Shown here in pieces: positions 1 to 64,000 of a stretch of DNA of 64,000 nt. The DNA is taken from contig JASTWF010000138.1 of NCBI GenBank assembly GCA_030390025.1, forward strand, positions 620,001-684,000, read 5' to 3'. The position numbers and the translations under genes were made by a program. Source of the stretch: Squalus acanthias (Eukaryota). The notes below the pieces were generated by a model that saw only the letters and a list, made by a program, of their open reading frames with translations, ran no database searches and was not told the origin of the DNA. How positions within the stretch are numbered: position 1 is the stretch's first letter; the number at the start of each line of letters is the position of its first letter.

Positions 1-463
1 ACTTGAGGTGATCGAAAACTCGGTTGCCCATGTCCTAACTCGCACCAAGTCCCGTTCACCCATCACCCCTGTGCTCGCTGACCTACATTGGCTCCCAGTT
101 AAGCAACGCCTCGATTTCAAAATTCTCATCCTGAAGGAGATTACAGAGATAGGGACGGTCGAGGCCAAATCCCTCCATGACTTCGACTATCCATATCTGT
201 GTAATCTCATTCAGCCCCACAACAACCACCTCCCCCCGCCCCCGAGATAAATTCCCTACCTAAACCTCTCTGCCTCGCTACCTCTCCTTCCTCCTTTAAG
301 ACGCTCCTTAAAACCTACATCTTTGACCAAGCTTATAGTTACCTGCCCCAATATCTCCTTATGTGGCTCAGTGTCAAATTGTTTGTCTTTAATACTCCTG
401 TGAAGTGCCTTGGGACGTTTTACTACGCTAAAGGCGCTATATAAATACAAGTTGTTGTTGTTG
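1..463 (+). mobile_element. L2/CR1-group LINE 3' end
   Basis: ORF 8..250 contains ITPVLADLHWLPVKQRLDFKIL, a C-terminal LINE ORF2 motif; ends in a (gtt)n tail at ~451-463. Confidence 0.75.
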
Positions 464-589
464 TGGCTTTAAACAGATGAAACCATGTGGTGTGGAGCAA
501 ACATTGCAACATTTGGTAGTGAAATGGATTGATTCAGGACAGACAGCAGGGATTATTTCAGGAAAAGCACAGTGTGGTGAGAAAGGAAA

Positions 590-1090
590 TACAGTGGATG
601 TTGTGTAGAAGGATTGTCAAAAGGTGTTTGATAAGGTGCCGGACAGGAGGTTTGTTCATCAAACTAAGGCTCATGGTATTAAAGGGAGTGGGTCAGCGTG
701 GTTAGGAAGTGGGGTAAAAGGGCAGAAAACAGAGAGTTCTGAATAATGGATGTTCTTCAGACTGGAAGGATGTAAACAGCGGTGTCCCCCAGGGTCAGTG
801 TTAGGACCATTGCTCTTCTCAATATAGAGACATAATCTGGGCTTGGGTATATGGGGCAAGATAAAAATATCTAGATGACACCAAAAAGGGACTATGGCCA
901 AGTGTGAAAGGCCTGTCAGTGACTTCAGTGTGAATACACAAATTAGTAAATTGGACAGGGAGATGGCAGATGAAATGTAACGCTGAGAAATGTGAGGTGA
1001 TAGATTTAGGAGGAAGAAAACTGTAGGAAATGTGCATGAAATGGTAAAACTTTGAAAGGAGTAGAGGAGCAGAGAGGCTTAGGCATGTAA
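590..1090 (+). mobile_element. Degraded CR1 LINE RT fragment
   Basis: Decayed VDVVY/FDKVP, GVPQGSVLGP and KCEV motifs with stops and frameshifts. Confidence 0.65.
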
Positions 1091-1396
1091 CATTCTAGCT
1101 CACACCTTGGCCGGAATTTTACCGGCGCTCAGATTGCGGGTTTGGAGGCGGGTCAGCTGTCAAAATCAGAAAGCTTGAAAGCGGGTCGGTGTCCCGCTCT
1201 GAACCGCCTCCTTGTCAGTTTCCCAAGTGTCGGGTCTGTCATCCCTGAACAGACCCGACACCAAGCGGCGGGTCAGCCAATTTAGATACTTAAAAGCTTG
1301 TTAAAAGGCAGTTAAGAACCATTTTCCAATGTACTTACCATTTTGCCAGGTTTTTAATGAGGTTCCCGGAGAGCGGCTATCAAGTCAGGTAAGTAT

Positions 1397-3008
1397 TGAA
1401 CAACTTCTCCTTTGACTCTACCCATTTCCTCCAAATTAAAGGTGTTGCTATGGGTACCCGCATGGGTCCTAGCTATGCCTGCCTTTTCGTGGGATATGTG
1501 GAACACTCTTTGTTCCAGTCCTACTCGGGTCCCCTCCCTCACCTCTTTTTCCGGTACATTGATGACTGTATCGGTGCCGTCTCCTGCTCTCGCCCTGAAC
1601 TAGAACATTTCATTCACTATTCTTCCAATTTCCACCCTTCCCTCACCTTCACATGGTCCATCTCTGACTCTTCCCTTCCCTTCCTCGACTTCTCCATCTC
1701 CATCTCTTGGGATAGGTTATTGACTAACATTCACTACAAGCCCACTGACTCCCACAGCTACCTGGACTACACTTCCTCCCACCCCGCCTCCTGTAAGGAC
1801 TCTATTCCATTCTCCCAGTTTCTCCATCTCCGCCGCATCTGCTCTGATGATGCCACCTTCCATACCAGTGCTTCCGACATGTCTTCCTTTTTCCTCAACC
1901 GAGGATTCCCCTCTACCGTGGTCGACACGGGCCTCGACCGTGTCCGTTCTATCTCCCGCACTTCTGCCCTCACCCCTGCCCCTCCCTCCCGGAACCACGA
2001 TAGGGTTCCCCTTGTCCTCACCTTTCACCCCACCAGCCTCCACATTCAACGGATCATCCTCCGCCATTTCCGCCACCTCCAGCGTGATTCCACCACCAAA
2101 CGCATCTTCCCCTCACCTCCCCTTTCAGCATTCCGCAGGGACCGCTCCCTCCGCGACACCCTAGTCCACTCCTCTACCACCCCCAGCACCCCTTCCCCTT
2201 CGCCCAGCACCTTCCCGTGCACGCGCAGGAGATGCAACACATGCCCTTATACCTCCCCTCTTCCCACTGTCCAGGGCCCCAAACACCCCTTCCAGGTGAA
2301 ACAGCGATTTACTTGTACTTCCTGCAATTTAGTATACTGTATTCGCTGCTCACGTTGTGGTCTCCTCTACATTGGGGAGACCAAACGCAGATTGGGTGAC
2401 CGCTTTGCGGAACACCTCCGTTCAGTCCGTAAGGGGGACCCCGAGTTCCCGGTCGCCTGTCACTTTAATTCACCGCTTCACACCCACTCTGACCTCACCG
2501 TCCTCGTCCTATTACACTGTTCCACGGAAGCGCATCGTAAGCTCGAGGATCAGCACCTCATCTTTCGTTTAGGCACGCTACAGCCCTCTGGACTCAATAT
2601 CGAGTTCAACAATTTTAGATCATAACCTCAGCTCCAATCACATTTATATTTTATTTTTTCATCTACCCTTTTATTTGCCCCCCACCCCCCATTTTTTTTC
2701 CTCCTAGAAGCTGGCAGCTGTCCTTCATTCTGCCAGTGGATTTCACACTTCTTTCAGCCTTAACCTGTCACATTAACACCACCTCTTGCCTTGCATATCT
2801 CTTAATGTCTCTAAATGTCTCTTTATCTCCCCTTTTGTTCCTTTACCCCCTCCCCCTTTTCCCAGCTTTATCCTGGCCTTAAATCTATTTGATTTCCGGC
2901 TCTTTCCAGTTCTGACGAAAGGTCATCGACCTGAAACGTTAACTCTCTTTCTCTCTCCACGGATGTAGTCTGGCCTGCTAAGTTTTTCCAGCGTTTTCTG
3001 TTGTTATT
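1397..3008 (+). mobile_element. 5'-truncated Penelope-like retroelement (RT C-terminus plus GIY-YIG endonuclease)
   Basis: 409-aa ORF with GVAMG, RYIDD, CxxxxCxxC and NLVYCIRCSRCGLLYIGET; flanked by 12-bp direct repeat tcaggtaagtat (1385-1396, 3009-3020). Confidence 0.9.
2907..2944 (+). ncRNA. Minimal hammerhead ribozyme motif of the Penelope element
   Basis: agtt-CTGACGA-a-aggtc/atc/gacct-GAAA-cgtt-aact: core boxes, stem II and stem I all present. Confidence 0.6.
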
Positions 3009-4794
3009 TCAGGTAAGTATGTTGTGTTCTCAATGACTGTGAATTGCTGTGAACAGGTGACAGCTGCAAAAGTGGTATGAAACCTACCATTTCACAGCTG
3101 TTCACTTTCCAATCTTAGAAGCTGGAGCCTTCATGATTTGGAACCCACTTTTGAGCTTTATGCAGTTTGGAAGTGTTTGGAGTAAACTCTCTATCCAGTG
3201 TCACCTTCTTGGAACAAGCTCTCTCACCATTGACAGATTACTTCTGTCATCTCAACTTCAGCTGCATTCTATTTCAGTAGCATCGGTGCCCTTGAAAAAA
3301 TCTCACCTGTGTCCTCAGAATCCCACCACGATCAGCCCCAACACCAACATCACCAGGCACACCAGCACGACCAATAACAGCACCAACCTTCTCAGCAATC
3401 ACCTGATGCTGCACAGGACAAAGAGCATCAAAACCCGACTACGTTGCTGCCCGGGACGCCAGCGATGCCCCACCATGATTTACTTCACTTGACGCTATAC
3501 ACCCTGGCTGCCACAAGAAGAGCCAAGTTGGCACCACTTCACAACAGCACCATAAAGCATCCCAACAAAGTCCAAGCCATTCCTTTCACACTCATCACCA
3601 TTGCGGGGGGTGGGGCTACCCTTACACCGCGCCATTCACTGGAACGTACTAAGTCAAAGGTGCATACAAATCTTTCAAAGAACGTAAAGTGTTGTAAATA
3701 AAGACTTAAATTTTTGACAGAGCATTAGCAGAAACTACACATGAACATTGGCTAAACCACCCAAGTGCCAACCCTTGTGTGTTCTTAGTTGGTAGGATGA
3801 GGGCGAGTGTGAGGGGTGACTAGTGAGATGGGGAAGTGATAATGTAGATAGGGAGGGATGGGTGGAGGCACAAGGTAATTTGGTGTGAATAAGGATGTGC
3901 AGGTGTAGGGTAAGGAAGGCAGAGTGATGGGGCTGTGGTGAGTGGCACAGAAGGTTGAGGTTGAGTGTGGCTTGGCATTAACGTTTCGTGATCTACTGCG
4001 ATCATTGAAAAATTTGCACCACTGCAGCCAGGGAGTCATGACGACATACTTGCTTGTGCCCTCCTGTGCAATGTGCAACAAGGCTGCGTTGCTCTCCTGG
4101 TGAGGTCTCTTCCGCCCATTGAAAGGTAAGAGAACCTCCCCGCGTGCTGTGACTCCCTCCATAAGCACATGGAGGGAGTCATGGAAGAGCCTTGGTGCAG
4201 CCGTGCACTTTTGTGCAGTGCTTGTCAGTGTTTGCAACACCTGAATGCTAACAGCACAACTGTCAAAATGATTGTGGACGTCGTCCCTTTAAGGAAACCG
4301 CCAGATCACGTGTCATCAAATGACGTAATCAAACTCGCTTCCTTTTAATTGGCCGGGAACCTCGCAGGGCGGGATTAACAAGACCAATCGACGGAAAATT
4401 CTTCTCACAGAGCGGGATGGAGCCGGAAGCGGGGTCGCATCACGCCACCTACCTCGGTTTCATTAAGCCTGACACGGTAGGCAAAATCGCGGCCTCCGTG
4501 TGCGCTATTTTCAGTTGTTCCTCGTAACCAGATGTGAGTAAATGATCTCAGTGGACATTAGGACCCTGCGGCAGCCCATCCGGCGATGCTGTGAGGTCAC
4601 TGATCCAGGCTGTGTCACAAAATCAGTCTGACACGTAAAAGCTCAATAGAAAATACTGCAGGAAAAACAATCCATAACATTAAAAACTATGAGCAACTGG
4701 CACAGGACAACACAAGTGTGAATTAGTAAACTTTAACAGCACAGAGTTTGTCACTGAGTAGTGCAAAATGCAGTGCATATTGCTCACCTTTATA

Positions 4795-6430
4795 AGAACA
4801 TAAGAAAAAGAGCAGGAGTCGGCCATTTGTTCCCTCGAGCCTGCTCCGCCATTTAATGAGATCATGGCTGATCTGATCTTGGGCTCAGCTACATTTCCCT
4901 GCCCGCTCACCATAACCCTTCACTCCCTTATTGTTCAAAAATCTGTCTATCTCCACTTTGAATATATTCAATGACCCAGCCTCCACAGCTCTCTGGGTCA
5001 GAGAATTTCACAGATTTACGACCCTCTGAGAGAAGAAATTCCTCCTCATCTCAGTTTTAAATGGGCGACCTCTTATTCTGAAACTGTGCCCCCTAGTTCT
5101 AGATTCCCCCATGAGGTGAAACATCCTCTCTGCATCTACCCTATCGAGCCCCTCAGTATCTTATATGTTTCAATATGATCACCTCTCATTCTTCTAAACT
5201 CCAGTGAGTATAGACCCAACCTGCTCAACTTTTCTTCATAAATCAACCGCTTCATCTCAAGAATCAACCTCGTGAAACGTCTCTGAACTGCATTCAATGC
5301 AAATATATCCCTCCTTAAATAAGGAGACCAAAACTGTACGCAGTACTCCAAGTGTGGTCTCACCAATGCCCTGTACAGTTGTAGCAGGACCTCCCTGCTT
5401 TTATACTCCAACCCCCTTGCAATAAAGGCCAACATTCCATTTGCCTTCCTGATAATTTGCTGTAACTGCCTGCTAACGTTTTGTGTTTCACGCAGAAGGA
5501 CCCCCAGGTCCCTCTGAACTGTAGCATTTTGTAATCTCTCCATTTAAATAATAATTTGCTTTTTTATTTTTCCTACCAAAGTGGATAACCTCACACTTTT
5601 CCACATTATACTCCAATGTTTTCCCACTCACTTAGCCTGTCTATATCCCTTTGCAGATTATTTGTGTTCTGTACACAACTTGCTTTCCCACCTATCTTTG
5701 TATCATCAGCAAATTTGGCTACATTACACTCGGTCCCTTCATACAATTCATTAATATAGATTGTAAATAGTTGAGGCCCCAGCACTGATCCCTGTGGCAT
5801 CGAACTAGTTACCGTTTGCCACCCGGAAAATGACCCATTTATCCCGACTCTCTGCTATCTGTTAGTTAGCCAATTCTCTATCCATGCTAACATATTACCT
5901 ACAACTCCGTGAGTTCTTATCTTGTGCAATAACCTTTTATCTGGCACCTTATCGAATGCCTTCTTGAAAACCAAATACACCACATCCACTCGTTCCCCTT
6001 AATCCACCTTGCTCGTTACATCCTCAAAGAACTACAGCAAATTTGTCAAACATGATTTCCCTTTCATAAAATCATGCTAACTCTGCTTGACTGGATTATG
6101 ATTTTCTAAATGTCCTGCTACTGCTTCCTTAATAAAGGAATCCAGCATGTTCCCAATGACAGATGTTATGCTAACTGGTTTATAGTATCCTGCTTTCTGC
6201 CTCCCTCCGTTCTTAAATAGGGGCGTTACATTTGCTGTTTTCCAAGCAGCTGGGAACTCTCCAGATCCAGGAATTTTGGTAGATAGCAATCAATGCATCC
6301 ACTATCTCTGCAGCCACCTCTTTTAAGACCCGAGGAGGCAGGCCATCAGGTCCAGGGCACTAGTCCAACTTTAGTCCCATTATTTTACCGAGTACTTTTT
6401 CTTTAGTTATAGTGATTGCTTTAAGTTCCC
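4795..6430 (-). mobile_element. CR1 LINE (5'-truncated, frameshifted)
   Basis: ORFs with WKTANVTPLFK, PQGSVLGP..FADDTK and RPHLEYCVQFWSP; CR1 3' UTR with short-repeat tail. Confidence 0.9.
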
Positions 6431-6719
6431 CCCTCCCCATAGACCCTTGAGTATTTATTAGTAGTCCTGTTCCTCAATCCCAGTTCATCTCTGGGACATT
6501 GTTCCAAGATTCACCCCATCCTTTCAACACAAATATTACCGACAAAATAACAGATCAATTAGAAATTGCACGCAGCAGCTGATACCTATTAACAGGACTA
6601 AACAACTGCTTCCATCCAAAAAAGTATTGCATCCTGCCACCCACTCACATATATATCTTTATTTATATTAGTACCTATCTATCCATTTAACAGATAAATA
6701 GTCTAGAACAGTGATAGCT

Positions 6720-7530
6720 GAGACAGGGCCTAGTGTAATATAAACAGAGACAGGGTTCAGTATAATATAAACAGAGACAGTGTCTAGTGTAATATAAACA
6801 GAGACAGGGTCTAGTGTAATATAAACAGAGACAGGGTCTCGTGTAATATAAACAGAAACAGTGTCTAGTGTAATATAAACAGAGACAGGGCCTAGTGTAA
6901 TATAAACAGAGACAGGTCCAAGTGTAATATAAACAGAGACAGGGTTTAGTGTAATATAAACAGAGACAGTGTCTAGTGTAATATAAAAAGAGACAGGGTC
7001 TAGTGTAATATAAACAGAGACAGGGTCTAGTGTAATATAAACAGAGACAGGGCCTAGTGTAATATAAACAGAGACAGGTCCAAGTGTAATATAAACAGAG
7101 ACAGGGTCTAGTGTAATATAAACAGAGACAGGGTCTAGTGTAATATAAACAGAGACAGGGTCTAGTGTAATGTAAACAGAGACAGGGTCTAGTGTAATAT
7201 AAACAGAGACAGGGTATAGTGTAATATAAACAGTGACAGAGTCTAGTGTAATATAAACAGAGACAGGGTCTAGTGTAATATAAACAGTGACAGAGTCTAG
7301 TGTAATATAAACAGAAACAGGGCCTAGTGTAATATAAACAGAGACAGGGTTTAGTGTAATATAAACAGAGAGATGGCCTAGTGTAATATAAACAGAGACA
7401 GGGCCCAGTGTAATATAAACAGGGACAGGTTCTAGTGCAGTTATAATTGAGGCAGGCTGTAATGTAATAAAAATAGAGACAGGGCCTAGTGTAATATAAA
7501 TAGGGACAGGTTGCAGCGTAGTCATAACTG
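6720..7530. repeat. 27-bp minisatellite (gtctagtgtaatataaacagagacagg)n
   Basis: About 30 tandem units; the ORFs here are 9-aa periodic artefacts. Confidence 0.95.
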
Positions 7531-8209
7531 AGGCAGCACCTGTTCAGTGTGATGTAAACAATCGAGTTTCGCTGCCACCTGGTGACCAAGGTTTGCCATT
7601 GCTCCTATTGGGAAAATGATGATGTCAGTTACTGTTTCTGATATTAATTTATCAAGAAACACCCTGCATTGATGTATCACCTCATGACATTCTGCGGGAG
7701 CTCCCAAAGGCTTTAAAGTGCAACTAATTACAGGTGAACGTAGCCGATTCGCGCTCAGAAAGATCAGCAAAAGAGCAAAGTGGCTCGATTCCTGTTAATT
7801 TATTTCTGTTGAACTTGGTTGAAGCGAGGAATGTTGTCCCGGAAAACTGTGGGGCCCTGGGAGCTTTAATGTCCACCTCAACAGACAAGGTGTGGCGGGC
7901 GGGGAGAGATTATTGGTTTGGAAAGGTCGTTCCTTTTCAGAGCTGCACCGATTGGACACCTAGTTAATGTGCTCAGGTGCTGAAGTTGAGGTGAAGTCCA
8001 CAATCTACTGATTCTGAAACCAGAATAAAGTCACTTTAGCCAAGCTGTTACTAAAATGCTTAATGCGCTCAGGTGATATATTATATCCAGTATTTTGAAA
8101 TAACATCGGTTATTACCGTTGCCATTAAGCATCCACAGCCTAATATCACAAATAGTAACTTCAAGATTTCAATTACAAAACTTTTGATTAATGCAATTGA
8201 AATTCACAG

Positions 8210-8725
8210 AATCATGGGATCTTACGGCACAGAAGGAGGCCACTCGGCCCATCGTGCCTGTGCCTATTACAGCTCTTTGAATGAGTAAAACCAATTAGTT
8301 CCACTCGCCTGTTCTATCTACAAAGCCCTGCGAATGTTTCCTTTCAAGTATTTATCCAATTCCCTTTTGAAAGATACTGTGGAATCTGCTTCCGCGACCC
8401 TTTTAGGCAGTGCAATCCAGATCATAAAAACTCGCTGCGTAAAAAAATCTCCTCATATCCCCGCTGTTTTTTTGCCAATTATCTTAAATCTGTAACCCCT
8501 GGTTACCGACACTTCTGCCAGAGGAAACAATATCTCACTATCAACTCTATCAAAAAAGTCATGATTTTGAACACCTCTATTAAACTCCCTTTAACTTCAT
8601 CTGCTCTAAGGAGAACAACCCCAGCTTCTCCAGTCTCTCCACATAACTGAAGTCCCTCATCCCTGGTATAATTCTAGTAAATCTCCTCTGCACCCTCTCC
8701 AAGACTTTCACATCCCTCCTAATGT
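8210..8725 (-). mobile_element. CR1 LINE 3' fragment
   Basis: Similar to the 3' ends of other CR1 copies in the window. Confidence 0.7.
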
Positions 8726-10689
8726 GTGGATTGAAATAAATTCAATCTTTATTTCTCCTTCAGCTTAATTCTAAGGATACATGTTCTCTTAAAATTGGAC
8801 TGAGCAGTAATCTGAGTATGATCAATATTGATAGCAATGTTATGACTTGTTCTGACAGTGCTGACAGTGACTTGTGTGCACAGCAACATCGGCCTCTGCA
8901 TGATTCATGTTTCAATAAGATCACTGTCGGCACCTGTTGATGAACACCATCTACTACAGGCTCCTGAGTTTATTAAACATGATTCATAATCCAGCATTTA
9001 CAGAGTTACGTTCACCCAGAGGAGTTTCTTATTCTTACTGATACCAGATTATTCATTTCCAACTTTTAAAAATCTGAATTGAAATGCCATGGTGGGATGT
9101 TAATTGATTAATTATTAGCCCAGGCCTCGGGATTGCTAATCCAGTAACATTACCAATACATTACTGCATCCTTTTATATTTTCTGCCTCGGCCAGTCAAT
9201 GTGGCAAAGTATTCCAATGCTCCAACAACCCCCTAATACAGAAATCTCCTGACCTCTCTCTTTCTTATTGACAATTTTAATTTGGCGAAGTTTTGCTTAC
9301 AGACTCCTCAATCAGAGGAATCAGACTTTCCTTCTTCCCACCAGTAAAACTCTTTTACAATTAAGAAAAACTCGATTCGATCCCTTAGCCTTTGAAAAAT
9401 ATGATGAAGGCCGACAGTATTGAGAAATATCATTTGTTTAGTAATATGATTTCCTGGGAAATAACAATGGGTCCGGAAATCTCTCTCCTTCCATCTGTCA
9501 TTATTTCTGTTAGTTGGCGCAGAGACAGTTTGTTACTCCAGATTGTGGGGTATTGAGCGGGAATGGGAACTGTACACAAACCACATTATTAATCCCTGGA
9601 TTATGGGAGAGCGCCTCTTGTACAAGGGGGAGAGGTTCAATCAGGAATCAGTCACCTCGGAGCCATTCGCCGAAAATCACATTACCAAAAATAACAATTC
9701 ATTTTAAAGCACTTTGGGACATTAAGAAAGGGGTTGAAGCTATACATTTGGACCAGAAAATTACATGGATAAGTAATTTCTAAATATGGCCATAATAGCA
9801 CCTTATTCCAGTCTATATATCCCTGCACCAGTTCTCCACGAACCTAAACAAGTCGCTCAAAAACTTCTGAGAAATAAGAGTCTGTTTTAACCTCATGTCA
9901 TAGAACATTGAGTCTATAATCTTGTCCAAAATTATCATTCAAATCACCATATTCAGCAACTTCACTGACCCAGCTCTGTCTGCATGAAGTACCATGACCA
10001 CTCTAACCATATATCTACATCACAGTGGCCCCATCAACCTGAGCACATCTCAGTGATGTACTGACCTTACCCGCCCAACTGGTGAACAATACATTCAGTG
10101 TATGAATGGACTGAATGGAAAGGCTCTGGGGAGTGCGGTTAAAGGAGTTAAGGGTATTTCAATTTGCAACCACAATGTCCAAAACCCACGGGACATATTT
10201 CACTGCGGCAATGACTTACAATGACTATATGGTGGTAAAGAAAGTCAGAGTTGATGCTCCTTTTATCCGTGTGTTCAGAATGGTGTGACTGCACCAGTCT
10301 CACAGAGGAGCAAGGATTTAGGTAGCGAAGGGGAAAAATTATGTACACATTGATCTGCTATATTTCCGCATTGATTGAAGTAATTCGGGTGAGGATATAT
10401 TGAGTGCTTTGTTGTACATGAAAGGGCCACATGTTCCAAATATTACACTTGTCTCTTCTCAACCCAGACATGTGCTCGCTTTATATCTTTGAGATGGAGA
10501 TTCCCCATCACCACAGAAGGACCATCGGTACCGTGTGGATACCTTCAGGCTTCTGTTCGTGATGTTCAGCTCGGTAGAAATGGACACTATGGAGTGAAAT
10601 GATACAGAAAATCAGAAAGGACTGGAGGCGCCAATACTAACACAAATGTAAAGGGATTGCCTCGTGTTAGGAAGTAGAGACTCACAAAG

Positions 10690-10860
10690 ATGAGAATGTA
10701 GATATACACTTGAGCTACAGGGGAGTCAAGGGTTATGGGGAGCTAGCGGGAAAGTGGCGTTGAGGCCAAGATCAGATCTGCCATAATCTTATTGAATGGC
10801 GGGGCAGGCTCGAAGGGCCGAATGGCCTACTCCTGCGCCTATTTCTTATGTTCTTATGTT
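10690..10860 (+). mobile_element. CR1 3' UTR fragment
   Basis: gaatggcggggcaggctcgaagggccgaatggcctactcc followed by a ttcttatg tail. Confidence 0.7.
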
Positions 10861-12878
10861 CTAACAGCAACTTTCAGGCCCATCCATCCATCCATTCATC
10901 AATCCATTAATCCGTTCATCGACCCATTACTAAAAATTCAGACATCTAACAATCCATATATTCCTGCATCGCTACATCCATCTATTCATCCATGCAAACA
11001 CGCATACTTATTTATTTCAGAATGTATCCTCTCTCTGAGGTCCTCTGTGTNNNNNNNNNNNNNNNNNNNNNNNNNNNNNNNNNNNNNNNNNNNNNNNNNN
11101 NNNNNNNNNNNNNNNNNNNNNNNNNNNNNNNNNNNNNNNNNNNNNNNNNNNNNNNNNNNNNNNNNNNNNNNNNNNNNNNNNNNNNNNNNNNNNNNNNNNN
11201 NNNNNNNNNNNNNNNNNNNNNNNNNNNNNTGTGCTGGACAGACCCTCCAGCTGACTGCTGCTGCTGACAGGATGTCTCAGATACTGGATATATTTCCTAT
11301 CCTGAGAGATGGGAACAGTTACACACAGTTACACAACTAAATAATTAAATTGACTCCAGTACTGTTGCTGGGCAGATTTGTTTATCAATAGGCCTCACTC
11401 ACAATGTTAAGGGTTTGAAGTTGGCTTTCAGCCAAGCAGTCAGTAGTGAGGAAACAGATCTTTGATTCACTGCACAGAACCCCCAGATGCTTCCTGTAAA
11501 TGACATTGGGTGTTCGAGCCTCACTGACGGTAGTCGGCTGGGCTGCTGCCAAATATGGTGTGGGGCAGATTGGCGTAAATATGAATTGGGAAACAGGATG
11601 GGATTTAACTATTTGAACATTAAATTATTCTGCACCGCTGTCAGAAGAAAGAAACATTTTACATGATATAACATCTAAAGGATGATTTTCGGTAAATTCC
11701 TTGCTCACAATATTATAAAATAGGAGCAGAAAAAGTAAATTGATCCACATGCTAATTAATTAAAAAAAATCCTAATAAAGATAATTCAGTCGGTTTATTC
11801 AGCACTGCACGAAGTGCTGGAGAGAGATTTTAATGACCTCACACCCACACTGTAATGAGATCAGTGGGAATCGCAAAGTAAATAAAACAATCGGTGGAAT
11901 TGCCTCGAACCCGCTGCACATCCTTGAATATTCTCAGAGTTGTGAGCCTGATTGAAACTAAGGGCTCCCTTATTACCGATTAGCAGCCGAGCACTGTGCA
12001 GTTTAATTTTGCTGATTTTAATTCCTAAACAAGCCCTCTCAGAGCCCGGCTACCAATGGGCAGAGAAATGCCCAGTTTGTGGTCTGTTTTAGCGGGAGAT
12101 GAAGCATTTATTCTTGCGATATTCTGCAACATACCGCTATGTTCTGATATATTGTGTTCCTGATACCAGTGTATGTTACACAGTCGGTCGATATTAAAGT
12201 TTGCTGCAGGATTTGGATGTCGGGGTTTGCTGATCGTATTATCAGTTCTGATTCACCAGCTTCTCTTTTTCAAAAGTTTATCTGAAGCGGGCGGGCCCCA
12301 AAATTCTTATGTTTCTCTGTCAGCTCACTCCTTATTTATCAGGCAAGCGGACCAATTTTACAGCTAATTTTCAAAGGACTGGGTCACAGACTCAGGGGCA
12401 GTTAGAGAGATGCAATCAGAGACATTTGTATAATGTGAGGGCTTTCTACTCATCTCCGGACCCAAATCGTGCAGCTATAGCCATCCACATTGTAAATAGA
12501 ATCACATTACCCATCTCCCGCATTCAGTTACATAAATCAATAACAATTCACATTATAGGTCGTACTGTACTGGTACAGAGTGCGGGGATAGATAGCGAGA
12601 GATAGAGAAACACGTACTGGAGGTAATTTAGACCCCAATAATGTAATTTCAGCTTAGAGATTCACATCCCCTCTGAAAGAGTGTGGAAATAAAAGGATTT
12701 AATTTACAATCCACGATGTAATTAATTATTACTAAACACACTCTCGACAGCAATATCACCATTTAGTACCAAATAACATATTGCATTGTAACCATACAGA
12801 CAAATAACTATCCCTCGATACAGATACAGGGACGACCTTTAACAATAAACTAGTCTAAAGATATAAGTCCATCCTGTT

Positions 12879-12974
12879 GGTGATGTGGAAGGTGTGACGT
12901 GGATCCAGTAGCCGCCTCTATCAGGGAATCAATAGGCGGCGCCTGTAACCTCGCCCCTTCTACCGGGTATTTAA
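12879..12974 (+). promoter_or_regulatory. Putative IgM VH promoter (CRE-like element plus TATA-like box, no octamer seen)
   Basis: tgacgt at 12895-12900 and tatttaa at 12968-12974, about 95 bp upstream of the ATG. Confidence 0.45.
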
Positions 12975-13066
12975 CTGTCGGTCACTGGGACCGCAATACA
13001 ACAGTCCGGGAGCGGGTTTGCTCAGTGAGTTCTTGTCGGAACCATTTCCCACACATTGCCAGGAGG

Positions 13067-13544
13067 ATGAGGTCGGCGATTTCTCTCAGTCTGTTGCTGG
13101 CTTTCTTGTCCGGTGAGTAGTTTTTATTGTCCAAGTCTCTCACTGTTACTGTCTCAGTGTTAGTCTCTCTCTGGAATGTTACAGAGTCAGGAATCATTTC
13201 TCCAGGATTAATCCTCGGGGTTTTTGATTGTTTTTACAGGTGTCCAGTCGGATGTCGTGTTGACTCAGCCAGAGGCAGAGACCAGGAGTCCCGGAGGCTC
13301 CCTGAGACTGACCTGTAAAACCAACGGGTTCACTCTTGGCAGCTACTGGATGGGCTGGGTCCGACAGGTCCCCGGACAGGGGCTGGAGTGGCTGGTTCTG
13401 TACCTCAGTTCATCGTACAAGTTTTCCGCCCCAGGGATTGAGAGCCGATTTACTGCGTCCAAAGACACTTCAAACAACATCTTCGCTTTGGACATGAAGA
13501 ACCTGAGGACCGAAGACACCGCCATCTATTACTGTGCAGGATAC
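13067..13544 (+). CDS. IGHV: IgM heavy-chain V segment: leader exon 13067-13112, V exon 13240-13544; intact
   Basis: [55 protein letters not shown]; GT-AG phase-1 intron. Confidence 0.95.
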
Positions 13545-13583
13545 CACAGCGAGAGGAACCAGGGCTGGACCCGTACAAGAACA
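13545..13583 (+). other. VH 23-RSS
   Basis: cacagcg-23bp-acaagaaca. Confidence 0.9.
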
Positions 13584-13973
13584 GAACGAGGGGTCATTCA
13601 ACAACTTCCATCATAATCTGACGGTCAGTAATTGTATTAAATGCGATCTTAACAGCATTGCTGAGAACCAGACCACACGCCGCTACTTACTGAATTAACA
13701 CACTGAAAATTCAATGGTAAAAATCTAGCACAGTAACCGATGTCCTGAGGAGAGGTTTTGGCTGTGCTCATGTTTACTGTTCACAGTGTCAGCAATGGCA
13801 GAGCTGGAGTTAATGCTCGTTTCAATATGATTGATACCGGGAGGGAGTTGGTTGGGACTGTGTTCACTTTCTATTGTGTGGTTTAAACTGTTGGATAAAT
13901 TCTAAACTAGATCAGAAGTGAATGTCTATTTGAGGTGAATGTTGAGAGGCGGCACTGAACAGGGAGTGTGTGC

Positions 13974-14053
13974 AGTATTTGTGCGGGTTCCTGTCACTGT
14001 GGTACAACAGGGGGTCACGGTGCTGTACAGAGCGAGCTCCTCATACAAAAACC
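13974..14053 (+). other. IGHD: IgH D1 segment (14002-14015, gtacaacagggggt) with 5' 12-RSS and 3' 22-RSS
   Basis: agtatttgt-12-cactgtg | D | cacggtg-22-acaaaaacc. Confidence 0.9.
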
Positions 14054-14366
14054 CCGGACAGCGAGTTTGCTCACACCTGCGATCACTGCCACGGCAGGAG
14101 CGTCGAAGAAAATGAGGCTTAAATTAAAATAATGGGTAAAAGTAACATAGATTTATAAAAATGTGTAAAAGTGTTCTGCTTTATTAGTGTTGATTGTCGT
14201 GTTCAATCTGCACAGATGCTTCAGAAGTTTTCCAATTCCCTTTATAAAGATAATGACCAGCACAAACTGAAATATCTCACTGATTCAATCTTAGGGGAGT
14301 CGGAATCCGGGTTTTGAGAGCGCTGTGGAATTTCATCTCTGTATTTTACAATTAAAAGTCCGCCGG

Positions 14367-14450
14367 AGTATTTGGCACGGCGAGTCTCACTGTGGAACAC
14401 TGCCTACTTCGACTACTGGGGACAAGGCACCATGGTGACGGTGACTACAG
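14367..14450 (+). CDS. IGHJ: IgH J segment preceded by a 12-RSS (probable germline-joined D2-J); coding 14395-14450
   Basis: agtatttgg-12-cactgtg, then AYFDYWGQGTMVTVTT and a gtaag donor at 14451. Confidence 0.9.
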
Positions 14451-14489
14451 GTAAGAAACATTCACTCTTTCAGTAACTGTTGTATTTGC

Positions 14490-15775
14490 GTCTTTATTTT
14501 GTATTTCTGTTTATTTCAATAATTCATTCATTCACTGAAACTTTGGTTCGGTGGATTCTGTATTGAGATTTTTTGCTCTGTTTCATTTGATTCTGCTGCA
14601 AAGGGATAAGAGAATTAAACAGTTTCTTCAGAAAAATTGTTGCTGAGGGATTGAGCCCCTGATTGATGTGATTTGGTGTTTATCTGCTCTTGAGACTGTG
14701 CGCCTGGGTTACTTTAAATACCCAACGGCTGTTGAACTGTTTGGCGATTCTACAATGTTTAATCTCGGTGACATCTAATGGTTGTAGGTTTTCTGATCAA
14801 ATGTAAACATTATGTGACTAAATGTGTTTGAAATAAGATTATAGGCAGAAAATAGAAAGCTCTAGCGGTCAAAAATAATCTTAAGTTATATTAATGTATT
14901 TTTATTTGTGATATTTACATTGTCATCTATTAATCTAATGTTTACCAACGGTCATATTCAATACGTGAAATGTTACTGTAATTTATAACTAAATAATTAA
15001 CAAATTTGTAGTCTGAATCAGATTTAAATTAATATAAATAAAGTTATCATATGTAGTAATATCACCCAATGTTACAACAATATGCTATATCAATATTAAT
15101 TTATTAACCATGATCCGTCTACTCACAATTCCGCTGTCATTATTTTATATTTATGTTTATTTCAATAATTAATTCGTTCAGTGATAGATGGGTTCGCTGG
15201 ATTCTGTATTGAGATTTTTTTGCAATGTTACATTTGATTCTGCTGAAAGGGTTTATAGAATGAAGCTGCTTCTCCACAAAACGTTCTGTTGCGGGATTCA
15301 GCCCCTCAGTGATGTGATTTGCTGTTTATCTGCTGAGGAGAGTGTGTGCCTGGGTTACTTTGAATAACTAAAGTTTGTGAAACTGTTTGGAGTTTCTGCA
15401 ATGTTTAATCTCGGTGACATCGAACTGCTGCAGGTTTTCTGATCTGTTTGAAACAGTTTGAAAGATGATTGTAGGCAGACAACAAGTAGGTTTTATAAAT
15501 CAAAAATCATTAAAAAATGATTTAATGCATGTTTTTATTTCAGTGAGAGTTACAGAGTCAACTATTAATCTATGGTTTATGGTGCTCACATTTAACAGGT
15601 GAAATGTTACTAAATTACGAATTATATAATTAACAATTTGCAGGTTGAAGGAGAGTTAAATTAATATAACTCAAACGATTACAATGCGGTAATATTGCCC
15701 AATATCACTAAATATGTTGCAGTATTAATATTAATGTATTAAACATTATTCGCCTTCCACAATTTTGCTGTGCAC
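14490..15775. repeat. Diverged tandem duplication (~650 bp x2) at the start of the J-C intron
   Basis: ttatttcaataatt..ggattctgtattgagatt..cctgggttacttt..aatgtttaatctcggtgacatc occurs in both 14510-15137 and 15157-15775. Confidence 0.8.
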
Positions 15776-16209
15776 TAGTCACAATTAACCTGAGCGGAGA
15801 ATTTTAGAGGCTGGAGACAATTTCTGATTATGTCTGAAATTATTTTAATAACAGCAGACTGATTCCACCGCAGTGTTCAGTTTAATGAGGGGTTTGAAAT
15901 TAATTGTTATCTCCCTGTTTCACACAGATGAATGACAGATTGTATTTAATTATGTATTAAATGCGAGTATAAATTGCAGTTTATAAATGTAATAAATCTG
16001 CCGGGATATTAAATTCTTACTGTGCAGCGGAAACCATGTTATTCCTTCAATATTATTTGTTGTTCGATAATGAGACAATAATCACTAAACTGATCTTAAA
16101 CAGTTTCTAAGATCATAGACTGAGCGGTCGCTGGCAGTCAAAGAATTGTTCATATGATTCTATTTAAATTCACGGAAGGTGCAGACTGCTTAAGGCTGGT
16201 GACAGACAA

Positions 16210-16380
16210 TTGTTGTCTGCAATTGTAAGGTACACATGCTTTGTTCTCTATCTATATATGCTTTGGCGATTCTGTATCTATTTACTTCACCTGAGGAAGG
16301 GGCAATCGATAGCTCCGAAAGCTTGTGATTTCAAATAAAACTGTTGGACTATAACCTGGTGTTGTGCGACCTCTCAATTT
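16210..16380 (+). mobile_element. Short Penelope-type terminal fragment with hammerhead motif
   Basis: tcac-CTGAGGA-a-ggggc..gctcc-GAAA-gctt-gtga; flanked by 10-bp direct repeat tgacagacaa (16200-16209, 16381-16390). Confidence 0.65.
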
Positions 16381-18214
16381 TGACAGACAAATAACCCATT
16401 GATATTCAAGCAGATTAATTTAATTATAAAAGGTTAATATTAGTTTTGAATTTAATAACAACATCCTGTCTCCCATTGCTGTGCTGTATACGGGATAGAA
16501 TTATAGACCGTGAACAGATTACATCTGAGAGTTATGTTTAATTCTCATTAATGTTAAATTGATCAACAAAATCTCTCCTCCATTTGCTCATTAAATTTCA
16601 GTGTCGCAGATGGTCTGATTGATTTGTTCTCCGCCAGTTTTACACTGATCATTCTGGAACTTATTTCCAATAAATAGCAGAATATATTTAATAATTAATT
16701 TACGAGCATTGTGTGAATTACGGGAGTAAAGTATAAAAAGATTGTTTGTGTTATTAAATAGCGGAGTCTCTGTTACTGACTGCAAACTGGCCGGTTGTCT
16801 TTTAATTCACGAAAATAGTATTTAAAGTTAAGATTGAGGACAGTGTTTAAACTCGAGACCCTGCTTTAGTAAACATACGGTGTTACAGTCCATCGGTAGT
16901 TAGTGAGATGTGACCACGGCCAGACTTTGAACTATTTAAAATAATCCACTCCTAAATCCATCATGTGAAATCCACTCTGAGAAAAGATGGAGTTTATGTT
17001 GTATCAGAGAGTTCAGGAACATGCAGAGTTTACAAGTGTGTAGATAGAGAGCGGGAATGTATTAGAAGTTAGTGACCATTTTAACTTATTCAAATGTGAT
17101 TTGATTTAAATAAAAATAATATATTTGTCTGAATGTCTTTATTTATTAATATGATTTTTAATATTTTAATATTGATAAGTTTCATGTTAATTTACTTGAA
17201 ACCCTATAAGTTCAAAAGTTACCAGGCAGAAACAGGATTAAAATTAATATCAACCAATTTTAATACAATGTAGCTAACATCAATATTAACTTAGAATATA
17301 ATGTGAGTGCGAATTAATTAAACATAAATGACCTCCCACAATTGCGTTGTATACTGGACAGGATTACAGTTACTGTAAAATCTCAAGGGTTGGAGAGAAT
17401 TTTAAATTATGTCTAAAATTAATTTAGAAACAATACATGTCTTACTCAGCTGTGCTCAGCTCGAGAAGGTGTCGCCGCAGATTTTAATGAATTAACTTCG
17501 TGTTTTGCCTCGATGATTTTACCGGTTATATTTAATTATGAAATTATATTAACCCAGTGGGTAATCGGTTTTCAATGTAAATGTCTCCTGGTTTGTTAAA
17601 TTCTTACTCTGTCACGGAGTCACTGTTTTATGCAGCAAATTACTCTGGAATGTGAATGATTTCAGTAAACTGGTTTTCAGGGAAGCTAAATCTTATTTGT
17701 TTGTAAGATTGTAGACAGAGGGGGAGAAATGGTTGGAAGTCGAAGAGAGTTTTTCAAATTAATATCAGTTTAATTTCAAAAAACGTGCAGACTTGAGGTG
17801 GTCGGAAATTGACAAGAGAGCAATTAGAAATCAGCTTCATTGAAATTGACAGATTGAACAGATCTATCTGCTGAGAGCACGATTGTTGCACCGTATGTGT
17901 CTGTTCTGTTTCTGTGCGCCTGCTCACTGTGTGAGAATCAGGAGTCCTCCTGACTGGTTGTAAACCTGCTGGTTTTTTCTCTTGTGTTTCATGGAGTACA
18001 ATTCGAAGCATTTATTTCAGAAGCTTGTATCTGTGAGAAATGCGATAGTTTGACTTTAAGTTTGAGGAGGCGTCTCAGAAATTGGATCAGTAACACAGTT
18101 TGTGACAATCAGAAGGAGCATTTCAGAAACACTTCTGGCAGACTGTAGAAGGAGCTTTAATCAGTTTCTAACCCGTGCCGTATCTGACCTGGGTGTGTTT
18201 GATGGGACAGTGTA

Positions 18215-19850
18215 CATAGATACATAGATACATACATAGAAGATAGGAGCAGGAGTAGGCCATCCGGCCCTTCGAGCCTGCTCCGCCATTTAATGAGATC
18301 ATGGCTGATCCTTCAATTCAGTATCCCGTCCCCGCCTTCTCTCCGTAACCCTTAACCCCTTTTGCCTGTAGAAATATATCTAATTCCCTCTTAAATATAT
18401 TTAATGAGCTGGCGTACACTGCCCTCTGTGGCAATGAGTTCCACAGGTTCACCACTCTCTGAGTGAAGAAATTCCCCCTCATTTCTGTCCTAAATGGTTT
18501 AGCCCTTATCCTTAAATTATGTCCTCTAGTTCTGTTCTCACCCGCCAAGGGAAACATTCCTTCTGCATCTAATCTGTCTAGACCTGTCAGAATTTTATAC
18601 ACTTCTATGAGGTCCCCTCTCAATCTTCTAAACTCCAGTGTGTACATCCCTAAACTACATAGTCTCTCCTCATAGGTCAATCCCGCCATTCCTGGTATCA
18701 GCCTGGTGAATCGCCGCTGCACCCCCTCCATGGCAAGAACATCTTTCCTCAGATGAGGCGACCAAAACTGTACACAGTACTCGAGGTGTGGTCTCACCAG
18801 TGCCCTGTACAGCTGCAGCAAGGTATCCCTGTTCCTGTATTCCAACCCTTTTGCTATGAAGGCCAGCATACCGTTTGCCTTCTTGACCGCCTGTTGCACC
18901 TGCATGCTCGCCTTCAGTGACTGGTGTACAAGAACACCCAGGTCTCTCTGTACTTCCCCCTCTCCCAATTTATTGCCATTTAAATAATAATTTGCCCTCC
19001 CGTTCCTGCACCCAAGGTGGATAACTTCGCACTTGTCCACATTATAGTGCATCTGCCATTTATCCGCCCAATCACCCAGTCTGTCCAAATCGCTCTGGAG
19101 CTTCCTGGTCTCCTCCTCTGAGCCCACCCCCCCTCCTAGTTTAGTGTCGTCTGCAAATTTGGAAATGCTGCATTCGACTCCCTGATCCAGGTCATTAATA
19201 TAAATTGTGAACAGCTGGGGACCCAGGACAGATCCCTGTGGTACCCCACTTGTTACTGCCTGCCATTCAGAAAATGAGCCGTTTATTCCAACTCTCTGTT
19301 TTCTATCTGACAGCCAGTTCTCTATCCACGTCAATACTTTCCCCTTTATCCCATGAGCTTCAATTTTCCATGCTAATCTTTTATGTGGGACCTTATCGAA
19401 GGCCTTTTGGAAGTCCAGGTACACCACATCTACTGGCTCTCCCCCATCTATTTTACCAGTTACTCCCTCAAAAAATTCCAATAGATTAGTCAAGCACGAT
19501 TTACCCTTTGTAAATCCATGTTGACTCTGTCCTATCCTGTCCCCATTTGCTAAGTGCTCGGCTATTTCATCCTTAATGATGGACTCCAGCATTTTGCCCA
19601 CAACTGATGTAAGGCTTACAGGTCTGTAATTACCTGCTTTTTCCCTACCCCCCTTTTTGAATAGTGGGGTAACGTTAGCTACCCTCCAATCCATGGGCAC
19701 TGTTCCCGAGTCTAATGAATTCTGAAAAATCATGCTTAGTGCATCCGCTATCTCTAGGGCCACCTCCTTCAGTACCCTAGGATGCATGTTATCAGGCCCT
19801 GGGGATTTGTCCGCCTTCAATCCCTTTAGCTTCCTTAACACCATATCCTG
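18215..19850 (-). mobile_element. CR1 LINE, 5'-truncated, with an uninterrupted 508-aa RT ORF
   Basis: ORF 18318..19844 with KSPGPD, YLDFQKAFDKV, PQGSVLGP and FADDTK; microsatellite tail at ~18215-18245. Confidence 0.95.
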
Positions 19851-19851
19851 A

Positions 19852-20340
19852 TTTACTCTGTACTTAACCCGTGCTGTACCTGCCCTGGGAGTGTTTGATG
19901 GGATAGTGTAGAGGGAGCTTTACTCTGTATCTAACCCGTGTTGTACCTGCCCTGGGAGTGTTTGATGCGACAGTGCAGAGGGAACTTTACTCTGTACCTA
20001 ACCCGTGTCGTACCTGCCCTGGGTGTGTTTGATGGGACAGTGTAGACGGAGCTTTTCTCTGTCCCTAACCCGTGCTGTTGTGCCCCGTGAATCTTTGATG
20101 GTTCAGTGTAAAGGGAGAATTTACTCTGTATCTAGCCCATGTTGTACCTGCCCTGGAAATGTTTGATTGTGAAATGTAGGATGGAGCTTTGCTCTGTATT
20201 TAACCAGTCCGGTGCCTTACCCGGAGTGTTTGAGAGTGCTGTGCAGACTTGGCGTTGCTCGGGATCAATCCCTTCCTATACCTGAGGGTACAGCGGATGG
20301 CAGGACAGTGCAGAGGGAGCTTTACTCTGTATCTGTACTG
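19852..20340. repeat. ~66-bp satellite (ctaacccgtgctgtacctgccctgggagtgtttgatgggacagtgtagagggagctttactctgtat)
   Basis: Tandem units; related copies at 18140-18214 (split off by the CR1 insertion) and inverted at ~33770-33905. Confidence 0.85.
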
Positions 20341-21089
20341 TAACAGATCTGTGAGTGCTTTGTCCCGTGTTGTTCAAGGAACCTTAATGCGCGTCCAACT
20401 AATAAAGTGTGAGTTTCCGCACCAGATATATAAAAATAAAACTTTCCATTGCTCCGATGAAACAACCACGCATTAATTGAGTTTAACCTTATTGCAAATA
20501 AAACTGCCCAATTTTTAATGAATTAATAAACTTTAAGCATTCTGAGTATCAGATAATGATTGAATGAGATTGGCCTGATCCTGAGCTCACTTTCAGAACA
20601 AACAGTTTCAGGAAGTGACTGTAACGCTCCAGAAAGCAGCGCCTGTTCTGATCTGATGGGAGGCTGGAAGTTATTTTGACAATTTAAATAGAGAATGTCG
20701 AGAACCCGCTCCAAATAACCATCATGGGAACATTATGTTTGAAAGCATTATTTCGTTCAATTGGTTTATTGAAAAGGTAACAGGCCGGGACAAACGCGTG
20801 TGAGGTGCAGCTATTGGACTGGGTCACAGCACAAGGCTCACAGTCACTGAGCCGCACCTCTGTGAAACATTTAAAGAGAAACAGTCAGCCTGCGATGAGT
20901 CGTCATTCACAATAAGCTTTAAGACACTGTGACGGGATCCGATTGAATCATTTGATTCAAATTCCTCAGTTCCTTTATTTTAAACATCCTCTTGCATTAT
21001 AACAAACAATAAAATAGATCTGATAGAGGTGTTCAACATTATGAAGCGTTTCCTTCCATTAAATCGGGAAGAACTAATTCTGCTGAGCC

Positions 21090-22260
21090 GTGTAGAATCA
21101 CAGAATCTCAGAGCACAGAAGGGGCCGCTCGGCCCGTCTTGCCTGTGCTGGCTCTGAAAGAGCTGTCCAATCAAATCCCAGCTTTTTCCTCGTAACCCTC
21201 CACTGAGTCCTCTTCAAGAACATGTCCAGTTGCCTCGTGCATTCTAGAACTTAACAACCCTCTGTTTGAAAAAAATGAGCCTCAGTTCCCCTCTAGATAT
21301 TTTGCCAATTATTTTAAATCTGTGGCCTTTGGTTACCGACATTCTCGCCAGAGGAAACCGTTCCTCCCGACATGCTCTGACAAAACCTCTCACAATTTTG
21401 AACACCTCTATTAGGTCTCTCCTTAACCTTCTCTGCTCCAAGGAACAATCCCAGCTTATCCAATCTCTCCACATAACTGAAGTCTCTCATCCCCGGTATC
21501 ATCCTGGTCAACCTCCTCTGTACCCTCTTCAAGTCCTTGTCATCCTTCCAAAATTGTGGTGGTCAGAATTGAATATCCTACTTCATCTGATGCCTAACCA
21601 GTGATTTGTAAAGGTTTAGCAGGACTTCCTTGTTTTTCTATGCAATGCCCCTTTTACAATGACAAATATCCCACACACTTCCGTAACCACCTGATCAACT
21701 TGCCCTGCCACCTTCACAGATTTGTGAATAAGCTCCCCAGATCCCTCTGCTCTTGCATTCCCCACAAAATAGTACGTTAGATTATACTGACTCTCCCTGT
21801 TGTTCCTCCCAAAGTGCATCACTTCACACTTATCTGCATTAAATTGCATCAGCCACATGTCTGCCCATTTCACCAGTCTGTCTATGTCCTCCTGAAGTCC
21901 GCTGCTATCCTCCTCCCGAGTTACTACGTTGCCAAGTTTTGCATCATCTGCGAACTTGGAAACTGTACTCCCTATAAACAGGTCCAGGTAATTGATATAT
22001 AAAACATGAAAAGCAATGGTCCTAATACCGACACAAGTGGGACCCCACTGCATACTTCTCTCCAGTCAGAAAAACATCCGTTCACCACTACTCTCTGCCT
22101 CCTCTCCCTCAGCCAATTACATACCCAAGTTACCTCCATCCTTTAATGTGTTTCTATTTTCCGAATAAGTCTTTTATGAGATACTTTATAAAATGCCATT
22201 TGAAAGTCTATATGTACAACATCTACTGCAACACCATCATCAACTCTCTCTGTTACTTCA
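21090..22260 (-). mobile_element. Degraded CR1 LINE
   Basis: SKFADDAKLG, KCEVMHFG and RVQRRLTRMIPG motifs. Confidence 0.85.
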
Positions 22261-23393
22261 CACTGTAGACCGAGCTTTCAGTATCTGACCAATACGCCGC
22301 AGGTGTTTGACTTATCCGCACAAACCAGAAGCCAGAGTTGCCCACATCAGCAGTCAGCATATTAGTTATTGTTTGTCCTTCCTTGCATAGAACCCGCTGA
22401 TAACCAATCGATTTAGAATGTTTAAGGATTGCCAATATTAGATATTTAGAGAAGAAACCTGTCCCGATGTTTAGATTATTTTCGGTACAAACAGCAACAA
22501 GAAGTGACTGTAACGACCCAGAAAGCAGCGCCTGTTCTCTCTGGTGGGAGGGTGGAAAGTAATTTGGAAAATGCAATGGAGCATTTAAAGAGCATCGTTC
22601 CATATAACCGGCTTTGGGAATCGTATTTAATTCGGATTATTTAATTGAGTGAGTGGGAGGAGGAAAGTCAGGAGACATCCATTCAGTAGAATGGGATAGA
22701 GCTCAAGTCACACTGCATCGCTCTTCCTCCAATTCTGAGAAGGAACGAGAGAGACTCGAATCAATCCCGATTCATCTAAAGCTTGAATCTTAGAAACCAG
22801 GCTGTGCAAAAGTTCCCAATTCAAATCTGTGCGCTAAATTATTCCGCTCACATTTTAAAGGAGACTTCAACCTTTTATTGTAAACGTCCTTTATTGTCAT
22901 GGGAACAAAGAAGATTTAGATGAGGTCTGATAGAGGGGTTTGGAATTATGAAGGGTTTTATGAAGGGATTCGGGAAACATATATCCCCGAGTCGGTGAGT
23001 TGGTGAGTAAATGGCACTGATTGAAAATCAGCAGCAACAGAATGAAGGGTGTCGGAATTATTCTACTTTTCTACACAGGGGGCTGTTGAACATGGGATGT
23101 CCTATCAGAAAGAGGGCTGCATGCAGAATCCACAATAGCTCGATAAAATTGCACAGTTGAGAAGATTGGGAATTGGAAGGTGCACGGGATTGGTGGAGAG
23201 ATCTTTCAGAGGCGTGACTGGCCCAATAGCCTCCTTCTGTGCTGTAAAGTTGTATTATTTTATAATTCCGGTCATGCTTTATAAACATGCTGGGATTTGT
23301 TTTAAAGGTAATACTACTAGTAGATCTAGCTGTAGGAGTTTTGTGATGAGGAGAACTAATCCCACCGCTATTCAAACAAGTCTATCCCCTGAA

Positions 23394-23590
23394 AACAACA
23401 ACTTGCATTTATATAGCGCCTTTAACGTAGTAAAACGTCCCAAGACGATTCACAGGAGCGTCAGCAGATACAATCTGACACCGAGCCACATAAGGAGATA
23501 TTATTTTATTCTTTAGTATGGTTGGTAGTTACTCTGACAGTTGACCAAAAGCTTGGTCAAAGAGGTAGGTTTTAAGGCAGCATCTTACAA
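23394..23590 (-). mobile_element. L2-type LINE 3' end
   Basis: Inverted copy of the 3' end seen at 290-460. Confidence 0.7.
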
Positions 23591-24043
23591 TGGAGAAATG
23601 ACGACACTTTGATATCATGGAATGACCTGATTCTGTGCTGATAATAAGAGGCTGACAGCAAAAGGATGTAGGGAGGAGCTCAGTGGACAGAATGTGAAAG
23701 AATCTAATGTGAAAGTGGTTGAGGATTGAGGGGAGTGTTCCATAACAGGGGATCAAGAGCTGGAGGAAGTCCCGATAAAATATTCCGGCATTCACTCGGT
23801 ATAAAGGGGCCTCATGGACAGAATGCCCCTTTCAGACTCCTGACTTTTCTTATGTACAAGACTGGAGTCACATGAAGGCATTTCACGTCGGGTCTCACAA
23901 TTCACAGAAACTCAAATGCTGATCGAGGTTTTGATTGGCAAATGATGGAATTGTTCATTCTGTAGTCACATTTCGAGTTGTTTGGTTATGTTATAAGCAC
24001 GGATTACAGAGTCTAACTTGTTCAATTGGCCATTCTTTCCCAG

Positions 24044-24343
24044 CGACACAGTCTCCTCCCACCCTCTACGCCCTGCTCTCCTCCTGTGAACAACCCAACA
24101 CCGGCGGCCCCGTCACGTACGGCTGTTTGGCGATGGACTACTTCCCGGAAATCACCAGCCTTTCCTGGAGTAAAGATAAAGAGCCGATCACCACTGGATT
24201 GAAGACCTATCCGTCAGTGTTCAACAAGCAGGGAACCTACACCCTGAGCAGCCAGTTAACTATCACCGAGTCAGAGGTGGGGAGCAGCACAATCTACTGC
24301 CAGGTTCGACAAAGTGGGTCGGACTTAAGCGTCAAAATGCCAG
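24044..24343 (+). CDS. IGHM: IgM constant exon Cmu1
   Basis: [40 protein letters not shown]; AG/GT phase 1. Confidence 0.95.
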
Positions 24344-24359
24344 GTCAGTGTTGTGGGAT

Positions 24360-25210
24360 ACAGGGGGAAACTGTGAAAAGCAGAGAAGTTATGTTCAACT
24401 TCTATACAACCTTGGTTAGACCAGACTTAAAGTACTGTGCACAGTTCTGGTCTCCATCTCACACTTGGAGTGCTGAGCGCATTTCTGGCCTCCATATCAG
24501 ATTTACAATACTGTGCACAGTTCTGGTCTCCACAACATACTTAGAGTATTGTGAACAGTTGTAGTCTCCATATCACACTTAGTGTACTGTGCACAGTTCT
24601 GTTCTCCATATCACACTTACAATTCTGTGCACAGTCCTGGTCTCCATATCACACTTACAATACTGTGCACAGTCCTGGTCTCCATATCACACTTGGAGTG
24701 CTGAGCACAGTCCTGGTCTCCATATCACACTTACAATACTGTGCACAGTCCTGGTCTCCATATCACACTTGGAGTGCTGAGCACAGTTCTGGTCTCCATA
24801 TCACACTTAGAATACTGTGCACAGTTCTGTTCTCCATATCACACTTAATGCACTGTGCACAGTTCTGGTCTCTATATCACACTTACAATTCTGTGCACAG
24901 TTCTGTTCTCCATATCACACTTAATGTACTGTGCACAGTTCTGTTCTCCATATCACACTTACAATACTGTGCGCAGTTCTGGTCTCCATATCACACTTAG
25001 TGTACTGTGCACAGTTCTGTTCTCCATATCACACTTACAATTCTGTGCACAGTTCTGTTCTCCATATCACACTTACAATACTGTGCACAGTTCTCGTCTC
25101 CATATCACACTTAGTGTACTGTGCACAGTTCTGTTCTCCATATCACACTTCCTGTACTGTGTAGAGTTCCGGTCTCCATATCGCTCTTAGAATACTGTGC
25201 ACAGTTCTGC
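24360..25210 (+). repeat. CR1 fragment expanded into a 38-bp minisatellite (cacacttacaatactgtgcacagttctggtctccatat)n
   Basis: Begins with CR1-like [21 protein letters not shown], followed by about 20 tandem copies of the YCAQFWSPY-encoding unit. Confidence 0.9.
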
Positions 25211-25332
25211 TCTCTGGAAGTGCCAGGTTAGCGTGAGCCTGACAGTAAAGGGCCTGTTAAAATATAAGGATACTTTGCATTTCTTAATCATTTATTTTAT
25301 AAGGAATGTCATTAACATGTGTTCTTTTGAAG

Positions 25333-25650
25333 TATCGAAATGTGATATCGTCCCTCCAACTGTGATCCTCACCCTGAGTTCCAGTGAAGAAATCACCAGC
25401 AGCAGGTCTGTAACCGCCGTGTGCTCAATCATCGATTTCCGTCCAAAGTCACTGACCGTGAATTGGCTGAAGAATGGACAACTCATGGATTCGGGCTTCG
25501 TCACCTCTCCCGTCTTTGAAGTGAACGGGAACTTCTCGGCGACCAGTCGGCTGACATTCACCGCCGGGGATTGGTTCGCCGACTCGGTCTATACCTGCCA
25601 GGTCACTCATGAACGAATCCCCCAAAGCAGAAACATCTCCAGATCTAAGG
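25333..25650 (+). CDS. IGHM: IgM constant exon Cmu2
   Basis: [39 protein letters not shown]; aag acceptor, gtaag donor. Confidence 0.93.
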
Positions 25651-25944
25651 GTAAGAGACACAACCCCGGGAAGTTCCAGATCATTCTGAGCGCCGATCTC
25701 AGTCAGGACTTTTATTGGAATTAGTAAAAAGCACAGAACTATTTCTAATTTCCAATCATACAGTTTGTGTTTCCTTCCGATGTCAGTGCTGACTCAGGGT
25801 TCCTCACGGTTCAGGATTCCATCACCTCGCCAAAGGTTTCCCTCAGCTGTGATGTCAGTGAGTGAGGTGTCCTCAGTCTCAGGTTTACCCTGAGAAAGCT
25901 CTATTTCTAATTTCCAATCATGCTGTTTGTGTTTTCTTCCGATA

Positions 25945-26380
25945 TAAAAGAAAAGAAAGAACTGCCTTTACATAGCGCCATTCCCGACCTCCGGACGTCC
26001 CAAAGCGCTTTACCGCCAAGGAAGTAATTCCTGAAATGTGGTCACTGTTGTAATGTAGAAATCGCGGCGGCCAATTTGCAGACAGTAAGGGCCCACAAAC
26101 AACAATGTGATAATGAACAGATAATCTTATTATTTGGTGATGTTTGTTGAGGGATAAGTATTGGCCAGGCCACCTGGGAGAACTGGCCTGCTCTTCCTCG
26201 AAATAGTGCCATAGGATCTTTTACGTCCACCTGAGAGAGCAGACGGGGCGTCGGTTTAACTTCTAAAGCGAAAGACGGCACCTCCGTCAGTGCAGCTCTC
26301 CCTCAGTGCTGCACTAGGTGTGTCAATTTACATTTTGTGTTCAAGTATTTGGAGTGAGACTTGAACCCACGATCTTCTGA
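25945..26380 (-). mobile_element. tRNA-derived SINE (Deu-domain/SacSINE1-like)
   Basis: Reverse complement has a B-box head (gggttcaagtc), a conserved core and an L2-like tail ending in (ttct)n. Confidence 0.65.
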
Positions 26381-26589
26381 ATCAGGATTCCTCAGGTTCA
26401 TGATTCCATAACATCGCCAAAGGAGGTTTCCCTCTGCTCTGATGTCAGTCAGTGAGTGAGGTGTCTTCGGTCTCAGGTTAATCCTGAGTTGGCTGATCAT
26501 ATTCGGAGCGGCAGTAGGTGTCTGGAACCCTTTACTGGTAACTGTCTCGGGACCCACTGCTAGAAAGGGCATCTTCCCTTTTTAGAGAA

Positions 26590-27125
26590 CTGCGTTCAAT
26601 TCTGGACACCGCGCATCAGGATGGATATATTGGCCTTGGAGGGGCCGCAGTGCAGATTTAAAAGAATGACACGGGGATAAAAGTGTTAAATAATGAGGAG
26701 AGGCTGCACAGATAGACTCGTATTCCTCTGAGTATAGAAGATTAAGAGGTGATCTAATTGAGGTGTTTAAGTTGATAAATGGAATTGATAGGGGAGATAG
26801 AGAGAAACTAATTCCTCTGGTGCGGGAGTCCAGAACAAGAGGCATAACCTTAAAATTAGAACTGAGCCGTTCAGGGGTGATGTCAGGAAACACTTCTTCA
26901 CACGAAGGACAGTGGAAATCTGGAACTCTCCCCGCCAAATGCTCTTGAGTCTGTGGGCCAATTGCAAATTTCAAAACTGAGATTGATAGATGTTTGTTAG
27001 GCAAAGGTATCAAGGGTTACAGAAACAAGGCGGGTAGATGGTGTTGAGGTGTAGATCAGCCATGATCTCATTGAATGGCGGAACAGGCTGGATGGGCCGA
27101 ATGGCCTGCTCCTGGTCCTCTGTTG
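26590..27125 (+). mobile_element. CR1 3' fragment
   Basis: YCVQFW-like and RRLRGDLIEVFK..SRTRG motifs plus 3' UTR. Confidence 0.85.
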
Positions 27126-27825
27126 CTATTACTGCCCTGCGGTCATATTTCCTTTTGACTCTCTCAAACCAGACATGTTAAGTGCTCACAAATGACAGAA
27201 ATGAACAAACTACTTCATATCGGCATTACACATTATTCACCAGCACAAAAGACCCCTTGGAACTCCATTCTCCCGACCTTTCACTTCTCCTCTGACGGGG
27301 CCGCAACTGATTCCTGCACATTTTCATCGCCCCCAAAATCGCAACAAGACACCAGAAAATTAACTTTGTTTCCTGTTGCAATAAAATCCTGGATTTCATT
27401 TGACACTCGGTTTGAACCAGTGTAATTTTCGTGTAGAGCTCTTGACCCTGGGGGAGGGACCATTATAATGAGCGGGAATGCGTTCGGGGACAAGGAGCTA
27501 TAGAGTGGCGTAAAGGAGCAAGGGATTTCGGGAAGATCGCTATTTACTGCCTAATAAAATTGCGGCCGAATTTATTCAAAGTTTTTACGCCGGGTGTTTG
27601 CTTCACAGCCGATTACAGGAGGCTCTGGGAGCAAATACACAGGAAATGTTAAAGTGTCTCGGGGAATCGTTGCAATTCGTTGTCCTTCCAATAACGATGG
27701 TGTTTAAGCAACAACGAGAGGTTAATCTCTCAAAGGTGATTTATTCTTCCTGAGAGAGTGAAGGCTGAATACTGGTGTCCTGATTCTGAAGATGAAGCTT
27801 TGCTTGACTTCCTTTCTGTTCTCAG

Positions 27826-28134
27826 ATGAGATCCAATGCAACGATCCAGAAATCACTCTTCCGCAACCGTCACTAGAACAAGTCTTACTGGAGGCGACGG
27901 TGACCTTAACCTGCGTCGTGTCTAATGTTCCTTATGGAGTCAACGTGTCCTGGACCCGAGAAAAGGAGACTTTGAAATCAGAGATTGCCGTCCAACCCGG
28001 AGAGGCTCCCAACAGCGTGATCAGCAACTTAAACATCTCGACACAAGCCTGGCTGAGTGGGGATGAGTTCTACTGCGTGGTAAGCCATCAGGATATGCCG
28101 ACTCCTATAAGAGATTCCATCCACAAGGAAAAAG
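27826..28134 (+). CDS. IGHM: IgM constant exon Cmu3
   Basis: [38 protein letters not shown]; canonical splice sites. Confidence 0.95.
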
Positions 28135-28651
28135 GTGAGCGGTGAGATTGTAGCAATAAGTGAGACTCTGTGACTATTTCCGGTGCTTGTTCACGGCCCA
28201 ATTCGTTCTATTCAGTGTTTTAATGGACTGCTCTGATAATTCAATGGGCAATTCCACTAACTAAACACTCTGGGACCAGAGATGATGCATTTAAAGGGAA
28301 GCTGGATACGTCAATGAGGGAAAAAGGAATAGAAGGATATGTTATTAGGGTTAGATGAAGTAAGGTGGGAGGAGGCTCGTGTGGAGCATAATCAGCGGCA
28401 TTGATCAGTTGGGCCGAATGGTCTGTTTCTATGATGTAAATTCTATATAATTTTCCAGTCCAACTCTTCAAGCTCCCACAGAGAAGGATTGTATCCCCCT
28501 CTGTCCGGGCTGAAAAACTGGACAGGACACAGAGGGGGAAAGGGAATCCTTTAAAATGTAGCGCAAAGCACATTTCTCTCACATCTAAACGCCTGTTTCA
28601 TTGTCTCTGGAATTCTCCAGTTTATTGACCTTTATTGTAATTGTTCTGCAG

Positions 28652-29043
28652 CTAAAGATCCGCGGGAACCGTCCGTGTCTGTCCTCCTGCCCCCGGCAGA
28701 AGAAGTCTCCGCTCAGAGGTTCGTCACCCTCACCTGCTTAGTCAGAGGTTTCTCCCCCCGAGAGATCTTCGTCAAGTGGACCGTCAATGACAAGCCGGTG
28801 AATTCCGGCAACTACAAGAACACCGAGGTGATGGCGGAGAACGGCAGCAGTTCCTTCTTCAAGTACAGCCTGTTATCCATTGCAGCGGAGGAGTGGGCCA
28901 GCGGCGCTTCTTACTCCTGTGTGGTGGGACATGAAGCGATCCCCTTGAAGATCATCAACAGAACGGTTAATAAATCCAGCGGTAAACCCAGTTTTGTCAA
29001 CATTTCCCTTGTTCTGATGGACACCGTCAATTCTTGTCAATGA
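28652..29043 (+). CDS. IGHM: IgM constant exon Cmu4 plus secretory tailpiece
   Basis: [56 protein letters not shown]; internal donor G|GTAAA after 28981; AATAAA at 29081-29086. Confidence 0.96.
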
Positions 29044-29477
29044 GAATCTCTCGATTGCATTTCAGTTCTTGATTAAAACCAATAAAGGCCTTTTCTTCCA
29101 ATCGTCAGTTACACATACAGCCGCTCGATTAATTTTGTTTCCCATTTTTGCCAAGGGGAGGGCTGTTTATCTGAAGCAGGATATTTGCCGGTCTCGGGCC
29201 GAAGGCTTGTACAGCCAGCGCTCCCAGCTCAGATACACCACGGGATAGAGACAGACTGAAGCTCTTTCATGACAGGATTTCTCAAAGTCACTTCAGCAAC
29301 TTTCCTCCCGCTGGGGGGAATCAAAAAGTTCCCATTTCAGACAAACAAACGCAGCACATTTAGATCTCGGTGTCCCTGTTTCCCGTGCTGTTCCCTTCAG
29401 AATTGGGGCTAGTTTTATTTTGCAGCATCGCACCCTCTGGGATCTGAAATAAGGCCACACACGAACACGAACTGTCA

Positions 29478-30965
29478 CCCCACTCCCCCACCAGAGAGAG
29501 GGGAAAGGGCAATTGTTAACCCACTGTACCTCTCACTCCCCCACCAGAGAGAGGGGAAAGGGCAATTGTTAATCCACTGTACCCCAACACCCCCACCAGA
29601 GAGAGGGGAAAGGGCAATTGTTAACCCGCTGTACCTCCCACTCCCTCACCAGAGAGAGAGGAAAGGGTAATTGTTAACCCACTGTACCCCCACTCCCCCA
29701 CCAGAGAGAGGGGAAAGGGTAATTGTTAACCCACTGTACCCCCCACTCCCCCACCAGAGAGAGGGGGGAAAGGGCAATTGTTAACCCCCTGTACCCCCAC
29801 TCCCCACCAGAGAGAGGGGAAAGGGCAATTGTTAAACACACTGTACCCCCACTCCCCCACCAGAGAGAGGAGAAAGGGCAATTGTTAACCCACTGTACCC
29901 CCACTCCCCCACCAGAGAGAGGGGAAAGGGCATTTGTTAACCCACTGTACCCCCACTCTCCACCAGAGAGAGGGGAAAGGGCATTTGTTAACCCACTGTA
30001 CCCCCACTCTCCACCAGAGAGAGGGGAAAGGGCATTTGTTAACCCACTGTACCCCCACTCTCCACCAGAGAGAGGGGAAAGGGCAATTGTTAACCCACGG
30101 TACCTCCCACTCCCCCACCAGAGAGAGGGGAAAGGGCAATTGTTAACCCACAGTACCTCCACCCCCCGCCAGAGAGAGGGGAAAGGGTTATTGTTAACCC
30201 ACTGTACCCCCACTCCCTCACCAGAGAGAGGGGAAAGGGCAATTGTTAACCCCCTGTACTCCTACTCCCCCACCAGAGAGAGGGGAAAGGGCAATTGTTA
30301 ACCCACTGTACCCCCACTCCCCACCAGAGAGAGGGGAAAGGGCAATTGTTAACCCCCTGTACTCCTACTCCCCCACCAGAGAGAGGGGAAAGGGCAATTG
30401 TTAACCCACTCTGCCCCCCACTCCCCCACCAGAGAGAGGGGAAAGGGCAATTGTTAACCCACTGTACCTCCCACTCCCCCACCAGAGAGAGGGGAAAGGG
30501 CAATTGTTAACCCACTCTGCCCCCCACTCCCCCACCAGAGAGAGGGGAAAGGGCAATTGTTAACCCACTGTACCTCCCACTCCCCACCAGAGAGAGGGGA
30601 AAGGGCAATTGTTAACCCACTGTACCTCCCACTCCCCCACCAGAGAGAGGGGAAAGGGCAATTGTTAACCCCCTGTACCTCCCACTCCCCCACCAGAGAG
30701 AGGGGAAAGGACAATTGTTAACCCACTGTACCCCAACACCCCCACCAGAGAGAGGGGAAAGGGTAATTGTTAACCCACTGTACCCCAACACCCCCACCAG
30801 AGAGAGGGGAAAGGGCAATTGTTAACCCACTGTACCCCCACTCCCCACCAGAGCGAGGGGAAAGGGCAATTGTTAACCCACTGTACCTCCCACTCCCCCA
30901 CCAGCGAGAGGGAAAAGGGCAATTGTTAACCCACTGTACCTCCCACTCCCCCACCAGAGAGAGGG
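29478..30965. repeat. ~52-53-bp minisatellite in the Cmu4-TM1 intron
   Basis: (ccactgtacctcccactcccccaccagagagaggggaaagggcaattgttaac)n, about 28 units. Confidence 0.95.
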
Positions 30966-31299
30966 GAGGTGAACCAATCTCTATTATATGAACTTAGTTG
31001 CCATCAGTAAAAAGTCAGCTTTAACTCACAGTCTAAAAACGTTAAAGTTGCCGGATGAGAATCATATTGTAAAATAAATATTTATTTAACAACTTATCTT
31101 TAACTAGTGTTTGGAGTAAATCTGTCCCTGTTATTCATAAACTAACAGATTGAATTTTAATAGTCCAAATTTGAACTGGTGATTGAATCCTCTGCGGGTT
31201 TCTCACCGTTCTGTCCCTGATGGTTTGAGGCCCATCGGTTGACGTCACATTGCGTCTCACACAGAACACATTTACACAGAGCGGGGAAGAATGCGTGTA

Positions 31300-32020
31300 A
31301 AGTGAGTGTGTCTGTGTTTATGTGCAAGTGCGTTTGCGATTTTGTGTAAGTGTGTGTGTTTTGTGTAAGTGCACACTTACACATAAACACACACAGACTT
31401 ACACATAAACACACGCATTAACGTATTGACATAGAATATTACACATACCCAGAATATAATACACACCGTCATTGTCAGACCCAGTTATTGGTACTCTCTG
31501 AAACTTTGAACAGTACCGGAAATACACACGCGCACACCCTTAAACAAAGCACACACAAACACATGCATTAACACACACACACTTACACACCCATAAACTC
31601 ACACTCAACACAAACACACACATACAAACACACACTTACATACAAACACACACAATTACACAGAAACACTCACACGCTTACACCTGAACATACACAAACA
31701 CTTACACATAACCATAAACATAAACATAAACACACACATGGACGCACATACACAAAAACAAACACACAATTAAACATAAACACACACACTTATACAAAGA
31801 CTTACACATAAACATACACAAACTGACAAAAATACACGCACACTTACACATAATCACACACTTACACATAAATACACATATATAGAAGTACACAAACACA
31901 CAATTACACAAACACACAAACACGCACACACACTTACACAGCAACACACACATTAACACACAAACACAGACTAAAACAAAACAAGAGATTGTCATACACA
32001 CATACGCAAACACGAATGCG
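31300..32020. repeat. Degenerate CA/TG-rich low-complexity tract
   Basis: Imperfect (CA)n. Confidence 0.85.
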
Positions 32021-32657
32021 CGAAAAAACCTCAGGCTATAGACGAATGTAGAATTAAAATGCACTTTTTGAACGAACACAGTTTCCAACGATTGTTCTGA
32101 ATGAATAATTCCTGATACCATAAAATCTCACATTTCTCTATTCTGGTCCTACACATACACTGAATCAATGTTCTTGTTGGAATCTGATACAAGTTAATTA
32201 TGTTCGGAGCATTGCTATAACAAATAAATAAACAAGATTATAAATCACATCTGATCTCTTACCCAGCCCCCTTGACAGTCTCCAAATAAGTAGCTATCTA
32301 ATCCTATCGTTAAAATAACCGATATCAATCAATAAACCTCCCTCGATATTTCATCCTATTATTCCCGAATCATCGATTGTACGAAATTGATGCAAAATCA
32401 ATTAGCGTGTGACATTAAAGAAAAAACTGTCGTTTTTTCCAACACTGACTATAGGAGGATCATAAAGAAAGAGCGACTGTGGAGTTAGGAACAGAGATAG
32501 ATTGCTGAGCGAGATTAACTTAACACAAGATATACATTGAAAATTCAATTAGAGAACAAACTAATACCTTAAGGAAAAGAAGGGAATATATAATAATAAT
32601 ATGATATCTTGGATTAATAAACGATCTGAATATATTTCCGCCTCTACATCCCCGTAG

Positions 32658-32785
32658 ATTCCTCAGACCACATCTTGATTGAAGACTATGAGGAAGAGAG
32701 CGGCAACATCTGGACAACCGCTTCCACATTCATCATCCTGTTCTTCCTGAGCATGTCCTACAGCGCTGCCGTCACTCTAGTGAAG
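32658..32785 (+). CDS. IGHM: IgM transmembrane exon TM1
   Basis: DSSDHILIEDYEEESGNIWTTASTFIILFFLSMSYSAAVTLVK; tag acceptor, gtgag donor. Confidence 0.93.
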
Positions 32786-32925
32786 GTGAGAAGATTCAAT
32801 CCACTCACACTTCGATCTGACTGAAGCGGTTTGACAAATCTCTAAAAGTTTCATTGATAAAATCCCTGAGATAAATGCCCCAAACCACTAAATCTCTGCT
32901 TCATTCTTTTATCCCTCTTTTACAG

Positions 32926-32934
32926 ATCAAGTGA
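32926..32934 (+). CDS. IGHM: IgM TM2 exon (IK-stop)
   Basis: Polypyrimidine tract then cag|atc aag tga; AATAAA at 32997 and 33045. Confidence 0.88.
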   Translation: MK

Positions 32935-35900
32935 ACGGTTGAATTTGGACGCCGTGGATTTTCCTCATCTGTTTATTAACATCTCTGTGTCCTGAAAATA
33001 AAATATATCCTCTTGGTGATTCTCAGAGTCAAATGTCTTCAGTTAATAAATCCGAATCTGTAGCTGAGAAAATCATAACCGGGATTTCCGTCTCTCTGTT
33101 TGAAATGTGTGAGATAATCGTGGCTATAATGTGAATATATCTTAGAGTTTCACCGTTGTTTGAATATTTCATGTGTAAATAAGTCACTTTTCTGGTTCCT
33201 AATTGACAATTGTTCCCTTCCCTTTATGTAGAGCCCCTGTTTTCTCTCCCTGGTGTCTGTTACAGTTGTACAGATAACTGGCAGCTCAGACCGCCTGTGA
33301 TCTGGTCTCAATGTGACGCTCTGTTGTTATATTCACTTTGTGTTAACTTTTTAAAAACTTCTCTGTAAATTGTTCTCTGTGAAATTGTTAATAAATCTGG
33401 AATGACAAATTGACTAATTTGGACTTTGCTGAATTCCTTTATCCAAGGCTCGTCCACACGCCCCATTTTCCCTATCACACTTTGTTTTATTTCCCTGACA
33501 GGTATTTTTCACCCGTCCTGTCTGGGTTGTGTTTGAACCCAAGTCCCTTCTTTAAGGAGCCACTGCGCCACCTAGTGTCCCATCAGAGTAAAGACACCTT
33601 TACCCCTGACTTTTTATGTCAAGACCCAGAGGCGGAATGACTGCATAGCGACCAACAGCGACCAGGCGCACCTTGCAGTCTCCTCTAATATTATGGTCTG
33701 TAACAGTCACATGCCAGGTTCTAATAAAGAGCAGGGCTCTGCTCCATCACAGTTTGATACATTACAGTACATGGCAGAGTAAATCTCCCTCTACACTGTT
33801 CCATCATACACTCCCACGGTAGGTACACACTTGTCAGATAGAGAGTAAAGCTCCCTCTACACTTTCCCATCAAACACTCCCACGGCAGCTGCACACTTGT
33901 TAGATATCTGACACAGACATACTGGGGAGCACAAACCCTGAAAATGATTCTCAGACTCTGAGCCGATCCCACACAAAGGCTCTCTCTCCAGCTTTTCTGT
34001 TATACACACTCAGGCACTCTTCACTTTACTGTTATAAACACAGAGATTCTGTCTCCAACTTCTCTGTTATAAACACAGACTCTCGAACTTTCCTGTTACA
34101 CATTCACTCTTTCTCTCCACCTATTCTGTTATATACGCACACAGACACCCAGGGCAGAGAGGAAAGAAGGAGAGATTGTATTTGAGGGAGAGGGGATGGG
34201 GGATCACGCGGCGTCCTCAGGTATATTTGGAGCCTTCTGCGCCCGGTGGGCACCGCTGGATACAGGTTGTGTGATAGTCGGACAAAATCAAATTCTGATG
34301 GAATATCATTTTAATTTTGTTCAGGCCAAGTGAGCGAGTGTAGCCCTCCTCTCTGGGAGGGCGCTGTAGAATGTATTTTGTTGTTTTGAATTAGCCCCTT
34401 TAATGGAGTCCCGAGTCCAAATGGTCCACACAGACCAATAAAAGAGTAGGCCCAGCACTGGGGTAGCCACTTCCAACCCTTCTCCAATCTGAGCCACACC
34501 CATTTGTCTGACCATCTGTCTCCTGTATCCCTGACGACATTTCTCCCTGCTCTGCTCCATTCCCTCTTGTACCATCTCCATGAACTCAGTGAACATCACT
34601 ACTGTGCACCGCCAGTGACCTTCAGATCTCCGATCCCTGTTTCCCTGCAGTTTTGCTCCCCGCCCCGGGAACATCTCCAGAGGTTTCTGGCCAGACCCGA
34701 GTATCTTCCGGCATTCTCCTTCTGATGCAGTGCTGCTTTCCCTCTGAGCTCCTGGAGTCCAGGCGAGAGGTCTGCTGTGGTTGAGTATATGATCGGGTTG
34801 AGGAACGGAAGAATTAGGCGGCCCTTCTGAAGGGCTGGGAAGGAAGTTTGGCAATGGTTTGAGTTGCTGTTTAAACTATGTCTCTGCCCCAATTTCTCTC
34901 CCTCCCCTCAAAGCGACAAATACCTTCAGCCACCATCGTTGTGTCTCCTGGCTCTGTATCCTGTCCCCAGGCTCCGAGAATATCGGGTGGTGCAGGGCCC
35001 ATTGAAGACTTTCCGAGCTGATCCCCTGGGGTCACAGCCCTGGGTCAGGGGTCACAGGCTGCACCCACGGGGAATCTTTAGCGCTGAGCGGAGCCTGGAG
35101 ACTACCCGTGACCTCTGACCCTCAATGAATGTGAAAAACAGCCAATCGCGGTGCTCTGACATGCGAAAAGCATTGTGGTGTCATCCAGTGCAGGGCAAAG
35201 CGGTGACGGCCATGTCTGTGTGACGTGCGGTCTGACGTGTGACTTCAATTCCCACAAAAGAAACGGTCTCCCTTTCTTAATAAAAAGGAGAAAATATGCG
35301 ACAGAGATAAAGATACAGACAGTGATAATTGAACCGGTTGGCGAGTTGCGCATGTGCGAACAGTGCTCCCAGGGAGCAGCACAGCCCGTGGTCGACATTG
35401 GGCCTATTCTGGCCCGCTGTGCATTGTGGGAATCTCTGTCCTTCATGGCTGCTTAAATCTCTGATAGGGTGTGAGCCAACTGAACCACTGAATAGCAATT
35501 TATTACAGCCTCCCTCGGGGAAACTGTCACACAGTCAGAGTTCTCCTTACAGGCCAATAGCACTTGGTCAGATTTATTGCAGGTTAACTAACGCACGGAA
35601 GTTCACTGAGGCAGCCAGTGACCGGAACAGCAAGAATAGCGAAAGAGTTCAGAAATCTCTCTATTTTCTCCACAGAACTCCTGAAACATTCAACTAATTT
35701 TCTCTTTCATGTCCTCTCCCATTCGGTTGTGGGTTTCCAACACCTCTGTTTTCAAGCTTGGAAAGTGGCATCGAAATATAGTGAAACTAAAATAGTGTAA
35801 TGGGTCGGAGGATTTCCCGAGCACCTCAATACATTAAGTACTTGGTTTTGAAAAAATACACGGGATGAAGTAACACACACAGGCAGAATATGGGAACCAG

Positions 35901-36539
35901 ATCCTGTCCCATTAACGGAGCGACCAGCAGGAGGTTCCTGGCGCTGTCAGCAACCTCTTTCTCGGAGCTGATCTTAACATTATTCACTGACCTGTCTGCA
36001 GTTCCTGTTTATGGGAAGCTGGGTTAGAGCGGTTCTGAATTAATATGCCGTGCAGCAGTAAAGGTTTTATATCGTTAAACTAAAGACTGGAAGAAGAAAG
36101 TCCATACGATTAGTAAAGAGTGGAGACAAGGGATGAGAAGAGACAGGCAGGCCCGGAAATTGCATCGAAAGACAAAAGGTGAGTTGTGGATCCACAGACA
36201 TGATTGCTGAAGTTCATTTTTAGTATGAATGCGAATTGAAATCACAAACTAATATAATTCGGCCAGGGGACCTCACCTGTTCTTGTTGAGTGCTGTGTTT
36301 TTTTAATACTTTTAAGGAGATCCGTGTGACTCTCACTGTGAGGCTGAATTATTGCTTTTGGTTATCGGTGTGAGAGCGCCCTCTCAGTGTGCGTTTTGGT
36401 ACACTAGGGACGTTGAATAGTTACAATGAATGCTCATTGAGGTTCCTTCCAGTTATTGGGCTTCAGTTGGCCACTGCTTGAAGGAGTCTCCAGAACTCAG
36501 TTCTGCAGAAAACATTCCTGGTTTCCCATGGAAACAGAA

Positions 36540-37096
36540 TGAAAGTGAGAGTGACTGCCCTTGATATCAAGGCAGCATTTGACCGAGTGTGGCATCAAGG
36601 AGCCCGAGTAAAAGGGAAGTCAATGGGAATCAGGGGGAAAACTCTCCACTGGCTAGAGTCATACCTAGCACAAAGGAAGATGGTTGTGGTGATTGAAGGT
36701 CAATCATCAAAGCCCAGGACATCGCTGCAGGAGCTCCTCAGGGCAGTGTCCAAGGCCCAACCATCTCCAGCTGCTTCATCAATGACCTTCCCTCCAGCAT
36801 AAGGTCAGAAATGGGGATGTTCGCTGATGACTGCACAGTGCTCAGTGCCATTCGCAACTCCTCAGATAATGAAGCAGTCCATGCCCGCATGCAACAAGAC
36901 CAGGCAATGACTATCTCCAACAAGCGACAGTCTAACCACCGCCCCTTGACATTCAATGGCATTACAATCGCCGAATCCCCCACCATCAATATCCTGGGGG
37001 GGTGGTGGGGGGTCACCGTTGACCATAAACTGGACCAGCCACATAAATACTGTGGCAACAAGAGCAGGTCAGAGGCTGGGTATTCTGTGGCGAGTT
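36540..37096 (+). mobile_element. Non-LTR LINE RT fragment (second family)
   Basis: ALDIKAAFDRVWHQG and MFADDCT motifs, frameshifted. Confidence 0.8.
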
Positions 37097-39597
37097 ATCA
37101 TGAGTGATTTTAATCTACATATAGATTGGGCTAACCAAATTAGTAACAATACCGTGGAGGAGGAATTCCTAGAGTGTATACGGGATGGTTTCCTGGACGA
37201 ATATGTCGAGGAACCAACTAGAGACCAGGCCATCTTAGACTGGGTGTTATGTAATGAGAAAGGATTTATTTGCAATCTTGTTGTACGAGGTCCCTTGGGA
37301 GGAGCGATCATAATATGATAGAATTCTTCATTAAGATGGAGAGTGAATTAGTTGACTCAGAGACTAGGGACCTGAATTGAAATAAAGGAAACTACGATGA
37401 TATGAGGCGCGGGTTGGCTAGGATGGATTGGGGGACGTTACTTAAAGGGTTGACGGTGGATAGGCAATGGCAAACATTTAAAGATTGCATGGATGAACTA
37501 CAGAATTTGTTCATCCCTGTTTGGCATAAAAATAAAACAAAAAAGTTGACTCAACCGTGGCTAACAAGGGAAATTAGGGATAGCATAAAATCCAAAGAGA
37601 TGACATATAAATTGGCCAGAAAAAGCAGCAAACCTCAGGTTTGGGAGCAGTTTAGGATTCAGCAAAGGAGGACAAACGGATTAATTAAGAGGGGGAAAAT
37701 AGAGTATGAGAGTAAGCTTGCAGGGAACATAAAAACTGACTGTAAAAGCTTCTATATATATGTAAAGAGAAAAAGATTGGTGAAGTCAAGCATAGGTCCC
37801 TTGCAGTCAGAATCAGGGGAATTTAATGGGGAACAAAGAAATGGCAGACCAATTAAATACATACTTTGGCTCTGTCTTCACAAAGGAGGACACAAATAAC
37901 CTCCCAGAGATGTCGGGGAAGATAGATTCCAATGAGACGGAGGAACTGAATGAAATCAGTATTTGTAGGGAAATGGTGTTAGGGAATTAGACGGGATTGA
38001 AGGCCGATAAATCCCCAGGGCCTGATAATCTACATCCTAGGGTACTTAAGGAAGTGGCCCTAGAAATAGTAGATGCATTGCTGGTCATCTTCCAAAATTC
38101 TATAGACTCTGGCACAGTTCCCATGGATTGGAGGGTAGCTAATGTAACCCCACTATTTAAAAAAGGTGGTAGAGAGAAAACGGGGAATTATAGACCGGTA
38201 AGCCTGACATCGGTAGTGGGGAAAATGCTAGAGTCCATTATAAAAGATGTAATAGCAGAACACTTGGAAAACAGCAACAGGATCGGACAAAGTCAACATG
38301 GATTTACAAAAGGTAAGTCATGCTTGACTAATCTACTGGAATTTTTTGAGGATGTGACTGGTAGAATAGATAAGGGAGAACCAGTGGATGTGGTGTATTT
38401 GGACTTTCAGAAGGTTTCCGATAAGGTCCCGCATAAGAGATTAGCGTGCAAAGTTAAAGCACATGGGATTGGGGGTAAGGTACTAACTTGGATAGAGAAC
38501 TGGTCGGCAGACAGGAAGCAAAGAGTTGGAATAAACGGGTCTTTTTTCCGAGTGGCAGGCATTGACTAGTCGGGTACCGCTGGGATCGGTGCTAGGACCC
38601 CAGCTATTCACAATATATATTAATGATCTAGACGAGGGAACTAGATGTAATATCTCCAAGTTTGCAGACGACACAAAGCTGGGTGGGCGTGTGTGCTGTG
38701 AGGAGGATGCAGAGAAACTCCAGTATGATTTGGACAGGTTGGGTGATTGGGCAGATGCATGGCAGATGCAGTATAATGTGGATAAATGCGAGGTTATCCA
38801 CTTTGGTGGCAAAAACAGGAAGGCAGATTATTATCTGAACGGCAATAGATTGGGAAAAGGGGAAGTGCAACGAAACCTGGGTGTCCTTGTGCACCAGTCG
38901 CTGAAGGTAAGCATGCAGGTGCAGCAGGCGGTTAAGAAGGCAAATGGTATGTTTACCTTCATAGCGAGAGGATTCGAGTACAGGAGCAAGGATGTCTTGC
39001 TGCAGTTATACAGGGCCTTGGTGAGACCACACCTTGAGTATTGTGTGCAGTTTTGGTCGCCTTATCTGAGGAAGGATGTTCTTGTCATGGAGGGAGTGCA
39101 GCGAAGATTCACCAGACTGATACCTGGGATGGCATGAATGACGTATGAAGAGAGATTGGGTCGATTAGGCTTATATTCGCTCGAGTTTAGAAGAATGAGA
39201 GGGGATCTCATTGAAACTTATAAAATTCTAACAGGACTGGACAGACTAGATGCAGGAAGGATGTTGCCCGATGGCGGGGGAGTCCAGAACAAGAGGTCAC
39301 AGTCTAAGGATAAGGGGTAAGCCATTTAGGACTGAGATGAGGAGGAATTTCTTCACCCAGAGAGTGGTGAACCTGTGGAATTCTCTACCACAGAAGGCAG
39401 TTGAGGCCAATTCATTAAATATATTCAAGAAGGAGATCGATATATTTCTTAAGGCTAAAGGGATCAAGGGATATAGGGAGAAAGCAGGGACAGGGTACTG
39501 AATTTGGATGATCAGCCATGATCTCATTAAATGGCGGAGCAGGCTCGAGGGGCCGAATGGCCTACTCCTGCTCCCATCTTCTATCTTCTATGCTTCT
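37097..39597 (+). mobile_element. CR1 LINE (endonuclease end plus RT, frameshifted)
   Basis: DFN..EEPTRDQAILDWVL, KSPGPD, FADDTK and RPHLEYCVQFW; 3' UTR with ttctat tail. Confidence 0.93.
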
Positions 39598-39639
39598 AAC
39601 ATGATCTGCTGTTTTCTGTCTAATTCTAAACCAGGCACC

Positions 39640-40111
39640 ATGTGCTCCCCGTGTTCCATTCTCATAATAATGGTCGTGCTGTCCAGTGAGTTCATGTGTA
39701 AATGGTCATTGTGTGTTTCACGGATTATCCTTACTCCCAGACTTTTGACACATTCTGTGTTTTGTTACAGGAACGAGTGGCAAAAAATCAGTGTCCCAGG
39801 ATCCGTCTGAATTAATGGTTCAGCAAGGAAAACACATTAAATTGAACTGCAGTTACTCGGCAGCTGCTCCAACTCTGTTCTGGTACATCCAGTATCCCGG
39901 GGATGCTCCGAGATATTTACTGAGGATATATAGCTCGGGTACGGTAGACCAGTCTCCAGATTTCCCAGGCCGGTTTTCTGCTGTTTTGCACAGAGACAGC
40001 AAAACGGTTCCTTTAAATATCACCGCGGTTCTTGTCACCGACAACGCCGTCTATATCTGTGCCATAAGCCCCACACTGCTGCAGAGATATAGCGGATCCC
40101 GTACAAAAACC
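39640..40111 (+). CDS. TCR alpha/delta-type V segment V1 (leader 39640-39685, V exon 39771-40071, RSS 40072-40111); intact ORF
   Basis: SVSQDP..LNCSYS..LFWYIQYPG..RFSA..DNAVYICAISP; cacactg-24-acaaaaacc. Confidence 0.9.
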
Positions 40112-40369
40112 CACACTGAGAGTTCCAGTTAGTGATCACCAGAGGGCGCTCTCACACTGATAAACAGCAGCGATCATTCAGCCTCCAAAGTGAGAGTCAC
40201 AGGGACCTTCTTAACAGAGCGACATTTCACAACACTCAATAAGAACAGGTCAGGTCCACTTGGGGATCTTTTAGGTGATTTCAACTCGTATTTATAATAA
40301 ACATGAACTTCACAAATCATGTTTTTGGCGCCTTAACTCCCCTTTTGTCCTTTCTCTGTTGTGTACATT

Positions 40370-40872
40370 TCTGGGCACCACACGTTAGGATGATGTCAAG
40401 GCCCTGGAGAGGGAACAGAGGAGGTTTACCAGGATGATACCAGGGATGAGGGACTTCAGTTATGTGGAGAGATTGGAGAAGCCGGGATTGTTCTCCTAAG
40501 AGCAGAGAAGGTTAAGGGGAGACCTAATAGAAGTATTCAAAATTATGAGGGGTTTTGACAGAGCAAATAGGGAGAAACTATTTCCTCTGGCAAGTGGGTT
40601 GATAACCAGAGGGAATAGATTTAAAATAATTGGAAAAAGAACTAGAGGGGAAATGAGGAGACATTTCTTCACAAAGACGGTTGTTAAGATCTGAAAGGCA
40701 ATGCCTGAAAGGGTGGTGGAATCAGATTTCATGGGAACATTCAAAAGGCAATTAGACATGTACTTGAAGAGGACTAATTTGCAGGTTATGGAAAAACAGC
40801 TGGGATATGGGACTAAACAGGCACGACAGGCCGAATACCCTCTTCTGTGCTGTAAGATTCTATGAATCTATG
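40370..40872 (+). mobile_element. CR1 3' fragment
   Basis: QRRFTRMIPG..EQRRLRGDLIEVFK motifs. Confidence 0.85.
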
Positions 40873-41422
40873 ATGCCCATTCCGTGCCTGCTTGCAATAT
40901 TGTGCAGCCCTTTACACATCTCCCCTGTCAGTGTCCCGGACCCATTGATCGCGGCCTGTACACAGGGTTTATTTGATCAGAGTATGTTGCTGGGTCAGAG
41001 ACAGTTTATACACAATGAACAGATTTCACAAGGTAGTGATTGTGCTTTTTAAAACAGGCCCCAAGCACAGAGTTCCCCCAATGTCCATTGTCCTTCAGAA
41101 TGTCTCTTTAATGCTGGAATATTTTCCGTCACCATTAACAACCCCTCAGCTTCCCGGTTGCAATAACCAGGCAAGAGTTTCATTCCCACACCGGACTCTA
41201 AAAGCGGAACCATTCCCCTATAAGGCACTGACTGTGGCCCAGCTCGGGGTGTTTCCATTCACTGGCAGCCAGCTCACCACCTACCGGTCTCACAGCACCA
41301 CTGGTGGACACCAGGAAGTGAGGTCAGAGCATCCTGAGACACGACAGCAGATTATTGAGGGCGGGAATTAGAACGGGTGTCTTCAAATATCCAACCCCGC
41401 TTTTACAGAGCGGACAGCGACA

Positions 41423-41937
41423 ATGCGGCTACTCAGCATCTGGGCTGTGTGGGGGACATTTCTGACCGGTAATTATGGACCAAACACATTTAATCTTTTC
41501 TCTCATTTCTAAACATGGTTTGAATCTGAATTATAAACACACGCCAGTCTGATCTTTTCCTGTTTGACCATGTTTTTCAGATCTGAGTCTTGGAGATTCT
41601 GTCACTCAGCCGCTGTCCTCAGGAGTTAAGACAGAAGGAGAAGCGGTGACTGTAAACTGTACCTATGACACTAAATGGAGCACCTTTAATTATTTATATT
41701 GGTACCGGAACCACCCAGATAGACAGCCCGAGTTTATACTGTGGAAGGATCATGATGGAGTTGATGGTGTTGAGCATAAAGCAGATTTTGGTAAAACCCG
41801 GTTCTCTGCAGAAATCCAGACCTCGACTAAATTCACCAGTTTTACCATCTCGGGGCTGCAGCTGACCGACACTGCAGTTTATTACTGCCCCCTGAGACCA
41901 CACTGATGGAAACCAGTTAAACCCTGGTACAGAAACT
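41423..41937 (+). CDS. TCR alpha/delta V segment V2 (leader 41423-41468, V exon 41581-41898, 23-RSS)
   Basis: DSVTQP..VTVNCTY..YLYWYR..PEFIL..RFS..LQLTDTAVYYCPLR; cacactg-23-acagaaact. Confidence 0.9.
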
Positions 41938-42649
41938 CCCGCCGCTTTGTAGATCAGAGGCTCCGCCTGCTGAAGCCGGATATGAGGCTCACTTTGTGCT
42001 GTTTGCGGTACCGGCCATCCTGAGAACTGTTCCCAAAGTCTCTCATTTGTCGGTTGGGTTCAGTCTGTGCAGTTTCCGCGTTGTTTTCCCTGTTACTCAC
42101 TGGGAACTGTCTCTCCTGAATCACTGCCAACTTCATCTTCAGACTATTGACTGTTGCTCTTGTGCCTGTTTTCTGGACAGTTTTCTCTGAGTTTGCGCAC
42201 CAGCTGGGGAATGGGAATCTCGCGGGGTCACAGTTCAGCCGAGACTTCTTTGTTCTGAAGGGGTTTTGGCTCCTCAATGGTTTATTACATCGTTACTGAA
42301 TGTGTTCCCTCCGTTCAGTTCATTTCCTGCCGACTGGAGCGCCAGGTCTGAGTGCGATTCTGACACGGAATGAGAACTGGTTTATATTTGTTTCATTAAG
42401 TTTGAAAGTTGAGGTGCCCATTACATGAACAGGGATTGTAAGCACCGTCCCATCGAATACCTTATTGTCAAATTAGCAACACGATTATTTTTATGAATAA
42501 TAAACATGATGTTTCCTGTTCTGTACTGTTAGTTGGATAGCGATATATTTGTCAGTTTTTACACGGACACTCTCCTGTGAGAAGTACTGACAGTCCCCGT
42601 TTCTCCCCACACTGCCCGCTATCCAGTTGCACCTGTCACATTCCGGCAG

Positions 42650-43218
42650 TGTGTTTTTACGAGGCTCCCTCTGGTTCCTGTCACTGTGTCTCTCAGCCCG
42701 CAGTGATACACCGCGCTGTCAGACAGCCGTAGGCCGCGAATGGTGAAATTCCCCTCACTTTCTGAAATGTCGTGAAATGCGGAAATTCGAGCCCCCGTGC
42801 CTCTGCTTTGAAAACATCTCCCTAAGAAGGACTGCAGATCAGCAATGTTGGCCCATTGTCGCGGTCCTGACGGTACAGTTGTAAGGAATGTGAAGGAGCA
42901 GTGGTCGAATAGCTGTAATTACTGGTCACCGAGTCTCCTTCAAACTGCATCGCTGCAAGCGGCCCCTGTGAGACCGAGTCCGCACCACTAACACCGACAG
43001 AAATATAGAAATACACAACTTTAAACTTTTCTTATCATGTTATTATAACTGATAGCATCAAGGTGGCGGAATATACAGGAAATAGAGGGAAAATACAGTT
43101 AAAAGGAAGATTCTCTATGGCAGTGATACGTGCAAGAGGGAAGATTGTGTAACTTGTAAACTTTACCAGTTAAGAGAGCCGCAGCTGTGACGAATGAATA
43201 AAAAGTAACTCCTAACAT
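42650..43218 (-). pseudogene. TCR V pseudogene V3
   Basis: Leader 43167-43218; acceptor AG>CG; first Cys and Trp lost; stop and frameshift; ends LSDSAVYHCGLRD plus cacagtg (42682-42688). Confidence 0.85.
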
Positions 43219-43859
43219 GTTTGCAGAGAGTTGATAACAGATTTGAACAGAACGGGTTAAACCTGAAGTATTTTAGTCAAGACTTGGGAAGGTGTTGAAT
43301 GATATCTGGCGTCCCTGCCGATTGGTTCATTCCTGACCGAGTCAACAGGTGAGATCCAAGCAGCTCACAGTTCCTGTTTACACAAATTCTTCCAATCAAC
43401 TCACAGCTACTTTGTTCTCCAATTCATCCAATCAGCTCATAGCTCCTTTGTTCGTCACTTCATGACGTCTGTGGTCAAAATGCTCTTGCTCACTGAACAA
43501 GCGACTGGGAAGAAATAGAGTGAGTGCGTAATTAAGGGATTATACCGTATCAGAAATAATGAGCGGCTTTAATCAGCTATAATCTTGATCTTTGAGAGCC
43601 AATAGCTGGCAATCGTGTTTTTATACATGACCAAAAACCTTAAATCTCCTCAATGACCTCATTCTAAGGCTTAGGTAATACAATGCGCCAGCAGAGGGCG
43701 CCAAACTCAAGAATGATAATTAGAAAGTCATGTGATGCAAACGCCAAGGCCAACAGCAATCGAAGCCTGAATGAGGTCACAATGGGGACGCCCCCTGCAG
43801 TGTGTGGGTGGAACAATGAGCTGAACAGCCCGGGTTACCGCTCTCCTTCTCAATCTCTG

Positions 43860-44247
43860 CCTCATTGAAGCATACAAAATTATTACAGGGCTTGATAGGG
43901 TGGATGCTGGGAGAATGTTTCCCTTGGCTGGGGAGTCCAGAACCAGGGGCCACAGCCTCAGGATAAAGGTTAGGCCATTCAGGACTGAGATGAGAAGACA
44001 TTTCTTCACACAGAGGGTGGTGAATCTTTGGAATTCTCTACCCCAGAGGCCTGTGGAGGCTCAGTCATTGGGTATATTCAAAACAGAAGTCGATAGATTT
44101 CTGACTAGTAAGGGCATCAAAGAATATGGCGATAAGGCCGGTGAATGGAATTGAGGCAGAAGATCAGCCATGATCTCATTGAATGGCGGAGCAGGCTCGA
44201 AGGGCCGAATGGCCTACTCCAGCTGCTATTGCTTATGTTCTTATGTT
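43860..44247 (+). mobile_element. CR1 3' fragment
   Basis: DAGRMFPLAGESRTRGHSL motif plus 3' UTR. Confidence 0.88.
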
Positions 44248-44267
44248 CATTCAATTCCAAGTCACTG

Positions 44268-44838
44268 TGAGAGATTCAGTCAATTTCTAATAATACTGGC
44301 GGCTGTGTTGAACAGTAAGTATTGGATTATATATAAAACACACGTTAGCTGGTTGATGCAAAGAGCGTGTGCAGGGATTTAGTGCAATTACCGATCAGAA
44401 ATATTCACATGATGGACAGCTGTGTAGCTGGAGGGTTATCCACTCTCATACAGATAGACACAAGTTTCGATTTAATCTTCTGCTCTTCTGTTCCCCTATC
44501 TTCACAGGCGGGCTGTGTGCAGATCCAGTAACTCAGTCTCCGGTGACAATTGCCTTGTCAACAGGGGGTTCGGTGCCGTTAGATTGTGAATATAAAAGCC
44601 CGGATATTGACTACATGCAATGATATCGGCAGAAATCGGCACAGCCACCAAGCTGGATAATTAGCAAAGTGGTAGCACTGAAGGGAGACGAAATCTCAGG
44701 ACAATATCTGGCAGCTGCTAACACGTCTAGAACGTACGGTTACCTCAATATAAGCAGCCTGAGTGTGGAGGACGGGGCGGTCTATTAATGTGCAGTGAGG
44801 CACAGCGTCAGAAAAAGCAAAGGCCCCGGACAAAAACC
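44268..44838 (+). pseudogene. TCR V pseudogene V4
   Basis: Leader remnant FSQFLIILAAVLN|gtaagt with no ATG; V exon 44508-44800 with Trp>TGA and Tyr>TAA (AVY*CAVR); cacagcg-22-acaaaaacc. Confidence 0.85.
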
Positions 44839-44884
44839 TCAGCGAGAATTTACAGCTCCATTAAGTGTTCTTTTGTGCTGCTTT

Positions 44885-45322
44885 CTGTGGGGTTAATTTG
44901 ATCCCAAACCCACGGAGACTAAAGACAGCCAGGTTTCTATTTCAACGAGTTGTATTTGTGTCTGTGTCTTTGCCCAAATCAGCGGAGAACCGGTCTGGGA
45001 AATCTGGAGACTTGTCTCCCTGCCCCGAGCTGTATCTCCTCATTAAATAACTCGGATCTTCCCCGGGGATACTGGTTGTACCAGAAGAGGTAGGGAAATC
45101 TATCGGCTGTGGAGTAACTAGAGTTCAGTATTAAGATCTGTCCTTCCTGAACCGTTAATTCAGGTGGATCCTGGGAAAATGAGGCTTCGCCATTGTAACA
45201 AAATACTGAATCTGTCAGAAGTCTGGGAGTAAATATAACCCATGAAATACATACGATATTTTAAACATAGACTCACCGGGCAGCACGACCATTATTATCA
45301 GTAAGAAACATGGGGAGCGCAT
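44885..45322 (-). pseudogene. TCR V pseudogene V5 (V1 family)
   Basis: Leader 45277-45322 similar to V1; acceptor deleted; Cys>Ser; frameshift; DKSPDFPDRFSA retained; no YYC or RSS. Confidence 0.8.
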
Positions 45323-45487
45323 GGTGTCTGGTTTAGATGGGAGTCTCCGGCTCTGATACCAGAACAACATTAACTATTGGTCACTGGCCCCATCTCACAG
45401 ACTGACGCTGCTAAAGGGCGAACATTGGCTTTAATCCTCGTCCAGTTCTGAGGAGAACAATTTCACTCCGTTCTCTGATCCCCGCTC

Positions 45488-45790
45488 TGACGTCATGAAT
45501 TGGCGAACAAAGTAGCTGTGAGCTGATTGGTTGAATTGGAAAACAAAGGAGCTGCAAACTGATTGGATAAATTGGAGAACAAAGGACCGAGAGCTGATTG
45601 AATGTGATCTGCTGACTCTGTCGGGAACGGACCAAACGGCAGAGAGACCGGATATTACTCAACATCTTCCCAATTCTTGACAAGACAATTTCAGCTTCAA
45701 ACCGTTCTGTTCAAATCCACCACCAACTCTCTGCAAACATGTTGGGTGTTACTTTTTATTTATTCGTCGCAGCTGCAGCTCTCTTAACTG
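45488..45790 (+). promoter_or_regulatory. V promoter module (CRE plus repeated inverted CCAAT) and orphan V3-family leader exon 45739-45790
   Basis: tgacgtca at 45488; repeated attgg; MLGVTFYLFVAAAALLT with donor mutated to ataagt. Confidence 0.6.
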
Positions 45791-46216
45791 ATAAGTTCAC
45801 AAGTTACACAGCATTGTGTTTCACATCTGTATCATACATTATATTTAATCGGTCAGTTCCCTGAACACATGAATATCAATAGGTTGATCCGAAGTGAAGA
45901 AAACCATCAGGATCCACCTTGACTCAACACTGAACACTGTTTGGGGAAACTCGACAAACTCCCTCAGTGAATGAAAGCGGATGAGTTGAGGTGAGATTAC
46001 AGGCGAATGGCAGACAGACAAGCCCGTCGGCGTCAATGACGGACATTGACAGACACACGAGTCTTAAACCCACAGACAGTTTGGAGTTTTCCCTTCACAT
46101 CACAAGAGGTGAAGGTGAGGAACTGATCCCGTTAGAAGGTGCTGAAGGTTAATTAAAGGGTGTTTATTCAGTCGATCCCAGCGCCATCCCGTGAGCAGCC
46201 CCTGAGCTGTGGGGAT

Positions 46217-46429
46217 ATATATTTATGTTCAACTGCCCTGATTTGCTTCACAGATAAGTGTTGGGGGTGACGGGCTGATTCTGGGCGGTAAACACAGTGA
46301 AGTGACATTGTTTAATTTAATATCGCTCTGGGCTCTTGCAGGACATGGGCGAGGAGACTCCGGTTCACAGACACCGGCTGCAACCACAGTAAATGAAGGA
46401 GACGATGTTCAGTTGTATTGTAATTATAC
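46217..46429 (+). pseudogene. TCR V segment V6 (V11 family), truncated by an assembly gap, probably a pseudogene
   Basis: GDSGSQTPAATTVNEGDDVQLYCNY then Ns; leader ATG>ATA and donor GT>AT relative to V11. Confidence 0.7.
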
Positions 46430-49036
46430 NNNNNNNNNNNNNNNNNNNNNNNNNNNNNNNNNNNNNNNNNNNNNNNNNNNNNNNNNNNNNNNNNNNNNNN
46501 NNNNNNNNNNNNNNNNNNNNNNNNNNNNNNNNNNNNNNNNNNNNNNNNNNNNNNNNNNNNNNNNNNNNNNNNNNNNNNNNNNNNNNNNNNNNNNNNNNNN
46601 NNNNNNNNNNNNNNNNNNNNNNNNNNNNNNNNNNNNNNNNNNNNNNNNNNNNNNNNNNNNNNNNNNNNNGTGAAAGTCTTTCATAGAGGTAACCAGGCTG
46701 CTGACTGAGAGACAGATGGACAGCGGCCTGTCTGGGCCTCGGTCGCTTGTTCTCCCTGAGCAGGGGACCAGTTTGTATTCGGGTTCCCACAGTGCGGAGA
46801 CACAGAGAAAGGAATCACTGGACACCGGGAAATGCAGGAGGAAAAACATACTGACTGTCTGGAGCCTGTGCACAAAGGTCACGAGCATCTGGCACCAGTA
46901 GAACTGAAAGGAAATGAAAGTCAGTTGTTGTGAATGTGGGTTGTGAGTTGTTGTTTTTTTTCAGATCACGAAGGGTTAAATCTGCGAGCGCAAGCTGTCA
47001 ATTTCCGAGCTCGAATTCATCTGATTAATGTTTCTGTCGCTGCAAGTGTTGATGTAAAAGGCTCTACATTCGCCATCAGCATCACCGCAACACATCTCGC
47101 TATAAATGAGCACTGGAAACTGCCCATAGATACACTGACTGTCTGTTTTCACCCAGGATCTCAAAAGTGTAAAAGTTCCCATTATATCCGCCAGAGGGCG
47201 CCGTGCTCATATGTTTCTCGCTGCTTCCTCCGCACTCAGTCCCATGTTATTCATGATATGTCGAAAACCATCAACATTTCAAACCTGTTTATATTTGTGT
47301 TGTGTTCCTGGTGTTCAGTAAAATACCTCCCCTCCCGCTTGTTCTGTCTTGCTTTCACCGTCACAATCTCTCTCCACCACGCTTATGAAAAATTTCCTTA
47401 TACTGCACATCTTAAAGCAACTGCAAAGTGGCATTTTTGGTAGTTTTGTAAAGCTGCAGTTTGAAAAAAAATCTCTTATATATTAAAATATGTAATGGAC
47501 GACACACTCAGAGGGACAATTTTGTAACCCGAGTGAGGAGTTTCTCCCGTGTCACTAACCACTGTTGGACAGCCTGGAGAGATGTATGTTGGACATCTTG
47601 GGGAGTTACGGGATAACAGTCGAACTTCTTTGTATCTTGGATTAACAAGCTTCCAGGCTTTCAATATCTAAACAGGATGACTTTGAAGAGTCGTAAAAAG
47701 AATGCACTGCTTTGTTTCTGAGATGTAAAGTGCTGGTGTAAGGGAATAAGTGATAGTAATGACGTCACCCATGAGTGGTTTAGTTTTAGGGTAATAAACA
47801 TGGTTAGATGGATCCATTAGCTACAGAGAGCAGTTGGTACAGTAGTTACTTCAAAGATGCTAGCAAATGTTCTGTCAGGAAGTCTTGTTTAAGGGACGTA
47901 GTTATGAATTAAACAAACAACAAACTGTTTAGATGAATATTCCGTTTTCAAAGGGTCTGGGAATAGATACGTCATACAGGCTTATCTATGACATTCTCCT
48001 TTGATGTAGTCAAAATATGGTGTATAAATGATCATGGTTTTCAACAGTATCTCAGCGTGTACTGGAAAGATACTGAAACCGAAACAGTCACTCTCTGTAT
48101 ACAGTTAAAGACCGATCACCTTTACTGTGCATCAATAAGGTCTGTTCCGTGTACTCCACTACGGAGTCTCGTGCTTACTCGAAACGTGTTGTTGTGAACC
48201 AGAGGAGAAAGGATGTTGACTGCTAACAGCCACCATTTCCCTCCCCGTGTGATTAATTTCCGCGCCTCCTGTTAGATTCAGGCAGACTTTAATCTAACGG
48301 GTTCAGCAGATATTTAGGGAAAGGGGCTCATATTCCCCTCCCAGCTATTGCCAACACAGTCGGATGATGGCGGTTAGATATTATCTCGAAATGACAATAT
48401 ATCGGTTTGAATGTAGATGAAGATGTTCAGTTTATTTCACTCTGTCAGTAATCAGACTGAGGTGGTTGACGGGGGTCGGGTTTGATTAACCTTCTGATGG
48501 GGACACACAAGGGGAAGATTTCCTCTGGTCTCTCTGTGGAATTCTCCTCTGAAATTGTTTTAACGAAATCGCAATCTCATTCTTTTAGAATGCGTTCATT
48601 ATTTCGTTAGAAATAGCGACCAGAGGAAATCTCAACCACAGTGTGGACACCTCGGTGTAAACACGAATGTTACAGGAGAATGAAGTTAATGCTCTCGATG
48701 AGTCGTCACACACCAGCATAAAATAAACACTCAGTGTGACCGATTCGGCCCCGGTGAATATAATCCCACAATTAAGCAATGCTGAAGTTTTCCTCAGACC
48801 AAGGAATGCCGTCACTGAGTGACGGCCCCATAGGCCGATACTTTATGCTGTGACTGTCAGTATCTCTGATCAAACCCGCTATCAACTGGAAATTATAGAG
48901 ACAACCCTTGCGGTCACACTGCCTGCGGCAGCCCCGCCCACAGCTTCCGTTCGCTGCTCTCGCTCTGACGCGCCTTGCCCGCCCTGTGTTTTTGGAGAGA
49001 TTGCTGCAGCTGTTACGGGACTGTAAACAGGAGGGA

Positions 49037-49505
49037 GGTTTTTGTACAGTGACTGCCGCGTTTCCTCTCAGTGTGCGGCTCTATCGCACAGTAATACACC
49101 GCGGTATCCGCGCTCTCCGTGCTCTCAATGACCAATTGGCCGCGTTTGTCCGCAGTGGAAAGATCCAATTCAAATCGGTCCCTTCTCTCTTTGCCAGCTG
49201 ATGCCCGCATTATTACCCACTCCAGTCCCTGACTGGTTTCTGTTTGTACCAGTGCATGGCGTAAATGCTGGACATGTCATAGCTGCAGTTTATCTGCACC
49301 GAATCCCCGCTCCGGACTGTTATCGCAGCGGGAGACTGCAGCACTCGGTCCGAGAGACATCGACCTGTAAAAACATTCAGATAATAAAACACTGGAGCAA
49401 CGTGAATAAAACAAACACTGCGGGTTATTGAGCACAGCTCCTGTACCTACATGGTAGCAGCACCAGAATAACGAGTGATACATTCACTTGTACCGAGTAA
49501 TACAT
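49037..49505 (-). pseudogene. TCR-locus V segment V7 with a single frameshift in FR2
   Basis: Leader 49451-49505; V exon 49076-49364 DRVLQSP..INCSY..YAMHWYKQKP/QGLEWV..DTAVYYCAIEP; cacactg-23-acaaaaacc. Confidence 0.85.
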
Positions 49506-50006
49506 CCTTGTAATTAAAATGTCAAGAGGAAAGCGGCAGACAGCTCGCATCAGAAGACTCCGAACCGAGTGACGACATTGAACAGGCGGCTGATTAAAGT
49601 CAGCGCCGCCCAGTTAAAGTCTCAGTCACGTGGGTTTGCTGCTCTTGGATTGGTTGGAAATGGACATTGTTCACCCGCGGTTCACATCCGGACATGTCAG
49701 TGGTCTAATGACCAGCAAGTTCCTCTCCTCCTTGTGGAGGGAAGTGAGGTGAACCCATCACTTTGTGATAGTGACTCTCTGAAGGGCCATTCCTGGCGCT
49801 GGGAGTTTGGAACCAAGTCAAACTCTATATAACCCTTTCCTTACAGAATGTATGGAGGCTCTGGAACTGTGCCCCACAAAGGAGTCAACACATCCAGGAC
49901 AGTCTGATAAAACCTTTCCTTACAGAATGGATGGAGGTTCTGGAACTGTACCCCACAGCAGTAACAGCTGATATCCAGCCTTTCTCTTACAGAGCGGACA
50001 GCAGCA

Positions 50007-50052
50007 ATGCAGCTACTCATCATCTGGATTGTGTGTGAGGCATTTCTAACAG
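50007..50052 (+). pseudogene. Orphan V2-family leader exon
   Basis: acagagcggacagc..ATG CAG CTA CTC ATC ATC TGG, similar to the V2/V12 leaders; no donor and no adjacent V exon. Confidence 0.6.
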
Positions 50053-50184
50053 CCGAGCTGGGCTGCTGTCTGTGTCCTTATAGGCGAATGGTCCCACATT
50101 TAGAGTCCAGGCTGGGAATGAAACCCATGTCTAGGTCTTGTAACCGGGAAGCGCAGGATTATTAATGGGTTTGGTTTACAAAAG

Positions 50185-50600
50185 AATAGAAAAATTAGGA
50201 GCAGGAGCAGGCCATACGGCCCCTCGAGCCTGCTCCACCATTCAATAAGATCATGGCTGATCTTCGACCTCAACTCCACTTTCCCGCCCGATCCCCATAA
50301 CCCGTGATTCCCCTAGAGTCCAAAAATCTATCTATCTCAACCTTGAATATACTCAAAGACTCAGCATTCACAGCCCTCTGGGGCAGAGAATTCCAAAGAT
50401 TCACAACCCTCTGAGTGAAGAAATTCCTCCTCATCTCAGTCTTAAATGGCCGACCTCTTATCCTGAGACTATGCCCCCTAGTTCTAGACACTCCAGCCGA
50501 GGGAAACAACCTCTCAGCATCTACCCTGTCAATCCCCTTCACAATCTTATATGTTTCAATCAGATCACCTCTCGTTCTTCTAAACTTCAGAGAGTATAGA
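50185..50600 (-). mobile_element. CR1 3' fragment
   Basis: KGIDRVDAERLFP..RTRGHSL motif. Confidence 0.88.
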
Positions 50601-51972
50601 TTTATTCCAGGGTCAATTCATTCTCTATAATCCCGTTAGTTTTACCGTCAGGACACTGTTAACCGTGACTCCAGTGACCTTTCCCCTCCCGGGTCAGTTC
50701 ACTGGTGAAATAACAATGTTGTCGGAATGATTTATAGATCCCTGATATTAGAATGATGACATCTGCTGTGACTGAACAAACAACTGAACAGATTAAAGAA
50801 TAAACTCTCCCTGTAATTTAAACAGAGTTTCAAGAACTGTCCCCTTCTGTGGTTTGTATTAAAATGCTGTTTAAATTCTATCTGTTAAGTTCTGACCTTC
50901 TTTCTGTCTGTAATGATTTATTTAAAGATCCATAATCTTCAGATTTTTGATTACCAATGAGAGAGAATGGAGGGAACAGCCTAGCGGTGCTTTTCAGGAA
51001 TTTACCGCTCATCTGTATAAAGTGCCCGGGAGCAGAGCGCGGGGAGCGGGTTCTAAGCCCCCAGGGTGAGGTGCATGCTCTCGTTACCAAGAGCTCAACA
51101 TCAGCAGGGCATGAAAAACTGTCCTGACAACTATCTCGCATATTAACAAATGATGAGGAGCAGAAAAAGAAACACAATACAGGCAGTTTCGATTTGTTTT
51201 TCGCCCCTTTAACATCGATTTCCAGCATCAGTACAGTTAATAGCTTCAGAAATCAGATCTCAGGGTGTGTCTTTCATTCACATTTTACTATTGCTTTCCC
51301 CATCTTCCACATCCTTCCACTCTCTTGTCCTGCCCACTGGTTAGTATCAAAATTCAATCCTTCGATATGATGGATGTCTTTTTGTGATGATTATTGCCCG
51401 ATGTACCGACCCAGCCCATTGTGGATTTCAAACATTAATCTTCAGTTCATTCCAAAATATACACAACTGTTGGAGAAACAGCGTTTAACTCACTGCCCGG
51501 GGTCTGAGCCAAACAAAGGATATTGTGAGCTGACGCCCTCTGGTGGATATTCTGAGAAATGTTCAGATGTCGGTGGACAGGGTGTGAGGAATCCTGTGTG
51601 TATTCACTGAACTGTCTGCAATTCCTGGTTATGGGAAGCATCGTTCAACGACAGATTGGAACAAGAAAGTTCGTACGATTATAGGTAAAGCGTGGAGACA
51701 GGGGATGATAAAGGACAGGCAGGCACGGAAAGTGCATAGAAAGACAAAAGGTGTGTTCAGGAACTACAGATGGATTTGTGAATTTCATTTTTATCATTTT
51801 GAAATCACCAACTAATGTAATTCTGCCAGTGGACTTCACCTTTTCATGTGGAGTGTTGTGTTTTGTCGACATTTAGAAGGTCCCTGTGACTCTCACTGTG
51901 GAGGCTGAATTATCGCGTGTTTATCGGTGTGAGAGCGCCCTCTGGTGAGCACTAACTGCAACTCTCAGTGTG

Positions 51973-52488
51973 GGTTTTTGTACGGGCTCCGCTATATCTC
52001 TGCAGCAGTGTGGGGCTCATGGCACAGAAATACACGGCGGTGTCCGAGATCAGGGCATTACTGATCGTTAGCTCGGTAATCTTGCTGCTTTTATTAAACG
52101 TAGAAGAGAATCGGTCAGTGAATTCAGGGTTCCTGTTTACTATTCCTGCATAGAGATACAACACGTACTGTGGAGGCTGCCCGGGGTGCTGACTGTACCA
52201 GTACACATAAGGGGTAGTAGCGGTTGTTTTCAAGGTGCAGTTTAGTGTGACGTTACTTTCCTCTTCAACCGTTATTTCAGAAACCGGCTGTTCCACTGCG
52301 TCTTGATGGCTCCATTCTAATATAAAATAATAGTAATAGTCATCACCATCACCATCATCATTAGGATCATTTAACCAATTATCATAGCTGGGTTACAGCC
52401 GTCAGGGGGAGAATGGATTTTAACTGGGGAGGAAATACTTACTGAGAAGTGATATAATGATGAGGAGCGGTGCGAGGCGGTTGTACAT
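51973..52488 (-). CDS. TCR alpha/delta V segment V8 (leader 52443-52488, V exon 52013-52316); intact
   Basis: DAVEQP..VTLNCT..YVYWYSQHPGQPPQYVL..DTAVYFCAMSP; cacactg-24-acaaaaacc. Confidence 0.9.
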
Positions 52489-53265
52489 GACGCTCCCTGA
52501 GTCTGTAACTCTGCAGTCCTGGAAATCCTCTGTCGGAGCAGAAATACAGATCCCCGCCGCACTGCACTGCTGATCCAACCAATGCCAAATAAGTAAGCTC
52601 TCCGATAACAGAAGGCGGGTTAAAGCGAGAGCAGCAAACGGAAGCTGTGGGCGGGGCTGCCGCGGGCAGTGTTACTGCAAGCTTTGTCTCCATCATTTCC
52701 AGTTGGTAACGGCCAGAAACATGTGACCACGGCGCCCTCTGGCGGTCACTCTGAGAACTTTACACTGTTAGGATAATAGATTGAGTAAAGTGTGAGTTTA
52801 TCTATGGCGAACTTTCCAGCGTCCGGGTTTTGGGAGAGGCGGTTCAGACAATTTAACTGTGAAATAGGTGGAAGGATAATATGAGTGAGCTTAAAGGGAA
52901 GGGAAATTTTACTTTATTTCTGAATCTCTTTCTTTATGGCTTTCTCTTAACTTTAAGATTTATGTTTCTCACTTATTATTTCTCACTTTCTTTCATTTCT
53001 TTTTCCCTCCTTCCTAATTTGCTGTCCACTACACGTATTATTACATTGATTTTTCTCTTTCTCTCATTCTTTCTTTAGTGCCTTCGCTTTGTTTTCCTCT
53101 GTCTGTGTTTCAAAATCTGTTCATTTCAGAATTTCTTTAACTCTCTCTCTTCTATATTTCCTATTATTTTCTGTGTTCATTCTCTCTGTCCTCCGATTAT
53201 TATAACCGGGCCCCTCCCAATCCCGTTGCTCCAAACACAGCAGAGCGGCGCTCCCCCTCGGTGCA

Positions 53266-53638
53266 GGTTTCTGTGCGGACTCTCCGCCTGTTTGTTACAC
53301 TGTGGGCTCACGGCGCAGAGATAGGTGGCGCTGTCTGTCACTCGCGCGTCTCTCACAGTCAGGGCACTGAGTTTATTGCCTCCCCCGATTGAAGCAGTGA
53401 TCCTCCCGTGTTGATCGGTCCCGCTTGTGGCCATCACCAGATGCTGGAGGGTCTGATCCGGGTTCTGTCTGTACCAGTGCAGGACGTTAAACCCAGCGGT
53501 AGCGGAGCAGTTGATGGACACGATTCCCTCTTCACTAACAACCACCCGCCGAGGGAGCTGCTCCACCTCATCTTCACCGCTCACATCCGTGCAGATCAGA
53601 GTGTAAATCAGCAGGGAAACTCTGTAAATCCGGAGCAT
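53266..53638 (-). CDS. TCR alpha/delta V segment V9 with intronless leader (coding 53305-53638, 23-RSS 53266-53304)
   Basis: Single ORF MLRIYRVSLLIYTLICTDVSG-EDEVEQLP..INCS..LHWYRQNP..DSATYLCAVS; cacagtg-23-acagaaacc. Confidence 0.9.
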
Positions 53639-53814
53639 TATCCGATCAGATGAAGAGGAGGCTGAAAGAATTGTTCACAGAGGTCGGGTTAGAACTAGAC
53701 ACTGATATTATATTCAGGGTAATTAACAAAGAGACAAACTCTCGCTTCTTGTCCAACGCAGAGGTTTCTTCCTGTCGAACTAACGAAACAAGCTATATCT
53801 CTGGGTTTACCCAA

Positions 53815-54275
53815 CCCCGGGCCGTCCACACTCAGTGTTTCTCACTGACACCAGCTCACACTGTCTCTGAGCTCACACCGGGCCGCTCACACTCAGTGTT
53901 TCTCACGTGACACCAGCTCACACTGTCTCTGAGCTCACACCGGGCCGCCCACACTCAGTGTTTCTCACTGACACCAGCTCACACTGTCTCTGAGCTCACA
54001 CCGGGCCGCCCACACTCAGTGTTCTCACTGACACCAGCTCACACTGTCTCTGAGCTCACACCGGGCCGCTCACACTCAGTGTTTCTCACTGACACCAGCT
54101 CACACTGTCTCTGAGCTCACACCGGGCCGCTCACACTCAGTGTTTCTCACTGACACCAGCTCACACTGTCTCTGAGCTCACACCGGGGCCGCTCACACTC
54201 AGTGTTTCTCACTGACACCAGCTCACACTGTCTCTGAGCTCACACCGGGCGGCTCACACTCAGTGTGTCTCACTG
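53815..54275. repeat. ~61-bp minisatellite upstream of V9
   Basis: (ccgggccgctcacactcagtgtttctcactgacaccagctcacactgtctctgagctcaca)n, about 7.5 units. Confidence 0.95.
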
Positions 54276-55564
54276 TTTCACCCTGTCTTCTGGTGGCGAG
54301 TACTTGCGAGGTGCAATTATTGACGCCAATTCCCGATAATTTGCAGTACACAAGATAGTTATAAGAGAGAACGGCTACTCGCTCCTTCAAGGGATGACTC
54401 CGTCATTCAGAGAGATCCCAGCTCTCGACTTCCATTGTAGCATCCAACGATTCCAGTGTATTCTCCTCCCCCACTCTAACTGAAAGTTTATTCCACACAT
54501 TGATCACTCTCTGTGTGTGAAGCGGGATTTCCTGATACCAGTCCTGGAATTTTAACCCGTGTTCTTTCCCAGAAGGATGGAGTGGGAATTTTTTATGCTA
54601 ATATTTACAACATAACAATAGTAATAATAACATTGATAAATCATGATGAAAACTGATAATAAGCCATATAAACACTGATATTAATTTCAAAGTCAAGCCT
54701 CTATTTCCGAATCTGCTTCTTTAATCCCTTCAATAAAGTTACTGAACAATGTTCTCAGGCTGCAACTCGCCTCGATACTGAAACCAGCACAGTGAACACA
54801 TCCTCGCACTGCCCTCTGGTGGCGACTGCCTGTAACTACAAGGTACAAGACCTGACCTGTTCCAGTTCACAAGATCATTCTGAATGAGGGAAGTCATTCG
54901 GCCCGTATTGTCCCATCCATCCAGAGAGATACTATCTCCCGGCCCCACTGTGGCCTCAAACTTTTCCTTAAAAGTTTCCAGGATATGTTCCTCCACCACT
55001 GTATTCGGAAACTTATTCCATACATTCACCAGTTTCCATGTGTGAAGAAGATATTGTCCTATAATTACATTTTATACTTTGAACCCGTGATTCCCTCTTC
55101 TACTTCAAACAGTTCAATTTAAAGTAATATTGCTGAATATGTTTTTAATACATCAACTGTGTGATACTTCTCTAGATGTCATTGCAGTCAGGCACTGAGT
55201 ACGGTGCTGATTAAAACTCTCGCACATCCGCGAGCAGCAGGTCACAAGCGCTGGGTTTGTCACCTTGGAATTGATTATTCCAAAGAAAGAAGGCAGGGAT
55301 CATTGTGAGAGAAAGTGAGGACAGCGCGACAATTCCTCACAGGTGGATCCTACGTGTGACATCACTTCCCGCGGCAGCCCCGCTCACAGCTTCCGTTTGC
55401 TGCTCTCGCTCTGACCCGCCTTGCCTGCCCGGTGTTATTGGAGAGATTGCTGCCTCTGTTCCCTGTTTGACATTGGTTGGATCAGCAGTGCAGTGGGGCG
55501 GGGATCTGTATTTCTGCTCCGACAGAGGATTTCCCGGACTGCAGAGTTACAGACTCGGAGCATC

Positions 55565-56151
55565 ATGCGGAACCGGCTCGCACCGCTCCTCATCATTATA
55601 TCACTTCTCAGTAAGTAATTCCTCCCCAGTAAACATCCATTATCCCCCTGACTGCTGTAACCCAGGTGTTATTATTGGTGAAATGGTGATAATGATGGTG
55701 AATTAGACACATTTCATCTCTACTCTCATTTCCATTATGTTTTAAATCTGAATTTTAAACACCCGCCGGTCTGATCTTTTCCTGTTTGAACATGTTTTTC
55801 AGATCTGAGCCTTGGAGATTCTGTCACTCAGCCGCTGTCCTCAGGAGTTAAGGCAGAAGGAGAAGCGGTGACTTTAAACTGTACCTATGATACTACACAG
55901 GGCGGCAGCTATAATTTGTACTGGTACCGGCAACACCCAGACACACAGCCCGAGTTTATTCTGATGAAATACGCGAGCGGTTCTGAAGATAAAGCACATT
56001 TTGCCCAAACCCGTTTTTCAGCACAACTCGACAGCTCCACTAAATTCACCAGTTTAACCATCTCGGGGCTGCAGCTGACCGACACTGCAGTTTATTACTG
56101 TGCCCTGGGACTCACAGTGATGGAAACCAGTTAAACCCTCGTACAGAAACT
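55565..56151 (+). CDS. TCR alpha/delta V segment V10 (leader 55565-55610, V exon 55803-56112, 23-RSS); intact, chimeric leader
   Basis: MRNRLAPLLIIISLL/NLSLGDSVTQP..NCTY..LYWYRQHP..DTAVYYCALG; cacagtg-23-acagaaact. Confidence 0.9.
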
Positions 56152-56779
56152 CCCTCCGCTTTGTAGATCAGAGGCTCCGCCTGCTGAAGCCGGATATAAC
56201 GACGGGCAGATGTGAAGAGCGATACAAAATAATTATTCAGCAAATCTGCCATTTCCTTATATTCTATGACATTATCACCCGAGTGTGTTTTTAAGCGGCC
56301 CACATTACCCTGAGCCCCGCTTTCTCTTCTTACTTTGAAAACGTTTCCATATAATCGCCATCAGAGGGCAGTTCATTGTTCGTTTGAGTGTCGGGGCGAG
56401 TTACAGACTAAGAACATTGTTCATTTTATTTAACTAAAGAATTAGAGAAACACATTTTTAAATGCAGGCATTAAGTTCAAAAGCAAGTCTGTGTTCCAAA
56501 TGGTTAACTATTAAGTTATTGTGAATGTGGTTATTGTTAACGTGAATACGTTGTAAATATTTGTAATGAGCAGCTCGCCCCAGAATCAGTAAAACTATCT
56601 GTTGTCTGCACCCTCCCATTCTGCTCAAACCTGTCAGTCACTCCCCATTTCATTCATATAAAAGGTCGCGTTTGTCTAATTTACCGCATCGTTGTGTTCA
56701 AATCCTCAGGATCTACTGGCCGTCTCTACCTCCCTTTATATCGGCTGTGGGTAGTTCTAATGGTCAGTGAGCAGCTCTT

Positions 56780-57800
56780 TTAATGGGAGCCTCCGGCACT
56801 GCTGCCAGAACAATATTAACAAATTCCTTTCACTGGCCCCACCTCACAGACTGAAACTGTTAAAGGGCCAACATTGGGTTTAATCCCCGTCCAGTTCTCT
56901 GTTGTGAGGAGAACAAATGAGCTGTGAGCTGATTGGATAAATTGGAGAACAAAGGACTAGTGAGCTGATTGGATATCTCCTGCTGACTCTGTCAGGAATG
57001 AACCAATCGGCAGAGAGGCCGGATATTAGTCAACATCTTCCCAGCTCTTGACTAAAACAAATTCAGGTTCAACCCGTCATCCGACATCAACTCCCTGCAA
57101 ACATGTTGGCTGTTACATTTTATTTATTCGTCACAGCTGCAGCTCTCCTAATTGGTAAGTTCAAAAGTTACACAACACTGTATTTCACATCTGCATCATA
57201 CATTATATTTAATCGATCAGTTCCCGGAACACAAGATTATCAATATGTTGATCCAAAGTGAAGAAAACCATCCGGATCCACATTGACTCAACACTGAACA
57301 CTGTTTGGGGAAAATTGACAAAACCCTCCAGTGAAGGAAAGCGAAAGAGTTGAGGTGAGATTACAGGCGAATGGCAGACAGACCCGCTCCGCCCCGCCGG
57401 GGTCAATGACGGACTTTGACAGATAGACGATTCTTAAACCACAGACAGTTTGGAGTTTTCCCTTCACATCACAAGAGGTGAAGGTGAGGAACTGATCCCG
57501 TTGGAAGGTGCTGAATGTTCATTAAAGAAAGTTTTATTCAGTCGATCTCAGCATCATCCCGTGAGCAGCCCCTGAGCTGTGGGGAAATGTATTTCTGTTT
57601 AACTGCCCTGATTTACTTCTCAGGTAAGTGTTGGGGGTGACGGGCTGATTCTGGGGGATAGACACAGTGAAGTGACATTGTTTAATTTAATATCGCTCTG
57701 GGCTCTTGCAGGACATTGTCGAGGAGACTCCGTTTCACAGACACCGGCTGCAACCACAGTCAGTGAAGAAGACGATGTTCAGTTGCACTGTAATTATACA
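56780..57800 (+). repeat. Segmental duplicate of ~45340-46429
   Basis: Collinear high similarity across the promoter, both leaders and the V 5' end. Confidence 0.85.
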
Positions 57801-58056
57801 GCTACAAGCACCAGCGATCTTACCTATTCTGGTACCGTCAGTATCCCAGCGGATCCATAGAGTATCTGCTGCAGAGAACAAGATACAGCAAGAACGAAGG
57901 GAGATTTCCAGGGGTCCGTTTTTCAGCGAAGCTCAATGATTCGAGCCGAACCGTCCCGCTGAATGTGTCTGAAACACAACTGACAGACTCCGCGGTGTAT
58001 TACTGCGCACTGAGCCCCACAGAGACACGGAGCTGGGCTGGACCTGTACAAAAACT
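57587..58056 (+). pseudogene. TCR V segment V11 with a single frameshift in CDR1
   Basis: Leader 57587-57623; V exon 57712-58017 DSVSQTP..LHCNY../YLFWYRQYP..DSAVYYCALS; cacagag-23-acaaaaact. Confidence 0.85.
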
Positions 58057-58539
58057 GTCAGAGCGTCGCTCAACATATCAGCGCGTCAGAGGAACATTGT
58101 GATCAGGGGCGAGTCTCAGCTGGTCCCTGTATTTGTGATTAGACATTGTGCTGTTAATTCTAATATATAGGTATCTTTATTCCTGCAATTTGTCTCTTTT
58201 TAAGTATTTATCCAATTCCCCTTTGAATGTTATTATTGAATCTGCTTCCACCGCCCTTTCAAGGCAGTGAATTCCAGATCACAACAACTCACTGAGTAAA
58301 ACAACAAATCTCCTCATCGCCTCTCTCCAATTCTTTTGCCAAGTATCTTCAATGTGTTTGTCATAGACTGGGTTTGTATTCCCTTGAATATAGAAGATTA
58401 CGGGGTGATATAATTGTGATGTTGAAAAAGATGAAAGGAATTGATAGGGTGGATAGAGGGATAAACAGGCGATAAGATGTAGTACTGTTATCACTCAGAC
58501 ATGGCCTCCTGTAATATAACCAGTGGCAGGATTTAATTT

Positions 58540-59523
58540 AATATAAATAAAGACATTATCTAGTGCAGTATTAACTGAGAAAGGGCCTAGTGTAATACAA
58601 AGAGAGACATTGCCTAATGCAGTAGCAACTGAGACAGGGCCTTGTGAAAAATAAACAGTGATAAAGTATAGTGCATTGATAGCTGATACGGGGCCTGGTC
58701 TTATATATACAGAGAAAGTGTCAAGTGCAGTAATAACTGAGACAGGGTCTAGTGTAATCTAAACAGAGACAGGGTCTAGTGTAATCTAAACAGAGACAGG
58801 GTCTAGTGCAGTAATAACTGAGACAGGGCCTAGTGTAATATAAATAGAGACATGGTCTAGTGCAGTAATAACTGAGACAAGGCCTAGTTTAATATAAACA
58901 GAGACAGGGTCCAGTGTAATATAAACAGAGACAGGGTCTAGAGTAATATAAACAGAGACAGGTTCTAGTGCAATATAAACAGAGACAGGGTCTAGTGTAA
59001 TATAAAAAGAGACAGGTTCTAGTGCAATATAAACAGAAACAGCGTCTAGTGTAATCTATACAGAGACAGAGTCTAGTGTAATATAAACAGAGACAGGGTC
59101 TAGTGTAATATAAACAGAGACAGGTTCTAGTGCAATATAAACAGAGACAGGGTCTAGTGTAATATAAACAGAGACAGGGTCCAGTGTAATATAAACAGAG
59201 ACAGAGTCTAATATAATATAATCAGAGACAGGTTCTAGTGCAATATAAACAGAGACAGGGCCTAGTGTAATATAAACAGTGACAGGGTCCAGTGTAATAT
59301 AAACAGAGACAGGGTCTAGTGTAATATAAACGGAGACATGGTCTAGTGTAATATAAACAGAGGCAGGGCAGAGTGTAATATAAACAGAGACAGTGTGTCA
59401 TGTTATAATAAAAAAGACATGGTTTAGCGTCAATTAATCTGCGACAGCGTCGAGTGTTATCTTTGAGAAATGCACTTGTTAACATTAAGAATGATGTGCT
59501 TTACACACACACACATACTCACA

Positions 59524-59581
<58 letters not shown>

Positions 59582-60190
59582 ACGCTTTGTACGTGCTATT
59601 TTCAGTGTTCTTGTTAACCAGATGATAGTTGTGCACTTGGTATCATTAGGAACCTGTGGCAGCCCATCAGGCGTTGCTGTGAGATCACGGTCCCAGACTC
59701 TGTCGAGCACTATCAGTGGGTCATGCGAAAGCTAAATAGAAAAGTCTATGTAATATAAAGAGAGACCGGGCCCAGTGTACTATAAACAGCGGCATGGTAT
59801 GGTGCAGTATTAAAAAAGACAGGGTCTAGTGTAATATAAACAGAGACAGGGTCTATTGCAGTAGTAACTGAGACAGGGTCTAGTGTAATATAAACAGAGA
59901 CAGGGCCGAGTGTAATATAAACAGAGACAGGGTCTATTGCAGTAGTAACTGAGACAGGGTCTAGTGTAATATAAACAGAGACAGGGCCGAGTGTAATATT
60001 AACACAGACATTGTCCAGCACTTTCTAACTGTGACATGGCCTGGTGTAATATAAACAGGGGCATGGTCTAGTGCAGTAATAAATAATATAGGGCCTAATG
60101 TTATATAAGCAGAGACATTTTCTATTGTAGTAATAAATGAGACGGGGCCTAGTGTAATATGAACAGAGACAGGGTCTCGTGCAGTAATAA
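58540..60190. repeat. 27-bp minisatellite (same family as 6720-7530), interrupted by a unique spacer with (CA)n(TA)n at ~59500-59580
   Basis: gtctagtgtaatataaacagagacagg units at 58540-59410 and 59745-60190. Confidence 0.9.
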
Positions 60191-61347
60191 TTGAGATATT
60201 GGTCAGATCTTTAACCATTGAGCACAGACAGACATTGAGCTGATTCATCGAGGAAAGCCTCACTCACCTGCACAGATACATTGCTCAGATGTTTAACCTT
60301 TGAGACCAGACAGGCCTTGAGCTGCTCTACCGTGTCAGTCCTCACTCACCTGCACAGATACATTGCTCAGATATTTAAGCATCAAGAGCAGACAGGGATA
60401 GGGCTGATACACCGTGGGGGTCCTCACTCAGCTGCACAGGTACGTTGCTGAGATCTTCCTTTCGTTTAATCACTTCCATTGTTCCATTTCTTAATTTTAA
60501 TCTGCTGTTTGTTTTTCTGATCCTTGTCTGTTTTATATATCTATTTATCCCTATCTGTTCTGCTTTTCCTAATGCTCGGTTCTCGCCATCTCCCCCATTT
60601 CCTGCAAAACATCCAGATTCCCCCTTTCCCATGTACTCTGGTGACACCGTGCAGTCTGTGTGACGTCAGTCTGTGTAACGTGAGTATGCAGTCTGTGTGA
60701 CGTCAGTCTGCTGTCTGTATGACGTCAGTCTGCATTCTATGTGTGTGACGTCTGTGTTTGTCGCCAGTCAGTGTGACGTCAGTGTGCAGTCTGTGTGACG
60801 TCAGTCTGCACTCTGTGTGACGTCAGTCTGCATTCTGTGTGTCCCGGAATTTCAATTACCGTCAGCCTCTCTCGCTCTGTGTTTGAGTGACGTGGCGTGG
60901 GCCACATTTGAGTGACGTACAGTCGGACTTGTTTGGGTGCCGCACAGACGGCCTTGTTTGAGTGAGCTATAGTCGGCCATGTTTGAGAGATGTGATGTCG
61001 GTGATGTCGGCGATATTTGGGTGACGTTTGAATGTCAGCAACCTCCTTCTTGGAGCTGATCTGAATATTGATCCATGACTTTAAGGGAAAACAGCTGATC
61101 AGAAACTTAAAGGACAGTTTAACCGGTCGGTTCATTCTGTGATCGATCTTTCGGGCCGATTTGATTCTGCAGTTTGTTTTTTCGGCCGCTCTTGGAAGCA
61201 GCTGGGTGACAGTTTGATCTGAGGTTAATTTGGTTTCCTCTCGGTGTGTGTTTGAGCGCCTGACAACGCGCTGCACATTGTGGCTGCATCTGCCCGCGAT
61301 TCCACACAACCCCAACAGACAGGAGCTCCGCCCTGCAGTCCAATGGC

Positions 61348-61850
61348 AGTTTTTGTACGGGGCTGAGACTGATTTCCATCACTGTGAGTCTCAGGGCGCA
61401 GTAATACACGGCAGCGTCAGTCAGCTGCAGCCCGGAGATGGTTAAACTGGTGAATTTAGTCGAGGTCTGGAGCTCAGCAGAGAAACGGGTTTTAGCAAAA
61501 TCTGCTTTATCTTCAGCACCGTTCGAGCGTTTCCTCAGTATATACTCGGGCTGTGTGTCTGGGTGTTGCCGGTACCAGTATAAATAATAGTCGCTCCATG
61601 TAGTATCATAGGTACAGCTTAAAGTCACCGCTTCTCCTTCTGTCTTAACTACTGAGGACAGCGGCTGAGTGACAGAATCTCCAAGACTCAGATCTGAAAA
61701 ACATGTTCAAACAGGAAAAGATCAGACCGGCGGGTGTTTAAAATTCAGATTCAAACCATGTTAGAAATGAGAGAAAAGATGAAATGTGTTTGGTCCACAA
61801 TTACCTGTCAGAAATGCCCCCCACACAGCCCAGATGCTGAGTAGCCGCAT
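61348..61850 (-). CDS. TCR alpha/delta V segment V12 (leader 61805-61850, V exon 61387-61693, 23-RSS); intact
   Basis: DSVTQP..LSCTYDTT..YYLYWYRQHP..DAAVYYCALR; cacagtg-23-acaaaaact. Confidence 0.92.
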
Positions 61851-62189
61851 TGTCGCTGTCTGCTCTGTAAAAGGGGGGCTGGATATTTGAAGACACCCGT
61901 TCTAAACCCCGCCCTCAATAATCTGCTGTCCTGTCTCAGGATGCTCTCACCTCACTTCCTGGAGTCCCCAGTGGTGCTGTGAGACCGGTAGGTGGTGAGT
62001 TGGATGCCCGTGAATGGAAACACCCCGAGCTGGGCTACAGTCAGTGTCCTTACAGGGGAATGGTTCCGCTTTTCGAGACCGGGTGGGAATGAAACACTTG
62101 TATGCTTATTGTAATTTGAAAGCAGTGGGTTATAAATGGGTTTGGTTCATTCCGGCGTCAATGCGATCTCTAGAATTCGGTTCGCCTTA

Positions 62190-63190
62190 CCATCAGGACA
62201 CTGGTAACCGTGACTCCAGTGCGCTTTCCCGGTCAATGAACTCGATATTTCAGCTGAATGATTTGTAGATCCGTGATATTAGAGCGATGATAGTTGCTGT
62301 TACTGAACAAACAATTGAACAGACTTAAAGAATAAACTCCTGCTGTAATTTAAACAGGGTTTCGAGAACCGCCCTTTCTGTGGTTTGCATTTAAAATTTG
62401 TTTAAATTCTATCTGTTGAGTTCTCCGCTTCTTTGTGCCAGTTCTTTAAATCTTTCATTCTTTAAAGATTCATAATCTTCAGATGTTGGATTTGCAATGA
62501 GAGAGAATGAAGGGAGCGGCGCATCCGCGCTTTTCAACAATTTCCCGCTCATCTGCTTAAAGTGCCCAGGAACAGAGCGCGAGGAGCGGGTTCAAAGGGT
62601 GAGGTGTCGGGCGGGATCTCGTTAACAGAAGCTCAACACCAGCAGGGCTTGTAAAACTCCTTACAACTTTCACTCATAATAGAAAAGGATGAGGCTCAGA
62701 GAAATAAACACAATGCAGGCAGTTTCGGTTTGTGTTTCGCCCCTTTAACATCGATCTCCAGCATCGGTACAGTTAATGGCTTCAGAAATCAGATCTCAGG
62801 CTGTGTCTTTCATTCACATTTTAATATTTCTTGCCCCATCTTCCACACCCTTCCACTCACTGGTCCTGCCCACTGGTTAGTATCAGAAGTCAATGCTTCG
62901 CAATGAGCGATGTCTTTTTCTGACGATTATTGCCCGAAGTGCCGACCCAGCCAATTGTGGCAAATTAATTTCAAATATTAATCATCTTTTGATTCAGAAA
63001 TTGACACAACTGTTAGAAAAACAGCATTTAACTCGCTGCCCGGGGTCTGCGTCGAAAATGGAATATTGTGACCTGACGCCCTCTTGTGGATATTCTGAGA
63101 ACGGTTCAGATGTCGGTGGACAGGGTGAGAAATCCTGTGTTTTTTCTCTGCCCTGTCTGTAGTTCCTGTTTATGGGAAGCTGGGTTGGAG
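62190..63190 (+). repeat. ~1-kb segmental duplicate of ~50630-51640
   Basis: Collinear similarity (aaccgtgactccagtg .. gcttcagaaatcagatctcagg .. tgacgccctct). Confidence 0.85.
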
Positions 63191-63261
63191 CGGTTCTGAA
63201 TTAATATGCGGAGCAGCAGCAAAGGCCTTTCATCGTTAAACTAAAGACTGGACGAAGGAGG

Positions 63262-64000
63262 TTAGAGTCATAGAGTCATAGAGTTATACAGCACAGAAAG
63301 AGGCCCTTCGGCCCATCGTGTCCGCGCCGGCCATCAAGCCCTGTCTATTCTAATCCCATTTTCCAGCACTTGGTCCGTAGCCTTGTGTGCTATGGCGCTT
63401 CAAGTGTTAATCTAAATGCTTCTTGAATGTTGTGAGGGTTCCTGCCTCTACCACCCTTTCAGACAGTGAGTTCCAGATTCCAACCACCTTCTGGGTGAAA
63501 AAGATTTTCCTCAAATCCCCTCTAAACCCCCTGCCCCTTAACTTGAAACTATGCCCCCTGGTTATTGACCCCTCTACTAAGGGGAAAAGTTCCTTCCTAT
63601 CTACCCTATCTATGCCCTCATAATTTTGTACACCTCAATCAGGTCACCCCTCAGCCTTCTCTGCTCTAAGGAAAACAACCCCAGCCTGTCCAGTCTCTCT
63701 TCATAGCTGAAGCGCTCCAGCCCAGGTAATATCCTGGTGAATCTCCTCTGCACCCTCTCCAATGCAATCACATCCTTCCTATAGTGTGGCGACCAGAACT
63801 GCACACAGTATTCCAGCTGTGGCCTAACTAGCGTTTTGTACAGCTCCATCATAACCTCCCTGCTCTTATATTTTATGCCTCGGCTAATAAAGGTAAGTAT
63901 CCCATTTGCCTTTTTAACCACCTTATCTACCTGTCCTGCTGCCTTCAGGGATCTATGTACATGCACACCAAGGTCCCTCTGATCCTCTGTCCTTCCTAGG
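63262..64000 (-). mobile_element. CR1 LINE 3' part (runs off the window)
   Basis: RPQLEYCVQFWSP..QRRFTR; (atagagtc)n tail. Confidence 0.9.

Follow-up and report, generated by a model that had tools for sequence, protein, structure and literature searches.

Layout of the IgM cluster and its recombination signals

The stretch of Squalus acanthias DNA analyzed here, 64 kb in full and called the window below, carries one shark IgM heavy-chain cluster, intact and on the + strand (Table 1). A VH with a 23-RSS, a D segment and a JH lie within ~2 kb of each other at spacings of ~400 bp (457 nt from V to D1 and 379 nt from D1 to DJ), which is the arrangement that marks a shark IgM cluster. Four mu exons, a secretory tail and a transmembrane exon are likewise present, open and spliceable, as an IgM cluster should have them. 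V, J and CH1-CH4 all have AG/GT splice sites, J ends at 14450 with a GT donor directly after it, and the reading frame stays open from DJ through CH4 to the stop. The gene is probably put to normal use in B cells.

Table 1. Annotated features of the 64-kb window, in order of position.
Feature	Position	Strand	Remarks
IgM heavy-chain leader exon	13067..13112	+	ATG start, GT donor, open in frame with V
VH exon, open	13240..13544	+	stop-free; 63-74% identity to shark VH by tblastn
VH 23-spacer RSS	13545..13583	+	1 mismatch in heptamer, 2 in nonamer
D1 5' 12-spacer RSS	13974..14001	-	
D1, the sole free D, 14 nt	14002..14015	+	
D1 3' 22-spacer RSS	14016..14053	+	nonamer perfect
D1-D2 spacer of an ordinary cluster	14054..14366	.	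matched by X11 record 1
12-spacer RSS ahead of the fused DJ, read as the 5' signal of D2	14367..14394	-	X8 record 30
D2 remnant, 8 nt	14395..14402	+	compared with free D2 of relatives
Extra base C, either an N base or an altered first base of J	14403..14403	+	
JH minus its first base	14404..14450	+	compared with J of relatives; frame open into CH1
CH1 of IgM	24044..24343	+	73% to Heterodontus IgM, 62% to nurse-shark IgM; AG/GT, open
CH2	25333..25650	+	
CH3	27826..28134	+	
CH4 with secretory tail and stop	28652..29043	+	
Transmembrane exon, ends approximate	32657..32791	+	73% identity to the membrane form of Heterodontus
Array of TCR alpha/delta-type V genes, both orientations	39749..61706	.	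10 with RSS of 22-24 spacer

The recombination signals of the cluster run V(23)-12 D1 22-12 J. An unjoined cluster would have D1 and D2 both free, and its J would carry a signal; here there is one free D, and the J has no signal of its own. The sequence-only reading that preceded this analysis had counted a single free D, and D1 is indeed the only one, as neither a second D-flanking RSS pair nor a second J was found within the 64-kb window. It had also described a 12-RSS that runs straight into J behind a nonamer close to that of D1. The heptamer of this RSS (14367-14394) is perfect; the nonamer agrees with that of D1 at 8 of 9 positions and departs from consensus at 3. Scoring of the junction found no heptamer directly ahead of J, and the earlier statement that no nonamer stands at the 22/23 distance was borne out, with 7 of 9 letters mismatched at a spacer of 22 and 8 of 9 at 23; among spacers of 10-25, the best was 12. 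Nine nucleotides, GAACACTGC (14395-14403), sit between the second 12-RSS and J, and the fused DJ reads NTAYFDYWGQGTMVTVTT.

Signals of this quality would be rare by chance. A perfect heptamer, 12 bases and a nonamer with at most 3 mismatches occur together twice in the window, both times inside the IgM cluster, while 60 dinucleotide (Markov) simulations of the window gave a mean of 0.18 per window, or ~1.4e-6 per position and strand.

The introns and flanks of the gene hold several repeats. An old tandem duplication of ~640 bp (14490-15040 and 15136-15680) starts just 3' of J in the J-CH1 intron; its ungapped pieces are 76-87% alike, and no second J was found ahead of the second copy. A tandem array of ~40-bp units begins directly behind CH1 (24400-25200), and a G/C-skewed minisatellite (~60 bp) lies between the secretory and transmembrane exons (29470-30970). 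Long reading frames resembling reverse-transcriptase remnants, of LINE or Penelope type as judged by eye from the translation, are located at 1393-2622, 18321-19919 and 36500-39100, one of them within the J-CH1 intron.

The junction against unjoined clusters of relatives

To read the junction we used contigs of public sequencing runs from related organisms, the best of 20 listed runs, none of them recorded as RNA, sharing 38% of the window's words. Seven of the 20 runs were used for alignment (X1, X3, X6, X7, X8, X9 and X11); six of these are DNA-type or unlabelled, and X6 is RNA-like. The most direct comparison comes from one contig of run X8 (record 30; 867 nt, depth 31.9). It follows the window over 14252-14402 with 5 differing letters in 151, all outside the RSS, then carries 397 other letters after 14402, and resumes over 14404-14480 with 3 differing letters in 77. 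In place of those 397 letters the window has a single base. Set against this contig, the coding ends of D2 and J are fused in the window, and both facing signals and the spacer between them are gone.

Other runs give the same picture from either side of the junction. X11 record 1 spans 13960-14399 without a gap and with 21 differing letters in 440, and the X11 loose end at 14399 continues into the rest of D2 and the D2 3' heptamer. In X3, D2 extends past 14402 with GGTGG and a heptamer, and in X1 the D2 3' heptamer can be seen, followed by 12 bases and the first letters of a nonamer. Altogether, the same 12-RSS leads into a free D2 in at least four of the six DNA-type or unlabelled runs (X1, X3, X8 and X11), and the D2 3' heptamer is visible in at least three of those (X1, X3 and X11). 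At least five of the six (X1, X3, X7, X9 and X11) have loose ends in which J lies behind a heptamer of its own, the nonamer falling beyond the 30 letters shown. The window's form of J, found in X1, X7 and X11, is preceded there by a CACTGTG heptamer and one A. An alternative in which a variant J itself starts at 14399 was rejected, as among the matches listed no contig of the six DNA-type runs has depth at 14402-14403 except the joined contig of X7 described below.

Because the relatives' contigs run into a free D2, we take it that the stretch from D1 to J is the D1-D2 spacer and that the 12-RSS before J is the 5' signal of D2 itself. The flanks match the unjoined clusters of related organisms closely, agreeing at 419 of 440 letters in one contig and at 146 of 151 in another. 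The sequence-only reading had expected the spacer between D1 and J to match a D1-D2 spacer, and it does (X11 record 1, above), the comparison being with relatives and not with clusters of the same species. It had further expected the bases after the heptamer to map to D2; of the 8 letters at 14395-14402, 7 agree with the start of the free D2 in X8, the exception being a substitution at 14396. The central proposal of that reading, a fusion of D2 to J, is thus well supported by the unjoined clusters in related organisms. D1 itself departs at 14006 and 14011 (2 of its 14 positions) from nearly all aligned contigs of the seven runs, a higher rate than the 1-5% by which the flanks differ.

By the same comparison, the junction lacks 5 nt of D2, 0-1 nt of J and, between these, the spacer with its two inner signals; 0-1 nt was added. 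No P bases are present in the D2-J joint. V(D)J joining typically leaves its breaks at the two coding ends with little trimming. As both breaks here fall at coding ends and the trimming is slight, RAG is the probable cutter, and the junction appears to have the shape of a RAG coding joint. The direction of change would then be a loss of 397 bases rather than a gain. The 0-1 added base also fits a join made in the germline, because little N addition is reported for germline joins in nurse shark, in the passages of PMC2193156 that treat them.

Our best explanation is a D2-J coding joint in an intact IgM cluster, likely made by RAG and likely inherited, to which we assign a probability of about 0.84. 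RAG, likely active in a germ cell, would have joined D2 to J with loss of the 397 bases between them, and what now stands behind the 12-spacer signal of D2 is 8 of its bases, then the extra base, then J. A B cell would finish such a gene by two joins instead of three, V to D1 and D1 to DJ, in either order. Its CDR3 would have two N regions, one fewer than usual, and a fixed 3' end with N-T-A before YFDYW unless trimmed.

Alternative origins and joined forms in relatives

The alternative that survives best is somatic: a partly rearranged allele of a T or B lymphocyte, with D2 joined to J in that cell, could have become the assembly sequence. In nurse shark, V-D-DJ is one of three one-step somatic products and has been seen in single thymocytes, as reported in the relevant passages of PMC2435157. 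The layout of that intermediate is identical to the window's, with one intersegment of ~400 bp removed. It is, however, restricted to lymphocytes, variable from cell to cell and infrequent in the account given there (PMC2435157), whereas the window's form is an assembled sequence. Each somatic junction is unique and should not win the consensus, and it is unlikely that a junction private to one cell would become assembled sequence. The V of the cluster is also free of a heavy mutation load relative to relatives (X3 record 9, 3 of 268 letters differing; X3 record 10, 3 of 140). We therefore regard a somatic origin as improbable.

A germline deletion without RAG would have to proceed by slippage between a short repeat found in D2 and at the end of the J signal, with the J heptamer decaying afterwards. 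Such a repeat can be pointed to: AACACTG at 14396-14402 recurs exactly in the J signal in X1, X7, X3, X9 and X11, where 2 of the letters close the spacer and 5 open the heptamer, and this origin of the letters would account for the mismatch at 14396. Slippage nevertheless takes three events, a large deletion, a further 2-nt loss and a substitution, against one join and one substitution for the coding joint, and its left break would still land 1 nt from the D2 heptamer. A mismatch to D2 is in any case unsurprising, as D segments vary among clusters (D1 at 2 of 14 positions, and several forms of D2 in the runs). A contig of X6 that shares the letters of 14399-14403 has D2-type letters upstream of them, which favours the reading of these bases as D2. 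We consider a slippage deletion quite unlikely.

An assembly chimera or a collapse of near-identical IgM clusters has in its favour that these clusters exist in multiple copies, which are 95-99% alike in the relatives aligned, and that the window contains two N gaps. The nearest gap, however, ends at 11229, 3.1 kb upstream, and a collapse of paralogues preserves the order of parts; it would not take out just the two inner signals while the joint stays in frame with one base added. An artefact of this kind is highly unlikely. A native one-D type of cluster, which never had a D2 and whose spacer order V23, 12D22, 12J formally equals that of TCR beta/delta, has a negligible chance of being correct. 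X8 record 30 goes most of the way to refuting it: in relatives the signal, its spacer and the 8 nt that follow belong to D2, and J has its own heptamer.

Joined forms are also found in the runs of relatives. In the DNA-type run X7, a contig of depth 69.5 contains a D2-J join within 90 bases, and could be V-D-DJ or VD-DJ. It has the window's junction length of 9 nt and a common letter with it at 14356, but differs from it at 5 of 9 junction positions, as against 1 of 81 in the flanks. With 5 of 9 junction letters differing, we rejected the same event as the source of both joins, an independent join being simpler. V-to-J joins occur in the DNA-type runs X7 (depth 96.6) and X9 (depths 25.6 and 7.3), and X9 also has a D1-to-J join, from 14013 to 14409 at depth 7.3, with V still apart or unseen. 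A loose end in X3 shows a V-D-D join that ends in a heptamer. With one relative's run holding a D2-J join of different junction letters, such joining seems to recur.

The X6 run, RNA-like by guess, has a depth of ~300,000 on J and of ~30-160 on the spacer. The X6 contig mentioned above (depth 158) combines the junction letters of 14399-14403 and the D2-type letters upstream of them with a V end and a CDR3, and is in frame by hand count; on this match, the window's junction form is present in a rearranged gene. The match may reflect a germline join shared by another organism, or it may be a somatic match by chance. We could not accept that this contig uses the window's form of D1: it matches that form over 6 letters and the common D1 over 5, too small a difference to decide.

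Among the matches listed, the window's own junction was seen in 0 of the 6 DNA-type runs, and no bridging D2-J contig was seen in X1, which bears the same organism label as X7. Nor was one seen in X11, a low-depth run with 7 contigs aligned whose organism label is that of X6, an absence that carries no weight. Metagenome contigs, searched with a 24-letter piece of J, gave 0 matches.

Predicted consequences for joining and comparison with known germline joins

What the fusion would change for the gene is limited. The sequence-only reading had predicted shorter CDR3s, and the blunt length from Cys to Trp does drop, but only from 50 nt (unjoined, with a D2 of 13 nt) to 45 nt (V-D1-DJ) unless D1 is skipped, in which case V-DJ would measure 31 nt and V-D2-J 36 nt. 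The 5 nt that the fusion costs are probably about what trimming removes anyway. The same reading had proposed direct joining of V to J. Such a join would obey the 12/23 rule, yet it is the same as a V-to-D2 join in any unjoined cluster, and the searched literature passages contain no statement on D1 skipping. Acceptance of any V with a 23-RSS, also suggested there, would be nothing new, as D1 and D2 of unjoined clusters already offer 12-RSSs. In TCR beta/delta the spacers are ordered V23, 12D22/23, 12J. The likeness to that grammar, also put forward earlier, is formally correct in that the order V23, 12D22, 12J is present, but the 12-RSS belongs to D2 and 8 nt of D2 remain behind it. The real changes would be that two joins suffice where an unjoined cluster takes three (a single one when D1 is skipped) and that the 3' end of CDR3 is fixed. 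Peculiar to this gene would be that a single cut could complete it.

Downstream of the constant region lies an array of V genes whose TCR label depends on one member, the V at 61389-61679, which shares 75% identity with a protein of whale shark that bears the name TCR alpha chain-like. A PDB search with one downstream V returned a mixture of Ig and TCR hits. The minus-strand V genes at 53304 and 61386 are open, have near-consensus 23-RSSs and lie 39-47 kb from the DJ. By geometry, an inversion would place the V of 53304 or 61386 before DJ-C-mu in one step, whereas plus-strand V genes would finish on the excised circle instead.

Other members of the array deserve mention in their own right. The V genes at 40072 (+) and 52012 (-) have near-identical RSSs (24-nt spacer, perfect nonamer) and similar 3' flanks, and encode very different proteins, both open. 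One V family occurs in both orientations, at 41899 and 56113 (+) and at 61386 (-), and its member at 41899 has Pro for Ala right after the second Cys. Four V genes have stops or frame breaks and still recognizable RSSs, at 42688 (-), 44801 (+), 49075 (-) and 58018 (+).

These neighbours allow a more far-reaching scenario, in which the DJ join is old, selected, inherited by several shark species and expressed, and serves as a one-step landing site for TCR V genes, giving antibodies of TCR V and IgM. We think this very unlikely. One of its components, a single old DJ join common to several species, is hinted at by the junction letters in X6 and the junction length in X7 and is possible, though doubtful. 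Known chimeras run the opposite way, with Ig V on TCR delta (PMC5931798, PMC5192425, in the passages concerned). The literature search found no TCR-V/IgM chimeras, and the pertinent part of PMC5192425 mentions only Ig V on TCR delta. The elasmobranch antigen receptor complex, in which IgH is linked to TCR alpha/delta, resembles the window in having an IgM cluster beside TCR alpha/delta-type V exons; what the relevant passages of PMC12227049 describe is the joining of IgM/IgW V to TCR delta D, and not a pre-joined DJ or a TCR V joined to IgM. Within the nurse-shark IgM clusters themselves, inter-cluster joining was found in 1 of 58 thymic VDD-J clones, according to the section of PMC2435157 that deals with it.

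Germline joins of other kinds offer the closest parallels. The passages on such joins in several reviews list the germline forms VD-J, VD-DJ and VDJ (PMC5192425, PMC4279169, PMC3308330, PMC8355894). Those partly joined elasmobranch IgM clusters share with the window the cluster layout, a coding joint in genomic DNA and intact remaining signals, and VD-DJ contains a D2-J join. They differ in that here V and D1 are free (V-D-DJ, a form unlisted in those passages), two joins remain to be made and the gene is intact. The germline-joined NS4 light chains of nurse shark are similar in their cleanly lost signals, trimmed ends and little N addition, and are read as products of RAG activity in germ cells (PMC2193156, in its account of NS4). 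They are, however, complete VJ exons whose germline status was shown in animals (PMC2193156), whereas the window's join is partial and probably germline. Bamboo-shark IgNAR clusters include pre-joined D segments, as noted in part of PMC8692893. Our literature search found no germline V-D-DJ, the form appearing in sharks only as a somatic product and otherwise in a human study; this search covered subscription journals and the early horn-shark and skate papers poorly, and a prior report is quite possible.

Partial germline joins have long been known in sharks, and an inherited form with only D2 and J joined is likely uncommon and would be an added variant. The fused DJ creates no new recombination rule. 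It would put a fixed junction tag on every transcript of the cluster, by which D1 skipping and the joining of TCR V genes could be counted. If the join is indeed germline, the D2-J-only form joins the list of inherited partial joins, and it would agree with a view in which the order of joining among shark IgH pieces is as free under RAG in germ cells as in lymphocytes.

What the first reader, a model, noticed from the sequence alone, without database searches (positions are those of the whole stretch)
36376..63089. Dense array of CTCF-consensus motifs among the V segments, two of them RSS-proximal
Seen: matches to CCASYAGRGGGCRS on + at 40136-40149, 43688-43701, 47188-47201 and 56358-56371, and on - at 36376-36389 (weak), 51533-51546, 51935-51948, 52732-52745, 54809-54822 and 63076-63089. 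For V1 and V8 the motif lies 24 bp beyond the RSS nonamer. I noticed no comparable match inside the IgM cluster. Known: RSS-adjacent CTCF elements control mouse proximal VH usage through cohesin-driven RAG scanning. Inference: loop-extrusion control of V choice may already operate in a shark TCR locus, and the mixed motif orientation would suit the mixed V orientation.
Basis: partly seen in the sequence, partly recalled or inferred. Interest (0 to 1): 0.7.

Follow-up and report, generated by a model that had tools for sequence, protein, structure and literature searches.

The report
CTCF sites among shark TCR genes
Nine strong copies of the DNA motif bound by the genome-folding protein CTCF sit among shark T-cell-receptor V gene segments, two right behind the recombination signal, and they likely anchor DNA loops that would help decide which V segments get used, a control worked out in mice.

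Summary
The motifs are real. Nine of ten listed sites score 15-23 bits on a recalled CTCF matrix; 36376 is a broken copy. At most 0.4 are expected in shuffles; 0 of 1000 column-permuted matrices reach nine. The sites fall into about five duplicated families. Only 2 of 10 V signals (V1, V8) have a site within 100 bp, at exactly 24 bp. Most others lie 0.2-1.2 kb ahead of a V leader, as in mouse Tcra/d. V1 and V8 are different V families (55% identical) sharing one RSS-plus-CTCF cassette (RSS 98%, unusual 24-bp spacer); a horn shark gene model reads through a compatible cassette. The IgM cluster has no strong site inside; one lies just 3' of it. Loop anchoring plus short-range diffusion (Igk/Tcrb-like) is likelier; mixed orientation is largely a by-product of block inversions. 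Binding and effect on V usage are untested. No report for sharks in my searches. New variant of a known kind; interest 0.5.

The parts
40136..40149 (+). CTCF motif, family A, 24 bp beyond the V1 nonamer, pointing away from V1
   Evidence: 20.0 bits; distance
51935..51948 (-). CTCF motif, family A, 24 bp beyond the V8 nonamer, pointing away from V8
   Evidence: 17.8 bits; core 14 of 14 identical to 40136
36376..36389 (-). Decayed family A copy: 5' half of the motif deleted, V exon gone; not a credible site
   Evidence: -0.6 bits; 21-bp deletion against 51935; 36071-36384 is 79% identical to 51640-51943
52732..52745 (-). CTCF motif, family B, 243 bp upstream of the V8 start codon, pointing towards V8
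   Evidence: 22.2 bits
47188..47201 (+). CTCF motif, family B; its matching V8-type promoter piece lies about 1.7 kb further on (48876-48976) and has no V gene of its own
   Evidence: 19.5 bits; core 14 of 14 with flanks 59% identical to 52732
51533..51546 (-). CTCF motif, family B', in a 1-kb block duplicated at 62146-63180
   Evidence: 18.9 bits
63076..63089 (-). CTCF motif, family B', 1225 bp upstream of V12, pointing towards it
   Evidence: 16.6 bits
54809..54822 (-). CTCF motif, family C, 1170 bp upstream of V9 (459 bp of that is a minisatellite); best upstream-motif match
   Evidence: 23.4 bits
56358..56371 (+). CTCF motif, family C, 206 bp beyond the V10 nonamer and 731 bp ahead of an orphan leader
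   Evidence: 15.1 bits
43688..43701 (+). CTCF motif, single-copy D, between the diverging pseudogenes V3 and V4
   Evidence: 22.2 bits
54283..54296 (-).
   Evidence: 13.7 bits
33565..33578 (-).
   Evidence: 17.6 bits; exons read
7572..7585 (-).
   Evidence: 20.4 bits
39640..40111 (+). V1: leader, open V exon of the V5 family, RSS 40072-40111 with a 24-bp spacer
   Evidence: Pfam V-set
51973..52488 (-). V8: leader, open V exon, RSS 52012-51973 with a 24-bp spacer; CTCF motifs on both sides
   Evidence: shark TCR alpha-like relatives
40040..40358 (+). RSS-plus-CTCF cassette shared by V1 and V8 (copy at 51735-52044, minus strand)
   Evidence: 80% over 324 bp; exon 55%, FR3 end 83%, RSS 98%, tail 78%
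41423..41937 (+). V2, open, RSS with 23-bp spacer, no RSS-adjacent motif
42650..43218 (-). V3, pseudogene with RSS
44270..44838 (+). V4, pseudogene (stops), RSS with 22-bp spacer, LINE end at its leader
44965..45322 (-). V5, frameshifted V1-family copy without RSS
46212..46429 (+). V6, V11-family 5' part running into an assembly gap
49037..49505 (-). V7, frameshifted, RSS with 23-bp spacer
53266..53638 (-). V9, open, RSS with 23-bp spacer
55565..56151 (+). V10, open; V8-family promoter and leader on a V2-family exon
57587..58056 (+). V11, frameshifted, RSS with 23-bp spacer
61348..61850 (-). V12, open, V2 family, RSS with 23-bp spacer
13067..32935 (+). IgM cluster (VH, D, JH, C-mu, membrane exons): comparison region with no strong CTCF motif inside

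Best explanation
Nine strong CTCF motifs sit among shark TCR V segments that face both ways, and they likely bind CTCF and stall cohesin, which would hold the V cluster near the D-J recombination centre so that RAG likely pairs signals by short-range diffusion in either orientation, not by one-way scanning alone. Shown: the motifs, their enrichment, their positions, their spread by duplication and inversion of V cassettes, and one RSS-plus-motif cassette shared by V1 and V8. Inferred from mouse work: promoter-side sites would act like the Tcra/d and Trbv1 elements; the two RSS-side sites would give V1 and V8 a local advantage like mouse proximal VH elements, perhaps offsetting their 24-bp spacer; with four sites on one strand and five on the other, the cluster would stop cohesin from either side; the site at 33565 would help wall the IgM cluster off from the V array.
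For: Enrichment: 9 sites against 0.24-0.39 expected, 0 of 150 shuffles in each of three sets, 0 of 1000 permuted matrices; five families against a mean of 0.4 gives Poisson p=6e-5. The cores are better kept than their flanks in the two most diverged pairs: 14 of 14 against 59% (p=0.0006) and 13 of 14 against 66% (p=0.025). A recalled upstream-motif consensus scores above background at the expected 8-9 nt spacing for all 16 of 16 choices of one site per family (p 0.0007-0.011); core and upstream motifs are reported as nearly identical in lamprey, chicken and human (PMC5504073). The one copy that lost its V gene also lost half its motif (36376). A horn shark gene model (P0002, XP_067869992.1) reads gap-free through the RSS and tail: 12 of 14 residues match over the RSS, 4 of 5 over the motif, 15 of 39 over the tail of V1; its motif peptide is the only one of 2397 windows in three shark proteins that could encode 18.3 bits, and the one change falls on the C/G position of the consensus. 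V segments with an RSS face + in 5 and - in 5 of 10 cases. Mouse precedent: Tcra/d sites are mostly upstream of V promoters (PMC5859386); inversional joins need diffusion and CTCF barriers (PMC10772921; PMC12820099). Skate has a CTCF orientation code and the cohesin genes (PMC10115646).
Against: No binding, contact or repertoire data; the matrix and the upstream consensus are recalled, not fetched. Motif scans alone did not predict human Hox CTCF sites well (PMC5504073). The nine sites are about five families, and the excess over the IgM half is not significant once collapsed (p=0.14). The core-versus-flank test is biased because pairs were chosen and aligned on the motif, and it is not significant for the other two pairs (p=0.07, 0.31). 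Orientation agrees with the nearest V in only 7 of 9 (p=0.09). Several sites are next to pseudogenes or orphan leaders. Four of six open V genes have no site within 200 bp of the RSS. No D, J or C of a TCR is in the window, so the direction of the recombination centre is unknown and the array could be a detached cluster. The horn shark evidence is one automatic gene model seen as protein only; a search with its tail found no second example among 7 hits. In mouse, loss of CTCF did not significantly reduce Tcra/d contraction (PMC7696796).
Confidence: 0.55

Rival explanations
1. Igh-type linear RAG scanning: RAG bound at D-J scans extruded chromatin, stops at RSS-side CTCF sites and joins only V segments in deletional orientation; the opposite-facing half of the array is largely unused.
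For: The family A geometry (RSS, 24 bp, motif pointing away from the V) matches mouse proximal VH elements (PMC5859386; PMC7930373; bioRxiv 10.1101/2020.01.01.891473). Mouse Tcra/d joins are nearly all deletional (PMC10772921).
Against: Open V genes with RSS persist in both orientations (V1, V2, V10 on +; V8, V9, V12 on -), and V1 and V8 carry the same cassette on opposite strands. Only 2 of 10 RSSs have an adjacent site. Inverting mouse VH genes abolishes their use under scanning.
Confidence: 0.12
2. The sites bind CTCF but act only as promoter-side elements or as a domain border; their number and mixed orientation are by-products of V-cassette duplication and inversion, with little effect on V choice.
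For: About five families account for nine sites; orientation follows inverted blocks; sites persist beside pseudogenes; the diverging pair 33565(-) and 40136(+) looks like a domain border, as reported for skate insulation minima.
Against: The A cassette keeps a fixed 24-bp distance to the RSS on two V families and, as far as protein can show, in horn shark, which a border does not need. The orphaned copy decayed.
Confidence: 0.25
3. The motif is a chance or repeat-borne G+C-rich word that was multiplied by duplication and is not bound by CTCF.
For: Permuted matrices reach up to 7 hits on this duplicated sequence; transposons spread CTCF motifs in lamprey; no occupancy data.
Against: 0 of 1000 permutations reach 9; the families have unrelated or barely related flanks; none of the nine strong sites lies in the LINE copies or tandem repeats shared across the window; upstream-motif signal.
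Confidence: 0.08

Closest known systems
Mouse Tcra/Tcrd V-promoter CTCF sites (PMC5859386; PMC7696796)
   Same: Same kind of locus (TCR alpha/delta V segments); about one site per V; many sites upstream of V promoters and pointing along the V.
   Different: In mouse 129 of 144 sites face J-C and joins are nearly all deletional; here sites split 4 to 5 by strand and V signals 5 to 5, and two sites are RSS-adjacent.
Mouse proximal VH RSS-adjacent CTCF elements, e.g. VH81X (PMC7930373; PMC8167033; bioRxiv 10.1101/2020.01.01.891473)
   Same: Motif directly 3' of a V RSS, pointing away from the V; within the 100 bp given for mouse VH families.
   Different: On TCR V segments, on 2 of 10 RSSs only, on opposite strands, behind 24-bp-spacer RSSs; function untested.
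Mouse Igk locus (PMC12820099; PMC5859386)
   Same: V genes and CTCF sites in both orientations; inversional joins are needed for part of the array.
   Different: Igk sites are mostly intergenic and their orientation does not correlate with V orientation; here sites lie within about 1.3 kb of a V and mostly travel with it. No Cer/Sis-like element could be looked for.
Mouse Tcrb, Trbv1 element (PMC10772921)
   Same: V-proximal site proposed as loop anchor with diffusion-based pairing; mouse Tcrb also has 2 sites near an RSS (PMC5859386 Table 2).
   Different: All Tcrb V-region sites face D-J; far lower V density.

Membership tests
CTCF-binding element | Strong match to the core motif | tested here: met
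   9 of 10 listed sites at 15.1-23.4 bits on a recalled matrix
CTCF-binding element | More frequent than chance | tested here: met
   genome-wide shark background not available
CTCF-binding element | Upstream (M2) motif at the expected spacing | tested here: inconclusive
   4-7 of 10 letters of a recalled consensus; group p 0.0007-0.011; no single site is a near-perfect match
CTCF-binding element | Core conserved above flanks | tested here: inconclusive
   significant in 2 of 4 paralogous pairs, test biased by ascertainment; one horn shark protein read-through compatible
CTCF-binding element | Bound by CTCF and cohesin in vivo | not testable with these tools
   needs ChIP or CUT&Tag in shark thymus
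Proximal-VH-type RSS-associated element | Within 100 bp 3' of a V RSS, pointing away from the V | tested here: met
   V1 and V8 at 24 bp; 2 of 10 RSSs
Proximal-VH-type RSS-associated element | All V signals and sites face the D-J centre (deletional joining only) | tested here: not met
   V RSSs 5 + and 5 -, sites 4 + and 5 -
Proximal-VH-type RSS-associated element | Site needed for use of its V | not testable with these tools
   no repertoire or mutation data
Tcra/d-type V-promoter element | Upstream of a V promoter or leader, pointing along the V | tested here: met
   8 of 9 sites point along the next leader ahead; six at 243-1273 bp; leader choice is flexible in so dense an array
Tcra/d-type V-promoter element | Convergent partner site at the D-J-C end (TEA/INT-like) | not testable with these tools
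   no TCR D, J or C in the window
TCR alpha/delta V array | V-set exons with 23-type RSS related to shark TCR alpha/delta V | tested here: met
   6 of 6 open exons are Pfam V-set; V8's best hits are 62-75% identical shark proteins, one named TCR alpha-like; only V8 was searched

The most novel reading that the evidence does not exclude
CTCF-anchored control of V choice is older than the split of sharks from bony vertebrates, and in sharks it comes as a portable RSS-plus-CTCF cassette that recombination grafts onto unrelated TCR V families, lifting their use despite a 24-bp spacer, while a site just 3' of the neighbouring IgM cluster gates how often its VH joins TCR delta.
Probability: 0.2. Interest if true: 0.75.

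Novelty: new variant of a known kind. Interest (0 to 1): 0.5.

Why it matters
How V segments spread over a long locus reach the recombination centre has been worked out in mice. Sharks carry both layouts, small Ig clusters and long TCR arrays, and here they sit side by side: the IgM cluster has no strong CTCF motif inside and the TCR V array has nine. If the sites work, loop-based control of V(D)J recombination dates from the earliest jawed vertebrates. The window also holds a natural experiment: V1 and V8 share an almost identical RSS and CTCF site but face opposite ways, so their relative use in thymus separates one-way scanning from diffusion without any engineering.

Tried and rejected
Raw consensus count (39 matches against 5.1 expected) was set aside as a measure because 25 of the 39 are one IgM-intron minisatellite. 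36376 was dropped from all counts of strong sites as a decayed copy; 54283 (13.7 bits) was left out of the nine-site geometry test. A near-length protein search with V8 found nothing; the longer-length search gave 4 hits. The solved-structure search gave generic antibody and TCR V domains and did not settle the family. The search with the horn shark read-through tail found only itself and 6 weak hits that align to part of the tail only and were not used. The C-mu4 search placed the window among sharks (named hits 83-90%; horn shark 83%) without naming the species; a closer unnamed record was not followed. CpG observed/expected is 0.61 in the V array against 0.45-0.67 elsewhere and was uninformative. 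A transposon origin found no support in the window, but no repeat library was available. Two papers were not held (DOI 10.1007/s00251-020-01183-5; PMC6026039), so the exact mouse RSS-to-site distance and the published nurse shark locus map stay unchecked. No supplementary files were read.
Full report
Setting. The window holds a shark IgM cluster (VH leader 13067, VH RSS 13545, one D, JH, C-mu exons at 23.9-29.0 kb, membrane exons at 32.7-32.9 kb) followed by LINE remains and an array of V segments at 39.6-61.9 kb. The C-mu4 exon matches named shark IgM chains at 83-90%. V8's best hits are two horn shark gene models (71% and 75%) and a catshark protein named TCR alpha chain-like (62%). Linkage of IgH clusters to TCR alpha/delta in sharks is published (PMC12227049, passages; the word CTCF occurs 0 times there). 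I count 12 V segments, 10 with an RSS: V1, V2, V4, V10, V11 on + and V3, V7, V8, V9, V12 on -. Six have open frames and all 6 are Pfam V-set. No TCR D, J or C lies in the window.

Observation. All ten listed sites are at the stated places. On a CTCF count matrix recalled from memory (close to JASPAR MA0139.1, not fetched), nine score 15.1-23.4 bits and 36376 scores -0.6. In 36-64 kb, 9 sites reach 15 bits against 0.24-0.39 in shuffles that keep 2-, 3- or 4-letter words; 0 of 150 shuffles reach 9 in each set. Because duplication can multiply any word, I ran 1000 column-permuted matrices on the real sequence: mean 0.20, maximum 7, 0 of 1000 at 9. The IgM cluster has no site of 13 bits or more in 20.8 kb.

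The sites are relatives. Self-comparison groups them as A (40136, 51935, relic 36376), B (47188, 52732), B' (51533, 63076), C (54809, 56358) and D (43688). Five families still exceed a mean of 0.4 (Poisson p=6e-5), but the contrast with the left half falls from p=0.012 to p=0.14. Cores are 14, 14, 13 and 13 of 14 identical in pairs A, B, B' and C, with flanks at 83, 59, 84 and 66% (for C the downstream flank only; upstream is 33%); p=0.07, 0.0006, 0.31, 0.025. This test leans towards the motif because pairs were picked and aligned on it. The relic at 36376 has lost its V and, by a 21-bp deletion, half its motif. A recalled upstream-motif consensus scores above background at 8-9 nt spacing for all 16 ways of taking one site per family (p 0.0007-0.011). 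Lamprey, chicken and human share core and upstream motifs, though that paper also warns that motif scans alone predicted human Hox sites poorly (PMC5504073, passages).

Position. Only V1 and V8 have a site within 100 bp of the nonamer, both at 24 bp; V10 has one at 206 bp and V9 at 520 bp. Eight of nine sites point the same way as the next leader ahead of them, six at 243-1273 bp; against the nearest V the agreement is 7 of 9 (p=0.09). V8 has a site on each side. In mouse, RSS-adjacent sites mark proximal VH families, whereas Tcra/d sites are mostly upstream of V promoters, 129 of 144 facing J-C, and Igk sites show no link to V orientation (PMC5859386, passages and section 20). So the array resembles Tcra/d in site position and Igk in its two orientations. 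The orientations follow inverted duplications such as 41132-41940 against 62139-61345, which explains the match without selection.

A shared cassette. V1 and V8 exons are 55% identical, yet the end of framework 3 is 83%, the RSS 98% and the next 200 bp 78% identical; V1's body is instead 77% identical to V5. The RSS-plus-motif block was therefore most likely moved from a V8-type gene onto a V5-type exon (inference). Both RSSs have a 24-bp spacer, the only 2 of the 10. The horn shark model P0002 (XP_067869992.1) runs through its RSS and tail in the V frame with no gap: CSAEGAL against CSPEGAL in V8. Against V1, 12 of 14 residues match over the RSS, 5 of 8 in the gap, 4 of 5 over the motif and 15 of 39 in the tail; V8's tail is frameshifted relative to it (4 of 39). 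That peptide is the only one of 2397 windows in P0001-P0003 that could encode 18.3 bits, although under 1% of its codon choices reach 15 bits, so it shows compatibility, not the DNA. The window is probably not horn shark (C-mu4 83%), which would make this cross-species; the species was not determined. A search for more read-through models found none.

Mechanism. Shown: motifs, spacing, families, cassette. From published work: skate has CTCF motifs facing into domains and the cohesin genes (PMC10115646, passages); mouse proximal VH elements are needed for use of their V and inverted VH genes stop recombining (PMC7930373, passages; PMC8167033, passages; bioRxiv 10.1101/2020.01.01.891473, passages); scanning cannot make inversional joins, and a V-side site can anchor loops for diffusion-based pairing (PMC10772921, passages); CTCF barriers are needed for inversional Vk joins (PMC12820099, abstract and Introduction). 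Inferred: whichever side D-J lies on, about half of these V segments must join by inversion and about half of the sites face away. The cluster would then work as a two-way cohesin barrier that parks the V segments near the recombination centre, with final pairing by diffusion, and the A sites would favour V1 and V8 locally. The site at 33565 points back at the IgM cluster and diverges from 40136, 43688 and 47188, the arrangement expected at a domain border. Against a large role: CTCF loss did not significantly reduce mouse Tcra/d contraction (PMC7696796, passages). Confidence 0.55; border or promoter role only 0.25; strict scanning 0.12; not CTCF sites 0.08.

Novelty. In the held library, no paper had all of CTCF, shark, T cell receptor, locus and V segments. 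Of 30 listed papers on CTCF, antigen receptor loci and RAG scanning, one mentions shark, once. Searches on teleost Ig and CTCF (2 papers) and on CTCF, shark, TCR and thymus (8 papers) listed nothing on this by title; these and searches were seen as listings only, apart from the papers named above. Most subscription journals are not covered, and two key papers were not held. CTCF sites at V genes are a known kind; their presence in a shark TCR array with two orientations, and the cassette shared between V families, make this a new variant. It rests on sequence alone, hence interest 0.5.

Noticed in passing
window 13545-14452: The IgM cluster has one free D (12-bp RSS on its 5' side, 22-bp on its 3' side) and a JH preceded by a 12-bp-spacer RSS, which may be a germline-joined D2-J; sharks are recalled to have V-D-D-J clusters with partly pre-joined forms.
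   Followed up: no
window 55363-56151: V10 is a chimera: promoter and leader are 84% identical to V8's, while the exon belongs to the V2/V12 family.
   Followed up: partly
window 53266-53638: V9 seems to have no leader intron: a hydrophobic leader runs in frame into the V exon.
   Followed up: no
window 41940, 56154, 61345 and 36384-36400: Several duplication borders fall at or next to RSS nonamers, as if the RSS serves as a crossover point for shuffling V exons and their tails.
   Followed up: partly
window 29471-30967: A 53-bp minisatellite (28.7 copies) between the secretory and membrane exons of IgM carries a weak CTCF-like word in most units (8.9-10.4 bits).
   Followed up: partly
window 43354-43463, 45495-45604, 56908-57175: A promoter family with 36-bp repeats holding CCAAT boxes precedes V3 and two orphan leader exons (45739, 57103) that have no V exon of their own.
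   Followed up: no
window 48876-49014, 52612-52712, 55363-55460: A G+C-rich element with a GC box and a GGAAG word recurs upstream of V8 and V10 and, without a gene, just beyond the V7 RSS.
   Followed up: no
window 60652-60841: An 11/22-bp tandem repeat with many TGACGTCA (CRE-like, recalled) words lies about 0.5 kb beyond the V12 RSS.
   Followed up: no
window 46430-46669: A 240-base assembly gap hides the 3' half of V6 and could hide an RSS or a motif.
   Followed up: no
P0001 (XP_067869829.1): A horn shark gene model joins a V8-family V to a V2/V12-family V in one direction, suggesting that these two families are neighbours there as well.
   Followed up: partly
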